Positions 1 through 64,000 of a DNA stretch of 64,000 nucleotides are shown one piece after another. This DNA comes from an uncultured virus (IMG/VR IMGVR_UViG_3300020576_005736). Lineage: Duplodnaviria; Heunggongvirae; Uroviricota; Caudoviricetes. The position numbers were made by a program, and so were the translations under genes. A model generated the notes under the pieces. The model made no database searches. It was given only the letters and a program-made list of their open reading frames with translations, and had not been told where the DNA came from. Numbering within the stretch: position 1 is the stretch's first letter; each line of letters opens with the position of its first letter. The stretch lies in IMG/VR virus record IMGVR_UViG_3300020576_005736. The stretch is one strand, 5' to 3'.

Positions 1-690
1 ACGCTTGCTGTTACGCCGGGCGAGAAACTGCGAATTACGGTCGGTCTCGGCGGCTGCTTCGGCGACGCGCGGACGTTCGGACATTGGTCAGGCGCGAGCG
101 CGCCGCATGTGGATAGCCCGATCAACGGGTATGCGCGGGCCGGCAAGGGGCTTTTCAACGCGACCCCGCTCCAGACTGCTTCTGGCGGGGGCGCGACGAT
201 AGTCTCGCGCATCAATGCGGATGGGTCTGAAACAATCCTCGGCATCGCCGGTGGTGGCGGCGCGGCGTCGACAAGTGCGGACGGGACGCCCGGTGGTCCC
301 TACCAGTCTGGCGTGACCGGAGGGGCCGGCGGCGTCAACGGGGCGTCCTGCACGACGAACGGGCAGGGCGCAGGTGGCGGCGGCGCAGAGGGCGGCGCGC
401 TGACCAAGGGCGGCACGAACTACATCATCTCTGGCGCGACCTCGACGCAGAGCGTCGCTGGTTCCGCCAGCGTGCCGCCGCTCACGTCGGACACGCACTA
501 TCAGGCGCATCTGACCCGCATGAATTTTCTGACCGGCGCGCCGGCGCGTCGTGCGCCGGGTTACGGATCGACCACGGATAGACCGCCCATCGGTCCGATG
601 GTCGCGGCGGGCGGAGACGTCATGAACGTTGGCCTTTACCACGGCGCGCAGCCCGGTTCCGCCGGCCTCGCCGTCCTGATCTTTAACTGA
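1..690 (+). CDS. Gly-rich tail protein, C-terminal part (5'-truncated by window)
   Basis: Frame +1 is open from base 1 (TLAVTPGEKLRITVGLGG...) to TGA 690; GGGGA repeats are typical of Gly-rich tail domains; possibly the continuation of the 60421 tail ORF. Confidence 0.7.
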   Translation, partial: TLAVTPGEKLRITVGLGGCFGDARTFGHWSGASAPHVDSPINGYARAGKGLFNATPLQTASGGGATIVSRINADGSETILGIAGGGGAASTSADGTPGGPYQSGVTGGAGGVNGASCTTNGQGAGGGGAEGGALTKGGTNYIISGATSTQSVAGSASVPPLTSDTHYQAHLTRMNFLTGAPARRAPGYGSTTDRPPIGPMVAAGGDVMNVGLYHGAQPGSAGLAVLIFN

Positions 691-698
691 CAGAGGTT

Positions 699-2018
699 AT
701 GATGGCGAGCAATCTTCGAGGAATCTTCGACCTAACTACTGGTACAGTGTCAGTGACGTCAGGAGGAACTGTCGTCACATTTTCCGGCACATCGCTGACG
801 GGTGTTGACCAGCGGAATGGAGAGACCATCTATTTTGCTGGTGCGGGTGACTTCATCAAGATCGGCACAGGATTCCAGCCAGTCATGGTGGACAGTGTTG
901 ACGTGTCGGGAACGACGCTGACCCTTGCTGCCCCGTGGCCGAACGCAACCCAGACGAACGTATCGTACTATCTGCGTCGATACTCGGCTGTGCCCACAGG
1001 CGACTTCGCGAGATTGTGGAATTATAATGCGTCGCTCGGAAGCGACACAACCCCCGATACATCGCGAACTGTGGACAATGGATCTGCTCGTGGAAAGTTG
1101 CGAGTGCAGAGTGGAAAGTTCGAGGTCGCCATCGGCCCGAGCGGCACGGCTGACGCCTCGCTCAAGGCGGCGTTGCAAATGGACCCGGCGACCGGCGCGG
1201 TCAGTTTCCCGTTCGGCACGGGCGCGGGGACGAAACCGAGCCTCAGAAACAAGCTGCGCAACCCGAGTTTTCAGGTCAATCAGCGCGCCGTAGCCGGCAC
1301 GGTGACGCTGGCGGCCGGCGCGTTCGGGCACGATGGGGTCAAGGCGGGCGACGCCGGCGCGACCTACACGTTCGCCAATGTCGGGCAGGACGTGCGCATT
1401 ACTGTCACGGCTGGTTCGATCATCCTGCCGGTCGAGGCCAATCTGATCGATGCGGGCTCGTATGCGCTCAGCCATGAGGGCGCGGCGCAGGCGCGCGTCT
1501 GGCAGGGCACGGGCACGACGGGCAGCGGTTCCTACGCCGCCGCGACGCGCGCCTCGCCGCTCATCGTCACCGGCCTGACGGCCAATACGCAAACCAATAT
1601 CGAGTTCTCGACCGGCACGATCCTGCGCCCGCAATTCGAGCCGGGCGTCGGCGTCGGCGATTATGATCGCCGGGGGCTGCATGACGAAATTCTCTACTGC
1701 CGACGTTATTTCCAGCGTGTCTTCTATCGCGGCGGCGTCGTCGGGATAGCACGCAACGCCACGGTGGTGCTGCTATATACGCTGTTTCTCGCTCAGATGC
1801 GCGCGACCCCAACGGCCGCGCTTGTCTCGAATGACGCTCAGGTGAACGTGTTCGCCTTAGCTGGGACCTTCACCGGAGGCACACTGAGTCTCACGACGAC
1901 GGCGATGACTTCTTCGGGAGGATATGTGGTGATGGACGGCCTCTCCGGCCTCACGACCGGGCAGGTCCTGTTGGGCGCCGCCAACGCGGCGCTTCTCGAC
2001 CTCAGCGCGGAGATTTGA
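699..2018 (+). CDS. tail fibre / receptor-binding protein
   Basis: N-terminal TTGTVSVTSG..VT motif; RNKLRNPSFQVNQR and EILYCRRYF motifs common in tail-fibre C-termini. Confidence 0.75.
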   Translation: MMASNLRGIFDLTTGTVSVTSGGTVVTFSGTSLTGVDQRNGETIYFAGAGDFIKIGTGFQPVMVDSVDVSGTTLTLAAPWPNATQTNVSYYLRRYSAVPTGDFARLWNYNASLGSDTTPDTSRTVDNGSARGKLRVQSGKFEVAIGPSGTADASLKAALQMDPATGAVSFPFGTGAGTKPSLRNKLRNPSFQVNQRAVAGTVTLAAGAFGHDGVKAGDAGATYTFANVGQDVRITVTAGSIILPVEANLIDAGSYALSHEGAAQARVWQGTGTTGSGSYAAATRASPLIVTGLTANTQTNIEFSTGTILRPQFEPGVGVGDYDRRGLHDEILYCRRYFQRVFYRGGVVGIARNATVVLLYTLFLAQMRATPTAALVSNDAQVNVFALAGTFTGGTLSLTTTAMTSSGGYVVMDGLSGLTTGQVLLGAANAALLDLSAEI

Positions 2019-2020
2019 CC

Positions 2021-2464
2021 ATGACGATTTCGACAGCACGATGGGCCGACGGCCTGCGTTCCTGCATCCGCGCCGAGCGCGACGGACAGGTGATATTCAT
2101 TCCGGACGACCCGGACAACCACGACCGCGCCGAAATCGACGCGCTCGGCATCGTCATCGGCGAATATATCCCGCCGCCGCCGCCCGTGCCGGAATCCGTC
2201 TCCGACCGGCAGTTTTTTCAGGCGCTCGCGCTCGGCGGCATGATCAGCGAGGCGGAGGCTCTGGCCGCCGTGCAGACCGGCGCGTTGCCGGCGCCGATCG
2301 CGGCGATTGTCGACGCCATGCCGGACCAGTTCTCGGCGCGCATGTTGCTCTCGGGCGCGACGATATTCGAGCGCCGCCACCCCCTGACCGACGCTCTCGC
2401 CGCCGCGCTCGGCTACTCGCCGGCGCAGACGGACGATCTGTTTCGCGCCGCTGCGGCGCTCTGA
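2021..2464 (+). CDS. tail fibre-associated/assembly protein
   Basis: FIPDDPDN and VPESVSDRQF...FERRHPL...DDLFRAAAAL motifs; directly follows the fibre gene. Confidence 0.65.
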   Translation: MTISTARWADGLRSCIRAERDGQVIFIPDDPDNHDRAEIDALGIVIGEYIPPPPPVPESVSDRQFFQALALGGMISEAEALAAVQTGALPAPIAAIVDAMPDQFSARMLLSGATIFERRHPLTDALAAALGYSPAQTDDLFRAAAAL

Positions 2465-2485
2465 CCTCTCACGACAGGACACGAC

Positions 2486-2992
2486 ATGCCGAAATCCATC
2501 CGATGGATCGGGTGGGCGCTCGCGCTCGCCCTGATTGCGCTCGGGCTGCTGGCGCGGCCCGCCAGCGCAGAAATCAATCCATGGGCGCTCTCTGTCGCCG
2601 AAAGCGCCCCGAGCCCGTCTGTGGCCACGGCGCGCGCGGGGCGCGACCGGACTCATCTGCCCGCCCCAGCCGGAATCCTGCGCGGCATCGCGCCGGAACT
2701 CGCATCCAAGGCGCGCGAAATCGTCACCGCCTGCGGCTCGCGCGTCATCTCCGGCGTCCGGCACACGCGCGTCGCCGGCACGCGGCGCATGTCGCTGCAT
2801 GCGTCGGGCCGTGCTGTCGACATGGCCGGCAACCCGTCCTGCATCTATGCGCGCCTGCGCGGCTGGCCGGGCGGCGTCAGCACGGACTACGGCCGCGTGC
2901 GGCACGTCCATTTCAGCCTCGGCGGCGGTGAGGACGGCCTGCGGTTCGCGCATCGCCACATCGTCCGCCGCGTGCGCCTGGCCTGGCACTGA
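2486..2992 (+). CDS. secreted M15A-like Zn peptidase
   Basis: Signal peptide; SLHASGRAVD and HVH zinc-binding motifs. Confidence 0.7.
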   Translation: MPKSIRWIGWALALALIALGLLARPASAEINPWALSVAESAPSPSVATARAGRDRTHLPAPAGILRGIAPELASKAREIVTACGSRVISGVRHTRVAGTRRMSLHASGRAVDMAGNPSCIYARLRGWPGGVSTDYGRVRHVHFSLGGGEDGLRFAHRHIVRRVRLAWH

Positions 2993-3018
2993 GCATCATC
3001 AATCACAGGAGATAGCCG

Positions 3019-3411
3019 ATGCGGATTTCTGCAACATCTGAGCTGCGGCTGAAAGCCGTCCATCCCGATCTCGTCAAGGTGGTGCGTCGCGCCGCCGAAA
3101 TCACGGGGACCGATTTTATCGTTACATGCGGCAAGCGGTCGGTCGAAGAGCAGCGCAAGCTGTTCTCGGCCGGGGCGACTCGCACAATGAAGAGCCGTCA
3201 CATTCCCGGCAAATCCGGGTTTGCCTGCGCTGTCGATCTCGCCGCAACAGTCGATGGCAAAGTGCGGTGGGATTGGCCGCTCTATGCGAAGCTGGCTAAA
3301 GCCATGAAGCAGGCGGCGAAGGATGCCAAAGTTCCGCTCGAATGGGGCGGGGACTGGACATCGTTCAAGGACGGGCCGCACTTCCAGCTTCCTTGGTCGA
3401 AATACCCGTGA
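3019..3411 (+). CDS. endolysin, M15 (L-Ala-D-Glu type) peptidase
   Basis: RSVEEQ, SRH...AVD, WGGDW..FKDGPHFQ motifs; AGGAG RBS. Confidence 0.9.
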   Translation: MRISATSELRLKAVHPDLVKVVRRAAEITGTDFIVTCGKRSVEEQRKLFSAGATRTMKSRHIPGKSGFACAVDLAATVDGKVRWDWPLYAKLAKAMKQAAKDAKVPLEWGGDWTSFKDGPHFQLPWSKYP

Positions 3412-3543
3412 GCCCGCGCGCCCCATGGATCGACGCGGCAATCGCCGCTGCGCTGATCCTCCTCATCATCCTCGCTGCCGGAGCGTTCGGCGGCTGAAAT
3501 CCCGCGCTCGGCCGGATGCCGGGCAAAGTTGAGAGGAACCGTC

Positions 3544-3726
3544 ATGAATCAGGATTTCGTCGTCGCGATGCTCCGCACCGCGTTGCAGATGGCCGGCGCG
3601 TCGCTCGCCGCGAGCGGCTACGTCACGGCTGATCAGTGGACCGCGATCACGGGCGGCCTGCTCGCCGCCGTCTCGGTCGGGTGGATGCTGTTCGCCCGCT
3701 ACAACACCCGCGTCATCAAGAGCTGA
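3544..3726 (+). CDS. putative holin
   Basis: 60 aa, two hydrophobic segments, basic C-terminus, next to the endolysin. Confidence 0.65.
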   Translation: MNQDFVVAMLRTALQMAGASLAASGYVTADQWTAITGGLLAAVSVGWMLFARYNTRVIKS

Positions 3727-3754
3727 TCACCCCAGCCTCACAAGGATTCTCGCC

Positions 3755-4144
3755 ATGAAAATCATGACTGCTCTCGCGGCGGCGCTCGCCGTCGCCCTCT
3801 CGGGCTGCGTCTCGCTCAGCCCGGCCACATCCGGTTCCGCGCTGCAAATGGCCGTCGCCGTCGGACGCATCGTCTCTCCGTCGTCGGTCTCGAAACTCGA
3901 CAAGACCATTGCTGACGTCGCCGGCTCGCGGTCGGTCTCTGCGGCCTGCGCGGTGTTTGCGACTGCCGCCGGCTATTACAGCGCCCTGCGCTCTGCCATC
4001 CCCGACAAATACGCCCGCGTTGGCGACCCGGCCGTGAGCGCCGGGCACGCCCTGTGCGACGCGCCGCCGGCCGACACAGCGTCGGCGCTTGCCGCGCTCA
4101 ACCGGCTTTGGGCCGGCGTGCAGGACGCGACCAAAACCCGCTGA
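3755..4144 (+). CDS. lipoprotein (spanin-like?)
   Basis: Signal peptide with LSGC lipobox, within the lysis cassette. Confidence 0.55.
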   Translation: MKIMTALAAALAVALSGCVSLSPATSGSALQMAVAVGRIVSPSSVSKLDKTIADVAGSRSVSAACAVFATAAGYYSALRSAIPDKYARVGDPAVSAGHALCDAPPADTASALAALNRLWAGVQDATKTR

Positions 4145-4225
4145 CGGGGCCATCTGGCGCCATGGCGAGACGGTGCGCCGTCGCGCATGTGGCGCCGGCA
4201 TCCTCGATCTATTGGAGGTACAACA

Positions 4226-4594
4226 ATGCAGTGGAAGAATCCTGACGGCTCCCTGACATTAGGGGTAGTACTTGAGGGTAGAAACGGGGACTCGCTGCCG
4301 AGTATTGAGGCCAGAAGTGTAGGGACAGCGAACATCACCGTTGGTCAATCTGTCATCGGCACGGGAGCAACGTCCATTGTTGGAGCACGAACAGGCGCTG
4401 CCGGTATAGGTCGCGAGTCCGTGACGATCTACAACAACGGCTCGGCCACGGTGTTCGTCGGCGGCTCCGGCGTCACCACGAATACAGGGTTGCCACTGCT
4501 CCCAGGCGGCTCGGTCACTATCGCCACTACGGCTGCGGTCTACGGCATCGTCGCCAGCGGAACGGTTTCCTGCGCCTATCTGGAGAACTACTGA
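4226..4594 (+). CDS. hypothetical beta-rich virion-associated protein
   Basis: GGAGG RBS; IYNNGSATVFVG...GLPLLPGGS motif. Confidence 0.55.
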   Translation: MQWKNPDGSLTLGVVLEGRNGDSLPSIEARSVGTANITVGQSVIGTGATSIVGARTGAAGIGRESVTIYNNGSATVFVGGSGVTTNTGLPLLPGGSVTIATTAAVYGIVASGTVSCAYLENY

Positions 4595-4595
4595 G

Positions 4596-5504
4596 ATGGT
4601 CAGTCAGCTAAATAACGGGCCGTCTGGTCGGACGAACATCATTGTGTTCACTACTAGTGGCACCTACACGCCGACGCCGGGGATGGTGCAGGTTGACGTG
4701 TATCTCATCTCCGGTGGCGGTGGTGGTGGTGGTGGTGCGCGACAGGCTGCGAACGCAGCAGTTTCTGGCGGCGGCGGAGGCGCAGCTGGCTGTTGCGATG
4801 CGAAGATGTTCTCATCGACGATAGTCGGCTCATCTCAGGTCATTATGATCGGAAGTGGTGGCCTTGCTGGGGCAGGGGCGACCTCGGATAACGCTGTAGG
4901 CAATACAGGAGGGACGGGAGGGAATACGACATTTGGCTCCCTGGCTATTGCAATGGGCGGGCTTGGAGGCTCTGCGGGTCAGCTCGCTGCCGCCTCAACC
5001 GGCGGCACTAGCCGCCTTACCCCTGCGGGTGGCGGAGCCAATGGTGGCGTGGGCGCGGCTGGCGCGAATACAACGCAGATCTACATGGGGTCCGGTGGCG
5101 GTGGCGGCGCTGCGACGGGCGCGTCAAATGTCGGCGGAATAGCTACATATGGCCCGGCCGGCGGCGGTTCCGGCGGTGGCGTCACGTCCGCGAACGTGGC
5201 GTCGAATGGCGGCGGTGGTGGGACTATCAATGTTGCCCTTGCCACCGTCACGACTCCTGGCGGCCTCGTTGGCGCCAACGGCGTCGACGGGACATCGGCC
5301 TCTATTGCATCAAGGCCGCTAAGCCACATGTACGGTAGTGGCGGCGGCGGTGGTGGTGGGCATCTTACTGTTGCAGGCGCGGGCGGCAATGGCGGCGCTT
5401 ATGGCGCGGGCGGCGGCGGCGGCGGCTCAGTGCAGAATGGTGGCGTGGCAGGCGCGGGCGGCGCGGGCGGCGCAGGTCTTTGCATCATCGTGGAGTATTT
5501 CTAA
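4596..5504 (+). CDS. glycine-rich tail/virion protein
   Basis: FTTSGTYTP...GGGGGG N-terminus and GAGLCIIVEYF C-terminus typical of phage Gly-rich domain proteins. Confidence 0.75.
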   Translation: MVSQLNNGPSGRTNIIVFTTSGTYTPTPGMVQVDVYLISGGGGGGGGARQAANAAVSGGGGGAAGCCDAKMFSSTIVGSSQVIMIGSGGLAGAGATSDNAVGNTGGTGGNTTFGSLAIAMGGLGGSAGQLAAASTGGTSRLTPAGGGANGGVGAAGANTTQIYMGSGGGGGAATGASNVGGIATYGPAGGGSGGGVTSANVASNGGGGGTINVALATVTTPGGLVGANGVDGTSASIASRPLSHMYGSGGGGGGGHLTVAGAGGNGGAYGAGGGGGGSVQNGGVAGAGGAGGAGLCIIVEYF

Positions 5505-5719
5505 TGCGCTGCCTCCAAGTCAAAGATGGCGTGATTGTGAATGTCATCGTTGCCGACCCCACCTTCGATCCTGGCGACGGTTCGCAGATCGTGGCGTCAG
5601 ACGTTGGAAATCCTGGCGATCTCTATGTCGCCGGAGTGATAACGAGTGCGCCAATCACCCAAGCACCTCTCGAGAACCCCGATCTCTGGCACGACTTGTG
5701 GCTCGCGGCCCCGAAATAA
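5504..5719 (+). CDS. small partner of the Gly-rich protein
   Basis: TAATG overlap; DGVIVNVIVAD motif. Confidence 0.6.
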   Translation: MRCLQVKDGVIVNVIVADPTFDPGDGSQIVASDVGNPGDLYVAGVITSAPITQAPLENPDLWHDLWLAAPK

Positions 5720-5759
5720 CCACAGAGAGAGCCGGCGTTAGTCCGGCCTTGGAGACGCC

Positions 5760-6047
5760 ATGTCCGACGATCATTCGCACGCCGCGCCTGGGCTGATGAC
5801 CCGAGACGAAGTCAAGACTGCCGTCAGGGAGGTGCTACACGAGGAATTCGAGCTGCTCGGGTTCGACGCGTCGGATGCGGCCGCGCGTGCAGAGGTCCGC
5901 AAGGACATGGAGGCGATCCGCCGATTCCGCGCGATATGGGACAACGCCGCTAAGAAGATCGGCAACGCGGTGCTCGCCCTCATGTTGGTCGGCGCGGCGG
6001 CGCTGGCCGCTCTCGGGGTCTCAATTCAGGCAAAGGGCATGAAGTAG
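5760..6047 (+). CDS. membrane protein with C-terminal TM helix (holin-like)
   Basis: GGAG RBS; hydrophobic C-terminus. Confidence 0.55.
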   Translation: MSDDHSHAAPGLMTRDEVKTAVREVLHEEFELLGFDASDAAARAEVRKDMEAIRRFRAIWDNAAKKIGNAVLALMLVGAAALAALGVSIQAKGMK

Positions 6048-6082
6048 TCACGCCACAATCTAGTAACTTCTCAGGGTGATCT

Positions 6083-9000
6083 ATGACCAAGACCTCGGAC
6101 CTTCCCAAGATTCCTTTGTCCCCAGAGTTTATGATGGGATCGACCACGACGGGACAGGTCTCTGGTTGGTTTGGTCCTCTGGCACCTATGAAGCCGGTTG
6201 CTCCTCATCAAGTTGCTGGTCGTCAGTTCGACCTCCAGCCTGGCTACAACCTCATCTCTCGTCCTCGCCAGACGGAGCCGATCAGCTTCGAGCAGCTTCG
6301 CGCTCTGGCTGACTCGTACGATCTTCTGCGACTCATCATTGAGACCCGCAAGGATCAGGTTGATCGTATGGAGTGGTCCTTCCGCGCAAAGAAGGGTAAG
6401 AAGGTCGCAGCGACGAAGATCGATGCGATCGCCAAGTTCTTCGAGCGTCCGAACCAGGAGCACAGCTTCAACCAGTGGCTGAGAATGATCCTCGAGGATC
6501 TCTTCGTCATTGATGCACCGACACTCTGGAAGCAGAGAAATCGGGGAGGCGAGCTTATTGCTCTACATCCTCTCGACGGTGGGACTATCAAGCGCGTCAT
6601 CGACAACTGGGGTCGCACACCTCAGCCGTACATCGACGAGAGTGGTAAGCTGGTCACTCTTCCTGCCTATCAGCAGGTACTCAAGGGCTATCCTGCTATC
6701 GACTACACGGTCGACCAGATCGTCTACTCACCGAGAAACGTTCGCACCAATCGTGTGTACGGATACTCCCCGGTCGAACAGATCATCATGACGGTGAACA
6801 TCGCGCTTCGTCGTCAGCTGGGTCAGCTTGAGTACTACACTGCTGGCAACATTCCTGAGTCTCTGATTGGCGTTCCGGACACCTGGACACCTGACCAGAT
6901 CAAGGCGTTCCAGGACTACTGGGATCTCTACTTTACTGGTGACACGGCTGCTCGCCGCAAGGCGAAGTTCGTCCCTGGTGGTGTGGCGAAGACCTTCATC
7001 CAGACCAAGGAGCCAGAGCTCAAGAACATCTTCGACGAGTGGCTTGCTCGTGTCTGCTGCTTCGCATTCTCTGTGTCGTCGCAGCCTTTCGTGAGTCAGG
7101 TCAACCGAGCCACTGCCGGCACCCAGAAGGAGCAGGCAGAGGAGGAAGGTCTCGTTCCGATCCTTCAGTGGGTCAAGCATCTCATCGATCCTATCGTTGC
7201 TGTTGAGCTTGGTCAGCCTGACGTTGAGTTCGTCTGGGGCGATGATCAGCAGGTCGAGCCTGGAGTTGAGGCTACAATCCTCAACTCCTACACCTCGAAT
7301 GCAATCATGACTCGCAATGAGGCTCGGGGGAAGCTGGGTCTTGATCCAGTGAACATTCCTGAGGCTGACGAGCTCGGCTTCTCCACAGCGAGTGGCTTCG
7401 TCTATCTGGACGAGACCAAGAAGCCTCCTCCGCCACCTCAGCTTCTCGGTCCTGGTATGGACGTTGGGGATCCTGAAGATCCAGTGGATCCCAAGGACAC
7501 CAAGAAGATGCAGCAGGACATCGCTGAGAAGCTGGATGCACTGTTCGATCTGTCGAAGCAGGAAGGTCACGATGTATCCGACCAGCCTCGTGACGAGAAC
7601 GGTCGGTTCGCCTCTAGCGGAGGACCCTCGTCTCGTGACAGAAAGAAGGCAGAGCGTGCTGCCAGTCGAGCAGACGATGGTATTGCTCGTGATGAGAACG
7701 GACGGTTCACCTCTGGTCGCATCACGAAAAAGAACATCCAGGACACTGCCGTCAAGGTTGGCTCCAAGGTTGCAGTTGCTGCTGCTCTGGCCGCTACTGC
7801 GACTGTCATCACCAAGTTGGCCTCCAAGTCTCTTGTTGGTCAGGGCATCTCGACTGTAGCCAAGCTGCTGGCTAAGACACTGCTGGTATCCTCCGCAGAG
7901 ACGGTCATCGCGACTGCTCTCAAGGGCATGGGTGCTGAGGCAGAGTTCGCCAACAAGGCTGCGAAGATCGTTCGCAAGACTGCGATGGATCTGTTCGGGA
8001 AGGCCACGGGTGGCGACGATGATGCTGAGAAGATGGCTCTGACTGAGGAACTCCTCAAGGCAGACGATCTGACGGACGAGGACAGAGATCTCATCGTGAG
8101 AATGATGCAGATTATCCTTCCTCGATTCACTCAGCAAGTCATCAATGCTCTCATCACGGATGCTTCTGCCCAAGGTGCTGACTCCGAGAAGCTCGATCTT
8201 CTCGAGACAGAGCTCGACGCTATTCGCGACAAGTTCGTGGAGGAGCTGAGCACCCTGGGAAAATCTGAGCAGGTCGGTGATCTGAAGAAGCGTCTGCGCA
8301 AGCTGAAGCCTCTACCAGTTGATCGACCTGCGACTCGAAAGGCTACCAAGGCGGCTTTCCAGACGCTTAGGAAGGGTCTCCAGAAGGCGGGAAAAGCGGC
8401 GGCTACCCTAGTAGCGGCTGAGCTTAGTGACACGCTCCAGCGCGTTGCTAAGGCTTCTGGAAACGGCTCCTCGGAGGCGTCGCGTATAGCCGCTAGTCTG
8501 AACCTCGATGCCATCGAAGAGATCTACGTAGATCTCGGAGAAGATCTCGCCATCGCTGCCGCTGATGCTGGTCACAGAACTGTAATCCAGTTTGGTGCCT
8601 CGTCCGGAAGTGAGCTTGTTGGTCAGGTGTCGGAGAATGCTTCAAGATGGGCTCGCGAGCATGCTGGCGAGCTCCTCGGGAAGAAGATCCTCCCTGACGG
8701 ATCAGTTGTCGACGACAACAGTGACGGATACACCATCACTCAGTCGACAAGAGACATTGTAAGAGATGTCATCTCTCGAGGACTCGAGGATGGTCTCTCT
8801 CAGGAAGAGATCGTCGACAATCTTGTCGAGGCTGGGTTCAGTGAAGACAGAGCTCAGCTTATTGCCGAGAACGAGGTGGCCAACGCCAACAGTGCCGGAA
8901 CTCTTCAGGGATATCTCGATGCTGAAGAAGCCGGGATTGAGGTGAAGAAAGGATGGATCACTGTCGGAGACGAGAAGGTCGACGGAGACATCTGTAAGGC

Positions 9001-9142
9001 GAATGAAGACCAGGGTCCAATTCCTGTCTCTGAGCCATTTCAGAGCGGACACATGGCACCTCTTGGTCACACCAACTGCAGATGCTCACTTGTTGCTTAC
9101 GTTGGCAGCGATGCAGCTGTCTCCAATACCAGAGAGAGTTGA
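6083..9142 (+). CDS. portal protein fused to an insert and a C-terminal MuF/gpF-like head morphogenesis domain
   Basis: Portal motifs (LHPLDGGTI, YGYSPVE, MTRNEARGKLGL); C-terminal RAQLIAENE...KGW...C..N...PLGHTNCRC is MuF-like. Confidence 0.85.
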   Translation: MTKTSDLPKIPLSPEFMMGSTTTGQVSGWFGPLAPMKPVAPHQVAGRQFDLQPGYNLISRPRQTEPISFEQLRALADSYDLLRLIIETRKDQVDRMEWSFRAKKGKKVAATKIDAIAKFFERPNQEHSFNQWLRMILEDLFVIDAPTLWKQRNRGGELIALHPLDGGTIKRVIDNWGRTPQPYIDESGKLVTLPAYQQVLKGYPAIDYTVDQIVYSPRNVRTNRVYGYSPVEQIIMTVNIALRRQLGQLEYYTAGNIPESLIGVPDTWTPDQIKAFQDYWDLYFTGDTAARRKAKFVPGGVAKTFIQTKEPELKNIFDEWLARVCCFAFSVSSQPFVSQVNRATAGTQKEQAEEEGLVPILQWVKHLIDPIVAVELGQPDVEFVWGDDQQVEPGVEATILNSYTSNAIMTRNEARGKLGLDPVNIPEADELGFSTASGFVYLDETKKPPPPPQLLGPGMDVGDPEDPVDPKDTKKMQQDIAEKLDALFDLSKQEGHDVSDQPRDENGRFASSGGPSSRDRKKAERAASRADDGIARDENGRFTSGRITKKNIQDTAVKVGSKVAVAAALAATATVITKLASKSLVGQGISTVAKLLAKTLLVSSAETVIATALKGMGAEAEFANKAAKIVRKTAMDLFGKATGGDDDAEKMALTEELLKADDLTDEDRDLIVRMMQIILPRFTQQVINALITDASAQGADSEKLDLLETELDAIRDKFVEELSTLGKSEQVGDLKKRLRKLKPLPVDRPATRKATKAAFQTLRKGLQKAGKAAATLVAAELSDTLQRVAKASGNGSSEASRIAASLNLDAIEEIYVDLGEDLAIAAADAGHRTVIQFGASSGSELVGQVSENASRWAREHAGELLGKKILPDGSVVDDNSDGYTITQSTRDIVRDVISRGLEDGLSQEEIVDNLVEAGFSEDRAQLIAENEVANANSAGTLQGYLDAEEAGIEVKKGWITVGDEKVDGDICKANEDQGPIPVSEPFQSGHMAPLGHTNCRCSLVAYVGSDAAVSNTRES

Positions 9143-9144
9143 CC

Positions 9145-11919
9145 ATGACTGATCTTAACATGTTCATCCCAATCACCAAGGTAGACGAGGAGAAACGTCT
9201 CGTCTACGGAGTTGTGACTGCAGAATCCCCCGATAAGTCGGGGGAGATCTGCGACTATGAGTCAACAGTTCCTCATTACAAGTCATGGTCGGCTGAGTTC
9301 GCGAAGGTGACGGATGGCAAGAGCCTCGGCAACATTCGTGCTATGCACGGAAAGGTTGCTGTTGGGAAAGCCATTGATCTCACGTTCGACGACGAAAATA
9401 AGCGCATCATGGTGTGTGCGAAGATCGTCGACGACAACGAGTGGAAGAAGTGCCTCGACGGCGTATACACTGGGTTCTCCCAGGGTGGATCTTACGTCAA
9501 GCGTTGGGATGATTCGGACGATCCAGCGCTGAAGAGATACACGGCCAAGCCGACGGAGATTTCTCTCGTTGACGTTCCCTGTCTTCCGATTGCGACGTTC
9601 GAGTATGTCAAGTCTGACGGTTCTGTCGAGATGAGAAAGTTCCATGCTCTCGAGAGTGTGGAGAACCTCGTCAAGATGGACATTGTCACTGTTGCGCATG
9701 GAGTTGCTGTTCTCAAGGGACAGCCCTCCTCGCAGTGGACTGACTTCGTGACAGAGGTCTGCGACACCTTTCTCGCACAAGATGTGGAGGAGGTCGTCGA
9801 GAAATACTCTGACGAGCAGTCTCGCGATGACAAGGGTCGCTGGACCTCCAGTCTTGCTGGGCAGGTCGCTGGCGGCGTGACAGGTGTAGTTGTTGGTCGG
9901 AAGATTGGACAGACTATTGGCTCGTATGCCGGAGGTTTCGCTGGCTCTGTCGCAGGAACAGCGAGCACTGTAAATCCTCTCGGTGGTCTGGCTGGAAGTC
10001 TGGTCGGGAGCGAGGTTGGATCTACTGTTGGTGGCGCGATTGGTGCTGCTGTCGGTGGTGTCGTCGGAGCTCATGCTGGTGGCCGAATTCTCGCTACTGA
10101 TGAGAAGAAGAAGAAAGAGGAGAAAAAGAAAGCTGCGCTCGCTGCTGCCAAGGAATCCACTGCAAAGAAGATTGCTGATGCGATCGTCGACGCGAAGGAC
10201 TCCTTGAAGATTGACAAGGCTTTCTGGAATGAAGCTCTTCATCCACGAGATGCAAGCGGAAAGTTCGGATCAGGTGGAGGTAGTGCAAAAGCCTCCATCT
10301 TGGGACGAGCAACCAAGGCTGCACTCTCTGGTGCTGCTTCTCTTCTCACATCTGCGAGTAAGAGCGATCTGGCTGTGTCTGCCGTCAAGGCGGTAGTTGG
10401 CTATGCCATCAAGACCGCGATTGCCGAGGCGATCGCCCACTCTTTCGTCTCTGGTCTGAAGTGGGCAGGTGTCCAAGTTTCTGACACGACAGCGACTCTT
10501 ATCCGTACTGTGGTTGGAGTTGCTACGCACGCTACCAAGTCTGCCAGTAGCGAGGACGACAAAAAGGTACTGGCAGCAGCGGCGAGGGATCTTCCCGACG
10601 TCGTCAACCTCGTCTGTGACACCATCAAGAGCCAGGTGGTTGGATCAGACGAAATCTCTGACACGACGAAGAAGGAAATTCTTGCGGCGATCGAAGATAA
10701 CCGCCAGAATTACCTGAGCAATGTGTCAAATCTTGGAAAAAGTCACGACGAGGGTCAAACAATGACGAAAGACGCAACACCTATGGTCACGAACGATCAG
10801 GTCATCGAGAAGGCCAACGAGCTTGCGGAAGCTGCTGGTGATCCGATGGCCTGGCCTACACACATCGAAGCCGCTCGCGACGCGCTGGAAAAGGCGGCGG
10901 CGGGCGGTAACGCGCCGGGCGCGGCGACAGAGCTCTCTGCAACTACGTCGACTGAACCTACTGTCGAGAAGAAGGCGGATGCTGAGGCTTCTCAGACGGA
11001 AGTGATCAAGAAGAAGGCGGATACCGAACCTCAGAAAGATGCTGAGGACATGGGTGTTCGACAGGTGTGGCTGGCCAAAGATGGCTCGACTCACCAGAAG
11101 AAAGCTGATGCTCTCGCGAAGAACGCTCAGATCGAAACAAACAAGACCAAGTCTCCAATCGAAGCTGCTCTCAGCAAGATTGACGCCGTACTGAAGCCCA
11201 CCGAGGGTCAGACCTCGGAGGTCACCGAGAAGGCTGCTGCGATCGCTGAGCTTCGCAAGTATCTCGGCGAAGAAGTCTACGATGCATCCCTTGCGGTCAG
11301 CGCTCTCTCCCAGATCTTCGGTCTTCTACGTAGTGAGATCGCAGAGGCTGAGAGTAATCCGGAGCAAGTCAGTGCTCTTCAGGACTCTGCCAATCGTCTC
11401 AATGACTTCATCGTCTCTGAGATTCAGGAGGACAACTCCAGCGTCATGGCGATGGCTGCGAAGATGGGTGATCTTGCCAAGTCTCTGGAGAAGTCTGGGG
11501 CCAGGCATAGTGCTCAGGACTTTGCCTACATCCAGCAGATTCACGATATCTGCTGTAGTCTTGGTCACGACTGCGGGGATGCGAGCGCGGAGAAGTCCGA
11601 GCAGACTGGTGGCCTCTCCAAGGTCACTGCTGAGAACGAGACCCTGAAGAAGACCATCGCTGATCTTGCTCCTCGTCTGGAGGAGATCAGTATCCTGGTA
11701 AAAGCCCAGGCTGACGAGATCACTGCTCTCAAGAAGCAGCCAGTTCCTCCCCCGGTGCTGCGTGCTGTCAACAAGGGCGGTGATGTGGTCTTCTCTGCCG
11801 GCGATGCCGTCGATGAGGATCTGACCAAGAAACTCGCGGCGCTTTCTCCTGAGCAGAAGGCTGAACTCTTCGTTAAGTTGTCTCAGCAGAACCCTCTGAA
11901 CATGATTCAGAAGGGCTGA
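9145..11919 (+). CDS. prohead protease/scaffold (XkdF/HK97-like N-terminal domain) with large insert
   Basis: ITKVDEEKRLVYG, RAMH, YTGFSQGG, EISLVDVPC motifs; coiled-coil C-terminus. Confidence 0.8.
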   Translation: MTDLNMFIPITKVDEEKRLVYGVVTAESPDKSGEICDYESTVPHYKSWSAEFAKVTDGKSLGNIRAMHGKVAVGKAIDLTFDDENKRIMVCAKIVDDNEWKKCLDGVYTGFSQGGSYVKRWDDSDDPALKRYTAKPTEISLVDVPCLPIATFEYVKSDGSVEMRKFHALESVENLVKMDIVTVAHGVAVLKGQPSSQWTDFVTEVCDTFLAQDVEEVVEKYSDEQSRDDKGRWTSSLAGQVAGGVTGVVVGRKIGQTIGSYAGGFAGSVAGTASTVNPLGGLAGSLVGSEVGSTVGGAIGAAVGGVVGAHAGGRILATDEKKKKEEKKKAALAAAKESTAKKIADAIVDAKDSLKIDKAFWNEALHPRDASGKFGSGGGSAKASILGRATKAALSGAASLLTSASKSDLAVSAVKAVVGYAIKTAIAEAIAHSFVSGLKWAGVQVSDTTATLIRTVVGVATHATKSASSEDDKKVLAAAARDLPDVVNLVCDTIKSQVVGSDEISDTTKKEILAAIEDNRQNYLSNVSNLGKSHDEGQTMTKDATPMVTNDQVIEKANELAEAAGDPMAWPTHIEAARDALEKAAAGGNAPGAATELSATTSTEPTVEKKADAEASQTEVIKKKADTEPQKDAEDMGVRQVWLAKDGSTHQKKADALAKNAQIETNKTKSPIEAALSKIDAVLKPTEGQTSEVTEKAAAIAELRKYLGEEVYDASLAVSALSQIFGLLRSEIAEAESNPEQVSALQDSANRLNDFIVSEIQEDNSSVMAMAAKMGDLAKSLEKSGARHSAQDFAYIQQIHDICCSLGHDCGDASAEKSEQTGGLSKVTAENETLKKTIADLAPRLEEISILVKAQADEITALKKQPVPPPVLRAVNKGGDVVFSAGDAVDEDLTKKLAALSPEQKAELFVKLSQQNPLNMIQKG

Positions 11920-11933
11920 GTCAGGTAAGAATT

Positions 11934-11980
11934 ACTGACCGGGGACGGTCAGTTCATCATTGGAGTCGGGGACGATTCCA
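11934..11980 (+). promoter_or_regulatory. tandem hairpins with identical GGGGAC loops upstream of the capsid gene
   Basis: ACTGACC-GGGGAC-GGTCAGT and TGGAGTC-GGGGAC-GATTCCA. Confidence 0.55.
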
Positions 11981-12018
11981 CAGTCTGTAACCATCCATTC
12001 CAACAGTGAGAATGAACA

Positions 12019-13524
12019 ATGTCCACCAATGTTAATGAAATTCTGCAGGCCATCTCCAAGGCTCAGCAGACCCCCATCGAAGATCCGATCCTGAAGAACC
12101 TTGGCCTTGCGAAGTCTACGTTCTCTCAGCCGGGCAGTGCGACGACCGGCCTCAACTACTATGACCTCGAGCTTGGTGCCAAGTTCCTCGTCCCTGTTCT
12201 GACGCCTCTCCGCAACGAGATTCCGCGTGTCTCTGGCAAGGGCGGTATCCAGGCCAACTGGCGCGCGATCACCGGTATCAATACCACAGGTCTTCGCATC
12301 GGCGTGTCCGGTGGTAATCGTGGTGCCGTCATGAGTGTTGCGACTCGGGACTACGTGGCCGCGTACAAGGGTATCGGTCTCGAGTCCAGTGTGGACTTCG
12401 AAGCGCAGTACGCTGCGAACGGCTTCGATGATCTTCGCTCTCAGGCCGGCCTGCGTGGCCTTCAGGCGACTATGATCGGCGAAGAACTCGTCATCCTCGG
12501 TGGTAACGGCTCGCTGTCTCTCGGCACAACTGGTACGCCGACACTCTCTGGCTCCACGACCGGGGGTACACTCGCTGCTGCCACATGGTCGGTGATCTGC
12601 GTTGCACTGTCGCTCGATGCTGTGGTCAATGGCTCTGTCGCCAGTGGTATTCAGGCTTCGATCACTCGCACCAACGCTGATGGTACGTCTGACACCTTTG
12701 GTGGCGGTGCTGCCCAGAAATCGGCCAGTGCGACTGTTGTCACCACTGGATCGACAGGCTCGATCACTGCGTCGGTGGCGGTCAAAACCGGCGCGGCGGG
12801 TTACGCTTGGTTCTGGGGTGCGGCGGGTTCGGAAGTTCTCGGCGCCATCACGACCATCAACTCGGTATCGATCACTGCGACTGCGGCCGGTACGCAAACT
12901 GCTGCGTCACTGCCTGCGGCCGACAACTCCACCAACAACCTGATCTTCGACGGTCTTCTGACTATTGCTCAGAAGGGTCTCGGCTCCTACGTTGCTCAGC
13001 AGCCCACGGGCACTGCTGGCGTTGGAACTCCGCTGACTTCGGATGGTGCAGGTGGTATTGTCGAGATCGATGCTGCCCTCAAGTGGTTCTGGGACAACCT
13101 GCGACTTTCGCCCAGCACTATTTGGGTGAACTCTCAGGAAGCTATGAACATCTCGCGCAAGATCCTGGCCGGTTCGGCCAATGCGGCTCAGCGTTTCGTG
13201 TTCAATGCAGTCCAGGATGCCATCGGTGGTGGTATCATGGTTCGGACGTACCTGAATCGCTTTTCGATGGGTGGTGCTCAGACAATCGATGTCCGGGTCC
13301 ATCCGAACATGCCTGCCGGCACGATTCTGTTCGACACCACCTCGATCCCGTATCCTCTCTCTGGAGTCGGCAACGTGCGCCAGATTCGCGCTCGTCAGGA
13401 CTACTACCAGATTGAGTGGCCTCTTCGTAGCCGTCGCTATGAGTATGGTGTCTACGCTGACGAGGTGCTCCAGCACTACTTCCCGCCGTCTCTCGGCGTG
13501 ATTACGAACATCGGCAACGGCTAA
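12019..13524 (+). CDS. major capsid protein
   Basis: Position after the protease; YDLE..AK.L.P..TPLRN.IPRV motif; central beta-rich insertion; strongly biased codons. Confidence 0.8.
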   Translation: MSTNVNEILQAISKAQQTPIEDPILKNLGLAKSTFSQPGSATTGLNYYDLELGAKFLVPVLTPLRNEIPRVSGKGGIQANWRAITGINTTGLRIGVSGGNRGAVMSVATRDYVAAYKGIGLESSVDFEAQYAANGFDDLRSQAGLRGLQATMIGEELVILGGNGSLSLGTTGTPTLSGSTTGGTLAAATWSVICVALSLDAVVNGSVASGIQASITRTNADGTSDTFGGGAAQKSASATVVTTGSTGSITASVAVKTGAAGYAWFWGAAGSEVLGAITTINSVSITATAAGTQTAASLPAADNSTNNLIFDGLLTIAQKGLGSYVAQQPTGTAGVGTPLTSDGAGGIVEIDAALKWFWDNLRLSPSTIWVNSQEAMNISRKILAGSANAAQRFVFNAVQDAIGGGIMVRTYLNRFSMGGAQTIDVRVHPNMPAGTILFDTTSIPYPLSGVGNVRQIRARQDYYQIEWPLRSRRYEYGVYADEVLQHYFPPSLGVITNIGNG

Positions 13525-13644
13525 GTCGCCACTGTCGACCTGATGTTGCGCTGAGGTTTCTCTCCTCGGCCTCATCGCGACCGGGGGATGGTGCTCGGCA
13601 CACTGTCCCCCGACATCTTCTTAATCTCAGTAGGAGAGATCTCA

Positions 13645-14088
13645 ATGACGAAGGTTAGCATGATCGCGCCTAAGGGTGCTTCTGGTATGTCGATCGAGGG
13701 TATTCGGATCGACGTAATCGACGGTGTCGCTCTAGTCGATGCACAGTACGTGGATCTGATGCGCTCTCACGGATTCAGCACTGAGGATGGTCCTCTGGTT
13801 ACTGGATCTCGAGCTGAGCTCATCCAGATGATCGCCATCCCTGCTCGTGCTGTCGCTGAGTCGCTCTCCGACGACGAGCTTCGTGCCTTCTCGGCTCTCT
13901 CGGAAGAGAAGAAGGTGGAATTCTGGGAGGGTCTCAAGACAGGAATTCAGAAGTATCCTGAGGTTGTCGAGACACAGAAGATCAACTCGGCGAAGGCTGA
14001 TGCTGAGGCTGCTGCGAAGCTCAAGGCTGACGCCGAGGCTGCTGCGAAGCTCAAGACCGCTGAGGTCGCTGTCTCGGTCAAGAAGTAA
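13645..14088 (+). CDS. hypothetical head-associated protein
   Basis: AGGAG RBS; KADAEAAAKLK repeat. Confidence 0.6.
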   Translation: MTKVSMIAPKGASGMSIEGIRIDVIDGVALVDAQYVDLMRSHGFSTEDGPLVTGSRAELIQMIAIPARAVAESLSDDELRAFSALSEEKKVEFWEGLKTGIQKYPEVVETQKINSAKADAEAAAKLKADAEAAAKLKTAEVAVSVKK

Positions 14089-14099
14089 GGTGAACTACC

Positions 14100-14909
14100 A
14101 TGGCGCAGGCTGATCTGGTATCTCTCGAGAATGCGAAGTCTTGGCTGAGCATCACCACAGCCGACACTGCACGCGACGCTGCTCTGTCGCGACTGATTAC
14201 ACAGATCAGCCGCGCCATTCACAATACTCTCAACCGTCAGTCACTTCTCCCAAGACTGGTCACGGAGACCTACGATGGGAATGGTCAGACGAGAATCCTG
14301 CTCAGAAACTGGCCAGCTGTCTCCGTGACCAGCTTGAGTATTGACGGTGTCCTTGTTCCCGCTTCTACAAGTGTGTTCATGATGGGGTACGTGCTCGAGC
14401 CTCCGGACGTAGAACCTCCTGGCAGCATGCAGTATCTCACTCTTCGAGGGAAGAAATTCTCGAAGGGCGAGTCAAATATTCAAGTCTCCTACACTGCAGG
14501 CTACCTCGTCTCTGGCGAAGCTGCCGTGATCCCGGTCTCCCCTCATATCACGACCCAAAATCCCTATGGTGCATGGGCATGTGACTATCAGGTTCAGTTC
14601 ACTGATGGCACTGCGCTGACTGCTGTGGAGTCTACTCCGCAAGTTAGCCAGTATTCTGTGTCCAATGGCGTGTACACGTTTGCTGATGAGAATGCTGGAA
14701 GAGACGTTCTCCTCTTCTACGGATTTGTTCCAGCGGATCTTGCACAGATAGCACTGGAGTGGATTGCGTACAGGTGGGCCTCGAAAGACAGAATTGGGCA
14801 GACGTCCAAGAGTATCGGTGGTCAGGAGACTGTTGCATACACTAACGAGGCCATTCCCGTATTCGTGGCTCAGGGTCTACAGAACTTCAAGAGGGTCATT
14901 CCATGCTGA
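14100..14909 (+). CDS. head-tail connector/adaptor
   Basis: DLVSLENAKSWL, V.YTAGY, P.DL..IALE motifs. Confidence 0.75.
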   Translation: MAQADLVSLENAKSWLSITTADTARDAALSRLITQISRAIHNTLNRQSLLPRLVTETYDGNGQTRILLRNWPAVSVTSLSIDGVLVPASTSVFMMGYVLEPPDVEPPGSMQYLTLRGKKFSKGESNIQVSYTAGYLVSGEAAVIPVSPHITTQNPYGAWACDYQVQFTDGTALTAVESTPQVSQYSVSNGVYTFADENAGRDVLLFYGFVPADLAQIALEWIAYRWASKDRIGQTSKSIGGQETVAYTNEAIPVFVAQGLQNFKRVIPC

Positions 14910-15394
14910 GAGTTGACTTCAGCATAACTGGTGCAGACGATCTGGATCGTCGACTCGACGAACTGCCAGAACATCTTCACCGAAGTCTGCGCGCGAAAGT
15001 CCACGCGCTGACCTTGATGCTGGAAGCCCACATAAAGCAAGACAAGCTCAGTGGGCAAGTTCTCAAGACTCAATCTGGTCGCCTGAAGAGGTCTATCCAA
15101 TCCAAGGTGACGGACAATGGAGAGGTGATCCGAGGGACAGTCTTCTCCTCTGGTGATGTTCCATATGCAGGAATCCACGAGTTTGGTGGTCGCACTTCAC
15201 CACACCTCATCTCCCCGGTCAAGGCGCAGGCCCTCGCGTTCATGTATAATGGGAAGATGACCTTTGCAAAGCTGGTTCGACATCCTGGGTCCAAGATGCC
15301 GGAGAGGAGCTTCATGCGATCTGGACTTAGCGACATGAAGAATCGTATTGTCACAGAAATGGCTGAAGCTGTCAGAGGAGCACTCAGAGAATGA
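14903..15394 (+). CDS. virion morphogenesis / neck protein (HK97 gp10-like)
   Basis: SGRLKRSI, YAGIHEFGG, HPGSKMPERSFM. Confidence 0.75.
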   Translation: MLRVDFSITGADDLDRRLDELPEHLHRSLRAKVHALTLMLEAHIKQDKLSGQVLKTQSGRLKRSIQSKVTDNGEVIRGTVFSSGDVPYAGIHEFGGRTSPHLISPVKAQALAFMYNGKMTFAKLVRHPGSKMPERSFMRSGLSDMKNRIVTEMAEAVRGALRE

Positions 15395-15855
15395 CGATCT
15401 CCAGCAGTAGAGAGGCAGTTCTGTCTGCTCTCTTCGCGAAGTTCTCATCAGTTGTATTCTCCTCCTCTGTTAGAGGACATACTGGATTTGCCACCGTGTC
15501 ACGAAGGCTGAAGCACTGGAGTGATGTTCCAAAGTCAGAGAGACCTGCGATGTTCATGGTGTGTCACGGAGAGACACCCACGTACAGAGCAGAAAACATG
15601 CCTGCATACCTCAAGTTTAGCATCAAGCTCTTCATCTATATCGATGGAAGCGACAAGTCGAGCGTTCCCGACACTGACATCAGCGTGATTCTCGATGCAG
15701 TTGACGCAGCCCTGAAGCCTGGACCGGGGGAGCAGCGTCTGAGTCTCGGAGGTCTTGTCTCCCACTGTAGGGTTGACGGAGACGTTCTGAGGGATCCAGG
15801 TGACATGGACGATGACGGAATCATCATCGTTCCTATCTCAGTATCAACAACGTGA
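15391..15855 (+). CDS. tail terminator-like protein
   Basis: SREAVLSAL start, LGGLV motif, synteny. Confidence 0.6.
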   Translation: MTISSSREAVLSALFAKFSSVVFSSSVRGHTGFATVSRRLKHWSDVPKSERPAMFMVCHGETPTYRAENMPAYLKFSIKLFIYIDGSDKSSVPDTDISVILDAVDAALKPGPGEQRLSLGGLVSHCRVDGDVLRDPGDMDDDGIIIVPISVSTT

Positions 15856-15862
15856 GGACCCC

Positions 15863-16165
15863 ATGACCGACGGCACACAGACGGTAGAACGCGGCGCGGC
15901 GGGTAAGGGCGCGGCGGTAGCCGCTCCAGAGCCCTCCACAGCCCCTCCAGCGGCCTCGAATAACCCGCCCGGTAGGTTAGTAGCGGCGGGGGCTTCGCCG
16001 CCTTCTACAGCTTTCCCAGCGGCTCCAGAGCCGGACGAGATCGACGTTATTGTTGATCGCTGGTTCTCTGTTACCTTCCCAGGATCTCCGGTTGCTCAGA
16101 CGACTGAGCAGTGGAACTTCCTGCACAGCGCAAAGGAGGAGTTGAAGAAGCTTCTTCCTCGGTAA
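15863..16165 (+). CDS. hypothetical protein (carries a dispersed repeat copy)
   Basis: GAGG RBS; Ala/Pro-rich N-half is encoded by the repeat. Confidence 0.55.
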   Translation: MTDGTQTVERGAAGKGAAVAAPEPSTAPPAASNNPPGRLVAAGASPPSTAFPAAPEPDEIDVIVDRWFSVTFPGSPVAQTTEQWNFLHSAKEELKKLLPR

Positions 16166-16200
16166 CTGTGCTCAACCCTCTCGAACTGGAGATATAGAAT

Positions 16201-16950
16201 ATGACCACTCCTCTTGACGCCTTTGGCCCTGGTATCATCGTCGTCACTCGTACGGACGTTGCCAACTCGACTCCGATCAACATCGGATACGCTCAGGAAT
16301 TTGCTCCTGAGTTCTCTGGCAACATCAAGGAGCTCTATGGTCAGAACCAGCTGCCCATTGATGCTGCTCGTGGTACAGTGAAGGTCACCGGCAAGATCAA
16401 GGCGGCTGTGCTGTCCGGTCTGGCTTGGAACACTGCCTTCTTCGGTAACACGTTCACCACTGGTGGTATCCAGTGGAACGTGAACGAGGCCAAGACCATT
16501 CCGACCACTCCCTTCCAGGTCACTGTGAACAACGGTGCTAAGTTCGATCAGGATCTGGGTGTTGTGGATGCCACCACTGGTCTTCCCTATGTCAAGGTCG
16601 CGTCTGGTCCGGCTACTGGTCAGTATTCTGGCCCGACGGCTCTCGGTGTCTACACCTTCGCGGCCGCAGACACCGGCAAGGCCGTGCTGATCACCTATTC
16701 GTCGACCGTGACGACTGGGCAGCAGCTGACTCTCGCGAACACACTGCTCGGCGCAGCTCCGACGTTCCAGCTGGACTACTACACGATGCGACAGAACAAG
16801 GCGTTCATCGCTCGGTTCTATCAGTGTCAGTCTGCGAAGATCTCCATGGCTTCGAAACTCGAGGACTTCATGATGCCGGAGTTCGAGGTGCACATGTTCG
16901 CCGATGCGGCGGGCAACCTCGGCAAGCTCTACTTCCCTGAGATCTCGTAA
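16201..16950 (+). CDS. major tail tube protein
   Basis: Synteny; AFGPG start, KELYGQNQ.P, GQY...GVYTFAAAD. Confidence 0.75.
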   Translation: MTTPLDAFGPGIIVVTRTDVANSTPINIGYAQEFAPEFSGNIKELYGQNQLPIDAARGTVKVTGKIKAAVLSGLAWNTAFFGNTFTTGGIQWNVNEAKTIPTTPFQVTVNNGAKFDQDLGVVDATTGLPYVKVASGPATGQYSGPTALGVYTFAAADTGKAVLITYSSTVTTGQQLTLANTLLGAAPTFQLDYYTMRQNKAFIARFYQCQSAKISMASKLEDFMMPEFEVHMFADAAGNLGKLYFPEIS

Positions 16951-16984
16951 TATTCGCAGCACAATATCAAAGAGGAGAGATCAT

Positions 16985-17290
16985 ATGCGACCGGACCCTG
17001 TAGTCCTGATTATCGAGAATGTAGAGTACCTCATTCGTCCACTCACACTTCGCCAAGTTCGGGAGGTGGACAAGATCCTCCGAGACACAAGTCTCGGGGA
17101 GGTGGACAAGATCCTGGAAATCGTGCGTATTGCACTGTCCCGGGATCATGCTGAGCGTGCAGCAAGTCTCTACGATGCTGAGGTGTCCCTAGTGGATCTT
17201 GGACCAATGTGCGAACTGGTCCTGAAGGTAGGAGGGATGGTTGTCACCACAGGGGGAAACGAAGCTCAGATCAGAATCCCTGGAACCTGA
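16985..17290 (+). CDS. tail assembly chaperone
   Basis: Between tube and tape measure genes; IRPLTL motif; GAGGAG RBS. Confidence 0.7.
   Translation: MRPDPVVLIIENVEYLIRPLTLRQVREVDKILRDTSLGEVDKILEIVRIALSRDHAERAASLYDAEVSLVDLGPMCELVLKVGGMVVTTGGNEAQIRIPGT
17254..17260 (+). other. putative -1 frameshift site G GGA AAC giving the extended chaperone (to 17562)
   Basis: XXXYYYZ heptamer in frame; ORF 17209..17562 is in the -1 frame, as for lambda gpG/gpGT. Confidence 0.7.
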
Positions 17291-17551
17291 TCTACGGAAA
17301 ACTGATGTGCGAAGGGCGATCATTCGAACAAATCGACGACATGACGCTCTTCGACATCATGATGATGCGTGAATACAGGGAAGAGAATCCCTCAACAGAC
17401 AGCCTCGTAGCTGCTATTGCACAGTGGTGCGGAGTATATAAGCCCTCGACTAGCTCGAGGGCAGCTCCCATCGACCGTGCACCAGATCCACGAGACAGTA
17501 TCCGCAAGGCTTTTGCTGGCGTAAACCTGAAGAACATTGAAGGAGCTCCTC

Positions 17552-20500
17552 ATGTCCTCTGACGTGCATGTCTCGTTTGACGGAGACACGCGAGCACTCC
17601 GTGAGCAAGTGGATGCTGCTCGCAGATCTGTCGCCGAGGCTCTCGGCAAGATGAAAGACAGTGCAGAAACAGCAAACCCCGCTATTGCTCAACTGCAGAG
17701 AAGCCTTGACAAATTGTCTGAGTCCTCGGAGAGAACTGCAGAATCAACGTCCACACTTCTGACGTATCAGAACTGGGCTTTTGTCCTGTCTGTTGCATCT
17801 GCAGCAACTACAGTGATGACCAGTACAGTTCGAGGGCTCTACAGTGGTACTACTATTGCGGCTGGGGGGATTGCGGCTGCTGCAACAAAGACAGCAGATC
17901 TGACATCTGAGATGCTTGCGTACACTCGGTCTCAGGCGTATCTTGCGCAGTATCTACCGGTCGTGAGAGTGGAGAATGACGGACTGATAGCGTCGATTGG
18001 TCGTGCATCCATCGCGTGGAATAGCTACTGGAAGTCCGTGGAGATCGTGAAGTCCGGTCTTCTTGGTACGGTGGGAAGTGCTGTCGCAGCGTCGGGAGGT
18101 ATGGAACGACTCAGCAATACCGCTCGTCAGAGCAATTTTGACAATGCAACGCGGGCAATCCAGGCGTACCTCGATCAACTCTTCCGTATTCCAAGCATGA
18201 CAAATGAGGCTGCATCATCCATTGTTGCCTCTTTTAGTAGTATTCCTAATTCATCTGCCCAGATGATACAGGTTCTTGTCGACGTGACGGCTCAGCTGTC
18301 CACCAGCAAGGAGCAGGCTCAGAGCCTTGCTGAACAGCTGACCCGTGCCATGTCGGATCCAGCGACTAGCGGAGAGGCATTTCTAACGAGTCAGAAGGAC
18401 ATCACGGCTGAGCTCCTGAAGCAGTTTGACGCAGCAAAGCGCAGCGGCAACGTGAGCGAAATGCAGTCCGCCATTCTTCAGGAGATGATCGTCAAAGAGC
18501 GATCGATGTTGGATGAGAAGACGAGAGCTCTCAGGGAGCAACTGAAGACTCTTTCTGAGATAGGACTGCTCGGTCGAGTACTGTCAGGATCGTACAAGAC
18601 GCAGGTTGAGGAAGCAAACAAGGCGCTGGATGCAATCAACAAACAGGTAACTGCTCTTGACGCAGCGTCCGCGCGACTTCGGCAGATGCCCACTGATATG
18701 AACCAGGCGGCTCTTGCCGCCAGGGGCATTGTGAACGAACTATCCCCGCTCACGTCGCAGCTTGAATCGATCAATGGCAAGCTCTCAACAATGAGGCAGG
18801 TATTCGGTGGATTTGGTGGTAACTTGAAGGGGACAACCGGGGATGTAAAGGAGTTAATCGCCCAATTTGAAGGTTTCAGAGAAAAGGCGTACTGGGATAA
18901 GAATGCATTTCGCGTTGGATACGGATCTGACACGACCACTCGTGCTGACGGAAGAGTTGAGCGGGTCACACAAGACACCATCGTCAGTCGTGAAGATGCT
19001 GAGCGCGATCTTGCTCGTCGTGTTGTTGAGTTCCAGAACGAGGCTGCTGCTAAGATTGGAGCGTCCTGGGATGGTCTCTCTGACAGAGCGAAGGCGTCGA
19101 TCACGTCCGTCGTCTATAACTACGGATCCACCTCCCCGGCTCTCGATAAGATGTACACGGCAGCTGGGACTGGTAGCGACAAACTCATTGCTGATGCTAT
19201 CCGTGAACTGAAGGCAAATCCTGATCGTCGGTACCAGGAGGCTGCGAACATCACTAATTCTCAACCAGGAGCCACATTGGCCTCTGGAATCCCAGCTACG
19301 CCTGCTGACATTGAGGCGATGGCACGTCTGAAGGACAATGCGCAAGGGGTTGCTGATGCTCTTCGCGGCGGTAATGAGGTTGCCCAGGCCCAGGCCCAGA
19401 TTCTGTCGCGTAATGCGGCCGGTCAGAAGGACTCGGTTCGTGATGCACAACAGCTTGTTGAGGCATGGAAGACAGACCTGGCGAACTCAAGCACTGCCAG
19501 TGCTCGACTCCAGATGCAGAACGGGTTGCGTGCTGCGCAAGTCTCTCTCGCGGAGAAGCTTCTTGAGGTTGACAAATCCAAGCTCGCTGTTTCTGGTGTA
19601 GATGATACCACGGCGAAGGAGAAGCTGGCGACTGCAAAGAAGATGTACGACATAGAGATGCGGGCAGCTGGTGATGACGTGGCGCTAAAGAATGCGGCAC
19701 TAGCGAAGAAGAAGTCTGCTGAGCAGTCCTATGAGACAGAGATAACAAAGATCGCCAAAGAAGCTGAGGATGTGAAGTACGCAATTGCTCAGGCTGGTCT
19801 GGAACAGAGAAAGGCGAAGCTGAGGGAGGACAAGGACCATCACATCATCAACGCTCAGCAGAAATTGGCTGCGGAGCTTCAGATAGAGGCTGAGCAGACA
19901 AGACTTGAGCAATCACACTATCAGAAGATCAAGAGCCTCGAGGAAGAAGGAACAGCTGAGTATCGTGCTGCTCAGAACAAGATGACCCTGATCGCGGCAG
20001 AGTCGGCAGCGAGGCGTCAGCAAATACTCTCTCAGGATGCGCGCAACATCCAGAGGAGTTACGATCGCGTGTTCAACCAGATTGGATCTACACTTACCTC
20101 ATCTATCATGGGGATGATCCAGGGAACATCAACCATTCGACAACTGTTCCAGAACCTGGCTCTACAAATTGTCCAGCTCTTCGTAAAGGCCGGGGTGGAC
20201 ATGGTGATGACATGGGGAGCAACCCAGGCCAGAATGCTGATGCAGACCGTGACTGGTCAGGCGAGTCAGACAGCTGCGGTTACAGCCGGAGCATCAGCTA
20301 AGGTGGCTGCCCAGACAACCGGAGCGGTCACTGGAGCTGCTGTGGAGAAGACTGCAGCTCTCACCACGATTTCTACTGATGCTGCAAAGGCCGCTGCTGG
20401 TGCCTATTCATCCGTTGTTGGTATCCCGATCATTGGTCCAGTACTCGCTCCAGCTGCTGCTGCTGTTGCTTATGGTGCAGTGGCTGCATTCGGATCGTTC

Positions 20501-20770
20501 GACACAGGTGCATGGTCGATTCCTCACGATCAATTAGCCATGGTCCACGCTGGGGAGATGATTGTCCCCTCTCGGGGAGGTATCGCTGAGGAGTTCCGCT
20601 CAATGCTCGGAGGCGACATGTCAGGTAAGAGGGAGCCTTCCCACACGTACAACGTAAACTTCGTTGATACTGCAGGTGCGAAGACCTTCATCCGCAGATA
20701 CGGAGAGGATCTGGCAAGAGCCGTGTCGAAGCATCTTGATCAGAATCCCTCTGCCAGACCAGGCTACTGA
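17552..20770 (+). CDS. tape measure protein with internal lysozyme-like domain
   Basis: Long helical Ala-rich ORF; IAQFEGFREKAYWD..AFRVGYG (GH24-like); FDTGAW...AMVHAGEMIVP C-terminus. Confidence 0.85.
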   Translation: MSSDVHVSFDGDTRALREQVDAARRSVAEALGKMKDSAETANPAIAQLQRSLDKLSESSERTAESTSTLLTYQNWAFVLSVASAATTVMTSTVRGLYSGTTIAAGGIAAAATKTADLTSEMLAYTRSQAYLAQYLPVVRVENDGLIASIGRASIAWNSYWKSVEIVKSGLLGTVGSAVAASGGMERLSNTARQSNFDNATRAIQAYLDQLFRIPSMTNEAASSIVASFSSIPNSSAQMIQVLVDVTAQLSTSKEQAQSLAEQLTRAMSDPATSGEAFLTSQKDITAELLKQFDAAKRSGNVSEMQSAILQEMIVKERSMLDEKTRALREQLKTLSEIGLLGRVLSGSYKTQVEEANKALDAINKQVTALDAASARLRQMPTDMNQAALAARGIVNELSPLTSQLESINGKLSTMRQVFGGFGGNLKGTTGDVKELIAQFEGFREKAYWDKNAFRVGYGSDTTTRADGRVERVTQDTIVSREDAERDLARRVVEFQNEAAAKIGASWDGLSDRAKASITSVVYNYGSTSPALDKMYTAAGTGSDKLIADAIRELKANPDRRYQEAANITNSQPGATLASGIPATPADIEAMARLKDNAQGVADALRGGNEVAQAQAQILSRNAAGQKDSVRDAQQLVEAWKTDLANSSTASARLQMQNGLRAAQVSLAEKLLEVDKSKLAVSGVDDTTAKEKLATAKKMYDIEMRAAGDDVALKNAALAKKKSAEQSYETEITKIAKEAEDVKYAIAQAGLEQRKAKLREDKDHHIINAQQKLAAELQIEAEQTRLEQSHYQKIKSLEEEGTAEYRAAQNKMTLIAAESAARRQQILSQDARNIQRSYDRVFNQIGSTLTSSIMGMIQGTSTIRQLFQNLALQIVQLFVKAGVDMVMTWGATQARMLMQTVTGQASQTAAVTAGASAKVAAQTTGAVTGAAVEKTAALTTISTDAAKAAAGAYSSVVGIPIIGPVLAPAAAAVAYGAVAAFGSFDTGAWSIPHDQLAMVHAGEMIVPSRGGIAEEFRSMLGGDMSGKREPSHTYNVNFVDTAGAKTFIRRYGEDLARAVSKHLDQNPSARPGY

Positions 20771-22275
20771 AAGAACTCTCTGACCCTTGCTGGACCGTCC
20801 ATTATTAGATTGGCGAGGCTCTCCTTCCTACGGAGAGCCTCGACTATCTTCTCCTCAATAGTTCCCTTCGCGACCATGTCGATGTATAATACAGACTTGG
20901 TCTGGCCAATACGATGTGCTCGGTCCTCACTCTGGAGTCGCTTCTCCAGATCGTAGCTGTTGCTGTAGTAGATCACGGTGTTGGCCTCAGTCAGCGTGAT
21001 TCCGTAGCCACCAGCATGAGGTGTCCCCACAAAGTCATCCGCTCTGTAGTGGTCAGGACACACTCGTTCCCCGACCACCTGTCCGTTCTGGACAACTGCG
21101 GCCTTTCCCTGGAATCTGTAGATCGCCTCAGCTCTCTGCTCCTGACTAGTCCCACCGTCGTATCTCACGACCTTGCGACCCATCTTCTCGAGATGAGCGA
21201 CTACCTGATCAACATCTCGACGATAGTTGCACCAGATGATATTTCGGCCTGTGGTCTCCTCAATGATAGACTTGAGATCGTCCAATCTGTTCGTCGGAAC
21301 GTCAGAGACATTTCCCTGCTCGTCGACAACATGTCCGCACACAATCTGGTGAAGCCGCAGAATCTGCGTGATGATCTGGGTTGCAGTAGCAAATGCTCCA
21401 CTGTCCAGCTGAACAGTTGCCCACTCCTTCAGCTCAGCATAGAGACGCTCCTGCTCAGGAGTCAGCTGAATATACCGTGTCTCGTATACCTTGGGAGGAA
21501 GATCCAGACAGTCCTCCTTACGAATCACGAACGCCTTCCTGGCGACGATGTTCGAGAGTACATCAGTGTCGCGGTGTCCGACGACTACGTCGATGCTTCG
21601 ACCTCCGAAGTTCTTCTGCTCGACAATAGCAAATCGAGCTCTGAACGAGTAGAACGACTTGAAGCCAAGACAGTTAGGCTCGAGGAACTCGAACTGAGAC
21701 CATAGGTCGAGAGGACTGCGAGTGACCGGGGAGCCTGTCGCGATGCGCTTCCACTTCGCCAGACGACCGAGCTTGATGATCTTCTTGGTGCGGATAGCCT
21801 GAGGATTCTTGATCGTAGAGCTCTCGTCCACGATAACCAGACACTCCCCGACTCGAACGAACCGCTCGGCAAAGTCCATCGCCTTGGGCGACATGGAGAT
21901 GGCCTCGGTATTCATGACCAGAATCTTCATGAACTCGTCGTTCTTGAGAAGATTCGGAAGTCTCTGCTGCTCTGTTCTCGACCCTCCGCCCTGCCACAGA
22001 TGAGTGATGGACGTGTTGAGGTGACGATCTGGCATGTGTGCCGGAAGCTCCTTGTGGAACCAGTTGGCATAGGTTCCCTTCGGAGCAATGATGAGAACTC
22101 GTCGCAGACCATGAGTCTCTCTGAGCATGCACAGATTGTCTACGCAGACCTTCGACTTACCTGTTCCCATCTCCATGAGATAGCCATATCCAGGCTTGTC
22201 CCAGCTGCGCTCAAGCACCACTCGCTGGTGCTTGTAGGGATCGGTCTTCGGCACATAGCTCAGTATTGGTTCCAT
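20764..22275 (-). CDS. SNF2-family helicase
   Basis: MEMGTGKS, VDES, ATGSP, GITLT, QSEDRAHRIGQ. Confidence 0.9.
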   Translation of the reverse strand: MEPILSYVPKTDPYKHQRVVLERSWDKPGYGYLMEMGTGKSKVCVDNLCMLRETHGLRRVLIIAPKGTYANWFHKELPAHMPDRHLNTSITHLWQGGGSRTEQQRLPNLLKNDEFMKILVMNTEAISMSPKAMDFAERFVRVGECLVIVDESSTIKNPQAIRTKKIIKLGRLAKWKRIATGSPVTRSPLDLWSQFEFLEPNCLGFKSFYSFRARFAIVEQKNFGGRSIDVVVGHRDTDVLSNIVARKAFVIRKEDCLDLPPKVYETRYIQLTPEQERLYAELKEWATVQLDSGAFATATQIITQILRLHQIVCGHVVDEQGNVSDVPTNRLDDLKSIIEETTGRNIIWCNYRRDVDQVVAHLEKMGRKVVRYDGGTSQEQRAEAIYRFQGKAAVVQNGQVVGERVCPDHYRADDFVGTPHAGGYGITLTEANTVIYYSNSYDLEKRLQSEDRAHRIGQTKSVLYIDMVAKGTIEEKIVEALRRKESLANLIMDGPARVREFFQ

Positions 22276-22380
22276 CTTACTCTCCAGAGGCGCGCGGGCG
22301 GGCGCGGCGGGTTTAGGGCGGCTAGGTAGCCTTTCCAGAGCGCTCCAGCGGTCTGTGGAGGCTGTCAGTAGGGGCGGGCG

Positions 22381-22617
22381 CTACCCGTATAGCGGCGCGG
22401 GCGCGGCGGGTTCCTGTGAGGATGGTATAAAGTTCGGAGGGAGAAGATTCTTCGGAATTGTGAGATAGGTTGTAGGATTGGATCCGTACATCTGAGAATA
22501 AACCCACATCTTTCTTCTCTGACGCATCTCACTCGTTTTGTCACTCATCTGTAGTGACGTGTATTCCTCGACGGTCACCTTCACAAGATCTGGCATTTCG
22601 ACTACAGCCTGGCTCAT
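22381..22617 (-). CDS. hypothetical protein
   Basis: AAGGAG RBS and upstream TATACT. Confidence 0.5.
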   Translation of the reverse strand: MSQAVVEMPDLVKVTVEEYTSLQMSDKTSEMRQRRKMWVYSQMYGSNPTTYLTIPKNLLPPNFIPSSQEPAAPAPLYG

Positions 22618-22640
22618 TATCTTCTCCTTTGTCTACCTGT

Positions 22641-22950
22641 AGTATAGCCGGGGAGCCGGGGGATGCGCTACCCTCTACGCGCACACGTGTAACACGTCAT
22701 GTGAGGAGGTTCTGGTTCTGGAAGAAACCTCCCGCCCTCCCCGACTATTAGATCTAGCCCTCTGGAAGTCCGTAATAGGTCGACTAATAGGTTCTAACCC
22801 CTTGTAAAATAACGACATTATTGGCTTATTACCGTTATTAGCTTCGAAAATTCCTGTGACGTAAAAATTTTTTACCTGCATACGCGCCTATATACGCGGG
22901 CGCGCGCATTATGCGCGAGGTATAGAGCCTATTTCGACTGTAATAAGGGC
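22641..22950. repeat. AT-rich non-coding element, diverged inverted copy of 55090-55427 (origin/regulatory candidate)
   Basis: Shared blocks GTATAGCCGGGGAG, ACGTCATGTGAG, CGCCCTCCCCGA, TTATTGGCTTATTAC, AAAATTTTTTACCTGC. Confidence 0.7.
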
Positions 22951-23015
22951 TAATAGCGTGCAACCGGCTGGCGGGTTATAGTGTAAAAGTTGTCGCCAGT
23001 AGAGGAGAACAGACG

Positions 23016-23618
23016 GTGGACCAACAGATACCAGAACACCTTCGGACCGAGAAGCTGGACATGTCGTCCTTCGCCTCGGACGACAATCTTCAGAAGGCCA
23101 AGACTATGGCCCTCGAGTATGCCGAGCTCGAGAAGAAGATCAAGGACACCGAGGCAGAGCTCGAGTCCTGGAAGGCTCGCCGTCAGGAACTGGCGCGCAA
23201 GGAGATTCCGGAGTTCTTCGACAACGTGGTCAAGACTGACCGTATTGGCGTTCCGGAAGCTGGTGTTGACGTGAAGGTGGTTCCCTACTACCACGCCAAT
23301 ATCAAGTCTGAGTGGCCTGAGGACCAGCGCCTTCGGGCATTCAACTATCTCGAGCAGAGCGGTCACGGAGACGTCGTCGCTGTGGTCGTGAGCGTCAAGT
23401 TCCGTCGAGGAGAGCTTCCTCTGGCTCGTGAGCTGGAGCAGCTGATCACGTCCTCGAAGACGGGTAACTCTCATCCTCCCTCGCTGGAGATGGGTGTTCC
23501 GTGGAACACTCTCACTGCTCTCGTCAGGGAGCAGGTGGAGAATGGTGAGAGCGTCGATCTTGACGTTCTCGGTGCAACTGTCGGCCGCACGGCCAAGATC
23601 GAGAAGAGGAAGAAGTGA
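23016..23618 (+). CDS. hypothetical replication-module protein
   Basis: GTG start after GAGGAG; coiled-coil N-terminus; phage-type codon usage. Confidence 0.7.
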   Translation: MDQQIPEHLRTEKLDMSSFASDDNLQKAKTMALEYAELEKKIKDTEAELESWKARRQELARKEIPEFFDNVVKTDRIGVPEAGVDVKVVPYYHANIKSEWPEDQRLRAFNYLEQSGHGDVVAVVVSVKFRRGELPLARELEQLITSSKTGNSHPPSLEMGVPWNTLTALVREQVENGESVDLDVLGATVGRTAKIEKRKK

Positions 23619-24460
23619 TGACTGCGAAGAAGGAAGACACCAAGGAAGTCGTGGCCGCTGGCGCTACTGCTCTCGCCACTGTCGGAGGAGCGGCTCTCCC
23701 CGCTCACCTTCAGGCGGATATTCAGAACGTTGCTGGTCTCGGCAACTCTCAGGACTCGCGTGACAGCGTCATGCCGTTCCTGGCTATCCTGCAGAAGGGA
23801 TCGCCTCAGGTCAACGAGGAGGAGTCGAAATACATCGACGGAGCCAAGGCCGGCATGCTTCTGAACACGGCCACTGGTCAGATCTACTCCGGCAAGGAGG
23901 GTATTCTGGTGATCCCGTGTGGGTTCCAGAAGAACTTCGTCGAGTGGAAGCCGAATCGTCAGGGCTGGGCTGGAAGTCATCCGTTCAACGTCGATCACAT
24001 CAAGCGACTCGGCGCTCAGAAGAAGACTGTCAAGGTCGACGGCAAGGATCGGACGAGCATCGTTCTTCCCAACGGGAACATTCTCACCGAGACTGCCTAC
24101 ACGTTCATCACTGTGGACGGAACACCCATGGTCATCGGCGCTGCGTCGACTGCTCTCGGCCCGATGCGTCAGTGGATGTCGTATCGTCGCAGCCAGAAGC
24201 TTCCCAACCGCACTGAGCTGCCGAGCTTCGGCAAGCAGTATCGTCTGACTACTGTCTACGAGAAGAACGACGCGGGCGACTGGTACAACTGGAAGTTCAC
24301 GGATGAGGGCTTTGTTCTGGACGCTGGTGCTTACGAGGAGGCCAAGGCTTTCGCGATCGCTATCGCCAAGGGTGAGGCCAGCGTCGGGCGTCCTGACGAC
24401 TTCGAGTCTGGTGACGATGACGGTGTTCGTGGAACTGCTGACGACGATATTCCTGTCTGA
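23618..24460 (+). CDS. putative ssDNA-binding/annealing protein
   Basis: P.L.ILQ..SPQV, EW motif, acidic DDDIPV tail. Confidence 0.6.
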   Translation: MTAKKEDTKEVVAAGATALATVGGAALPAHLQADIQNVAGLGNSQDSRDSVMPFLAILQKGSPQVNEEESKYIDGAKAGMLLNTATGQIYSGKEGILVIPCGFQKNFVEWKPNRQGWAGSHPFNVDHIKRLGAQKKTVKVDGKDRTSIVLPNGNILTETAYTFITVDGTPMVIGAASTALGPMRQWMSYRRSQKLPNRTELPSFGKQYRLTTVYEKNDAGDWYNWKFTDEGFVLDAGAYEEAKAFAIAIAKGEASVGRPDDFESGDDDGVRGTADDDIPV

Positions 24461-24494
24461 TGACTGTGGGGAGACCAGCAATGGTCTCCTCCTT

Positions 24495-24569
24495 GCTGGA
24501 GTAGCTCAGTGGTAGAGCAGCCGCCTTGTAAGCGGCAGGTCGTCGGTTCAAGTCCGACCTCCAGCACCA
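24495..24569 (+). tRNA. tRNA-Thr(TGT)
   Basis: Cloverleaf GCTGGAG/CTCCAGC acceptor, anticodon loop CTTGTAA, GGTTCAA T-loop, CCA. Confidence 0.9.
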
Positions 24570-24571
24570 AC

Positions 24572-24648
24572 GTCCACCTAGCTCAACTGGACAGAGCATG
24601 GGGCTTCTATCCCTGTGGTTGCAGGTTCGAGTCCTGCGGTGGACGCCA
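24572..24648 (+). tRNA. tRNA-Arg(TCT)
   Basis: GTCCACC/GGTGGAC acceptor, loop CTTCTAT, GGTTCGA, CCA. Confidence 0.9.
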
Positions 24649-24652
24649 CTAT

Positions 24653-24729
24653 CTGTGCATAGCTCAGCTTGGTAGAGCGCCTGGTTTGGGTCCAGGAGGT
24701 CGTCGGTTCAAGTCCGGCTGCACAGACCA
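24653..24729 (+). tRNA. tRNA-Pro(TGG)
   Basis: CTGTGCA/TGCACAG acceptor, CCTGG-TTTGGGT-CCAGG, CCA. Confidence 0.9.
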
Positions 24730-24749
24730 GTCAACAGAGGGGAGAGACC

Positions 24750-26285
24750 GTGACCACTACAGCCGAGAGAATGTTCAGACTATTCATGGGTCATACCGGC
24801 GGTCATGGAACCTACTCGCAAGAGGAGAAGACACCGGGAAAAGCAAAGAGCGTCATCAAGAAGTCAGCTCGAACGCTACGCGATCCCCCGACACCGCTTC
24901 TCTGGCAGAAGCACCTTGACGGATCTCGACCACTCGGAATCGTTCCAGTCAATGGCGACGGAATGTGCTTCTGGGGCGTGATCGACGTCGACAAGTACGA
25001 TCTTGACCACACAGCTATTGTCAAGCAGTTGGCGAAGCTCAGTCTTCCACTGGTCGTCTGTCGGTCAAAATCCGGAGGCGCTCACGTATTCATGTTTCTC
25101 AGAGAGCCAGTCAGTGCTGAGCAGCTCATCTCCAGACTGAAGGAGATCGCTGGTGTTCTGGGGTTTGGTGACTGCGAGATCTTTCCAAAGCAGACAGAGA
25201 TTCTGGAGGACCGGGGAGATCTTGGTAACTGGCTGAATATGCCCTACTTCGATGCGGAGAAGGGAACCAGATATGCTGTGACTGAAGACGGACGAGGAAT
25301 GTCTCTTGACAGGTTCCTCGACTATGCTGAGTCTAAGCAGCTGACGGCTGATGAGTTCACCAAGACGGTTCCTCAGGTTCTCACCAAGGACGCTGATCTG
25401 CAGGATGCGCCGCCGTGTCTTCAGTACATGTGCGGAATGGGTATTCCGGAGGGTTCGAAGAACAATACAGTCTTCGCTCTCGGTGTTCTGGCGAAGAAGA
25501 TGCGACCTGAGGGATGGGAAGCTCTTCTTGACTCCTGGAACCAGAAGTATGTCAATCAGCCAGCACTGACCTCTGACGAGATGATGATGATTATGAGGAG
25601 CCTTCGAAAGAAGGACTACTCGTACAGATGTAAAGATCAGCCACTCGTAAATCACTGCGACTCGAAGGCATGTCGACTTCGAAGATACGGTGTCGGAGCA
25701 GCCGCTACTCCAGACATCAGCTCTATCTCCATTCTCGACACTCAGCCACCGCTCTTCTTCGTCTGCCTGACGAGTGGAGGAACGGTAGAGTGTGCAACAG
25801 ACGACATCATCAGTAGTCGATCTTTTCAGCGGGCTGCTCTCGAGCAGCTCAGGACCATGCTTCCTCTCTACAAGCAGGAGGAGTGGCAGAATCGTATTCA
25901 GGAATGTCTCGATCAGGCTGTGATCATTGAGGCTCCGAGAGAGGTCAGCTCTACTGGTGCACTCAAGGAGCTCTTCGAGCAGTTCTGTACGGACAGACAT
26001 GCTGCTCAGGAGAAGGACGAGATCCTACTCGGCAAGCCCTGGCTGGACGATGAGCTTCACAGATACTACTTCAGACTGACGGACTTTCTTGGCCATCTGG
26101 AGAAGAACAAGTTCAGAGACTTCACTCGAGCACAGATCGTCTCTCGTATTCGTGAGCTTGGTGGCGGTCATGGCTTCTTTAACATCAAGGGTAAGGGCGT
26201 GAACGTCTGGTGGCTTCCGCAGAGCGCCTTCAGCATTCAGACTGAGTCATTCTCTACACCAAGAGCAGAGGAATCATCGATATGA
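24750..26285 (+). CDS. AEP-family primase(-polymerase)
   Basis: WGVIDVD, RSKSGGAH, EIFPKQ, NMPY, PPCL motifs; GTG start. Confidence 0.85.
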   Translation: MTTTAERMFRLFMGHTGGHGTYSQEEKTPGKAKSVIKKSARTLRDPPTPLLWQKHLDGSRPLGIVPVNGDGMCFWGVIDVDKYDLDHTAIVKQLAKLSLPLVVCRSKSGGAHVFMFLREPVSAEQLISRLKEIAGVLGFGDCEIFPKQTEILEDRGDLGNWLNMPYFDAEKGTRYAVTEDGRGMSLDRFLDYAESKQLTADEFTKTVPQVLTKDADLQDAPPCLQYMCGMGIPEGSKNNTVFALGVLAKKMRPEGWEALLDSWNQKYVNQPALTSDEMMMIMRSLRKKDYSYRCKDQPLVNHCDSKACRLRRYGVGAAATPDISSISILDTQPPLFFVCLTSGGTVECATDDIISSRSFQRAALEQLRTMLPLYKQEEWQNRIQECLDQAVIIEAPREVSSTGALKELFEQFCTDRHAAQEKDEILLGKPWLDDELHRYYFRLTDFLGHLEKNKFRDFTRAQIVSRIRELGGGHGFFNIKGKGVNVWWLPQSAFSIQTESFSTPRAEESSI

Positions 26286-26527
26286 GGACGGTGCTGACGA
26301 AGACTCAGAGAGATGCTCTTCGAGCACTTGCGGAGAGAGGTGGTGAGGGTGCAGTCATGAAGAATGGCTGTATTCTTGCTCAGGGAGAGATTCTCGGTGA
26401 TCCTCCTGACACGCCAGCCTGCTACTTCATTCGATCTACATGGACCAAGCTGCGAGAGCTTGGTATGATCGAGAACGCGGACACTGGCCGAGTTCGAATA
26501 TCCGTGAAGGGGAGAGACTACACATGA
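26282..26527 (+). CDS. hypothetical protein
   Basis: ATGA overlaps at both ends. Confidence 0.6.
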   Translation: MRTVLTKTQRDALRALAERGGEGAVMKNGCILAQGEILGDPPDTPACYFIRSTWTKLRELGMIENADTGRVRISVKGRDYT

Positions 26528-26739
26528 GCAAGAAGGGAGATCTGTACGACGTTGCGCTCGTCGTTCACAGAGAGACGGACAAGGCGTGGTTTGTATCTGA
26601 GAGTGGTGATCTTGACGAGGCTGTCTGGATCCCGAAGTCTCAGGCAGAGATGTACGAGAAGATTGGTGATCATAAGTTCTGGCCAATCCATCAGTTCACA
26701 CTACCTCAGTGGCTTGCTGAGGAGAAGGAGTTCGTATGA
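26524..26739 (+). CDS. small conserved phage protein
   Basis: ETDKAW...WIPKSQ...LPQWLA.EK motif. Confidence 0.65.
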   Translation: MSKKGDLYDVALVVHRETDKAWFVSESGDLDEAVWIPKSQAEMYEKIGDHKFWPIHQFTLPQWLAEEKEFV

Positions 26740-28253
26740 TCACGCCAGAGATCATTCTCGGTCCGCCAGGAACCGGCAAGACTACAACTCTCATTGGTAT
26801 GGTTGAGGAAGAGCTCGCTAACGGAGTGTCTCCGAACAGAATTGCGTATCTGTCCTTCACCAGACGAGCGGCAGAAGAAGCTGTCTCGCGAGCATGTGAG
26901 AAGTTCACTGGGATGAGGAAGTCTGACTTCCCGTATTTCCGCACACTCCACTCTCTGTGCTTCAAGGTGATGGGACTGTCGTCCTCTGGTATTCTTGAGG
27001 GGAAGAAACTCGAGGAGTTCGGCAACATTGTCGGACACAAGATCACTGGTCGCTTCTCTCTTGAGGATGGTACGATCTTCGGCTTCGAGAAGGGGGATCG
27101 TCTTCTCTTCATGGAGAATCTTGCACGAGTTCGAGGAGTTCCTCTCAGAACCGTATATGACGAAGACGACGATGATCTCTCCTTCTGGGAGGTGGAGCGC
27201 TTCTCGAAGGCTCTGGCTGCTTACAAGCAGGACATGGGAGTGATCGACTTTACAGACATGCTCATGGAGTTCGTGAACTCAGATCTCACGGTCGAGGTAG
27301 ATGTTCTGTTCATCGACGAGGCTCAGGATCTGTCGCTTCTTCAGTGGATGGTCGTGTGGAAGCTCGCAGCGACAGCTCGTCGAGTTGTCATTGCAGGCGA
27401 CGATGATCAGGCCATCTACCGATGGGCAGGAGCAGACGTTGACACTCTGGTGAACATGCAGGGTGACGTGAGAGTCCTCTCTCAGTCATGGCGTGTTCCT
27501 CGTGAGGTGCAGAAGGTTGCGTCTGACATCGTTCGTCGAATCAGAACACGTCGTGAGAAAGTGTGGCGCCCACGAGAGGACGATGGTGTAGTCAAGTGGC
27601 ACGCCTCAGATGAGTCTATCGATCTGTCTGGTCCCGACATTCTCATTCTTGGTCGCAACAGATACATTCTCAGAGAGTTCGAGAAGAACATTCGAGCACT
27701 TGGCTATCTCTACGAGTTCCAGGGTGCAAGATCAATCAGACCATCACTGCTGGACGCTGTTCTCACCTGGGAGAGACTTCGTCGAGGTCGAGACGGCGTC
27801 ACGACTGGGCAGTGTCGAAAGATGTACGAGTTCATGTCTGTCGGTGTCGGATTCACGAGAGGTCACAAGACACTTCCGAAGCTCAGCGACGAGGAGGAGA
27901 ACGTGACTCTCCAGATACTGACGGACCGGGGAGGTCTGCTCGTTTCTCATGACAAGCTATGGTTCGATGCACTTGATCGCATGGCTCTGGTAGATATCTC
28001 GTACATTCGTGCAGCTCTTCGCCGCAAGGAAGACCTTCTCTCTCCTCCCCGTATCCGCCTGTCGACGATTCACGGAATGAAGGGTGGTGAGGCGAGGGAG
28101 GTTGTTCTCTTGACTGACATGGCTGCTCGAACTCTGCAGGAGGCGAAGAAGAACCCAGACGATGAACTGAGAGTTTGGTATGTTGCAGTCACCAGAGCTC
28201 GAGAAAAACTACACATTGTAGCACCCAAGACAAACAGGTACTTCAAGCTATGA
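26736..28253 (+). CDS. UvrD/Rep-like SF1 helicase
   Basis: GPPGTGKT, DEAQD, GDDDQAIY, STIHGMKGGE, YVAVTRA. Confidence 0.92.
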   Translation: MITPEIILGPPGTGKTTTLIGMVEEELANGVSPNRIAYLSFTRRAAEEAVSRACEKFTGMRKSDFPYFRTLHSLCFKVMGLSSSGILEGKKLEEFGNIVGHKITGRFSLEDGTIFGFEKGDRLLFMENLARVRGVPLRTVYDEDDDDLSFWEVERFSKALAAYKQDMGVIDFTDMLMEFVNSDLTVEVDVLFIDEAQDLSLLQWMVVWKLAATARRVVIAGDDDQAIYRWAGADVDTLVNMQGDVRVLSQSWRVPREVQKVASDIVRRIRTRREKVWRPREDDGVVKWHASDESIDLSGPDILILGRNRYILREFEKNIRALGYLYEFQGARSIRPSLLDAVLTWERLRRGRDGVTTGQCRKMYEFMSVGVGFTRGHKTLPKLSDEEENVTLQILTDRGGLLVSHDKLWFDALDRMALVDISYIRAALRRKEDLLSPPRIRLSTIHGMKGGEAREVVLLTDMAARTLQEAKKNPDDELRVWYVAVTRAREKLHIVAPKTNRYFKL

Positions 28254-28714
28254 TGTCACTAGCAACCAAATTCGAGCAGAGCTACATTCCTGAACCAACG
28301 TCTGGTTGTTGGTTGTGGACAGGACCTTATCACAACTGGGGATATGGATGGCTGCACGCTGAAGGCAAGTCAGTAAGAGCCCATGTATTCAGTCTCGAGC
28401 GGAAGCTAGGTCGGTCGTTACATCCTGGATATAAGTCTCTTCACGTATGCGATGTCAAAGAATGTGTAAACCCAGATCATCTTTATGAGGGAACTCTGTC
28501 CGATAACATGAGAGACAGAGAGAAGAGAGGAAAATCTCTTGGTGGAGGAGGAAGAAAATTCAAAGGGAAGATCACTTGGGATATTGGAAGAAGAGTGATA
28601 CTGATATATGTGCGCGAGAGGTATTCTCAGCGTAAGATTGCGGACATTGTTGGTATTAGTCAGAGAGTTGTGAATAGGATATTGAATGGGTATCAAATAT
28701 ACTACGAAGGATAA
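28250..28714 (+). CDS. HNH homing endonuclease
   Basis: GCWLWTG, LHVCD...CVNPDHL..GT..DN; AT-richer than its neighbours. Confidence 0.85.
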   Translation: MMSLATKFEQSYIPEPTSGCWLWTGPYHNWGYGWLHAEGKSVRAHVFSLERKLGRSLHPGYKSLHVCDVKECVNPDHLYEGTLSDNMRDREKRGKSLGGGGRKFKGKITWDIGRRVILIYVRERYSQRKIADIVGISQRVVNRILNGYQIYYEG

Positions 28715-28731
28715 TTCGTCGCGGCTGGAAC

Positions 28732-28760
28732 TTTACGACGAGAAGCTGCTGCCGTATAAC
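28732..28760 (+). promoter_or_regulatory. TTTACG-N17-TATAAC promoter
   Basis: Member of the TTTAC promoter family. Confidence 0.55.
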
Positions 28761-28791
28761 TGTAGTTGTACCGGGGAGAGGGGAGCTAGCC

Positions 28792-29493
28792 GTGGTAGCG
28801 ATTGTTGTAACCAGAGCAGGAAAGGGTGACGTATTCTCCTTCAAGACTGTCTTGCTGGCGGATAATCATCCAATCACTCAGTTCGGCGATCCTATCATGA
28901 CTGGCGTCGCTCATCTTCGACAGTGTCTGACCATGGCAGAGTGTGCAGCTGTGGCAGTCAAGATCGGAGAGTCCACTCTCGCAAGAGAGATTCGGGAATG
29001 TCCTAAGGAGTACAAGTCAGCGGTCGACAGACTCATGACTTCTCTGTGGGACAAGCTCGAGCGGTCAGCTTCTGCACCTCCAGCAGATCCTGCTGAAGTT
29101 ATGCGGAAGATAACTGGCGATCGCATCGCTACCCGATCCACGGGAATCCACATCAGACCCAGAGGAGATTTTGAAATGTCCGAACAAGCCACTGCCGAAG
29201 CCAACCAGGGCCACGAAGCTGAAGCCGCCGTCGCGACGGAAGCTGCCGAGAAGAAGCATCGTCCGATCCCGAAGGATCCGAAGTATGCCGACACTGGCGT
29301 GATCACCCTGCTGGCCGACAAGGACGGCAAGCAGTACAGTGCGGAGCACAATCCGAAGAAGCCCGGCTCGGCTTCTCACGAGCGCTTCAGCAAATACGTC
29401 GACGGCATGACCGTCAAGGCTGCGAAGGAAGCTGGTCTTCTGAACGGCGACCTCGACAACGACGTCAAGAAGGGCTACATCTCGATCGCCTGA
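28792..29493 (+). CDS. NPKKPGS-domain protein (probable second in-frame start at 29176)
   Basis: C-terminal HNPKKPGSASHERFSKY..GMTV...DLDNDVKKGYI; AGAGGAG RBS before ATG 29176. Confidence 0.7.
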   Translation: MVAIVVTRAGKGDVFSFKTVLLADNHPITQFGDPIMTGVAHLRQCLTMAECAAVAVKIGESTLAREIRECPKEYKSAVDRLMTSLWDKLERSASAPPADPAEVMRKITGDRIATRSTGIHIRPRGDFEMSEQATAEANQGHEAEAAVATEAAEKKHRPIPKDPKYADTGVITLLADKDGKQYSAEHNPKKPGSASHERFSKYVDGMTVKAAKEAGLLNGDLDNDVKKGYISIA

Positions 29494-29745
29494 CGCCTCG
29501 GCGTCGACGTCGGATGGCGTCACCTGCAATGACCTGGCTGCGGAGTCGGCCTACGTCGAAAGTGGTGAGACTGGGCAGGCTCTGCCCACCGATTTCGAGT
29601 CACCTGCGCTGCTATACTGTCCCGTCAGTTGTGCAAAAGTGGTGAGCTAGAGCGCTGCTCTCTCCTCCTGGCGGCGGAGTGGGTGGTCTCCATACCTCCC
29701 TGTGGAGACCACCCTGCCGCCCCAAGCGCCCGCCAGGAGCTTCAC

Positions 29746-30759
29746 ATGCAACAGATCAAGAACTTCTTTGCGTATGCCACAGAGCGTCACGCAATCTATC
29801 TTCGCAGACAGATGGGCATCCCCAAGTCTGAGCTGACCGAAGATCCCATTCTTCAGACCTATCGATTCTGCAATGTTTTCCGTGAGCTGGACACGACGAC
29901 CATCTGGCTGAGAAAGCACGTCCGTGATCCACTTCGTGACAAGCCAGAGGTTCTTCTGGCCACTGTTCTGTTTCGCTGGTTCAATCGCATCCAGACAGGA
30001 GAGGCGATCTTTAAGCAGACTTATCATGTTGGATCAAGCGTGTCCAACTGGACAGCATGGGATCAGCTTCTTGAGATCGGTGAAGTCAGTGACATTCGTC
30101 ATTCTGTTCTGGCATATTGCGGAAAGGGTCCGTATGTCACTGGATCCTACATCATCAAGACACCTGACGGAAAGAACAAGCTCGATGGTGTTCTCTGGTG
30201 CGTCGAGCAGTTCATGAAGCTCGAGAAGACCATTGGTCGACTTGACTCTGATGCTGACGCCAACGATCTAGACTGGCGCGAGGTTGCTCGAGTGTGCCTC
30301 GAGCATCCAGGAACTGTCTCACTGGAAACGGTGTGGGACTGGCTGCGTCAGTTCCCGTATCTGGGTGACTTCATGGCTTACGAGATCGTCACTGATCTTC
30401 GCCACACGGTTCTTCTCGACAGAGCTCCTGACATCATGACCTGGGCCAATCCTGGTCCTGGAGCCATGCGTGGTCTGAACCGAATTTACGGTCGTGATCT
30501 CGACAAGAAGCTGCAGAAGCATGTCTACATTAGAGAGATGCAGGATCTGCTGAAGTATGCGAGTGTCTCTGCACTGTGGCCTCAGTGGAACGGTCAGGCA
30601 TACATATTCTCGGATCGCGTTCCGGGAGATATGGATGCTTGGCAGCCAGAGGCATGGCCTGAGTGGGACATGCGAACTGTCGAGCACACTCTCTGTGAGT
30701 TCGACAAGTATGAGCGAGTTCGACTCGGTCAGGGCGCTCCGCGTCAGAAGTTCAGGTAG
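29746..30759 (+). CDS. 5-hmdU DNA kinase (aGPT-Pplase1 family)
   Basis: ERHAIYLRR..G.P...TEDPILQTYRFCNVFRELD, LFRWFN, LGDFMAYEIVTDL, GPGA.RGL, EHTLCEFDKY.R. Confidence 0.85.
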   Translation: MQQIKNFFAYATERHAIYLRRQMGIPKSELTEDPILQTYRFCNVFRELDTTTIWLRKHVRDPLRDKPEVLLATVLFRWFNRIQTGEAIFKQTYHVGSSVSNWTAWDQLLEIGEVSDIRHSVLAYCGKGPYVTGSYIIKTPDGKNKLDGVLWCVEQFMKLEKTIGRLDSDADANDLDWREVARVCLEHPGTVSLETVWDWLRQFPYLGDFMAYEIVTDLRHTVLLDRAPDIMTWANPGPGAMRGLNRIYGRDLDKKLQKHVYIREMQDLLKYASVSALWPQWNGQAYIFSDRVPGDMDAWQPEAWPEWDMRTVEHTLCEFDKYERVRLGQGAPRQKFR

Positions 30760-30770
30760 AGGAGAGAAGA

Positions 30771-31100
30771 ATGTTCGACTATAAGACATATGCAGATCAC
30801 AATGGACGAAATCCGTCGCACGTTCCTGGTGGATACACTCGTCATATTGAGGTTCCGATCGATCCGAAGAACCTACTTCTGGGAACCCGTCGGGTCTACG
30901 TTCGTCCCCGGAACCCCTCTCGCTGGCTTCCTCACGTTGGAGGCTCTCTCGCTGGTCCTCGGATCAATCCTCCTGTCGCAGAGATCGTGACTCGTCAGCA
31001 GCGTCGATATGCTGAGCGTATGGAGGCTGAGCGTCTTCGTCGCGAGGAGAACGCCCGAGTTCACTCTGCTCATCGCAGATCTCGTCGGAGGGCAGCATGA
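30771..31100 (+). CDS. hypothetical protein
   Basis: GAGGAG RBS, ATGA overlap with the next gene. Confidence 0.6.
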   Translation: MFDYKTYADHNGRNPSHVPGGYTRHIEVPIDPKNLLLGTRRVYVRPRNPSRWLPHVGGSLAGPRINPPVAEIVTRQQRRYAERMEAERLRREENARVHSAHRRSRRRAA

Positions 31101-31561
31101 GTGTTCTCAGCGGAAAGTCTCTCTGGAAGATTCGACCTCTTGAACCTATGGTCGAGAGGCAGAGGCACGAGTTGACCGGAACCAGCTTCGGCGTCTCGAT
31201 GTGTGGATACGACATTCGACTGGACCAGGAGATTGTTCTTCCTCCAGGTCGCACCGTTCTGGCTTCCACTCTCGAGAAGTTCACGATGCCTCTGGACGTC
31301 GTCGGCATCGTCCACGACAAGAGCACATGGGCACGTCGCGGCATCTCTGTGCAGAACACCGTGATCGAGCCAGGATGGTCAGGCTACCTGACTCTTGAGC
31401 TTCTCTACTCCCCGCTCCGGGTTCTCGCGACTGACGGGATGAGGCTGTCGAGAGGTACGCCCATCGCTCAGGTTCTGTTTCATCGCGTTGATGAAGAGAC
31501 TGAGGGCTACGGTGACGGCAAGTACGCGAATCAAGAAAGAGGTCCACAGGAGGCAAGATGA
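31097..31561 (+). CDS. dcd: dCTP deaminase/dUTPase family
   Basis: GYDIRL, KSTWARRG, IEPGWSGYLTLEL, IAQ, Y.GKY..Q. Confidence 0.85.
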   Translation: MSVLSGKSLWKIRPLEPMVERQRHELTGTSFGVSMCGYDIRLDQEIVLPPGRTVLASTLEKFTMPLDVVGIVHDKSTWARRGISVQNTVIEPGWSGYLTLELLYSPLRVLATDGMRLSRGTPIAQVLFHRVDEETEGYGDGKYANQERGPQEAR

Positions 31562-32007
31562 TGGGTCGGCGGGTCGCGCTCATCGGAATGAACAATCCTC
31601 TGTCGCGCGATCCGGCCAAGGCTCTCTGGCCTGATCCTGTGAACTGTACTGGGTGGCGAATCTGGCAGATGCTCGCATCTCGCACAGGTGCCACCCAGAC
31701 TGACTATCTGAGGACATTCCATCGATACAACCTCGGTCAGGAGAAGTTCTTTCACTCTGAGAATGCCAGAGAGTACTGGATGGAGATAGAGGACGATCTT
31801 GTTGCTAATTTCGACACAGTCGTCCTACTTGGGACAGCCGTCAAAAAAGCGGCGGGCGTATTACTCCCGCCCCTATACGTCTCCAGAACTCTCGTCACTA
31901 TTCCTCACCCATCAGGACTTAATCGCTGGTACAACAGCGAGGTTAACAGAAAGATGGTTGAGGTAATCCTCGAAGAGTTGTACGTTGAGGCGATAAGCTC
32001 GACCTAG
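31558..32007 (+). CDS. uracil-DNA glycosylase-like fold protein
   Basis: ALIGMNNP, TG.RI, VVLLG..V, IPHPSGLNRWYN. Confidence 0.65.
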   Translation: MMGRRVALIGMNNPLSRDPAKALWPDPVNCTGWRIWQMLASRTGATQTDYLRTFHRYNLGQEKFFHSENAREYWMEIEDDLVANFDTVVLLGTAVKKAAGVLLPPLYVSRTLVTIPHPSGLNRWYNSEVNRKMVEVILEELYVEAISST

Positions 32008-32009
32008 GC

Positions 32010-32038
32010 TTTACGTCGAGGGGCTGGCCGGTTATGCT
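32010..32038 (+). promoter_or_regulatory. TTTACG-N17-TATGCT promoter
   Basis: TTTAC promoter family; precedes the modification operon. Confidence 0.6.
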
Positions 32039-32044
32039 ATTTGC

Positions 32045-32662
32045 ATGATAATCGTCTGGCTTCCTTATCCAAATCTTCGACTGTCGGTCCACGTTCTGGA
32101 CTCACAGATTCTTGGTGTGCAGATATCACAGTGTCTGCATATTCTCAGCATGATCGCTGGTCACAGAGAGGGAGGACGAAACAAGTATCACTCGACCACT
32201 CTGTCCTGGCATCACAATCCGTCAGCACTTGCACTCTACACAGAGTATGCTCTCCAAGAGATGTCGCTGCGTGGTCAGGACAGAGGACTTCCCTCTCCCC
32301 GTTCTCGTGAGGGAAGAAAGCTGTATGACTTTCCAGCAGAGTGGGCCGAAGAGGATCCGCTGATGCCTGAGTGGCTGGGACTTGAGAGAATTCATGCTTC
32401 TCACCGTGCTGCTCTGCTGAAGAAGGATATCGGGTGGTACTCTCAGTTTGCGTGGCACGAGACTCCTGTCCTCAATCTTCAGTGGCCAGGGAAGATGCCA
32501 AGAGTTGGTGACTCAGTAGTGAGTAAGACCGGGGAGGTGTGTATCGTACACTCTTTCGACAGTAGCCGAAGGCCAGTTCTCGTCCAGAAGGGCGAGCTGG
32601 TTCCTGTTGATCGAGTTGCGGTGTACAGTGGAGAATGGCGCCGATGCGTCGTTGTTGAATAA
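32045..32662 (+). CDS. pyrimidine-dimer glycosylase-like (MSMEG_6728-type) protein, divergent
   Basis: WLPYP...S..VLD..LG.Q, P.WLG...IHASHRAALL.KD...Y. Confidence 0.65.
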   Translation: MIIVWLPYPNLRLSVHVLDSQILGVQISQCLHILSMIAGHREGGRNKYHSTTLSWHHNPSALALYTEYALQEMSLRGQDRGLPSPRSREGRKLYDFPAEWAEEDPLMPEWLGLERIHASHRAALLKKDIGWYSQFAWHETPVLNLQWPGKMPRVGDSVVSKTGEVCIVHSFDSSRRPVLVQKGELVPVDRVAVYSGEWRRCVVVE

Positions 32663-32674
32663 GAGGAGAGAGAC

Positions 32675-33724
32675 ATGCAAACGATCTACGCACGAAATGT
32701 GAACGTCGCCTATCGGGCAGGGCTGCGACTTCTGAAGAATCACGGTGTTGTGTCACCTTCTCGAGCAGGTAACGTGCTCGTCATGGACACGCCAGTGATG
32801 ACTGTCTACGCCTGTCCGCAGGAGCGTGTTCTGTTTGACGCATCGCGCGACGCCAATCCGTTCTTCCACGTGATGGAGTCTGTCTGGATGCTGGCTGGCT
32901 CCAAGGATGGAACCTGGCTGGACCGATACGTGTCCAACTTCTCCTCGCGATTTGCAGAGACAGGTGGTGACATTCACGGTGCCTATGGGTTCCGCTGGCG
33001 TAGCCACTTTGATCTCGAGGGTGGTGGAGATGAGCTTCTTCCTGACCAGATCCTGACCGTCGGCAAGATGCTGTTCGAGGACTTCAATACTCGGCGTGCT
33101 GTTCTCACCATGTGGGATCCTGTGGCCGATCTCGGAGTCAATACCAAGGACATGCCTTGCAACACTCACGTCTACTTTCGTGGTCGCATGATCGATGACG
33201 GTCGTCGTGTTCTCGACATCACTGTGTGCAATCGCTCAAACGATGCTATCTGGGGTGCGTACGGAGCGAATGCTGTACACATGTCCGTTATGGGCGAGGT
33301 AGTCGCAGGTCTGGCTGGTGTCGAGATCGGTCTGTACTACCAGATGAGCAACAACTTCCATGCGTACACTGAAGTCTTCGACAAGATCATCTCAAAGCCT
33401 ATTGAGTCTGTCGATGACTACGCGACGACCACCTCTCTCCCGATTATCGTTGGGGATACACCGGAGGCTCGCCGAAATTGTGCTCTCCAGATTCTCGCTG
33501 ACGCAGCGAAGTTCATTGAACTTCGTGATATCTCTCACGTTACTCGTGGACAGTTCGAGACTCAGTGGTTCAACGAGGTCGTTCTTCCGATGTCTCGTGC
33601 ACACGATCTCTGGAAGAGAGGATCTCGAGAAGATGCCATGGATGACGTTCGGTGGGTTCGCTCTCCTGACTGGCAGCGTGCCTGTCTTGAGTGGATGGGT
33701 CGTCGAATGAAGAAGGCTATCTGA
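32675..33724 (+). CDS. thymidylate synthase homologue, probable dUMP hydroxymethylase
   Basis: RDANPFFH, GAYG.RWR, TRRAVL.MWDP, D.PCN, NRSND..WG..GAN, NFHAY; next to the hmdU kinase. Confidence 0.85.
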   Translation: MQTIYARNVNVAYRAGLRLLKNHGVVSPSRAGNVLVMDTPVMTVYACPQERVLFDASRDANPFFHVMESVWMLAGSKDGTWLDRYVSNFSSRFAETGGDIHGAYGFRWRSHFDLEGGGDELLPDQILTVGKMLFEDFNTRRAVLTMWDPVADLGVNTKDMPCNTHVYFRGRMIDDGRRVLDITVCNRSNDAIWGAYGANAVHMSVMGEVVAGLAGVEIGLYYQMSNNFHAYTEVFDKIISKPIESVDDYATTTSLPIIVGDTPEARRNCALQILADAAKFIELRDISHVTRGQFETQWFNEVVLPMSRAHDLWKRGSREDAMDDVRWVRSPDWQRACLEWMGRRMKKAI

Positions 33725-33762
33725 CATGAGCCTCGCAATCAGAGACGACGCCCGTCTGGCCG
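33721..33762 (+). repeat. 42-bp direct repeat (copy 2 at 34398-34439)
   Basis: CTGACATGAGCCTCGC(A/G)ATCAGAGACGACGCCCGTCTGGCCG. Confidence 0.9.
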
Positions 33763-33782
33763 CGCCATAGCGTCGAATTTGA

Positions 33783-34130
33783 ATGGAAAAAGAGGATAAA
33801 ATGATCACGACCACACTCAACCGCATCCGCGAACATTGCCCCAGCGACAAAATGTGGACCAAGCTTCTTAAACACCTCGGCAAAACCAAGCCAGACGATG
33901 ACCCGCTGCCCTACGTCGTTATCGTCGAGAGCAACGGCCTTGAAGACGCTCTTTGGTGCTGCCGAGCCGAGCCGGAGCATTCGCGGGAGTGGCGACTGTT
34001 CGCCGTCTGGTGCGCCAGACAGGTGCGGCATTTGATGACTGACCAGCGGTCGCTTGACGCTCTGGATATTGCAGAGCGACACGCGAACGGCGAGGCTCAG
34101 CGTGTCAAATTTCTGGAGGTGGTGGGATGA
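33783..34130 (+). CDS. inserted hypothetical phage protein (possibly truncated)
   Basis: TTLNRIREH.P...W.KLL..LGKT..DD.PL...SNGL.DALW; codon style differs from the flanks. Confidence 0.6.
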   Translation: MEKEDKMITTTLNRIREHCPSDKMWTKLLKHLGKTKPDDDPLPYVVIVESNGLEDALWCCRAEPEHSREWRLFAVWCARQVRHLMTDQRSLDALDIAERHANGEAQRVKFLEVVG

Positions 34131-34345
34131 CTGACAATCCAGAAAACCCCTTCGCATTCCCCGTGCCGCTCACATTTCAGGATGGAGGCATGACCCTGCG
34201 AGACTATTTCGCGGCCCATGTCGCACAAGGCATGGCCGCGTTTAGCGGAACGTCAGGAACCAGTTACGGGCCCCACGAAATCGCCGGGCGCTCGTATCAG
34301 ATAGCCGACGCCATGCTCATCCAGCGGGAGACGCGCGATGATTGA
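34127..34345 (+). CDS. inserted small phage protein (GMTLRDYFAA family)
   Basis: AFP...GMTLRDYFAA...Y.IADAML..R. Confidence 0.7.
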   Translation: MTDNPENPFAFPVPLTFQDGGMTLRDYFAAHVAQGMAAFSGTSGTSYGPHEIAGRSYQIADAMLIQRETRDD

Positions 34346-34402
34346 TTGGCGCGACGATCTGCGCATCGACGTCATCCGACCCGAGAGCAGAGGTGGCCTG
34401 AC

Positions 34403-34936
34403 ATGAGCCTCGCGATCAGAGACGACGCCCGTCTGGCCGGGGAGGTGATTCGCTATCACACCTGGCCTCATACTCGCCAGCAGTCTGTGGGAGAGCACTC
34501 CTGGCAGGTCTGCCGCATTCTCATGTCTATCGCTCCTGCACCCTACTGGGTCAAACTTCTGCCTCACACTGTCACGCACGACATCGGTGAGATTGGTACA
34601 GGAGACGTGCCCTATCCCGTCAAGGCGAACAATCCTGAGCTCGGCAGGCTCTTCGATGAGCTCGAGCATGAGACCGTCGAGGAGTTGTGCGACAAGTGGG
34701 GTCTTCCCTCACCTGTCACGCTCACTCCTCAGGAGCGGTGGGTATTCAAGCTGGCAGAGTTCATCGAGATGTGGGAGTGGGGTCTCGAGGAGCTGCAGCG
34801 AGGAAATCAGTTTGCCCGTAAGGTCGCTGACAGATGTCGTGAAGTTATCAGCAAGATGCTTGCTGGTAGTCAGGATGAGTCAGTGGCGATCCTGGCATCG
34901 GAGTACATCGAGACAAGAGAGGAGATCTGGAAATGA
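34403..34936 (+). CDS. HD-domain nucleotidase (YfbR-like)
   Basis: V.RYHT, QSVGEHS, HD..E..TGD.P. Confidence 0.8.
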   Translation: MSLAIRDDARLAGEVIRYHTWPHTRQQSVGEHSWQVCRILMSIAPAPYWVKLLPHTVTHDIGEIGTGDVPYPVKANNPELGRLFDELEHETVEELCDKWGLPSPVTLTPQERWVFKLAEFIEMWEWGLEELQRGNQFARKVADRCREVISKMLAGSQDESVAILASEYIETREEIWK

Positions 34937-35463
34937 CTACAAATGCTAACCGACGTCAGATTGGCGGTACTCACTACAAGACAGGAAGTGGATTCGAGCA
35001 CTGGGATCTCATCTCTCAGTTCGGCATCGGATATCTTGAGGGATGCGCAACGAAGTATGTTGCCAGAGCTCGCCTCAAGAACGGTCGTCAGGATCTTGAC
35101 AAAGCTGTTCACTTCGTCGAGAAACTCATCGAGCTGGCTCGTCTTGGCGATATCCCTGTTCCTCCTATGGGTCATGCCAGTGATGCAAGTCTCTGGAACT
35201 TTGCATCGGCCCAGCAGCTGACCGGTCTGGAGTCTTCGATCATCACGTCTCTGTGCCAGTGGAGAACTGTCTCTGATCTTGAGAACGTCCTGAAGCTCCT
35301 GAACACACTGGTCTCTAACATGACGCTCCAGGAGCGCGAGGCTGAGAAGAAGGATCCATTTCGAGAATCAGCTCGAGTCTGGCCCGACTATTCTCCAAGA
35401 CCAGGAACACCAGAGGACGGCGGACACTACGCTCGTCAGCAAGAAGAGGATGACGGAGCATGA
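34933..35463 (+). CDS. DUF3310-like (nucleotide kinase-associated) protein
   Basis: QIGGTHYK, EG.ATKY..R...KNG.QDL.KA. Confidence 0.75.
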   Translation: MTTNANRRQIGGTHYKTGSGFEHWDLISQFGIGYLEGCATKYVARARLKNGRQDLDKAVHFVEKLIELARLGDIPVPPMGHASDASLWNFASAQQLTGLESSIITSLCQWRTVSDLENVLKLLNTLVSNMTLQEREAEKKDPFRESARVWPDYSPRPGTPEDGGHYARQQEEDDGA

Positions 35464-36287
35464 TCCCGCGTATCTATGTCCCATCACGTGGTCGCGCTGA
35501 CGATCGTCTGCTGCGCGGCCCATCTGTTCAGGCTCCTCATGGTACTGACGTCGTCTACGTCGTTGGTCCAGACGAGATCGCCAAGTACTCAGTCGCCATC
35601 CTGAGGAACGGTCTCCCCGCTCGTGTCGTCTCCTGCGAGCACCAGCCGAATATCTCAGCTGTTCGCTGGTGGATTGGCCTTCATGCTCAGAAGGACGGTC
35701 TCGACAGGTTCGTCATCATGGACGACGATGTCGGTCTTCTGGTCCGAAAGGCCGACGACAACTGGCAACTTCGAGGAGCAGAGAAGGACGACGTGCAGCA
35801 GATGCTGCAGTGGATGTGGTCTGAGCTTGACAGAAGCCAGAATGTTGGCATCTCTCCTCGTGAGGGAAATAATCGGGTCGGCGTCGGCAACTCCGCAGAA
35901 CTGACTCAGTACAATACTCGTGCAATGAGAGTGCAGGGCTTCCAGACGGAGGCCTTCCTTGCATGCGAGCACGGCCGAGTTCGAGTTATGGAGGACTTCG
36001 ACATCTCTCTGCAGATTCTCGCTGCTGGAGGGCAGATTGCCGTCAACTACTTCTGGGCTCAGGGTCAGAGAATGACAAATGAGTCTGGAGGATGCTCCGA
36101 GTGGCGAACTCACGAGATCCACGAGGCCTCTGCACGAAGACTAGCTGAGCTTCATCCTGGAATTGTCACTCTCCGTCAGAAGAGCAACAAGACAGACAAG
36201 GATGGATTCGGCACTCGTACTGAGGTCACTATCCAGTGGAAGCGTGCCTATCTGGAGGGTCAGAAGCATGCAAAACCAGCGGGATAG
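35460..36287 (+). CDS. GT-A fold glycosyltransferase, TET/JBP-associated (TAGT/GREB1-like) type
   Basis: IYVPSRGR, FVIMDDD, EDFD..LQ.L..G, N.SGGC motifs; inside the modification operon. Confidence 0.7.
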   Translation: MIPRIYVPSRGRADDRLLRGPSVQAPHGTDVVYVVGPDEIAKYSVAILRNGLPARVVSCEHQPNISAVRWWIGLHAQKDGLDRFVIMDDDVGLLVRKADDNWQLRGAEKDDVQQMLQWMWSELDRSQNVGISPREGNNRVGVGNSAELTQYNTRAMRVQGFQTEAFLACEHGRVRVMEDFDISLQILAAGGQIAVNYFWAQGQRMTNESGGCSEWRTHEIHEASARRLAELHPGIVTLRQKSNKTDKDGFGTRTEVTIQWKRAYLEGQKHAKPAG

Positions 36288-36486
36288 AGAGCTGAACTCA
36301 GCAGTTGAGTTCATCTGTCGCAACAGCAGTAGCTCTCTGGCTCGCAATGATCTCATACGGCAGGTGATTCGCTGTCACGTAGGTCGAGACTATCAGAATC
36401 GTCTCCTGACGGCTAGTGTTCGTCAGGAGATAGAGTCAAGATGTAAGACGATTGCTCGTCAGTTCGCCGCCAGAGGATTTATGTGA
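36268..36486 (+). CDS. hypothetical protein
   Basis: GGAGG RBS, overlapping operon structure. Confidence 0.5.
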   Translation: MQNQRDRELNSAVEFICRNSSSSLARNDLIRQVIRCHVGRDYQNRLLTASVRQEIESRCKTIARQFAARGFM

Positions 36487-36968
36487 TGCATGTCAGGTAT
36501 AATAGGTGGACTACTACCGACATTGACGCATTACTGGACTCTATTCCTGTCACGGGAGGAGTCTACGTTGACGAATCATGGTGCCAGATTGTACCAGAAG
36601 ACTCTGTTCTTTGGGCATTTGGCTATCCAAAGATTCACATGGGTGGGAGGACTATTCGGCTAAATCGTTATTCCCTGGAAAGAAAACTTGGTAGGAACAT
36701 CTATTCTGGTATGCACGCTCTTCATAAGTGTGATAATCGAGCATGTGTGGCTCAGAATCATCTATACGAGGGAACAAATCTCTCGAATGTACAAGATAAG
36801 ATGGACAAGGGTCACTCTAATCTCAAATTGAACATTAACAAGGTTCGATGTATTCGTAGACTCTACTCTCTCAACTACACATGTCAGAGAATAGCAGACG
36901 TGTTCACAGTTTCTCCACAGGTAGTGAGCGGAATTGTTAGAAGAGCATCTTGGAGGTACGTAGAATGA
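36486..36968 (+). CDS. HNH homing endonuclease
   Basis: LHKCDNRACV..NHL..GT...N. Confidence 0.8.
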   Translation: MHVRYNRWTTTDIDALLDSIPVTGGVYVDESWCQIVPEDSVLWAFGYPKIHMGGRTIRLNRYSLERKLGRNIYSGMHALHKCDNRACVAQNHLYEGTNLSNVQDKMDKGHSNLKLNINKVRCIRRLYSLNYTCQRIADVFTVSPQVVSGIVRRASWRYVE

Positions 36969-38950
36969 TTCAGCTTCCACTCTTCGAGCCAGTGTCTACA
37001 TGGAAGGAGCCAACCTCTCTTCCATCTGTTCCGTCAGGTGTCGTACTCGCAGTCGACACTGAGACAAAGGACAACGGTCTGGCCGGAGACAGAGGTCCTG
37101 GCTGGGCGACTAAGGATGGTCACATTGTTGGTGTCTCAGTAGCCTGGAACCAGGAGGCTCACTACATTCCTCTCCGTCATCCAGACACCTCAAATCTGGA
37201 TCCAGAGAGGACGATGGCCTGGCTCCAGGACGCAATGGACAGAGCCTCAAGAACCGTATTCCACAACAGTGGTTACGACGCAGGATGGCTCGGAACAGAG
37301 GGTGTCGTCGTAGACTTCGACAAGAGCGACGACACCCAGTACATGTCCGTCATGCTGGACGAGAATCAGCTCTCATACTCTCTCGATGCGTGCTGCCGAC
37401 GCGAGGGTGTTCCTGGTAAGGACGAGGCTGCTCTGCGAGAGGCAGCTGCGGCGTTCGGCGTCGATCCTAAGAAGGATATGTGGAAGCTTCCGGCCAAGTA
37501 TGTAGCACCATACGCTGCGCAGGATGCGTCAGCAACTCTCGGTCTCTACAAGAGCCTCACCAGGAAGATCGATGAGGAAGAGCTGACGGAAGCCTATCGT
37601 CTTGAGATGGATCTGGTTCCGATGTTTCTCGAGATGCGACGTCGGGGAGTCCGTATCAACGAGAGCGAGGCAGATCGAGTTCAGAAGAGCCTGCGTCTTC
37701 AGAGAGATGCTCTACTAGAGGACACACGGCAGAAGCTCGGATGGCGACGCAAGCTACTCATGGACGACATGAACTCTGCAGTATCTCTCGAGCAGATGTT
37801 TGACGCCGAGGGCGTGTCGTATCCCCGAACTCCCAAGACGAAGAAGGGCAGCTTCAAGTCTGACTGGATGAGCGCAAGCGATCACTGGCTTCCGAATGCT
37901 GTGACTCAGGCTCGTCAGCTCAATGATCTCGCTGAGAAGTTCATCGGAACATATGTCCTTGGCTCGACTCACCTCGGCCGTATCCATGCTGAGATTCATC
38001 AGCTTCGTGACGATGACGGTGGAACTCGATCTTATCGACTGTCCTACGCCAATCCTCCTCTTCAGCAGATTCCTGCCAGAACATCCAACGGACGACTCAT
38101 CAGGAGTATCTTTGAGGCAGAGAAGGATCAGCTCTGGTATGCAGCTGACTATAGTCAGCAAGAGCCTCGGATGGCAGTTCACTTTGCCTCACTCTGCAAG
38201 GTTGACGGAGCCGAGGAGGCTGTGCGCTACTACTGTGACGATCCTGCTGCTGACTTTCACACCATGGTGGCCGAGCTGACTGGTCTGACCAGAAAGCAGG
38301 CTAAGATCATCAATCTTGGACTTATGTACGGTATGGGTCTTGCCAAGCTTGCTCACTCTCTGGGTGTCAGAATTGAGGAAGCTCAGGAGATCGTGAATCA
38401 GTACAACACCAGGATGCCGTTTGTCAAGAAGCTGAACGACTTCTGCGAGGGTAGAGCGGAGACTCGTGGGTTCATTAAGCTCCTGGACGGTGCACGCTGC
38501 CGCTTCGACCTTTGGGAGCTAGCCTGGAGAGGCGGCGGCGCGGCTAAGGGCGCGGCGCTACCTCGAGAGAAGGCTCTGGAGGTCCACAAAGGAAAGCGCA
38601 TCAAGCGAGCACACACACGAAAGGCTATGAATCGTCTAATTCAGGGATCGTCAGCCAGACAGACGAAGATGGCCATGCGCCAGTGCCACAGAGAGGGCTA
38701 CATTCCTCTTCTCCAGATGCACGATGAGCTTGACTTTCCGATCGGAGATCCGAAGGTCGCGTCTCGTGTCTGCGAGATCATGTCTACCATCGTCAAGCTG
38801 AAGATTCCCATGAACGTTGACGGTCAGTATGGCTGGACATGGGGTCAGGCCTCCGAGGAGATGGAGAAGGGTGTAGTTCCGCCCACTTTCGAGGAACTGA
38901 TGAAGTTCGGACGAACCAAGACCAACATGGAGATCGTGAGGAGTAGATGA
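36965..38950 (+). CDS. family A DNA polymerase with 3'-5' exonuclease
   Basis: AVDTET, FHN..YD, YAAQD, PPLQQIP, ADYSQQEPR, AKIINLGLMYGMG, IQGS.A, QMHDEL. Confidence 0.95.
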   Translation: MIQLPLFEPVSTWKEPTSLPSVPSGVVLAVDTETKDNGLAGDRGPGWATKDGHIVGVSVAWNQEAHYIPLRHPDTSNLDPERTMAWLQDAMDRASRTVFHNSGYDAGWLGTEGVVVDFDKSDDTQYMSVMLDENQLSYSLDACCRREGVPGKDEAALREAAAAFGVDPKKDMWKLPAKYVAPYAAQDASATLGLYKSLTRKIDEEELTEAYRLEMDLVPMFLEMRRRGVRINESEADRVQKSLRLQRDALLEDTRQKLGWRRKLLMDDMNSAVSLEQMFDAEGVSYPRTPKTKKGSFKSDWMSASDHWLPNAVTQARQLNDLAEKFIGTYVLGSTHLGRIHAEIHQLRDDDGGTRSYRLSYANPPLQQIPARTSNGRLIRSIFEAEKDQLWYAADYSQQEPRMAVHFASLCKVDGAEEAVRYYCDDPAADFHTMVAELTGLTRKQAKIINLGLMYGMGLAKLAHSLGVRIEEAQEIVNQYNTRMPFVKKLNDFCEGRAETRGFIKLLDGARCRFDLWELAWRGGGAAKGAALPREKALEVHKGKRIKRAHTRKAMNRLIQGSSARQTKMAMRQCHREGYIPLLQMHDELDFPIGDPKVASRVCEIMSTIVKLKIPMNVDGQYGWTWGQASEEMEKGVVPPTFEELMKFGRTKTNMEIVRSR

Positions 38951-39084
38951 CGACTATTCTCAGCATACTGACGTGCCTGGCAGCATTTGCTGCCTTTCTC
39001 ATGCTCGGAACGATCGCCTCCCATCTGGAGAAGATCGCGAAGGAGTTACACGAGATGAATATCCGCCACCTGCATCCGAGGTAA
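38947..39084 (+). CDS. small membrane protein (45 aa)
   Basis: GAGGAG RBS; MTTILSILTCLAAFAAFLMLG hydrophobic start. Confidence 0.45.
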   Translation: MTTILSILTCLAAFAAFLMLGTIASHLEKIAKELHEMNIRHLHPR

Positions 39085-39114
39085 TCGCTGCAGCTATCGA
39101 GAGGGGGATCCGTC

Positions 39115-39393
39115 ATGGACGCCAAAACCCAGATTAGGCTGACACGGTCTGAGGGCACTACTATATTTCGCGGTATGGCCGCAATTGCTTGGGGAGGCGC
39201 AGTCGTGGCAGAGACCGTGGGAGATGCACTCGAGCGAGTGCACCGTCAGACATCACCAGCAATGGGTCAGCTCTGCATTGCACTCGAGAGACGACGTATT
39301 CGTCCCGAGACAGTGAGAGAGTGGGCAAGAACTCTGAGGCAGGGGTCGGATGATCTACTGAAGCTTGCAGAGAGAATGGAGAAGACAAAGTGA
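39115..39393 (+). CDS. hypothetical protein
   Basis: GTGA overlap with the exonuclease gene. Confidence 0.5.
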   Translation: MDAKTQIRLTRSEGTTIFRGMAAIAWGGAVVAETVGDALERVHRQTSPAMGQLCIALERRRIRPETVREWARTLRQGSDDLLKLAERMEKTK

Positions 39394-40094
39394 GATACAT
39401 CGTCACGGACACAGAGACTACTGGTCTCGACCATGAGAAGGACGGGATCGTAGAGATTGCAGGGGCTTGCCGTGAAGGTGACTCTCTTCTGGTCTACGAG
39501 TCCTTCTGCAATCCCGGCACACCTATCAGCGTCGAGGCAATGGCAACACACCACATCACGGAAGATATGGTCCGTGGTGCGAAGCTGCCCAGAGACGCAC
39601 TCTCTCAGATGATGCACAAGCTCAAGGGTGACGGAGTCACACTTCTGGTTGCTCACAATGCTCAGTTCGACAGAGGCTTCATTGGTAAGCTGTCGCTGAA
39701 GCTGTCGGACCAGACTCGGTGGATCTGCACCTATCGCTGTGCAATGCACCTGTGGCCGGATGCTCCCGGTCACTCTAATCAGGTTCTGAGATACTGGCTG
39801 GACGTGAAGCCTGAGCTTCCTCCTGGTCTGTATCCTCACAGAGCGCTCTACGACGTGATGGTCACCGAGGCTATCCTGCGCAGAATGCTCGAGACGAAGT
39901 CTCTCGAAGAGCTCGTGGAGCTCAGCCAGAAGCCGGTTCTGCTAAGCAAAGTTCGATTCGGGAAGCACAAGGGAATGTTCTGGAAGGATGTTCCCTCTGA
40001 CTATCTGCGGTGGATTCTGAAGCAGTCCGACATTGACTCAGACGTTCGCCACACCGCATACCACTACGCAACAGGACAGACCAGACTTATCTGA
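39390..40094 (+). CDS. DEDDh 3'-5' exonuclease (ExoX-like)
   Basis: DTETTG, VAHNAQFD, HRALYD, FGKHKG...VP.DYL.W. Confidence 0.9.
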   Translation: MRYIVTDTETTGLDHEKDGIVEIAGACREGDSLLVYESFCNPGTPISVEAMATHHITEDMVRGAKLPRDALSQMMHKLKGDGVTLLVAHNAQFDRGFIGKLSLKLSDQTRWICTYRCAMHLWPDAPGHSNQVLRYWLDVKPELPPGLYPHRALYDVMVTEAILRRMLETKSLEELVELSQKPVLLSKVRFGKHKGMFWKDVPSDYLRWILKQSDIDSDVRHTAYHYATGQTRLI

Positions 40095-40111
40095 TCTTCC
40101 AGCGTCGCCAG

Positions 40112-41875
40112 ATGAGGAGAGATAACATCATGATGCGAAAGAATGCGACCATGGGTCCGAAGAACGAATTCAGTCACTACCTTCACACACTCAAGTATCG
40201 CCAGGAGAATGAGACCTTCCGAGATGCCATGAATCGCATCTCGTCCGCCATGGTCGACTCAGGGAGCAGCAAGCACTTCCACGAGTTCCGAGACGTCATC
40301 CTGTCGCAGCGCTTCTCCCCGGCTGGGCGAATCCAGTCTGCCATGGGTGCTGCTCGTGATGTCACTGCCTTCAACTGCTATGCCTCAGGGACCATTCCTG
40401 ACAGCTTCATCAGTCGCGACAATGAGGGGGGATCCTCCATCATGCATCGAGCTGAGCAGGCGGCAGCAACAATGCGTATGGGCGGGGGGATCGGGTACAA
40501 CTTCTCGACGCTTCGACCCAAGGGAGCTCTGATTCGTAAGCTGCAGTCTGCATCTTCTGGTCCTGTTTCGTTCATGCATGTATTTGACTCGGTGGGTCGC
40601 GCGACGTCGTCTGCTGGTCACCGTCGTGGTGCTCAGATGGGTGTTCTGCGTGTCGATCATCCTGACATCATCGAGTTCATCAACGTCAAGCATGACCAGA
40701 GCACACTGACTGGATTCAACATCTCCGTCGCCGTAACTGATGACTTCATGGAGTGTGTGGCTCGAGGCTCTCGGTTCGACCTCACCTTCGAGGACGAGAT
40801 CTACAAGACGGTCGATGCCAGAGAGCTCTGGGAGATGATCATGCGGTCGACCTGGGACTGGGCCGATCCGGGTGTTCTGTTCATCGACACCATCAACCGC
40901 ATGAACAATCTCTGGTACTGTGAGAAGATTGCGACTACCAATCCGTGTGGCGAGCAACCTCTCCCTCCATTCGGTGCGTGTCTGCTGGGCAGCTTCAATC
41001 TGGTCCAGTATATCTCCGCTCAGCCAGGTAAGGCGTTCTCCTTCGACTACGACCAGCTGATCGAGGACATCTATCCTGTGGTTCGTGCCATGGACAACGT
41101 CATCGATCGGTCCAGCTATCCTCTTCAGGAGCAGGGCGACGAGGCACGGTCGAAACGACGCATGGGTCTCGGAGTTATGGCTCTTGCCAATGCTGGAGAG
41201 ACTCTCGGCTTCGCCTACGGATCCAAAGGCTTCCTGGAGTTTGAAGAGAAGGTGCTCTCTACCATCAGAACTCACTCCTACCGAGCGTCTGCTCTGATCT
41301 CAAAGGAGAAGGGTAGCTTCCCGCTCTACTCCGAGGAGCATTATCTGGATGGTGAGTTCATCAAGCAGCTGGACTCGGAAACTCTGGATCTCATCCGGAA
41401 GCACGGCATCCGCAACTCTCATCTCACCAGTATCGCACCAACAGGTACGATCTCGATGTGTGCGGACAACGTGTCGTCGGGTATCGAGCCTGTGTTCTCT
41501 GAGTGGACCAAGCGTCCTATCAACGTGAACGTTGGTCAGGCTCCGCTGATCGTCGACATCCAGGACTACGCCTCGGCGAACTTCGGAACCAAGCCGAAGA
41601 TCTGCGACGACGTGACTGCTGACGAGCACGTGGCAGTCCTGGGCGTGGCTGCTCGACTGGTCGACTCTGCTGTCTCCAAGACCTGTAATGTCAGCGGAGA
41701 GATGCCCTGGGACGACTTCAAGAGCATCTACTCCAAGGTATGGGAACTGGGCGGCAAGGGCTGCACCACCTTCAACAAGGACGGTGAGAAGATGGCACTG
41801 CTGACAGCTGGCAGCAAGCCTCAGGAGACCACCTGCACCATTGACCCAGTGTCAGGTGCTCGTAGCTGTGAGTAA
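40112..41875 (+). CDS. nrdJ: class II (B12-dependent) ribonucleotide reductase
   Basis: PAGRI, NC, GGGIG, RRGAQM, TNPCGEQPL, CLLGS, IAPTGTIS, C-terminal Cys pair; no small-subunit gene seen. Confidence 0.9.
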   Translation: MRRDNIMMRKNATMGPKNEFSHYLHTLKYRQENETFRDAMNRISSAMVDSGSSKHFHEFRDVILSQRFSPAGRIQSAMGAARDVTAFNCYASGTIPDSFISRDNEGGSSIMHRAEQAAATMRMGGGIGYNFSTLRPKGALIRKLQSASSGPVSFMHVFDSVGRATSSAGHRRGAQMGVLRVDHPDIIEFINVKHDQSTLTGFNISVAVTDDFMECVARGSRFDLTFEDEIYKTVDARELWEMIMRSTWDWADPGVLFIDTINRMNNLWYCEKIATTNPCGEQPLPPFGACLLGSFNLVQYISAQPGKAFSFDYDQLIEDIYPVVRAMDNVIDRSSYPLQEQGDEARSKRRMGLGVMALANAGETLGFAYGSKGFLEFEEKVLSTIRTHSYRASALISKEKGSFPLYSEEHYLDGEFIKQLDSETLDLIRKHGIRNSHLTSIAPTGTISMCADNVSSGIEPVFSEWTKRPINVNVGQAPLIVDIQDYASANFGTKPKICDDVTADEHVAVLGVAARLVDSAVSKTCNVSGEMPWDDFKSIYSKVWELGGKGCTTFNKDGEKMALLTAGSKPQETTCTIDPVSGARSCE

Positions 41876-42025
41876 CTAGGTGAGCCGTTTTAAGGCTCGC
41901 TGGAAGGCGTAAGGGGCGGCGGCTACTAGGGTAGCCCGCTCCTATTTCATAAGCCTCCAGGACGTTCCCAGGCGCTCTGGAAATAGGTTCAGAAGCTAGG
42001 GCTAGGCTAACGGGCGGGCGGCGCT

Positions 42026-42241
42026 ATGGCACAGGTTGAGTACATTCAGGAAGACTATCAGGGACGAGCATGCATCATGTTCAAGGCTGATGGAAAGTTT
42101 CTGCTGGACGGAAGAACTGGCGACGTCTTTCGATTCCACTACGAGAACATGGCACATCTTCGCGGTGTGCGAGCTATCCAGGACGAGATAGTGAGAATCT
42201 GCAGAGCAATTGACGACAAACCGACACCGAGGAATCTGTGA
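42026..42241 (+). CDS. hypothetical protein
   Basis: ORF with phage codon usage, overlaps the next ORF. Confidence 0.45.
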   Translation: MAQVEYIQEDYQGRACIMFKADGKFLLDGRTGDVFRFHYENMAHLRGVRAIQDEIVRICRAIDDKPTPRNL

Positions 42242-42366
42242 TGACAACAGAGTGTGTTTTTCACGATGGAATTCCAGGAGCAGGAGGATACGCTAGAGCA
42301 TGGATTAACGGAAGATCACGCAGACAGTCTCCGGCATTATCCGAAACCAGATATGGACACACGTAC

Positions 42367-42795
42367 ATGATTGATGGTGGTCTCAGACAGATTCTGCAGC
42401 AGAATATGCGAAATGTTCATTTCCAGTCCATCGAGACCGGGGGAACGGGGAGGGGTATTCCTGATCTCAACGGATGTCTGAACGGAGTCGAGTCCTGGAT
42501 TGAGCTGAAGTCCACTGACGCCTGGAATGTTGTCATCAGGCCGGAACAGGTGGGCTGGGCAGAGAAGAGAATTCGTCACGGTGGTCGTGTGTTTCTGGCG
42601 ACCAGGCGTAGACACGATGGCGGACCGCGCAAGGGTCCAGCTGTAGACGAGTTGTGGATTCACAGAGGCTCGGACATCAGACACGTCTCAAGACTCGGTC
42701 TACAAGAAGGCCCACCGCCACTCATCAAGAGTGGGGGTGGGCCTTCAAGATGGCTGTGGCCTGTCATTGAGGAAATTCTCTTCTCAGAGAGCTAG
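42367..42795 (+). CDS. VRR-NUC/Holliday-junction resolvase-like nuclease
   Basis: IE....GIPD, WIELK, RPEQ..W (PD-(D/E)xK). Confidence 0.75.
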   Translation: MIDGGLRQILQQNMRNVHFQSIETGGTGRGIPDLNGCLNGVESWIELKSTDAWNVVIRPEQVGWAEKRIRHGGRVFLATRRRHDGGPRKGPAVDELWIHRGSDIRHVSRLGLQEGPPPLIKSGGGPSRWLWPVIEEILFSES

Positions 42796-43283
42796 AGAGT
42801 CCACCAGGCAGGTGGACTACACCGCCACGTTGCGAACCTAGCTTTGTCTGCCATATAGTATGCACGATACTCCTCGACAGCCTGAGCCAGAGGTAGTCGA
42901 GGAGCATAGCTCTCTCGACGTAACTCTGTCTTGATAGCTACGGGATAGAGATCCGGCCATGGTAGAGACTTGGGAATCTGAGAGACACACGACAGTATGA
43001 CTCTGGACGATGCGTGAGTTCTTCCGTATCTCCAGCTGTACTCAGCTGAGAGTGCTATCCCTACTCGACAGGTGTGCAGAAGATTCTGCAGGCTCTCTCC
43101 TGCCCACACACAGCACGGATGGTGCTTGTGACCTGCAGAGTATCTGCCCTCAAACTCGACTCCGAGAGCCGTGGCTGCTGTACTAGCAATCTGTGCTGTC
43201 TCCAGAACCATCTTGACCAGATGCTGGTCACAGTGGGCAGCTGCCAGCTTCTCCAGATCTGTATCGAGGAAGAAGATATTCAT
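42792..43283 (-). CDS. pyrimidine-dimer DNA glycosylase (DenV-like) family protein
   Basis: MNIFFLD...AA..HCDQHLVKMVLETAQ, HHPC..W, EY..RYG..H, YRAYY..DK. Confidence 0.8.
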   Translation of the reverse strand: MNIFFLDTDLEKLAAAHCDQHLVKMVLETAQIASTAATALGVEFEGRYSAGHKHHPCCVWAGESLQNLLHTCRVGIALSAEYSWRYGRTHASSRVILSCVSQIPKSLPWPDLYPVAIKTELRRESYAPRLPLAQAVEEYRAYYMADKARFATWRCSPPAWWTL

Positions 43284-43459
43284 GCTGAGTACCTGATGTT
43301 GCGAAGAAGCATGGTAGCTTCTCCGACAGAGAGCATCCCGTGAACTCTGGCTGAGGCCGGAGATCCGTTGAGCATGTACATGATATTCGTAGCAGTGCAC
43401 TGACCCTGAGGAGACCAGTACTGAACAACACGAACTCGGACGTCGGTTATGTTTCTCAT
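43280..43459 (-). CDS. hypothetical protein (59 aa)
   Basis: Read by eye: MRNITDVRVRVVQYW...; ATGA overlap with the next gene. Confidence 0.45.
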   Translation of the reverse strand: MRNITDVRVRVVQYWSPQGQCTATNIMYMLNGSPASARVHGMLSVGEATMLLRNIRYSA

Positions 43460-43592
43460 CTTAATTCCAAGGCTCGTGGAAAGCCCTAGCGGGCGGGGCG
43501 CTACTAGGGTAGCGGGCGGGTATTCGAAGCCCCTCCAGGGGGCTCTGGAGGGGCTCTGGAGGGGTTACGGGCGGGCGGTTATAGCCGCGCCG

Positions 43593-43934
43593 CTACGCGG
43601 GACGCTCTGCAGTAAACGCAGAGTTAGCTGCATTCACGACAGAGGACGGATGACGAAGGCTGATGTTCTGAGACATCAGAGCCGAGACCTGCTGAGACAG
43701 CACAGTCACCGAGGTCGACAGTCGAGCCTCGGACTCAGACAGAATCGAGTTGTGACGCTTCAGTTCCTCATTGTACTGTCTGGCGTAGGTCAGCTCTTGA
43801 GAGAATCGGTCTCCCCGGTCCTCGGCAGCCTTGAGGTGAGTCGTGAGAAGCTCGACCTCGGCAGTCTTGGTCTCGAGAAGCTTGCGGAGCTCAGCGATCT
43901 GAGCATCTTTGGGATCAGTCTTTCTGGTAGCCAC
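43593..43934 (-). CDS. coiled-coil hypothetical protein
   Basis: AGGAG RBS, GTG start, heptad pattern. Confidence 0.55.
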   Translation of the reverse strand: MATRKTDPKDAQIAELRKLLETKTAEVELLTTHLKAAEDRGDRFSQELTYARQYNEELKRHNSILSESEARLSTSVTVLSQQVSALMSQNISLRHPSSVVNAANSAFTAERPA

Positions 43935-44059
43935 TTTCTATCTCCTGTTGATGTTGATGGTAGCACACTTGGATCAGAGTTTGTCTATCTCCCTCTCTAG
44001 CTGCATGAGAATTGCGGCGATGAACACCAGCGTGAATATTCTGACAGATGCGCTGATCT

Positions 44060-45100
44060 TCACTTACCACCTCGCAGGAGCTCGACGACCTCAGAACGAT
44101 GCTCGTCAATGAGCTCCCACGTATCATCGCTGCTTCCACTCTCGATCGCGTCGACGAGGTCGTCGACCCATGTTCTCGGAGCAGGTACAGGCGTGTCGTA
44201 TCGAGTAGCATAGAGTGCAACTCGAGAATTCTTCCTGCCGTAGCGGCGCACCGCATCAAGCATGATGGGCTCCATCTCGACTGAGCACCAGTCCCAGTCA
44301 ATTCTGCCCTCGAAGGTATCCTCGTCTGAGGACGCTACAACTCGAGCAATGTCCGGATCATCACAGATAGCGAGCTGATCACAGATTGCTCTGTACATGT
44401 AGAAGTCGTACTTGACAGTGCGATCTTCAGTGAGCTCCAGAGGAGCCAGAATGTTATACGTGAAGTTCGACTTCATGCCCTTGGGCATGTCGAAGACACG
44501 GAGACCTCTGTAGTAGACATGCTCTGACGGATGGCTGAAGATCTCTGCCTGCTGCTTGCCGTCCCAGGACGAGTTGCTGGAGCGACTACCCGGAAGGAAG
44601 ATCTGATCGATCTTGTGGAACTCTGCGAGGAACTCGTCGCTCGTGACAACTATCTTCGTCACACCATCCTCAGGACCATCTGTCCACCAGTCCTCCTGCA
44701 CATCGTGCTGCGCAACGTAGGACTCCCCGTTCTCGTCCAGCGTGTTGGAGTGAAGCTCACGAAGCACCTGCCAGAGCTCCCAGTTGCGACCGAGCTGAGT
44801 GGTGAAAGGAAGCTGCTGATACTGCCACCGAGACAGGATGCCACCACGCTTCTTGAGCATGATCTGCTCGTAGTTCTTGTCACGGAACTTGCCGGCCTTC
44901 TTGTAGAAGACACACTCTGTCTGACCAACAAAGATCGAGATAGAGATACTCTCTCGCAGAAGAACCGCGACAGCATACTTCAGACCAGTCCCGAAGTAGC
45001 CGATAGGATTGTTGGTGTTGGGCTTCGACGACACTCCGAAGACGCTGAACGCCTCCATGTCGAGAAGTGTCGGTGTTCTGAATACAACTCTGTTGCTCAT
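44060..45100 (-). CDS. GHKL/HATPase-like protein
   Basis: G.SSK...IGYFGTGLK.A motif; RELHSN.LDE. Confidence 0.65.
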   Translation of the reverse strand: MSNRVVFRTPTLLDMEAFSVFGVSSKPNTNNPIGYFGTGLKYAVAVLLRESISISIFVGQTECVFYKKAGKFRDKNYEQIMLKKRGGILSRWQYQQLPFTTQLGRNWELWQVLRELHSNTLDENGESYVAQHDVQEDWWTDGPEDGVTKIVVTSDEFLAEFHKIDQIFLPGSRSSNSSWDGKQQAEIFSHPSEHVYYRGLRVFDMPKGMKSNFTYNILAPLELTEDRTVKYDFYMYRAICDQLAICDDPDIARVVASSDEDTFEGRIDWDWCSVEMEPIMLDAVRRYGRKNSRVALYATRYDTPVPAPRTWVDDLVDAIESGSSDDTWELIDEHRSEVVELLRGGK

Positions 45101-45117
45101 ATGTCTTCTCCTGGCAG

Positions 45118-46236
45118 CTAGTCCATGCGCCCATGCGGATGGAAGTCGATCACAACGGGGAATCGGGGAATACCGTCCGGCGTTGGAGTGAAGTAGCGAA
45201 CAGTGACCTGCCCACCAATGTACGTCTGTCTGTTCTCGAGGAGCTTCCTCGTGAACTCCTGATTACCACGAATGCCTGCCTTCGGCCTCTCTCCGTTGGC
45301 CAGTCGTCTGTCTCCGGGCAGCATGAACTCCACCTTCTTGGCGTAGCCAGCCCAGTTCCCAATTCCCTCCATGATGTCCGTAAGAGTGAACTCCTCGGTG
45401 ATGAACTCCTTGCGCTTCAGCAGGTGCTTGCTGCGCTTGTGCTCGTAGGGTGCGTCGAGCTTGACAATCTGTCCCTCGTATCCGTCCTCGAGATACTGTC
45501 CGTACAGATCTGTCAGACGGTCGCCCGAGTCAGCTCGATGAGTCTGAACCATAACTACAGGAGACTGGGGCTTGCTGAAGTAGAGAGTGTTGAGGGCACG
45601 AAGAAGTTCTCGTCTGTAGGAGAATATGTGGTCTCCTCCAGTGATCACGTCATACACGTGAAACTGGATAACCTCTCGTGAGGCTGCTCTCTCCTCGTCT
45701 CCGACGTTGCGCTTACGAACAATTGAGGAGATAGTGTTGAAGTCGTCTCGCAGAGAGTGATTGTAGAGCTCACCGTCGAGGGTGATACCAGGCAGCGCCG
45801 TGAAGATCGGAGCCAGAGCCTCCTTAACATGATCTATGTTATAGTGAGGCTGGAACTCTCGAGAGAACGCGCCGTGGCGAGATATCAGAGCACGGATACC
45901 ATCGAGCTTCGGCTGCGAGAATATCGGAAAGAGAACCTCTCGCTGATTAGCGAAGTTCTGCGCCAGCATAGGCGACTTCGGCAGATTGTAGATCTCGTCG
46001 ACTGTCTCACGATAGTCTCGGTCCAGCTTCTTCCTGCGCTCGGCATGAGCTTCGAAGAACGCCTGCTGATCGTGACTCCTGCCCTGCTTACCCTCGCAGA
46101 CAGTCCATCCAGAGACGACCTGCTTACCGTCTAGCAGACCGGCGATAGTTCGCCACTGACGACCGTCCACCTCTGCTGACCATACTCGAATCTTCTTCCT
46201 GGTGTCGAGGGTATAGATCTCTCTAATCTTGAGCAT
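45118..46236 (-). CDS. ATP-dependent DNA ligase
   Basis: PMLA, QPKLDGIR, LDGELY, FHVYD, GYEG, LLKRK, G.PRFP. Confidence 0.9.
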   Translation of the reverse strand: MLKIREIYTLDTRKKIRVWSAEVDGRQWRTIAGLLDGKQVVSGWTVCEGKQGRSHDQQAFFEAHAERRKKLDRDYRETVDEIYNLPKSPMLAQNFANQREVLFPIFSQPKLDGIRALISRHGAFSREFQPHYNIDHVKEALAPIFTALPGITLDGELYNHSLRDDFNTISSIVRKRNVGDEERAASREVIQFHVYDVITGGDHIFSYRRELLRALNTLYFSKPQSPVVMVQTHRADSGDRLTDLYGQYLEDGYEGQIVKLDAPYEHKRSKHLLKRKEFITEEFTLTDIMEGIGNWAGYAKKVEFMLPGDRRLANGERPKAGIRGNQEFTRKLLENRQTYIGGQVTVRYFTPTPDGIPRFPVVIDFHPHGRMD

Positions 46237-46414
46237 GTGACCTCCGTGCAAGATATCTGGTGACTCGAGACAGACCGATGACACCAAGGACAATGATGGT
46301 CGCGAGAAACAGCATCGCAGCAACCACTACGACGAAGACTCGAACCAGAATGGCGAGGGACATGAGTCCCAGGACTGCGAGGATAGCAACAATGACTATC
46401 ATGTAGCTGCTCAT
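46223..46414 (-). CDS. small membrane protein
   Basis: Two long hydrophobic stretches. Confidence 0.55.
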   Translation of the reverse strand: MSSYMIVIVAILAVLGLMSLAILVRVFVVVVAAMLFLATIIVLGVIGLSRVTRYLARRSHAQD

Positions 46415-46424
46415 GACCAGATCC

Positions 46425-47000
46425 TCACGGTATGTCGACTACAATGTAGCCCTTCTTGACATCATGAACGATGTCGCCTGCCAGGCCTCCGAGAGCAAGA
46501 TACTCGCTCACGCTCATGCCGACCTTGTACAGCTTGAACCGATCGTAGGACTTGGTGTTGGGAATCTTGGGATTGCGCTCGACTAGCTGAACTATCACAC
46601 GCGGATCGTGCTTGCGCTGGTACTGCACTCTGGCGGCGATGCGCTTCGGAAGTCCCCCGGTCCCTGCCGGCTGACCTCGACGATGCCCTATTGGGAGAGG
46701 AAGCGGTCGTCCCTCAATATCCGTGAGGGGTATGCCAGTCTCTCCTCGGGCACACAGATAGATGGGCTTCTCGAGAAGACAGCACAGAATGTCGCACCAG
46801 AAGGTCTCGGTCCGGGTTGCCATGGTCATGACGACCTCTGCGTGGGACAGATGCTGGCACTTCTGAGCCAGAGTCTCTCCAGTGGCTATCCGGGGGTCTG
46901 GCGGTTCCGGAACCAGTCGAGAGTTGTACAGATGGTCCCAGAGCGCCAGCGTCTGTACTCTTGAAAGTCTCTTGTATAGATCTGTATGTTGTTGAATCAT
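46425..47000 (-). CDS. NPKKPGS-domain protein
   Basis: C-terminal RNPKIPNTKSYDRFKLY..GMSV.E...DIVHDVKKGYI. Confidence 0.65.
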   Translation of the reverse strand: MIQQHTDLYKRLSRVQTLALWDHLYNSRLVPEPPDPRIATGETLAQKCQHLSHAEVVMTMATRTETFWCDILCCLLEKPIYLCARGETGIPLTDIEGRPLPLPIGHRRGQPAGTGGLPKRIAARVQYQRKHDPRVIVQLVERNPKIPNTKSYDRFKLYKVGMSVSEYLALGGLAGDIVHDVKKGYIVVDIP

Positions 47001-47289
47001 TGAGGAAGCCCCGATATCCGAGACTGAATTCGCTGCCGACTCAGTTCTACGGTTTGAGTTGAAGGATAGTGGTTGCTACGCAGACTGAGTAGGGGAGAGA
47101 GTGTCTCTCCTCTCTTATTAGTTCACTTCTTGCTCTTAAGGCAGGAGCAGGGCTGAGACGTCCAGCCCTCCAGAGCTCTTACACACCAGAACGCTCGAGG
47201 TCCGTAAGACTCAGGAGGATCCAGCAACTTACCACGGGGCACGAATTTCGTCTTTGCGCTGTGGCAAGTCTTGTTGAGACGCTTGTCTG

Positions 47290-47865
47290 TCACTCACTCT
47301 TCTCCTCAGTGGTGGATTCCGAAGCGGTAGTCTCGGGAAGCGGACCGAGGCAGATGTAGCCGTGATCACGATCCCAGTGCAGAGTGGACAGGGCCAGCTT
47401 GCGACTGTAGCCCGCATCCACCATGGCCTTGACGAAACTCTCGCCAGTCGCAACCGACTCAGCCTCGACGTCTCCGACCACCTTCTCGTAGATCACGAAC
47501 GTGTCGAACGCTCGCGAGCCAGGGCGCTTCGGATTGTTCGAGACCAGGAGGTGCAGCTGCGCCGAGAGATCCAGCGTAGTGGCACCGACACGAGGAGCAC
47601 CCTCCTCGGCAGGAGTCTTGGCAGCCGAGGGCTTCTCGGTCCCCCACACGAGAGACTCGTCCTCACCCTCGCGCAGAACGGCATGACCGTGCATCTGCAA
47701 GAGCTCATCTCGAGCCTTCTCCAGTCTCGCAACACCAGTCTTGGCGTCACGGAACTTCTTCACGAAGTCCTCCTCAGATCGACCGAGAAGGGGCTGTGCA
47801 GCATTATACGCAGCCGTCAGCTGGGCCATGGTCAGGCTCGTGAAGTCATCAACAGTATTCGGCAT
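47290..47865 (-). CDS. NPKKPGS-domain protein (divergent)
   Basis: NNPKRPGSRAFDTF..Y...LHWDRDHGYI; GAGGAG RBS. Confidence 0.7.
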   Translation of the reverse strand: MPNTVDDFTSLTMAQLTAAYNAAQPLLGRSEEDFVKKFRDAKTGVARLEKARDELLQMHGHAVLREGEDESLVWGTEKPSAAKTPAEEGAPRVGATTLDLSAQLHLLVSNNPKRPGSRAFDTFVIYEKVVGDVEAESVATGESFVKAMVDAGYSRKLALSTLHWDRDHGYICLGPLPETTASESTTEEKSE

Positions 47866-47966
47866 CTTACTCTCCTCTGTTAGCCGCCACTGGGTTGAGA
47901 CGGGTTTTCGCTGGCGGCGATATCAGGGTTGCGCGATACTCAGACTAGCGCAACCCTAATAGACGT

Positions 47967-47994
47967 ATGATACTCCAACTGGACAGGGTGTAAA
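47967..47994 (-). promoter_or_regulatory. TTTACA-N16-TATCAT promoter
   Basis: TTTAC promoter family. Confidence 0.5.
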
Positions 47995-48030
47995 GCCCCT
48001 ACGGCGTGCAACACCCTATCTATTTTTGCA

Positions 48031-48648
48031 TCAGGACTCGATCTGCTGAGCCGCCCACTCCTCGAGAGTGACGACTTTGATGAAGCCCTTGCCGAGATCG
48101 TACTGGACGTCGGCCTTGGTGCCGCCAGCCTTGATGAACTCAGCGATAGACTGGCCGACAGTGTAGAGCGCATAGCGCTGAAAAGCGGCGGACGAGGGCT
48201 TCTTGGGATTCGGGGCTACGAAGGAGATGATGCGAGGATCGTCAGGAGACGGAGCCGGACCCTTGGTCCCAGGCTCGTAGGTCACCTTCTCCTTCTTCGG
48301 ACCGTGGGAACGAGAGCCGTTCGGACGAATGTGAGGACCAGCCTGCTTGTCAGGTCGACCAGTCGGCTCGGGATAGTTGCGAGTCAGAGGTTGAGACATG
48401 AGAATCTCTAGAATCTTGGGATCCAGAGTATCCCCGCATGCCACGACCACGTCGACGTGAGCGACATCCTGGAGATGCTCGGCGAGCTTCTCAGCATCGG
48501 GCTCCTCACTGTCGAGGATGTCCGGAACCAGTCCGGCCTCATGACACGCATTCCAGAGAGTAGCCACCTGCTCCTCGTCCATCTGCGAGAGATACTTGGT
48601 GTAGAGAAGTTCATTCTCGGTGTTGGCGGCGGTATTGTTGTCAGACAT
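48031..48648 (-). CDS. NPKKPGS-domain protein
   Basis: PNPKKPSSAAFQRYALY..GQSI.E...DVQYDLGKGFI; GAGGA RBS. Confidence 0.75.
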   Translation of the reverse strand: MSDNNTAANTENELLYTKYLSQMDEEQVATLWNACHEAGLVPDILDSEEPDAEKLAEHLQDVAHVDVVVACGDTLDPKILEILMSQPLTRNYPEPTGRPDKQAGPHIRPNGSRSHGPKKEKVTYEPGTKGPAPSPDDPRIISFVAPNPKKPSSAAFQRYALYTVGQSIAEFIKAGGTKADVQYDLGKGFIKVVTLEEWAAQQIES

Positions 48649-48669
48649 AGTTGCTCATTCCTCTTTGGT

Positions 48670-48731
48670 GCCCTGACTCATCAGTGCCGGGTGGGCGTAT
48701 CCGGCAGACAGGCCGAGTGGCCTGTTTCGTC
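48670..48731 (-). ncRNA. type II hammerhead ribozyme
   Basis: Minus strand GAC-GAAAC-AGGCC(ACTC)GGCCT-GTC^TGCCGG(ATACGCCCAC)CCGGCA-CTGATGA-GTC-AGGGC: intact core, three stems, possible loop-I/3'-tail GCCC:GGGC pseudoknot. Confidence 0.88.
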
Positions 48732-48755
48732 TCACTCCCACTCCCACTCGTAGTC

Positions 48756-49358
48756 TCACTCCCACTCCCACTTGTAGTCTCGCTCCTGAAGCGTGACCTT
48801 GCGGATCCGAACGTAGTCCGGAATTAGAAGACCGAGTTCCCGAGCCTCGACTCGAAGATCTCTGAGCCTGTTATCGATCTGCTCAGGATCGTCTGTCAGA
48901 GCTTCCTCGAGAAGGTGGGTGACCTTGATACTTCCACCTCCTGAGGCAGAGCACGTGGCCGAGGTGTTCCTGTAGGACAGATAGACGGTCCTGTCTGCAC
49001 CCTCAGGAGACATGATGACCACATAGGCCACAGCGTCTGAGTCCATGCGAGGAGCCTCGTCGGCGACGGGTGCCGGGGAGGTGGCTGTCGTCCGCTCCTC
49101 GTCCATGTTCACGAGACGAAAGAGCTGCCCTCCGTACATGTCTCCGTCACGAATGACGTTGATGGTGTCTCCGTCGATGACGATGGTGTGACCGACTGTG
49201 TTGTACTGAACATCGTCCGCGATGAGAGGATCCTTGGACTCGCATCCCTGGAAGGCGTCCCAGTCAGTTTCCGTGAACTCACGGAAACTGGAGAGAGCGA
49301 TCTTTCGCAGAAGTCCCAGAGCAGTCACGCTCGTCCTGATGTCAATTGGCGATCCCAT
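48756..49358 (-). CDS. hypothetical protein
   Basis: AGGAGGAG RBS before ATG 49358. Confidence 0.6.
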   Translation of the reverse strand: MGSPIDIRTSVTALGLLRKIALSSFREFTETDWDAFQGCESKDPLIADDVQYNTVGHTIVIDGDTINVIRDGDMYGGQLFRLVNMDEERTTATSPAPVADEAPRMDSDAVAYVVIMSPEGADRTVYLSYRNTSATCSASGGGSIKVTHLLEEALTDDPEQIDNRLRDLRVEARELGLLIPDYVRIRKVTLQERDYKWEWE

Positions 49359-49806
49359 GAATCTCCTCCTTCTTGATGTAGTATCTCGGGAACTGGACTG
49401 ACTCGAGACGAGAGATGGTAGTCTCGAGAGTTGTGGTGAACGTCTCCTCCTCGGGAGGAAGCAGCCTTCCCATGTCACATCGTCGGTGCACGTGGTCCAG
49501 AACTGCTCGAAGCGCGTAGCTCACGTTGTCTCGACGGTCGCGGCGCGCCGCGCCGCGCTTACGCCCGGAGGCGTAATGCTGGAACTTTAGCACATCGTCG
49601 GCATCGACCGAGAGAGGCTCTGGGATCCTGAGACTGTCCAGCTCGTCAGCTACATTTCTGAGCAACTGCACGCGAGCCATACCATTCAGGCGAGTATCTC
49701 CCCGGTCCGTCACCCCTCGTATGTCGGACACGAGAGACTGGAGTTCCGACCGGGCAATTGCAAGAGCCTCTCGGACTGACGTCCTGTAGGTCTTGACAGG
49801 CATCAC
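49342..49806 (-). CDS. hypothetical protein
   Basis: Overlapping operon gene with AGGAG RBS. Confidence 0.6.
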   Translation of the reverse strand: MMPVKTYRTSVREALAIARSELQSLVSDIRGVTDRGDTRLNGMARVQLLRNVADELDSLRIPEPLSVDADDVLKFQHYASGRKRGAARRDRRDNVSYALRAVLDHVHRRCDMGRLLPPEEETFTTTLETTISRLESVQFPRYYIKKEEIHGIAN

Positions 49807-50123
49807 ATGTCTCCTTCCTTGGCGGAGTAGAGCAGGAGGACAAAGTCCGCTGCAGGGTCCTGCCCGTTCATGATCTCCATGGAGTCAGAGAAGGCAGGAA
49901 GCATACAGGGCGACCGACCATCGCACCACTTCTTGACCTCGTCAGCGATGCTGAACTTCATAGACTTGATCTGGAGGTATCGCTCGATGTTGTCGAGCAT
50001 GGGGCGAGTCATCGGACCGCCAGAGAGGCTCGGACCTCTCGACTCGATCCCACCCTCACGAAGAGCCGTCGTGACTCCAAGGAAGAGGTTGGGATGGGAA
50101 CTCTGATCGTACATAATGTTCAT
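49803..50123 (-). CDS. hypothetical protein
   Basis: GAGGAG RBS downstream of a TTTACT promoter. Confidence 0.6.
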   Translation of the reverse strand: MNIMYDQSSHPNLFLGVTTALREGGIESRGPSLSGGPMTRPMLDNIERYLQIKSMKFSIADEVKKWCDGRSPCMLPAFSDSMEIMNGQDPAADFVLLLYSAKEGDM

Positions 50124-50154
50124 GGCATCTCCTCGCCGTTCTACCTATACCCTA

Positions 50155-50183
50155 ATACTACGCTATCTGCAGGGCGTAGTAAA
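50155..50183 (-). promoter_or_regulatory. TTTACT-N17-TAGTAT promoter
   Basis: Near-identical to the copy at 51960-51988. Confidence 0.7.
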
Positions 50184-50186
50184 GGG

Positions 50187-50459
50187 CTAAATTTGCATCA
50201 TGTCCAGATGATTGACCAGCGGAAGGAACGGACGAGGCATCTCGAGAAATGCACGAAGCTCCGGAAGAGCTCCGTCAGGACTCCTCATGACCAGCTCGGT
50301 GACCTCAGAGGAGGAGACGAACTCCTCATTCTTCGGAGCTCCAGGCCCAATCTGATGAACACGAGTCCAGCCGCCAGGCTGATCAGGAGTTCTGCGGATC
50401 TCGATCCGTCCCATGTACATGGTCTTCTGATAGACCACAGCGTCCTTCTTCTTAGACAT
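50187..50459 (-). CDS. hypothetical protein
   Basis: GAGGAG RBS. Confidence 0.55.
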   Translation of the reverse strand: MSKKKDAVVYQKTMYMGRIEIRRTPDQPGGWTRVHQIGPGAPKNEEFVSSSEVTELVMRSPDGALPELRAFLEMPRPFLPLVNHLDMMQI

Positions 50460-50673
50460 CTTTGACTCCTCTCTGGATGCTGAGAACGACGCGGGTTTTG
50501 TAGTCAGAAGCTGAGTTCTCCTGGAAGATCTTCGTTCCCTCAACACAAAGGTTCAGGAAGACCTGAGGATCAAGAGCCACAACCTTGTGCTTATGATGAT
50601 TGACTGCCAGCCACAGCTGGTAACCATCGAAAGACAGGTAGACTCCATCTCCAATATGAGTGGATTTCACCAT
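50452..50673 (-). CDS. small conserved phage protein
   Basis: HIGDGVY.SFDGYQLWL...VALDP.V motif. Confidence 0.65.
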   Translation of the reverse strand: MVKSTHIGDGVYLSFDGYQLWLAVNHHKHKVVALDPQVFLNLCVEGTKIFQENSASDYKTRVVLSIQRGVKDV

Positions 50674-50897
50674 TTCTGGTCTCCTGTCTTCGAGCCGACG
50701 GCCCAGCGATTGTCGGTCCACACTGCGAAGAAGTAAGCCTTGAGCTCCTCCGACACAGTGAAGTACGAGCGAACGTGGTCGGGGAGTTCGTGCTCCTGGA
50801 CCTGAGTTGTGTGCTTCCGCTTCTCGTCGTAGATGAGGAAGGGAGCGTTGACCGGAAAGAGCGGTCGCTGAATCTTGACGATCTGATCAGTCATCAC
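50667..50897 (-). CDS. hypothetical protein
   Basis: IVKIQRPL...LIYD...KAYF.A motif. Confidence 0.55.
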   Translation of the reverse strand: MMTDQIVKIQRPLFPVNAPFLIYDEKRKHTTQVQEHELPDHVRSYFTVSEELKAYFFAVWTDNRWAVGSKTGDQKW

Positions 50898-51399
50898 ACG
50901 CTCCAGAAGTCACGACAGGCACTGCGGAACTCCAGAGAGTTTCTCTCCCAGATCTGTCGGCGCATCTCATCGAGAGACTCCTGTCTAGCAGTGAGGACAT
51001 CATCAGTGAGAACATCACACTGCTCGTCTGCACTCAGAGCATCTGAGCACGTCTGGTAGATCTCAGCACAGACGTCCAGAGAGACAGAGTCCTCAGAGGT
51101 CAGGAACTCTCGGATCTTCTCGTCCTCCACGTGGTCCCATGGACCCATAGTCCACTCAACCGACGGCCAGTAGACGATGACTCCGAGCCCCATGCTGTCT
51201 GCGTGCGAGTCCCGTATCATATCTGACAGCTGGTCAACATCGAGATTCGAGCACCTGACCATCCGAGAGATGATCTCGTTCTGCCCGGGACCGTCAACGC
51301 CCACACAGGAGCGTCCGTACATTCCTCGTCCGGAGTAGGACCGAGGTCTGAGTCCAACGCCTTCAGAGCGCGGACCAGAGTATCACAATCAATATTCAT
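50894..51399 (-). pseudogene. frameshifted hypothetical gene (RSYSGRGMYG..C motif)
   Basis: ATG 51399 frame and the downstream frame join with a 1-nt shift near 51363. Confidence 0.5.
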
Positions 51400-51465
51400 T
51401 CTTGCTTCTCCGCTTTGGGTGTCTCCCGAGGATCAGTCCTCGGGAGTGTCTCTCGGTGAGGAGGA

Positions 51466-51687
51466 TCAGTCCTCGTCGTCCTCATCTTCGTGATCGTTGA
51501 CCTCCTCGACCTCGTAGGCGGAGTCCTCCTCGTACCACTCAGCACCCTCGAAGATCTTGTGATGAGGATTGTCCTCGTCGGCTCCAGCCTCGACCATCTC
51601 CGTGGCCTTGTCCTCGTCCTCAGCCTCCACAGTGATCGTAGCGACATGGAGGACAGTGCGAGCAACCTTCACGTCAAACTTGGGCAT
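51466..51687 (-). CDS. small acidic hypothetical protein
   Basis: MPKFDVKV...ITVEAEDEDKA; GAGGAG RBS. Confidence 0.6.
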   Translation of the reverse strand: MPKFDVKVARTVLHVATITVEAEDEDKATEMVEAGADEDNPHHKIFEGAEWYEEDSAYEVEEVNDHEDEDDED

Positions 51688-51959
51688 CTTGCATCTCCTC
51701 GGTCCTGACTCGTCAGCGCCGGACGGACCAATCTCCTGGCGGACACGCTCACTGAGCGTGTTTCGTCTTCGCATGCTGATCGCCTACGGGAACCAGATCT
51801 CGGCAGTCGCTCAGGGGAGCGCGGCTCGGCAGGATCTTCGCGACAGCCCACCTCACTGTACCGATGACGACGGACAGCAGGACGAGCAACTCAACAACCT
51901 CAATGATAAGAGCAAGCATTCGGACCATGATAATCTCCTCTGGCGGCTTTATAAGTATA

Positions 51960-51988
51960 ATACTACGCTATCTGCGCGGCGTAGTAAA
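51960..51988 (-). promoter_or_regulatory. TTTACT-N17-TAGTAT promoter
   Basis: TTTAC promoter family. Confidence 0.7.
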
Positions 51989-52002
51989 GCTTCATTTTTG
52001 CA

Positions 52003-52221
52003 TCAGCCTCGCTTCCATGACCACGGACGAGGCGGACGCGACCACACATGAGTCTCGACTGCGCCCTGACGGAACTCAGCGTTCATGCGAGCAATGGCTG
52101 CATCGAGAGTCTCCTCCTCGGTCACAGTGACCCGTCCGTCCGACCAGTCAGTGACAACTGCGTGCTCAGCGATGTCGGGGAGGCGAGCGAGGCCGAGTCT
52201 CAGGCGGAACCATCTCAGCAT
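52003..52221 (-). CDS. hypothetical protein
   Basis: AGGAG RBS. Confidence 0.5.
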   Translation of the reverse strand: MLRWFRLRLGLARLPDIAEHAVVTDWSDGRVTVTEEETLDAAIARMNAEFRQGAVETHVWSRPPRPWSWKRG

Positions 52222-52230
52222 GGTGATCTC

Positions 52231-52371
52231 CTATCGGTAGAGTGAGTGATGACACACGTCGTATGAGTGAGTCTCGAGACACCGAGCCATCGCATCACGG
52301 TCGGACAGACCGGACAGACAGACCCAGACGATGAGGAGCAGCGCTCCTCCGAGCAGTATGCGATCGGTCAT
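52231..52371 (-). CDS. small secreted/membrane protein (46 aa)
   Basis: GGAGGAG RBS; MTDRILLGGALLLIVWVC... Confidence 0.45.
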   Translation of the reverse strand: MTDRILLGGALLLIVWVCLSGLSDRDAMARCLETHSYDVCHHSLYR

Positions 52372-52565
52372 CTCTTCTCCTCCGCTGAGAACCACAGGCA
52401 GTCCTCAGACTCACTGAACCACTGAACCACCTTCGGACGATACTTCTCATCGATCTTCAGATGAATCTCATTCGGGTTGTCCTGACGGACGTTCTCCGCA
52501 CGGATCTTTCGTTTAATGAGCTGAGCGTTCACCGCATGGGACGGTGCCTTCGCGATCACAAGCAT
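52368..52565 (-). CDS. hypothetical protein within a direct-repeat-bounded insert
   Basis: GAGGA RBS. Confidence 0.5.
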   Translation of the reverse strand: MLVIAKAPSHAVNAQLIKRKIRAENVRQDNPNEIHLKIDEKYRPKVVQWFSESEDCLWFSAEEKR

Positions 52566-52694
52566 GGTGTGGTTCCTCGTTAGCCTCAGCTCACCGTCGG
52601 GTGATCTGGTGCTGGTTGCTGCGCGTGGTGCGCCTTGGTCAGAGCATAATCGCTCACGGATAGGGCGGCGCTCGTCCGAGCAGTATGCGATCGG

Positions 52695-53015
52695 TCATTT
52701 CTCCACCTCCGCAGTACGACGCCAGACTCGAACACCAGGGGTCGGAGGGTGCTCCTTCCCGTCGTCAGTCCACGACTCGGTGGTCTGCTTCGTGATGAGG
52801 AAGTACAGGATCCTTCCGCTCTGCCGGAACTGTACTGCCCGGACGCTGATGCGTCGCTGGAGGACGGCAGGAGAACAGTTGTACGCTGACGCTGGTACGA
52901 AGAAGGAGTCGCCCTCTTCCAGTGCACAGATGACCTCCGACAGATCGGAGGTGCCCCGAGAGCCGGAGCTTCGACCAGTGGGTACAGGGATATTCTTCTG
53001 AATCGTGATGCTCAT
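52695..53015 (-). CDS. putative small DNA-binding protein
   Basis: IQKNIPVP...LEEGDSFFVP...GVRVWR motif. Confidence 0.6.
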   Translation of the reverse strand: MSITIQKNIPVPTGRSSGSRGTSDLSEVICALEEGDSFFVPASAYNCSPAVLQRRISVRAVQFRQSGRILYFLITKQTTESWTDDGKEHPPTPGVRVWRRTAEVEK

Positions 53016-53428
53016 GACAGACCTCCTGAGAAGATGAACGTGGTGAGGGCACCCCCCTCCTGGAACCAACAGTCCGTGAAAGACACGATAGTGATGTCTT
53101 GGTACGAATACTTCACCATCTCCACAATGCAGCCAGTCTCCTTGTTCTCCCAGATCACCGTTTTGCTCGACTTCGGGGCCTCCGCGAAGATCGTCCGAAC
53201 CATCGCTCCGACCAGCCACCCCATCTCACGAAAGTCATCCTCCTCGCTCTCCGAGAAGAAGATAGCCGCTCTTCCAGGGAGTCTGCGTACAGTATCCTCC
53301 CACTGGTCCAGATCGAACTCCTTGCGGAACTCGGCCACGGACTGAGGAAGTCCGTCCGGAGATGCCATCTTGATCACCTCGTCTAGGGCATGGCTGAATG
53401 AGGGAAGAAGAACAGTTGCTTTGGTCAT
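53012..53428 (-). CDS. hypothetical protein
   Basis: First gene after the 53513 promoter (alternative start 53482). Confidence 0.55.
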   Translation of the reverse strand: MTKATVLLPSFSHALDEVIKMASPDGLPQSVAEFRKEFDLDQWEDTVRRLPGRAAIFFSESEEDDFREMGWLVGAMVRTIFAEAPKSSKTVIWENKETGCIVEMVKYSYQDITIVSFTDCWFQEGGALTTFIFSGGLS

Positions 53429-53512
53429 CACAGATTCTCCGAGCTCTTCTTGAGAATAACGTAGTTCATCAGTACCTCCCATAGTGCTAGTTAGCTATAC
53501 GCTAATAAACTT

Positions 53513-53541
53513 ATTATACGTATAGCCTAAACGCAAGTAAA
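53513..53541 (-). promoter_or_regulatory. TTTACT-N17-TATAAT promoter
   Basis: Consensus -10 with TTTACT -35. Confidence 0.75.
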
Positions 53542-53611
53542 GCGGTATTTTACGATGAGCGACCGGCGGAGCTCGCACGGAGCGACGAAAACCCCACCCG
53601 GACGAATCGGG

Positions 53612-53697
53612 CGGAGCGACGGACAAAGAGGACACGGAGCGACGGACAAAGAGGACACGGAGCGACGGACAAAGAGGACACGGAGCGACGGACAAAG
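53612..53697 (+). repeat. 23-bp tandem repeat x~3.7
   Basis: Unit CGGAGCGACGGACAAAGAGGACA, with no T on the + strand. Confidence 0.9.
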
Positions 53698-53712
53698 TAC
53701 CGACGCGCGAAA

Positions 53713-53740
53713 GCCGCCCTAGGGCAGACCCTAGGGCGGC
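53713..53740 (-). terminator. hairpin downstream of the 51-aa ORF
   Basis: GCCGCCCTAGGG-CAGA-CCCTAGGGCGGC, followed by TTT on the minus strand. Confidence 0.55.
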
Positions 53741-53759
53741 CAGCGGAGAGGATAGCGGA

Positions 53760-53915
53760 CTAGGCCAAGTAGCCGGCGGACCGAAGCCACGTAGCCGTAG
53801 CCGCAAGGCGACGCGCCCGAGCGGCGGCGCGGCGCGCAGGGACGGACGGACAAACGCGGACGGGCACACCGGCGCAAGCGAATACAAGGTAGCGGCGGAG
53901 AGCGGACTTAGACAT
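53760..53915 (-). CDS. 51-aa basic protein with no D/E/H/Q (not in ORF track)
   Basis: MSKSALRRYLVFACAGVPVRVCPSVPARRAAARARRLAATATWLRSAGYLA; same TAGGGGTTA-NNN-ATG RBS as the upstream gene. Confidence 0.6.
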   Translation of the reverse strand: MSKSALRRYLVFACAGVPVRVCPSVPARRAAARARRLAATATWLRSAGYLA

Positions 53916-53999
53916 AGATAACCCCTAAGAAAGAATAGGATATAAGCGGTAAAGCTAGGCGGGGTAGCCCGCCTAGCGCGTAGCGCGTAGCGCGTAGCG

Positions 54000-54299
54000 C
54001 TACCCTACCAAAAGGTAGCCCTTACGTATATCGTATAAAAAATCGGCCCGGTTAGCGCCGTTTTTTACCGCTAGCGCTTGGGCTAGCGTAAACGGGGCGG
54101 CGGGGTAAAGCGCGTAGCGCGCGTAGGCGGCGCTACCGGGTTTTTTGGGGTTAGGCGTAACCGCCGTTACGGTTACGGTTAGCGGCGCGCCGCCTACGTA
54201 GGCGGTAGGGTTACGCGGCGCTACCGCGTTAGCTACCGGCGGTAGCGTAGCGGCGGTAGGCGTAGCGGCGGTAGGCGTAGCGGCGGTAGCGTTAGGCAT
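54000..54299 (-). CDS. NPKKPGS-domain protein encoded almost without TG/TC/CA/GA
   Basis: PNPKKPGSAAYARYALY...ADFLYDIRKGYL; homology to four paralogues supports it being a real gene. Confidence 0.8.
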   Translation of the reverse strand: MPNATAATPTAATPTAATLPPVANAVAPRNPTAYVGGAPLTVTVTAVTPNPKKPGSAAYARYALYPAAPFTLAQALAVKNGANRADFLYDIRKGYLLVG

Positions 54300-54383
54300 T
54301 TGTAACCCCTAGTTAGCCCCTAGCGGGGCGGGTAGCCCCTAGCGGGGCGGGTAGGGCTAGCTACCTAGCTAACCCTTAAACTA

Positions 54384-54412
54384 ACCTTATACCCTAGCCC
54401 CTAGCCCGTAAA
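54384..54412 (-). promoter_or_regulatory. TTTACG-N17-TAAGGT promoter for the island gene
   Basis: TTTAC family, with AT-rich upstream sequence. Confidence 0.6.
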
Positions 54413-55089
54413 GTTATTTAATACTTATGGTATACTACGGCTAAACTATAGCTATACTTTACTAGGTTTTTTTACCTAGTAACTATACTTATATTAGGTA
54501 TAATACCCTAAATGGTTACTACGCTATACTACTATTAGCCTTTAGTATAATATACTAAAGTATTAGCCGCCCGTATAGGGCTAGGTATACGGTGGTGGTC
54601 GGTCGGACCGTGGCTAATTCACGTGTTTCCAGGTCACTCTTCTGACAATATCTGACACAGCTGCTGGGTGGGATCCTGGCAATCTCTCTGTCCAGCTTCT
54701 CGCATACAAGCATTGTTCTCTCCTGCTCTCTGTCCCGACTATACAGTACCACCGTCTCGTAGTATAGGCGCTACGCGGGCGGCGGTAGTAGGGCGGCTGC
54801 GAGGTAGCTGGGGACCGCTGGGAGGGTCGCTGGAGCCTGTGGTAGCGGGCGGCGGTAGTAGGGCGCGGGGCGGCGGCTAAGGCGGTCCTGTGAGGATGGG
54901 AGGGGCGCGGCTATAGGGCATCTGACATTGACGACTGAGTGGTTATTCTGTCATCAGGATGAGGTTAGGGTATGGAGGGCTGGGGACAGAGAGCGGCGCA
55001 GCCCGAACCTCGTACACATGACGTGAGTCCTCATGCAGAGATCAGTATTACGTCACCAATAGTTTAAGCGCGCACCCTATTAGCACCCT

Positions 55090-55427
55090 TAATAGGTGCA
55101 TATGTACAGCTAACCCCTTGTAATATAAGGACTTTTCAGCCCTCGCGTACGCACGCCTATATACGTGTCGCAGGTAAAAAATTTTCGTGCCGCCAGAAAA
55201 TAGACGACTAATATTCGTAATAAGCCAATAACACTCTTATATTTCAATAACTTAGATCCTATTAGTCCGCCTATTACGCCTTTCCAGAGGTTCCGATCTA
55301 ATAGCTTTTTACGTGGATCTGAATAATCGGGGAGGGCGTAGCTGTTCAAGATTACGAGATACTTGCTCACATGACGTATATATGCGCGCGTGGGGGATTG
55401 TGCCAGAACTCCTCCCCGGCTATACTT
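55090..55427. repeat. AT-rich element, inverted homologue of 22641-22950
   Basis: GCAGGTAAAAAATTTT, GTAATAAGCCAATAA, TCGGGGAGGGCG, CTCACATGACGT, CTCCCCGGCTATAC. Confidence 0.7.
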
Positions 55428-55448
55428 GTCTGAAAGTAGGAGGATCTC

Positions 55449-55667
55449 ATGACAAAGAGAGCGACGTTCGTCCTTCCTTCGGGGAAGGTGCTTCAGCTCA
55501 CTGAGCGTAAGGCTCAGCGAAAGACAGCTATCAACAAGACGAAGACAAAGATCCAGGAGCTTCTTCAGTCAGCAGACAGCACACGAACAACAAGGAAGAT
55601 GACTCCAGAAGAGGTCAGAGAGCAGCTGAGATGGAATAAGGATGTACACAATGCACGCAACAGCTGA
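55449..55667 (+). CDS. hypothetical basic protein
   Basis: AGGAGG RBS. Confidence 0.55.
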   Translation: MTKRATFVLPSGKVLQLTERKAQRKTAINKTKTKIQELLQSADSTRTTRKMTPEEVREQLRWNKDVHNARNS

Positions 55668-56184
55668 GCTCGTACGATCAGTACTTCGATGGTCTCTCAC
55701 TGTGGTTGCACACGAGGAGGCTGCGCACGGGCGCTTTCCCGGTCCCCGCATCTCTCAGTTCTGCCTCGGTAATCTGATGTCCAGGACTGACCCTGCGACT
55801 GCTGCTGCCATCGCCAAGGAGATCGCCGAGATCGAGAAGGCGGAGGAGACAGACATCTACATGGACTCGCTCATCTCCTGTATCAGAGCAAGCTGGGGAC
55901 AGAGAGCTCCTGGCAAGCCGCGCAGAACAGGAGCCGAGGACACTGTCATGGTGGCGAGCCGAATGGTCTCTGCTCTCAGACAGTTCAGCAACAGCCAGGA
56001 CAGAGAACTCATGGAGGTGTGCTGCTCTGTGAAGACCTGGAAGCAGGTGGAGAAACTGATGCCAGGTAGAGTCTGGTCGTCTATTCGGGACGACTTCGAG
56101 AAGCTCTCTCGACGCTTCTACCTGAAGGAGAGCCACACAGTCTGCGCGACCGCAGAGTTCATTACTCAGCTCTCCAAGAAGTGA
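55642..56184 (+). CDS. hypothetical protein (position typical of a late regulator)
   Basis: ORF immediately upstream of the late promoter and terS. Confidence 0.5.
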   Translation: MYTMHATAELVRSVLRWSLTVVAHEEAAHGRFPGPRISQFCLGNLMSRTDPATAAAIAKEIAEIEKAEETDIYMDSLISCIRASWGQRAPGKPRRTGAEDTVMVASRMVSALRQFSNSQDRELMEVCCSVKTWKQVEKLMPGRVWSSIRDDFEKLSRRFYLKESHTVCATAEFITQLSKK

Positions 56185-56271
56185 CAGAAAATAATTTCGG
56201 CGACGAGAACTTTTTAGCTTGTGTTTTTCTGCCAACTAGGCTAAACTCGGTATAATGAGGAGATTCCGCCA

Positions 56272-56799
56272 GTGAGCGATTCAGGTACATTTATCGAGAG
56301 CGCGAAGGGAGGACCAGGTGGCTGGGGTCCCGAGCGGCTCTCCAAGATTCCTGAGTACAAGCTCCAGATCGTGGAGCTTATCGCCTCTGGTCTGTTCGTC
56401 TCCGAGATCTGCCAGCAGATCGGTATCACCCCACCCACGGTCCGCAAGTGGCGAGCCGAGGACAAAGAGTTCGACGAAGCCTACACTGACGCAGAGGCTC
56501 AGGTCACTGACACTCTGGAGAAGGAGGCGATCCGTCGAGCTCGGAACGGTGTCCTCGAGCCTGTGGTCTCTGGTGGCAAGGTCGTCATGGACCCAGCCAA
56601 TCCAGGAGAGGTACTCCAGGTTCGTCGCTACAGCGACGGACTTATGCAGTTCCTTCTCAAGGGTCGTCGTCGCGACGTCTACGGAGACAAGCGCGAGGTC
56701 GAGGCGAAGGTCGGTATCGATGTCGTCGGAGCCAAGTCCTCTCTGGAGGCCAAGTTCGCGGCTGCCGCAGCCGCTATAAGCGAAGGATCCGGAGAATGA
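56272..56799 (+). CDS. terS: terminase small subunit
   Basis: HTH N-terminus; LEKEAIRRA..G, RYSD.L..FLLK motifs; upstream of terL. Confidence 0.8.
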   Translation: MSDSGTFIESAKGGPGGWGPERLSKIPEYKLQIVELIASGLFVSEICQQIGITPPTVRKWRAEDKEFDEAYTDAEAQVTDTLEKEAIRRARNGVLEPVVSGGKVVMDPANPGEVLQVRRYSDGLMQFLLKGRRRDVYGDKREVEAKVGIDVVGAKSSLEAKFAAAAAAISEGSGE

Positions 56800-56993
56800 C
56801 CACTGCTGTCACTGTTGACGCTCATGCAGGCTGGCCTGTGCGAGTCACCCTCATCGATCAGTCGCCGGACGGAATGACTCAGTCTGAGTCTGTGCAGATC
56901 GTCGCCGCGAACACGAAGCAGGCCTTCTATGTCTGGAATGGTCGGGACATCAAGGTCCACGAGCTTCAGCCCGGAGAAGTCTCCGAAGAGTAA
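56796..56993 (+). CDS. hypothetical protein
   Basis: MTT.VTVDAHAGWPV.V motif; ATGA overlap. Confidence 0.55.
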   Translation: MTTAVTVDAHAGWPVRVTLIDQSPDGMTQSESVQIVAANTKQAFYVWNGRDIKVHELQPGEVSEE

Positions 56994-57008
56994 TCACTGA
57001 GGACAGTC

Positions 57009-58382
57009 ATGCTCACAGCAGCCACGCTTCGCAAACTCCCGGCTGCTGCGCGTAGCGACTTCTTCTCGTCTCTATCGGACGAGGAGGCTGCTGTCCTCAT
57101 GTTCGACTGGAACTTCTGGGCTCGACACGACCAGAAGATGCCCGATGCTCTCCTGGACACGTCCAGTCCTATCGTTACATGGCTCGCTCTGGCTGGTCGC
57201 GGCTGGGGCAAGACACGTGTTGGCTCTCAGGCTCTCATTGACGAGGTCTACCATGCCAGAGCTGGACGCATTGCTCTTATTGCAGAGACTGCAGCTGACG
57301 CTCGCGACGTCATTGTGGAGGGCGACTCTGGCATTCTGGCTTGCTCACCTCCCTGGTTCCGACCAGCGTACGAGCCGTCCAAGCGACGACTCACCTGGCC
57401 GAACGGAGCTTTGGCCTTCACGTTCAACGCTGTAGAGCCAGACCAGCTTCGCGGTCCGCAGTTCGACTTTGCCTGGGGAGACGAGCTTGCTAAGTGGCGC
57501 TATGCTCAGGAGACTTTTGATAATCTCCAGTTTGGTCTTCGTCTTGGGCGTCGTCCTCGACAGATCTTCACGACCACTCCTCGACCGATCAAGATCGTCA
57601 GAGAGATGGTCAACGACCCCACAGTATTTGTCACGCGTGGGCGCACACTCGACAATGCGGACAACCTGGCAGCGAGCTTCCTTGCTCAGGTGAAGCGCAA
57701 GTACGAGGGGACACGTCTCGGCCGACAAGAGCTCGAGGCAGAGATCCTTCTCGACACTCCAGGTGCTCTGTGGACGAGGTCTATGCTAGAGGCTGCGTAC
57801 CTGAAGCCTCTGGAGACTGAGGTGTTTCCAGCACACATGTTTTCTCGAATAGTGGTTGCCATCGATCCGGCAGTCTCCAACGAGGAGGGGTCGGACGAGA
57901 CGGGCATTGTTGTTGCAGGTATTCGTGCTAGCGACGATCATGTAGTCGTGATCGACGACCAGAGCGGAAGATACTCCCCAACAGAGTGGGCTCAGAAGGC
58001 TGTCTTCCTGTTCAGGAAGTTCTCTGCAGACCGAATCGTGGCAGAGGTGAATCAGGGCGGTGACATGGTTGAGACGACCATTCGCATGATCGACCCGAAC
58101 GCTCCATACAAGAGCGTCCATGCCAGTAAGGGCAAGGTCACTAGAGCAGAGCCTGTCTCTGCTCTGTACGAGAAGGGATGGGTCCATCACATGGGGTCAT
58201 TTCCTATTCTAGAGGACCAGATGTCCCAGTTTGCCAGAGACTTCGACAAGAAGATCATGGGGTTCTCGCCTGACAGGGTTGATGCTCTGGTCTGGGCGAT
58301 CACTGAGCTGAAGATCGACATAGGCGACGGAACTGCCATCATCGACTTCTATCGGAAGCAGACTGAGGGAAAAGAGATATGA
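57009..58382 (+). CDS. terL: terminase large subunit
   Basis: AGRGWGKT, LRGPQF...DELAKW, TTTP, VAIDPA, E.NQGG, SPDRVDALVWA. Confidence 0.95.
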   Translation: MLTAATLRKLPAAARSDFFSSLSDEEAAVLMFDWNFWARHDQKMPDALLDTSSPIVTWLALAGRGWGKTRVGSQALIDEVYHARAGRIALIAETAADARDVIVEGDSGILACSPPWFRPAYEPSKRRLTWPNGALAFTFNAVEPDQLRGPQFDFAWGDELAKWRYAQETFDNLQFGLRLGRRPRQIFTTTPRPIKIVREMVNDPTVFVTRGRTLDNADNLAASFLAQVKRKYEGTRLGRQELEAEILLDTPGALWTRSMLEAAYLKPLETEVFPAHMFSRIVVAIDPAVSNEEGSDETGIVVAGIRASDDHVVVIDDQSGRYSPTEWAQKAVFLFRKFSADRIVAEVNQGGDMVETTIRMIDPNAPYKSVHASKGKVTRAEPVSALYEKGWVHHMGSFPILEDQMSQFARDFDKKIMGFSPDRVDALVWAITELKIDIGDGTAIIDFYRKQTEGKEI

Positions 58383-58987
58383 CTCTTCCTGTCTTTCCGA
58401 CTCTGACGGGAGTAGACTGGGACATTGAGCGGAAGATACTGTGGGCGACTAACAGGTACGTGTCCGTGTCTGGCCTCAGAACAAGCAGCCCGCTCAGGAC
58501 TCTTCCAACAAGATCTTGGAAGATCCGGATCTCTCTCCTCAGGTCTGGAGTCTTTCAAGGACAGACACTGACTGAGATGGAAAGTCTTGCTGGGCTGTAC
58601 AACACATGCTGTGGTGCAGCATATCCCTTCTCGTACAGAGACGATACTGACAGCACTGCTGTGGCACAGGTGTTCGGGACAGGTACTGGGTCTGCTAAGA
58701 CGTTCCAGCTCTGTCGATCTGTCGGGGGATTTGTCGAGCCAGTGTACCTTCCTGGATCCCCGATCTCTGTCTATAAGAACGGAGTGGTACAGTCCCCATC
58801 CTCGTACTCTGTCGGACCCACGGGCCTGGTGACGTTCAATACTGCTCCTGCATCAGGGGTCGTCCTGACCTGGTCTGGATCGTACAGCTGGCTGTGTCGG
58901 TTCGATGAGGACAGTCTTGAGACTGTCCAGACGATGCCAGGTAGGTTCTCCGTCTCTTCTCTCTCGTTCACATCGGAGCTGTTATGA
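58379..58987 (+). CDS. DUF2460-like distal tail protein
   Basis: FGTGTG..KTFQL, VTF.TAPASGVVLTW.G, CRFDED. Confidence 0.75.
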   Translation: MTLPVFPTLTGVDWDIERKILWATNRYVSVSGLRTSSPLRTLPTRSWKIRISLLRSGVFQGQTLTEMESLAGLYNTCCGAAYPFSYRDDTDSTAVAQVFGTGTGSAKTFQLCRSVGGFVEPVYLPGSPISVYKNGVVQSPSSYSVGPTGLVTFNTAPASGVVLTWSGSYSWLCRFDEDSLETVQTMPGRFSVSSLSFTSELL

Positions 58988-59988
58988 AGTCGTGCACTCC
59001 TGCTCTGGCCGCACTGTTGGACAGCGGGATGTACCTGGACGGAACGTCACTTCCTGATACGTTCGTCCCGTTTGATCTCTACACAATAACACTGACTTCA
59101 GGAGTGGTGCAGACACTTACCACGGCCAACGTACCCATCTACGCCCCAAGCACTGACATCTTTTCGGCGCCAAGTGTGTTTACCCCTGAGGCTGACGTGT
59201 GGTTCTCCGGAATGACGTGGCTTCCGAGCGTGATCGATGCCGGAGGAACCAGGTCTACTGGTCGGTGGAGAGTAGGTCTGGACACAGACACATGGACGAT
59301 ACATCTGTCGCCGAGGAAGACGCATCCTGTCACTGGCGCTGCGGATCCGGATACTGTGGCGGGCATTCCCTGGGCCACAGCTGCCAGAACAGGCATGCTC
59401 GACCACGCAGACGTCATCGTGTCGCGAGCATACTTCAGCTCGCTTCCGACGTATCCTGTACCGGATCCTGGTGCTGTTCCTGTTGGTACTCTGACGCTAT
59501 TCCGTGGTACTATCGGAGACATGGAGATCACTGACTCCAGCATCACCATTGTCGTCTCAGACTACAAGTCTGTCTTCGACCAGCTGGTTCCTCGAAATGT
59601 GTATCAGTCGGGGTGTCCCCACCAGCTGTACGACAGTCACTGTGGTCTCTCGTCGTCAGCATTTGCAGTCTCTGGAACGGTGGCGGCGGGCTCCACGCGG
59701 TCCAAGATCCGAGGAACTGTGTCGTCTCCGAGCGGGTCTGGATCATGGGTCCTCGGAAGGATGAAGATTACGTCAGGGCCGAACGCAGGTATCAGCAGAC
59801 TGATAACTGCCTGGAGTGCAACACCTGGGTTTACACTGATGACACCGTTCCCGTACTCGGTGACACCGGGAGAGACGTTCATGGTCTATCCAGGGTGTAA
59901 CAAGACCCTGGCAGCGTGCACTCTGTTCAATAACACCGTGAACTTTGGGGGTAATCCGTTCATTCCAATCCCGGAGGTGTCACTGTGA
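58984..59988 (+). CDS. DUF2163/BR0599-like tail hub protein
   Basis: C.HQLYD..CGL, GPNAG..R, YPGCNKT...C..FNN..NFGG.PFIP. Confidence 0.85.
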   Translation: MKSCTPALAALLDSGMYLDGTSLPDTFVPFDLYTITLTSGVVQTLTTANVPIYAPSTDIFSAPSVFTPEADVWFSGMTWLPSVIDAGGTRSTGRWRVGLDTDTWTIHLSPRKTHPVTGAADPDTVAGIPWATAARTGMLDHADVIVSRAYFSSLPTYPVPDPGAVPVGTLTLFRGTIGDMEITDSSITIVVSDYKSVFDQLVPRNVYQSGCPHQLYDSHCGLSSSAFAVSGTVAAGSTRSKIRGTVSSPSGSGSWVLGRMKITSGPNAGISRLITAWSATPGFTLMTPFPYSVTPGETFMVYPGCNKTLAACTLFNNTVNFGGNPFIPIPEVSL

Positions 59989-60416
59989 CAACCGTCTCTC
60001 GCCAGACAATTCTCGACGAGGCACAGTCATGGCTAGGGACACCGTTCCATGACTGTGCCTCGGAGAAGGGCGTGGGTGTTGACTGCGCAATGCTGCTGAA
60101 GAAGGTCTTTGAGAACTCCGGGGCTGTAGAGTTGTTCGATGCCGGAATCTACTCTCCACAGTGGTTCCTGCATCGGGATCAAGAACTCTTCATGGACACT
60201 GTTCGTAGATACGCACGGGAAGTCTCAGAGGACGAGGTTCTGCCTGGCGACATTGTTCTGTACAAGATTGGAAGATGCTACGCTCACGGTGCAATCGTTG
60301 AGTCCTGGCCGCATAGCATAATCCACGCACACAAGGCATCTGGTAGAGTTATCAGGACTACTGCTGATGACTCTGATATGCGCGGGCGACTTCGGAAATT
60401 CTTCACACTGTGGTGA
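59985..60416 (+). CDS. NlpC/P60 tail peptidase
   Basis: EAQSWLGTPFH...GVDC, PGD, HGAI, IIHA. Confidence 0.9.
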   Translation: MTTVSRQTILDEAQSWLGTPFHDCASEKGVGVDCAMLLKKVFENSGAVELFDAGIYSPQWFLHRDQELFMDTVRRYAREVSEDEVLPGDIVLYKIGRCYAHGAIVESWPHSIIHAHKASGRVIRTTADDSDMRGRLRKFFTLW

Positions 60417-60420
60417 CTTC

Positions 60421-63400
60421 ATGGGCGGATTCTTTAGCACTGGAAAGAGGGTCAATAATCAGACCCCAGTTGCAACGAGCCTGCGCGCACAGACCTCTGT
60501 CCAAGGACGGGCGAAGACGATCGGGTGGGGGCAAAACCGAATTGCCGGTAACGTTGTGTGGACGGGCGACTTCCGAGCCATCAAGCAGTCGTCTGGTGGT
60601 AAGGGAGGCGGAATCGGCGGTAAGGGTCAGCCTGGATCGTACACGTACCGGTCTTCGTGCATCATCTCGCTTGGTAATGGTCCTATCGACAGTGTTCGTA
60701 CGCTCTTCAATGGAACAGCTGTAGACTTCTTCTATCCCCCGGATGCCTCGGTTCTGGAGGACCTCAAGAAGCTAAATATCAAGCCGAAGTACAATGATCC
60801 TGCGTATCCTGCGACGTTTCTTCTGGGAACGCAGGTACAGACTTCGTGGCCATATCTCTCGACAACGCATGCAACAGAGGCTCTTGCCTATCGTGGAGAG
60901 GTACTTGCCTGCTTCGCGAACTTGAACCTTAACAGCTCTCCGTCCATTCCGAACCTCACGTTCGAGGTGCGATGGGGACTGAACTCATCTGCAGGGAGCC
61001 CTGCTGCTGACGTCAACCCTGCCGATGTCATTGTGGATCTGATTGGGAACGATGTCTATGGTCTGAATGGGTTTCCTAGCGCTCTTCTCGACTCTCTTGG
61101 TTCCTTTCGACTGTACTGTCGTGCACTGGGGTTGTTCGTTAGCCCCGTTCTCAACAGCCAGGTGGCTGCGTCCAGCTTCTTAATGGATCTGACAAAGAGC
61201 TTGTGCGCTGAGTTCCGCTGGAGTTCGGGGAAGCTCGCGATAGTCCCGTATGTAGACTACACTGTTACCGGTAACGGAGTGACCTTTACTCCGGACACGA
61301 CAGCTCAGTATGTAATCTCTGAGGATGCTCTCATTCCGATCGATGGGGACGGTGGTGCATCTGTAAAGCTGATTGTTAAGAGGGCTGCGCCCTCGAAGAA
61401 GGTGAACAAGGTTCAACTGGAGTATCTCGATCGCTCAAATCTCTATAATCCTGCGACCATCTACGCTGTGGATGAGGCTGGGGTGATCGATGCGGGGAGT
61501 GTTCGTCTTAGCGATCTTCGCAGTAATCATCACTTTTGCATGGAGTCTGCTGCGTCTGCTGCGTGTGGTCTTCAGCTGGAGAGAGAGCAACATACCACCC
61601 GGTTCACGTTCTGCCTACCAGGTAAGTTCGTGCGTCTCGACCCTATGGATATCGTCACGCTCAGCCTCCAAGACACTAGTCTTGGGCTCGTGAACGTCTC
61701 TGTTCGGATTCTTGAGATTACGGAGACGGACCAGCGTACTTTGATGTGTGTAGCGGAGGAATTCCTCGGTGTAGCTACTCCATCCAGTCGGGTTCATCAG
61801 CGTAGCAGTGGTGACGCCTCTAACTCAAACGTGGATCCAGGAGAGATCAATCCTCCGTTCGTGTTCGAGCCTCCGTGGAAACTTGCTGGTAGCCTGGAGA
61901 TCTGGGTTGCTGTCTCAGGCGCGGACATTGCGAACTGGGGTGGATGCCATGTGTGGGTGTCCTTTGACGGAGTTTCGTACTCACGTGCAGGCTCGATTGA
62001 AGAGCCAGCCCGGACGGGCGCACTCGTGCAGTCTCTCGCCACCATCGCAGTATCCGGGGACAACCCAACACTTGACAACACTCACACACTTCGAGTGTCA
62101 ACAGCTGAGAGTGGTGGAGAGTTGTTCTCTGGATCGTCGCAGGATGCTGGCGTTGGTAACACTTTGCTTCTCGTTGGTAATGAATATCTCTCCTACACAA
62201 CAGCCACGCTCGTGGCACCATCTGTGTACGATCTGACAGGTCTCGTGCGAGGTCTGCACGGCACTACAAGCACTGTCTCGGCCCATGCTGTGGGTACTCG
62301 CTTCGTTCGTGTTGATGACACTGTGTTAAAGATTCCGTACACAGCGGCCCAGATTGGGTCGTCAGTGTACGTCAAGATGACGTCATTCAACATCTTCGGT
62401 ACGTCCGATGTATCTCTCGCTGATGTTGATCCGGTCACTATCACTCTGGCCGGGACGAGCAGAACTCCGGCTACCCTCAGCGCTCTTGGGATCGAGAGCG
62501 AGATTGATGCTGCGATCTCGGATGCGATTGTTGCTGAACTCGTGCCAATCTCGGCTGCGATTGAGGTGAACGCTGACGCTAACCGAGTGGCTCATGCAGC
62601 GGATGACGAGCTCCGTCGTATGATCGTTGTCGGCTCTGAGGACGTGCACCTAAACAGTGCAGCTGGCCACATGGTGGCTCAACAGCTCGCTGCCGACGCT
62701 CTTGGAGCTGCTGACAGAGCAGCTGCAGCCGTAGAACGGACGCAACAGATTGTCTCCGATGCGAGTGAGCAGGCTGCATCTGACCGCCTTGTAGTGGCTG
62801 CTAAGATTGACGACAGCTTTGCAGCTGTCGCTCAGGTGGAGATCGCATCCGTCAATCGCGACAGGTCTATTGCGGGAACCATCGATCAGACAGTTGCCAC
62901 TATCAACGGAGAAACTGGCACTCTGGACGCGGCTGTGGCCAGCATGGAGGCTCGCCGTGCCGGAGAGGCTGCGTCGGCGCTGGCCGCGCAAGCTCTTGCG
63001 GGAGTGGACAAGTCAAGTGTTGCTCTTGCTGAATTGGATAGATCGCTCGCATCGGATCGGAGTGTCTGGATCGCTCGCATCGGGGAGGCTGAGTCTGCCA
63101 TCGAGCGACAGACGCAAGTGATGACTGAAGCCGACCAAGCTCTGGCTCAGGACATCCTTACTCTATCAGGAACTGTGTCGACAGACCTCGCGACAGTTGA
63201 CGGTCGTATCGACACTCTAGATCAGGTGCTTGCTACAGAGCAGGCTGTATCAGCAAGTCGCTCGGACACGCTGACATCAGGTATTGCTTCTGGTGAGCAG
63301 GATGCCGCCCTGATTGCGGCCCTTGCCCATTTTGCTGCAGGGGAGCAGATAGGTCAGCTATCCCAGACAGTGAATATCACTCTGTCCGGTATCAAGAGGT

Positions 63401-64000
63401 CTGAGTCGACTGTTAGTGACCTTACAAGGTCAGTTGCGGATATCTCTGACGTCATGACAGCCCGCTTTGGTATAATCAGCGCGGACTACACAAGTTTGGT
63501 GCAGGCACAGGCGTCAGCACTCGGGGCGCTGACGGCGTCGGTCGTCGGCATTTCGGCCACGTCGTCGGCCGGCACGGCGGGCGGGCGCATTCAATTCGTC
63601 ACGTCGTCGTCGCCCGGCTCCGGCGTGCAAGCGGCTTATGAATTGCAGGTCAGCGGCACGGTCGGCGGTGCATTCAATGCGGCCGGACTGCGCGTGCAAT
63701 ACAACACGGACGGGTCGACGGCGATTGTGCTGTCAGCCGACAGGTTTTTTGTCGAGGCCGGCGCGTCGCGCCGGACGGTGTTCGTCGCCAATAGCGACGG
63801 GTTCACCCTCGCCGGCGTGACGCGGTTCGAGTCGACCGTGCGCTCGATCGCGACGAATGCAGACGGCTCGCCTAAGTGGCAGATCAAGCCGACGGGCGAG
63901 ATCATCGCGACTGACGCCATGATCTCGGGCATCATCAAGGGCGCGACGCTGGACGTGGGCGAGGCGCTGCGCTTTGGCGACGGCGCCCGTCTGCGCAACG
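60421..64000 (+). CDS. tail tip / central tail fibre protein (3'-truncated by window)
   Basis: Frame +1 from ATG 60421 (MGGFFSTG...WGQNRIAGNVVW.GDF...AYRG...IPNLTFEV...NPAD...RGLHGT) appears open to the window end; coiled-coil region near 62.5-63.5 kb. Confidence 0.8.
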   Translation, partial: MGGFFSTGKRVNNQTPVATSLRAQTSVQGRAKTIGWGQNRIAGNVVWTGDFRAIKQSSGGKGGGIGGKGQPGSYTYRSSCIISLGNGPIDSVRTLFNGTAVDFFYPPDASVLEDLKKLNIKPKYNDPAYPATFLLGTQVQTSWPYLSTTHATEALAYRGEVLACFANLNLNSSPSIPNLTFEVRWGLNSSAGSPAADVNPADVIVDLIGNDVYGLNGFPSALLDSLGSFRLYCRALGLFVSPVLNSQVAASSFLMDLTKSLCAEFRWSSGKLAIVPYVDYTVTGNGVTFTPDTTAQYVISEDALIPIDGDGGASVKLIVKRAAPSKKVNKVQLEYLDRSNLYNPATIYAVDEAGVIDAGSVRLSDLRSNHHFCMESAASAACGLQLEREQHTTRFTFCLPGKFVRLDPMDIVTLSLQDTSLGLVNVSVRILEITETDQRTLMCVAEEFLGVATPSSRVHQRSSGDASNSNVDPGEINPPFVFEPPWKLAGSLEIWVAVSGADIANWGGCHVWVSFDGVSYSRAGSIEEPARTGALVQSLATIAVSGDNPTLDNTHTLRVSTAESGGELFSGSSQDAGVGNTLLLVGNEYLSYTTATLVAPSVYDLTGLVRGLHGTTSTVSAHAVGTRFVRVDDTVLKIPYTAAQIGSSVYVKMTSFNIFGTSDVSLADVDPVTITLAGTSRTPATLSALGIESEIDAAISDAIVAELVPISAAIEVNADANRVAHAADDELRRMIVVGSEDVHLNSAAGHMVAQQLAADALGAADRAAAAVERTQQIVSDASEQAASDRLVVAAKIDDSFAAVAQVEIASVNRDRSIAGTIDQTVATINGETGTLDAAVASMEARRAGEAASALAAQALAGVDKSSVALAELDRSLASDRSVWIARIGEAESAIERQTQVMTEADQALAQDILTLSGTVSTDLATVDGRIDTLDQVLATEQAVSASRSDTLTSGIASGEQDAALIAALAHFAAGEQIGQLSQTVNITLSGIKRSESTVSDLTRSVADISDVMTARFGIISADYTSLVQAQASALGALTASVVGISATSSAGTAGGRIQFVTSSSPGSGVQAAYELQVSGTVGGAFNAAGLRVQYNTDGSTAIVLSADRFFVEAGASRRTVFVANSDGFTLAGVTRFESTVRSIATNADGSPKWQIKPTGEIIATDAMISGIIKGATLDVGEALRFGDGARLRN

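Follow-up and report, generated by a model that had tools for sequence, protein, structure and literature searches.

Proteins that read or tolerate modified bases have been described in several settings. In kinetoplastids, glucosylated hydroxymethyluracil is read by the J-DNA-binding domain of JBP1, a helix-turn-helix variant in which one recognition-helix Asp sets specificity (PMC3141245). The T4 factor MotA tolerates glucosyl-hmC and activates the host polymerase (PMC6755090), and RAMA and HARE-HTH, small predicted readers of modified bases, occur in prokaryotes joined to restriction enzymes and in eukaryotes joined to PHD or other chromatin domains (PMC4738411). TG and TC are the inferred targets of the 5-hmdU DNA kinases of M6, ViI and phiW-14 (PMC6449724), and dinoflagellate chromosomes are rich in 5hmU (PMC11572971). 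Literature searches found nothing on islands of the present kind or on the domain described below, which has no name to search for and which Iyer et al. 2013 (NAR) may describe; PMC5977210 holds no text on promoters or transcription.

The window analysed here is a stretch of 64,000 nucleotides from an uncultured tailed-phage genome of 64,842 bp (64.8 kb). It carries both a thymidylate synthase homologue and a 5-hmdU kinase, the gene pair of a thymidine-hypermodifying phage, within the following cluster.

29629-30759, + strand: 5-hmdU DNA kinase (HMUDK_hel PF18723, E 3.6e-43), likely start ATG at 29749
31097-31561, + strand: dCTP deaminase-like gene, by sequence match
32045-32662, + strand: Pyr_excise-like protein (E 1.1e-8)
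32675-33724, + strand: thymidylate synthase homologue by sequence match, likely dUMP hydroxymethylase, syntenic with JL001 gp24
35460-36287, + strand: TET-associated glycosyltransferase (TAGT PF20691, E 5.7e-19)

The annotation of JL001 gp24 notes similarity to the SPO1 hydroxymethylase. This gene content predicts that bulky groups are added to the thymines of the phage.

The first-pass annotation had placed a domain at or near the C-terminus of five ORFs of this genome, one directly 5' of the kinase gene, one following a ribozyme and one being a recoded island gene. All five were recovered, in the positions claimed.

28792-29493, + strand: paralogue 1, 233 aa, C-terminal domain at 29305-29490, N-terminus of its own family, directly 5' of the 5-hmdU kinase gene
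46425-47000, - strand: paralogue 2, 191 aa, domain at 46431-46619, N-terminal helical region homologous with that of paralogue 4
47290-47865, - strand: paralogue 3, 191 aa, domain at 47341-47580 with two insertions, N-domain of ~45 aa common to JL001 gp18 and DUF3489 proteins of M6-type phages
48031-48648, - strand: paralogue 4, 205 aa, domain at 48067-48255
48667-48732, - strand: type II hammerhead ribozyme match just upstream of paralogue 4 (38.4 bits, gathering threshold 37)
54000-54299, - strand: paralogue 5, 99 aa, Ala/Thr/Pro tail plus domain at 54003-54194, synonymously recoded inside the TG/TC-depleted island

The domain positions come from profile searches. A first profile, derived from the five paralogues themselves, found exactly five copies in the genome (next match E=4.8), and a 46-row profile, A2, returned the same five. 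The domains align over ~55-60 aa, with 29-41% identity to paralogue 1, an invariant set of N, P, K, P, Y, G, D and G, and a net charge of only ~+2; the two Asp of a DxxxD element are 86% and 98% conserved. The motif NPK(K/R)PGS proposed for the family occurs literally in three of the five, the others reading NPKIPNT and NPKKPSS.

The N-termini had been called unrelated, which proved wrong for two of them: the ORFs at 46425 and 48031 have homologous helical regions of ~100 aa (BLAST 27% over 107 aa, E 1.3e-7; reciprocal profiles agree). Each of the five N-termini consists of a small helical domain or of a disordered Ala/Thr/Pro tail, and none has a family match over cut-off in Pfam, PHROGs, NCBIfam or PADLOC. 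The proposal that the domain acts as an adaptor targeting different effectors is therefore unsupported in this genome, because no N-terminus is a recognizable effector and two are homologous; enzyme fusions occur only elsewhere.

The domain itself has no model in these four libraries, with nothing over cut-off for any of the five proteins, yet it matches 6,212 protein clusters, i.e., a family of >6,000. In Pfam, four of the proteins have no family and the fifth gave only unrelated sub-cut-off matches; none of the five matched the reader families RAMA, HARE-HTH, SRA and ASCH, nor DUF3489 (PF11994) at E<=0.1. In M6, phiW8-1 and Epa5, a DUF3489-type domain replaces the new domain behind the same N-domain, and hhalign gave a weak similarity between the two (probability 40%, P 3e-4, 30 columns, 5-sequence template; reversed control P 0.15). 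A partial match to the YcnI copper-binding domain (31-40 columns, E 0.006-0.02) was rejected.

An AlphaFold model of the domain (pLDDT 79) has three short helices with unresolved wing strands; a single-sequence model of the 46425-47000 protein (pLDDT 43) was too poor for use. Among 50 rows of a VIA structure comparison, the best Z was 4.2 and none reached 5, and most rows are what we take to be winged-helix proteins (Fur/PerR/Zur, MarR, IclR, ZBP1, TFE, SelB). Foldseek returned nothing from the PDB at E<=0.001 and only JL001 gp18 from a viral library. The JBP1 J-binding domain, which differs in length, was absent among the sequence and fold matches listed. The domain is thus predicted, with weak Z scores, to adopt a minimal winged-helix-like fold. 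The suggestion that it is a DNA-binding module is likely to be right, given this model, its basic and aromatic conservation and its fusions to DNA-acting enzymes; that it discriminates modified DNA is inferred.

Its fusion partners in other genomes include TAGT, in protein P0107 of the dinoflagellate Biecheleria cincta (a match slightly below the cut-off, at E 7.5e-6), as well as GmrSD, ADP-ribosyltransferase, PHD and Pyr_excise, with PHD/GNAT among the eukaryotic fusions. A candidate fusion to a 2OG-Fe oxygenase with HRD is a lead only, as is P0204 as a TET/JBP protein, which has no Pfam or PDB match (Atlas Tet_JBP 0.88). A kinase domain was also suspected in P0085, but the search gave no support for it. 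The domain is accordingly linked to modification enzymes by fusion and by genome position, its binding being predicted.

The link to thymine-modification genes was borne out by the HMM co-occurrence check. In all 22 records carrying both, the domain lies 5' of the kinase, in the same orientation and within 2.8 kb; among kinase-selected loci it was upstream in 14 of 50 and never downstream or on the opposite strand. The kinase was present in 22/34 domain-selected records (9/10 of the near-complete ones), against a base rate of 100/50,697 cultured phage records. A second domain-selected set gave 3/12 viral (2/4 near-complete) and 0/5 bacterial genomes, a search for PF18746 in five kinase-less records gave an uninformative lack of matches, and a second tblastn of cultured phages gave no match. 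Within kinase-selected records, the counts of domain versus TAGT were 18/2/2/26 (18/20 with, 2/28 without; Fisher p 4e-9), falling to p 0.0015 with strong matches only and p 0.06 with complete records alone; these p-values are inflated, because the records share ancestry or are almost the same (G001, G016-G022, G027/28 and the G068 clade with weak matches).

Of 29 domain records, 22 carry TAGT, among them G037 and G040, which lack the kinase. On gene content, the TAGT glycosyltransferase is a better correlate of the domain than the kinase alone, because M6, phiW8-1 and Epa5 have the kinase and lack both TAGT and the domain. Judged by these phages and by its presence near only 14/50 kinase loci, the domain is dispensable for kinase phages. 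Five records (G007, G011, G043, G058, G081) carry domain and kinase without TAGT.

The smallest paralogue lies in a region of unusual composition, whose features are given below.

53940-54606, both strands: island depleted of TG/CA and TC/GA by site counts, with an AT-rich upstream region
53760-53915, - strand: second small ORF, 51 aa, without Asp, Glu, Gln or His, template strand TG/TC-free
53608-53939, - strand: zone TG/TC-free on the + (template) strand only (T then G/C: 0/16 on +, 60/98 on -)
53513-53541, - strand: Sigma70-like promoter TTTACT-17-TATAAT, heading the next leftward genes
54589-54606, - strand: island-edge motif common to G002 and G032 by motif comparison, candidate packaging-start site
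56272-58382, + strand: terminase small and large subunit genes by sequence match, divergent from the island gene

Over ~660 bases, both strands of the island are recoded away from TG and TC. Where ~64 such sites would be expected for a gene encoding the same protein, 6 are left (p<=0.0005 for each class), and the longest run with <=3 sites is 366 nt, compared with a maximum of 50 in 30 simulations. The other four paralogues show no such depletion, and the island was reproduced in contigs from three runs. The only GA sites of paralogue 5 are the codons of its two conserved Asp; across G000, G014 and G012, the GA sites kept in the island gene include the DxxxD Asp codons. Similar islands covered a small domain copy in six relatives. 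Of 27 records scanned, 7 had an island over a domain gene, and three of the 7 had been chosen for an earlier dip; none over a domain gene was found in JL001, G005, G007, G011, G013, G019, G030, G059 or G061. Their specificity varies, with TC/GA alone depleted in G014 and G012 and TG/CA predominantly in G055; in G012, the product of the island gene keeps just the C-terminal half of the domain. Template-only depletion of the second gene recurs in G002 and G032, and the promoter sits in a 49-nt patch devoid of TG/TC (53486-53534). A CsrA-sponge reading of the repeats at 53612-53697 was abandoned, the GGA pattern being absent from relatives' repeats. As paralogue 5 lies in an island almost without TG/TC sites, it would likely be the first gene that the host can read.

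The reading that we favour, tentatively and on sequence evidence, is that the ~55-aa domain binds DNA bearing sugar-decorated hydroxymethyluracil, and that the island copy is an immediate-early gene kept unmodifiable so that host polymerase reads it first. The encoded kinase, thymidylate synthase homologue and TAGT would place bulky groups at TG and TC, and a naive sigma70 polymerase would be hampered by modified promoters and templates. TG/TC is depleted from both strands of the island and absent from both strands of the promoter patch downstream, and elsewhere in the first transcript only the template is clean. The 99-aa reader-only protein might then coat modified phage DNA, permitting transcription of modified genes or shielding them. 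The four longer paralogues could serve as structural or regulatory coats, their layout of helical domain, linker and reader presumably resembling H-NS/Lsr2, and the copy ahead of the kinase may mark or recruit modification enzymes. Template blockage alone does not account for the clean sense strand of gene 1.

The domain might instead be a general DNA-binding module, a nucleoid coat or regulator indifferent to modified bases or preferring unmodified host DNA for shut-off, its gene links reflecting shared ancestry. We consider this unlikely, though worth weight: M6-type phages have DUF3489 in its stead, the complete record G025 has two copies with neither kinase nor TAGT, PHD/GNAT fusions would suit any chromatin binder, and the records are phylogenetically linked. 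Such a module would not, however, predict the directional adjacency to the kinase (22/22; 14 versus 0), occurrence in both main clades of the kinase tree, adjacency to TAGT in kinase-less G040, the dinoflagellate TAGT fusion or the repeated presence of the domain gene in islands. A role in binding protein or RNA, e.g., host RNA polymerase, is very improbable; several top VIA rows are winged helices in protein contacts and the low net charge would fit, but algal proteins of chromatin and DNA-modifying types contain the domain too, in a setting with no bacterial polymerase.

The island could also be unmodifiable as packaging-start or replication-origin DNA, the small copy being a packaging or initiation factor that overlaps it by chance. 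Islands adjoin terminase genes in G000, G002, G032, G014 and G012; in two of these, G014 and G012, terL comes immediately after the island gene, leaving no space for terS. Both strands are clean, the edge motif is conserved, contigs from two runs end within ~15 nt of that motif, and breaks at 54612-54621 coincide with a depth step, contig depth being weak evidence. Against this, the window's genome has its own terS, and two features suggest transcription, namely the clean promoter patch and the depletion of gene 2 on its template alone. We hold this account to be rather improbable. There is a similarly small chance that the island enters first and evades modification-dependent (type IV) nucleases, its product masking modified bases on the rest of the genome, by analogy with T7 gene 0.3. 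Depletion of both strands over the whole gene, the fusion of the same domain to GmrSD and the proximity to a likely genome end would fit, but nucleases fail to explain template-only depletion.

Under the favoured reading, a concrete candidate first gene and a sequence signature are offered for the start of host RNA polymerase on hypermodified phage DNA. A wider proposal, which we regard as doubtful, is that the domain defines a new family, common to phages and dinoflagellates, that reads base-J-like thymine modification, alongside a genome-bootstrapping island tuned to kinase specificity (TG plus TC, TC, or mainly TG), which would let a single reader gene be expressed ahead of the other, modified genes. 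If true, such a 55-aa domain, reading hmU or glycosyl-hmU, would serve as a mapping reagent for these bases and be a candidate dinoflagellate reader, and island composition would predict enzyme specificity by sequence alone, including in uncultured phage genomes.

Compared with RAMA and HARE-HTH, the phage domain is similarly small and fused to enzymes and PHD; unlike them, it has no Pfam match and is tied to thymine rather than adenine modification. MotA differs in its double-wing fold, its cytosine modification and its single copy, and the passages cited describe no unmodifiable island. The DUF3489 proteins of M6, phiW8-1 and Epa5 share the N-domain and linker, the position upstream of the modification cluster and a weak profile similarity, with two copies each in Epa5 and phiW8-1; unlike the present phage, those phages have neither TAGT nor a clear island, and the five proteins here have no PF11994 match. 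The only cultured homologue found, the uncharacterized gp18 of the Alphaproteobacteria phage PhiJL001, lies directly 5' of kinase gp19 with TAGT gp22 nearby, although that phage has a single domain copy and no island. Finally, JBP1 reads its base with a 160-aa helical bouquet, which was absent among the sequence and fold matches listed for the ~55-aa phage domain. One recognition-helix Asp gives JBP1 its specificity; the phage domain, predicted to bind such DNA, has a near-invariant Asp in its last helix and tracks TAGT.

Profiles searched against the entire 64,842-bp record located five copies of the ~55-aa NPKKPGS-type domain and no others, at the coordinates proposed in the first-pass annotation:

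28792-29493, plus strand: paralogue 1
46425-47000, minus strand: paralogue 2
47290-47865, minus strand: paralogue 3
48031-48648, minus strand: paralogue 4
54000-54299, minus strand: paralogue 5 (99 aa), within a TG/TC-poor island (53940-54606)

The five-paralogue observation is real, and larger than originally described. As had been claimed, one copy immediately precedes the 5-hmdU DNA kinase gene (HMUDK, confirmed by family match), one follows a ribozyme, identified here as a hammerhead, and one lies in the dinucleotide-depleted island. The N-termini, said to be unrelated, proved otherwise in sequence and profile comparisons, ORFs 46425 and 48031 being full-length paralogues; nor were the postulated different effector domains found here, as family searches matched none of the five N-termini to an enzyme family. 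A low-GC, HNH homing endonuclease-like ORF (28175-28714) lies between the helicase and paralogue 1.

A 46-row domain profile (E<=0.001) matched 6,212 of 1.84 billion representatives, of which the best 150 were inspected. Across 281 instances in 251 proteins, the N, P, K, Y and last D were 97-99% conserved, and the domain ended within 30 aa of the protein C-terminus in 199 instances. It was scarce in cultured phages (1/50,697 records) and in GTDB genomes (five matches to the strict pattern). Structural matches to its model (pLDDT 79) were all weak (best Z 4.2), most of them to winged-helix proteins. The paralogue 3 N-domain recurs in gp18 of the cultured phage PhiJL001 (JL001) and in proteins of M6, phiW8-1 and Epa5, the last three carrying at their C-terminus, in place of the domain, DUF3489, which has weak profile similarity to it. 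Among 47 proteins chosen for length or context, the domain was fused to ADP-ribosyltransferase in nine, PHD in five (one or more under cut-off) and TET-associated glycosyltransferase (TAGT) in two (under cut-off), with GmrSD, GNAT, helicase, Pyr_excise and DUF2786/DUF7168 as further partners. The source organism of protein P0107 is the dinoflagellate Biecheleria cincta. Records G036/G041 (loci L107/L124) hold six domain copies within ~8 kb, one joined to a SprT-like protease.

Besides virion and terminase genes, the record contains a cluster of HMUDK, dCTP deaminase, Pyr_excise-like, thymidylate synthase, HD nucleotidase, TAGT and PolA genes resembling JL001 gp18-gp28. From its HMUDK, thymidylate synthase and TAGT genes, hypermodification of this phage's thymines is predicted. 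Kinase targets in M6, ViI and phiW-14 have been inferred as TG and TC (PMC6449724), and for T6-like phages TAGT is described as probably a glucosyltransferase acting on DNA (PMC13390438). Across the whole record TC is enriched (rho 1.39) and TA depleted (0.58), a tendency found in most relatives too. Window 1-6000, a tail/lysis region, differs in GC (~65% vs ~53% elsewhere) and codon pattern, and is possibly a recent acquisition; three tRNA genes lie at 24495-24726.

The expected association with kinase genes was recovered, a kinase being present in 22 of 34 domain-selected records (two loci outside the search), in 9/10 near-complete records of the first set and in 3/17 of the second set. In all 22 kinase-holding first-set records, a domain copy lay 5' of the kinase in the same orientation, at a distance of 23-2,744 bp. 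Conversely, among 50 kinase-selected loci with enough flank, a copy was found upstream in 14 (one marginal) and downstream or on the opposite strand in none; loci with an upstream copy occurred in each of the two main clades of a quick tree. In 48 kinase-selected records, the domain was detected in 20 (8 weak matches) and TAGT over cut-off in 20, with both in 18, either one singly in 2 and 2, and neither in 26. TAGT was present in 10 of 14 near-complete domain records and a kinase in three others, G025 having neither. These association figures are inflated by kinship among records and by fragmentary records, the domain-TAGT p value being 0.06 for near-complete and cultured records alone. In the kinase-less G040, a 1,115-aa frame with TAGT and DNA polymerase-like parts (L210:2719-6063) lies 1.5 kb downstream of a domain gene.

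The feature of the observation that stands out most is the island. Within 53940-54606, T is followed by G or C at 11/165 positions on the plus strand and 2/145 on the minus strand, against 72% genome-wide. The 99-aa gene retains 6 TG/TC sites where its own protein sequence and genome codon usage predict ~64, and its product lacks Glu, His, Trp and Cys and contains a single Gln and two Asp; the same codon-usage comparison revealed no depletion in the other four paralogues. The adjoining 53608-53939 is clean on the template strand only, and the next promoter-like site after it has its own TG/TC-clean patch. The island was recovered in contigs of three runs, two of which have contigs that stop at the island's right-hand end, next to a motif common to G002 and G032. 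In run X4, a relative's contig carries 703 other letters in place of window 52678-54788, island included. A 12-bp hairpin (53713-53740) is followed by three exact 23-nt tandem repeats (53612-53697), which lie in the template-clean zone. Patches of 36-47 nt, TG/TC-free on both strands and some within ORFs, share GGCGGCGGG/TAGGG motifs (window 10889, 15888, 15959, 22288, 22367, 41904, 43480, 43560, 54758 and 54841). The record has 18 such TG/TC-free patches, against 0 in one simulation, and the motif-bearing ones are candidate phage regulatory sites.

Depletion over a small domain gene was found in 7 of 27 records scanned, the window (G000) included:

G000, G002, G032, G029: depleted of TG and mostly TC
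G014, G012: depleted of TC/GA only, with zero TC
G055, found via its kinase: TG/CA-dominant depletion

In G003 and G006 the dip lay only upstream of a domain copy, and in G031 depletion was weak; the other scanned records, JL001 and three M6-type phages among them, had no island. Islands adjoin terminase genes wherever the latter were found.

The simplest account joining these facts is that bulky groups at TG/TC would hinder the host polymerase both at promoters and along the template strand, and that the phage would keep its first transcription unit free of modification. A reader-only protein, made first, would then bind modified phage DNA and permit or protect later expression, with longer paralogues serving as coats or recruiters. 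We regard the domain as very probably a DNA binder, and consider it plausible, at slightly better than even odds, that it tells modified from other DNA, making it a candidate modified-DNA reader; the complete chain is proposed tentatively, at somewhat below even chances. It leaves the clean sense strand of gene 1 (paralogue 5) unaccounted for. That feature is better explained if the island is packaging-start or replication-origin DNA, or if the island evades modification-dependent nucleases and its product masks modified bases elsewhere in the genome.

The literature search returned no account of the domain, which has no name to search by, or of such islands, and the portions available of PMC8989533 and PMC4520260 contain nothing on the domain. 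Membership tests did not place it with the JBP1 J-binding domain, RAMA or HARE-HTH. It would work similarly to the JBP1 J-binding domain (PMC3141245) and T4 MotA (PMC6755090), and its fusion pattern is similar to that of RAMA and HARE-HTH (PMC4738411).

Follow-up and report, generated by a model that had tools for sequence, protein, structure and literature searches.

A strand-specific gap in TG and TC dinucleotides beside a conserved gene of a tailed phage that encodes a 5-hmdU DNA kinase

Genes and features of the locus

We analysed a window of 64,000 nt, meaning the whole stretch of DNA under study, which is a tailed-phage genome with its own contig of 64,842 bp. A Pfam scan of 72 ORFs identified a portal protein, the small terminase (56272-56799), the large terminase (57009-58382) and a family A DNA polymerase. 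At 24495-24729 the window carries a group of three neighbouring tRNA genes, Thr-TGT, Arg-TCT and Pro-TGG. The main genes with a predicted role in thymine modification are the following:

29629-30759, plus strand: 5-hmdU DNA kinase, 5-HMUDK (PF18723, E 3.6e-43, above the curated cut-off; phrog_2396, E 3.6e-64)
31097-31561: putative supply enzyme of the dCTP deaminase/dUTPase type (PF22769)
32045-32662: Pyr_excise-like protein, in the modification cluster
32675-33724: thymidylate-synthase homologue, a putative supply enzyme of the dUMP hydroxymethylase type (PF00303)
35460-36287: TAGT (TET-associated-type) glycosyltransferase, in the modification cluster

The kinase is 37-45% identical to the kinases of PhiJL001, PaMx11 and M6. 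The 5-hmdU supply enzymes also have a PHROG match (phrog_5131, E 8e-94). According to Pfam, the modification set further contains an HD phosphohydrolase and a DUF3310 nucleotide-kinase-like protein, and the PHROG assignments concur with the set. No Pfam match to aGPT-Pplase or an amino-acid:DNA transferase was found among the 72 ORFs scanned; with a TAGT glycosyltransferase present and aGPT-Pplase not detected, this phage may end up with another modified base than M6, PaMx11 and ViI. Concerning the sequence context of such modification, the relevant sections of three articles can be compared. Lee et al. 2018 described the conversion as sequence-specific, the exact motifs being not known at that time (PMC5889632). 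Flodman et al. 2019, who tested more than 200 restriction enzymes on phage DNA, reported hypermodified T at TG or TC in M6, ViI and phiW-14 and attributed this specificity to the 5-hmdU DNA kinase (PMC6449724). In a 2026 study of SH-Ab 15599, TG is given as preferred over TC, with TT and TA far lower (PMC13458397). The original prediction for this locus had started from a modified T; the encoded kinase and putative supply enzymes, together with the published TG/TC context of the kinase family, agree with that premise.

The features of the locus are presented below, from left to right:

53481-53554, minus strand: TA-rich patch of 74 nt (GC 0.34) with at most one TG/TC/CA/GA step per 45-nt window
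53541 to 53513, minus strand: promoter-like TTTACT-17-TATAAT, before the next leftward gene (53482 to 53012)
53557-53689, minus strand only: six copies of GTCGCTC within 133 nt
53608-54031, plus strand: the longest run without TG or TC on that strand in the window (424 nt)
53609-53940: strand-asymmetric zone (about 330 nt), the plus strand without TG/TC and with T nearly absent, the minus strand dense in TG/TC
53612-53697: 23-bp tandem repeat, 3.7 copies with 100% matches, the unit being without T on the plus strand
53713-53740, minus strand: perfect hairpin (from folding; 12-bp stem, 4-nt loop), then TTT only
53760-53915, minus strand: ORF51, 51 aa, function not assigned, which may be translated
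53913-53927, minus strand: start context of ORF51, TAGGGGTTA-TCT-ATG, identical to that of the island gene at 54297-54311
53940-54606: island clean on both strands (about 660 bp), GA-free for 667 nt, with TG, TC, CA and GA nearly absent
53954-53977, minus strand: second hairpin, between the island gene and ORF51
54000-54299, minus strand: island gene, 99 aa, conserved and recoded with respect to TG/TC/CA/GA
54380-54606: AT-rich core with TATAMT boxes, seven on the plus strand and one on the minus strand
54590-54606, plus strand: right border motif CGGTGGTGGTCGGTCGG, conserved in four lineage members

Using the terminase and the island gene as queries, three lineage relatives were found in IMG/VR. 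The lineage includes G003 (64,858 bp, complete, kinase-bearing), G002 (a 22,982-bp fragment) and, as fourth member, the L108/L140 contig, which ends at the island gene, the zone lying outside it. In a three-way alignment the island gene is 71% identical to the G002 copy and 60% to the G003 copy, and ten additional relatives of it were found. These relatives have H, D, E and Q where the window copy has Y, K or N, and therefore the island gene is taken to have been recoded under constraint. The avoidance is broken at six places in the gene (M1, the P51|K52 junction, Q74, D86, D90 and L97), two of which, D86 and D90, are invariant among the relatives. Pfam and PHROG searches returned nothing for the island gene or ORF51. 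The predicted model of the island protein has a pLDDT of 77; Foldseek with this model against the PDB gave nothing at E<=0.001, and VIA-align gave only matches of Z<=5, among which winged-helix domains are frequent, a lead at most.

Several repeats are also found in the island. The 5' part of the gene contains a 15-nt in-frame tandem repeat (3.6 copies, 54237-54289) which encodes TAATP repeats, a 7-nt repeat, CGCGTAG (4.4 copies, 53970-54000), follows the stop codon, and short repeats containing GTAG or CTAG are abundant throughout. The right border motif, written as CGGTGGTSGTCGGTCGG, is located at 54590-54606 in the window, at about 3887-3912 in L002 and at about 3943-3968 in L003; in a pattern scan for it, 21 of the 24 loci were unrelated coding DNA. 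The approximately 840 bp to the right of the island (54607-55448) contain no convincing gene. A groundwater variant differs over 53668-54612 by 20 substitutions and 3 gaps, and its sequence diverges, or is replaced, from 54612 (a 190-nt skip, with 55 other letters between). A physical genome end at 54619-54621, where the X2 contigs meet and the depth changes, was considered and judged too weak.

Strand-specific composition and its conservation

The original prediction had placed a plus strand without TG or TC at about 53609-54030, and the measured run (53608-54031) agrees with it almost to the nucleotide. All other plus-strand runs of at least 80 nt without TG or TC in the whole window are found within 54147-54593. 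GA is absent from the plus strand throughout 53940-54606, and CA is absent from both 54010-54297 and 54298-54606. The prediction that GA and CA would be dense in 53609-53940 also holds: the 200-nt window from 53561 contains 2 TG/TC on the plus strand against 43 on the minus strand. Genome-wide, the density of TG/TC is 15.4 per 100 nt per strand on average (sd 4.0); the minus strand of the zone, with 26 per 100 nt, is within the top 0.3% of all windows. The dinucleotide counts over 53608-54606 thus follow the predicted step from an island clean on both strands to a flank clean on the plus strand only, and the strand asymmetry is robust as an observation.

A sequencing or assembly artefact was rejected as the source of the pattern, because independent assemblies carry the same sequence: the zone and island are 100% identical in an independent virus record (G001, the nearest one, over 53480-54620) and in contigs from two sequencing runs. 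With 53400-54700 as blastn query, the phage collection returned no match, and a metagenome scan gave one locus, with 21 residues matched.

The asymmetry is conserved in position and polarity. In all three lineage genomes with data, the most asymmetric 200-nt window of the whole genome is located just downstream of the island gene, and its poor strand is the island-gene template in each. The TG/TC counts of these top windows, for which the sd of the strand difference is 8-9 in 200-nt windows, are:

Window: poor strand 2, rich strand 43
G003: poor strand 12, rich strand 52
G002: poor strand 1, rich strand 36

The clean region of the plus strand reaches 200-330 nt further left than that of the minus strand in all three genomes, and the DNA of the zone cannot be aligned between them. 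The island is softened in G002 and G003 (approximately 4-8 sites per 100 nt per strand, vs approximately 15), with the same one-sided flank. Absence of the asymmetry from relatives had been named beforehand as evidence against the prediction; the asymmetry occurs at the same place in G002 and G003. A second stretch of approximately 116 nt without TG/TC on both strands is present in G002 at 20356-20477, away from the main island.

The comparison set comprised six genomes: G004, a relative without the kinase, and five phages which carry it (PhiJL001, M6, PaMx11, CN1 and TM26). Genome scans found no island in any of these. Their top asymmetric windows always have at least 9 TG/TC on the poorer strand, and their longest single-strand run without TG/TC is 95 nt. 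The island and the asymmetry are specific to this lineage. Since G004 lacks both kinase and island, and five kinase-bearing phages lack the island, the kinase seems necessary but not sufficient for it.

Could such a pattern arise without any target? The zone sequence is largely non-conserved and its plus strand is 68% purine, as would fit a neutral polypurine/polypyrimidine tract or strand-biased mutation in weakly selected DNA. We consider this very improbable. The plus strand of the zone (A99, C90, G127, T16) has all 16 of its T's in TA (15) or TT (1), which goes beyond mere scarcity of T: every one of 200,000 composition-preserving mononucleotide shuffles contained TG/TC, and analytically the probability is 4e-8. 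Also, three genomes show the asymmetry at the same place and with the same polarity, as a genome-wide extreme in each, in DNA which cannot be aligned between them, and the sense strand has more C than G, the reverse of the outcome expected from deamination on the non-template strand.

It is scarcely probable that the avoidance is aimed elsewhere, at a nuclease of the host, at the sequence context of a deaminase or at a constraint on CA/GA in RNA. Such a target would be compatible with the five kinase-bearing phages without an island, and for this phage both the chemistry and the sequence context of modification are predictions. However, the avoided TG and TC and their complements are exactly the motif published for the kinase family, the kinase-less relative has no island, and the adjoining island is constrained on both strands, which argues for a DNA-level rather than an RNA-level cause. 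The footprint of a TC-specific deaminase was rejected, because it would leave TG/CA in place and does not explain their loss. As the avoided dinucleotides are the published motif plus its complement and the kinase is encoded, the island and zone are read as DNA without self-modification sites. From gene content and dinucleotide counts we infer that the zone is a one-strand gap in the sites of the phage's own thymidine hypermodification, and a link of the asymmetry and island to this hypermodification is likely.

Seven more intergenic patches of 45-51 nt have at most one TG/TC/CA/GA step each (15881-15925, 15959-16004, 22286-22336, 22366-22415, 43478-43526, 43560-43606 and 54839-54889); no such patch arose in any of 20 Markov simulations. 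The seven are G-rich (GCGGGCGGGCG, GGTAGC), some match a four-tract quadruplex pattern, and they alternate with a palindromic motif family (CTCCAGAG / GGCTCTGGAGGGG).

ORF51, hairpin and repeats of the asymmetric zone

The 51-aa ORF had been predicted from the letters as a minus-strand peptide without D, E, H or Q which freely uses Cys, Trp and TCN Ser, and this description is confirmed (TCN Ser four times, Cys twice, Trp once). The start context which it was said to share with the island gene is exact: TAGGGGTTA-NNN-ATG occurs exactly twice in the window, both times on the minus strand, with 0.02 expected by chance, and thus gives ORF51 a ribosome-binding start context in common with the island gene. 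Its start is the sole ATG on the sense strand of the zone, by codon usage its frame scores higher than the other two (+0.105 per codon vs -0.135 and -0.367, though below the 0.22-0.62 of eight comparison genes), and an ORF of 51-52 aa is present at the same place in each of three relatives. All of this favours the idea that the asymmetry arises secondarily from the coding of a basic peptide with a function, such as an arginine-rich factor with RNA polymerase or RNA hairpins as its target. We nevertheless regard this idea as quite improbable.

No homologue of ORF51 other than itself was found among 5.8 billion proteins, and BLASTP against the ORFs at the same place in G002 and G003 gave E values of 9 and 0.38, the G003 ORF being a different, hydrophobic peptide. 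The Smith-Waterman score against the G002 ORF is 53, reached by 1 of 2000 shuffles, but an off-frame pair scores 49. Over the 36 aligned codons the mismatches are distributed 18/18/22 by codon position, without third-position bias, and therefore give no sign of purifying selection. Because the sense strand is A-poor and stops are rare, all three sense frames are largely open, one of them without any stop. A strand of C, G and T without CA or GA encodes mainly R, A, P, G, L, V, S, C, W and F, so the basic character of ORF51 follows from the constraint and is no explanation of it. Moreover, the strongest asymmetry in G002 is located over the terminator and repeats, not over the ORF, and TAGGGGYTA is also a repeated motif of the island. 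The odds that ORF51 is translated are roughly even. The original prediction that the basic peptide is an anti-stalling or host-takeover factor is unsupported, given the missing homologues, the codon-position pattern and a composition which the constraint accounts for.

The perfect hairpin predicted to follow ORF51 was recovered by folding (-34.2 kcal/mol for 53713-53740 in a 66-nt context, z -4.1; none of 200 shuffles folds as well). A scan for intrinsic terminators with a U-tract of at least 5 after the stem returned no site, the hairpin being followed by TTT only; at the equivalent place G002 has a canonical terminator, a hairpin followed by TTTTT. A terminator-like hairpin which is oriented leftward after the ORF, with a canonical counterpart in G002, is consistent with the leftward transcription that the original prediction assumed. 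In Rfam, with E values up to 1 admitted, the sole match was a snoRNA, attributed to chance.

The repeats on the left of the hairpin suggest another function for the zone, and this is the main rival to template reading: iterons, hairpin and AT-rich patch would form a replication origin or protein-binding array with sites that carry T on one strand only, and the asymmetry would serve initiator, primase or packaging proteins rather than transcription. The 3.7 perfect copies of the 23-bp unit and the six one-strand copies of GTCGCTC within 133 nt adjoin the 74-nt patch of GC 0.34, so that direct repeats lie beside an AT-rich region, as looked for in an origin. G002 has its own repeat array, and the 7-mer GTCGCTC is common to its repeat unit and the array of the window. 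In all three genomes GTCG arrays point outward from the island (minus strand on the left flank, plus strand on the right flank), and on the left flank the density of GTCG is 6-10 times that of the genome; also, the clean run covers the repeats beyond the hairpin. On the other hand, G003 is asymmetric without long iterons and its zone is mostly an ORF, no initiator gene is named by this explanation, and the cumulative GC skew tracks gene orientation and marks no origin. Overall we judge an origin or binding array somewhat unlikely.

The contigs of all four sequencing runs break at the 23-bp repeat (53612-53697). Another direct repeat, of 45 nt with 4 mismatches, is found among the small leftward genes (52341-52385 and 52668-52712); it also appears as a 'goes back' joint in four of four sequencing runs.

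Template-strand reading and comparison with known systems

The explanation we favour, with a probability of about 0.4, is that the template must be unmodified for a polymerase moving leftward, probably the host RNA polymerase as it reads an early unit. The phage would replace T by 5-hydroxymethyl-dU, and its kinase would mark those in TG/TC for further decoration. The plus strand, having nearly no TG/TC from approximately 54600 leftward to 53608, would stay ordinary DNA, and it is the template for any polymerase moving leftward. The minus strand is clean only to 53940; beyond that point it would be among the most densely modifiable DNA of the genome. This suggests that the machine which reads the clean strand cannot tolerate the decorated base. 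The likeliest reader would be the host RNA polymerase, transcribing a short early leftward unit (island gene, ORF51 and hairpin) from an incoming, fully modified genome; a primer-making polymerase for replication would be a second possibility.

One article bears directly on the strand dependence. There, bulky or charged 5-substituted uracils inhibit T7 RNA polymerase when located in the template strand, and their presence in the other strand is tolerated; the authors also report that bulky groups keep bacterial polymerases from recognising promoters, and they term the transcriptional role of thymidine hypermodification underexplored (PMC11550810). By analogy it is plausible that, as originally proposed, RNA polymerase is blocked by modified T chiefly when this is in the template.

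Template reading is favoured by the restriction of the plus-strand T's to TA and TT in the zone, the clean island-gene template in all three genomes, the leftward hairpin with its T5-bearing counterpart in G002, and the lack of an island in the kinase-less G004. Several observations stand against it. In 38 other genes TG/TC is equally frequent on both strands (coding 16.1 vs template 15.9 per 100 nt), and therefore the polymerase must read modifiable templates elsewhere. The unit of G003 runs into TG/TC-rich genes without a terminator, and the clean plus-strand run of the window continues for 105 nt past the hairpin, over repeats resembling protein-binding sites. Of the -10-like boxes in the AT-rich core, seven face right and one faces left, and a leftward promoter was not located. 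PhiJL001, M6, PaMx11, CN1 and TM26 carry the kinase yet have no island, and the clean non-template strand over the island gene is left unaccounted for.

An extended form of this explanation, which we consider rather unlikely, treats the density of hypermodification per strand as a device for transcriptional polarity and timing. Canonical DNA would provide a landing strip on which the host RNA polymerase could start on the incoming genome, and only the first unit would have a clean template. Further on, the start of modified template might act as a one-way barrier, or else the heavily modified opposite strand might do so. This barrier would be a prokaryotic counterpart of base-J-linked termination, and ORF51 could be an arginine-rich, N-like factor relieving it.

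Thymidine hypermodification has been studied as a shield against restriction, and very little work has addressed what it costs the phage in transactions on its own DNA. The locus is a natural experiment in this respect: the motif is purged from 660 bp even by recoding a conserved protein, the flank is purged on one strand, and in relatives the purge has gone only part of the way. The locus supports TG/TC specificity with independent evidence from genomes, hints at a process that reads one strand and is affected by the modified base, and identifies exact templates for assays of hemi-modified transcription or replication.

Concerning known systems, the 5-HMUDK pathways (M6, ViI, phiW-14, PaMx11 and SH-Ab 15599) combine, as here, a kinase with 5-hmdU supply, and their target context in the sections cited above is the set of dinucleotides avoided here; the scans showed neither the island nor the strand gap in the five kinase-bearing genomes. 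Among the articles searched (main texts), no description was found of an island without the phage's own modification motif, or of a strand-specific version.

Three further systems resemble parts of the locus. The pL-N-tL1 unit of lambda is a short immediate-early leftward unit, ended by a terminator, with a small arginine-rich, poorly conserved ORF and small GC hairpins in its leader. Its layout is similar to that of the island gene, ORF51 and hairpin, but the likeness goes no further: the sequences are not similar, a boxA/boxB motif was not identified here, and the arginine richness of ORF51 comes from composition. Origins of the ori-lambda type have about four direct repeats of approximately 20 bp beside an AT-rich stretch, a layout which is alike, whereas the repeats here are without dyad symmetry and are not conserved in G003. 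Base J (glucosyl-hydroxymethyluracil) of kinetoplastids is a bulky derivative of 5-hmU linked to stop sites of RNA polymerase; it belongs to a eukaryotic Pol II system, and termination by modification in this phage would be an analogy to it.

Finally, avoidance of restriction or methylation sites and unmethylated CpG islands at promoters are known phenomena, which share with this locus a local shift in how often a modification target occurs in regulatory DNA. Here, by contrast, the motif is the phage's own putative modification site and is absent rather than retained, a protein gene has been recoded in keeping with this, and one of the flanks lacks the motif on a single strand.
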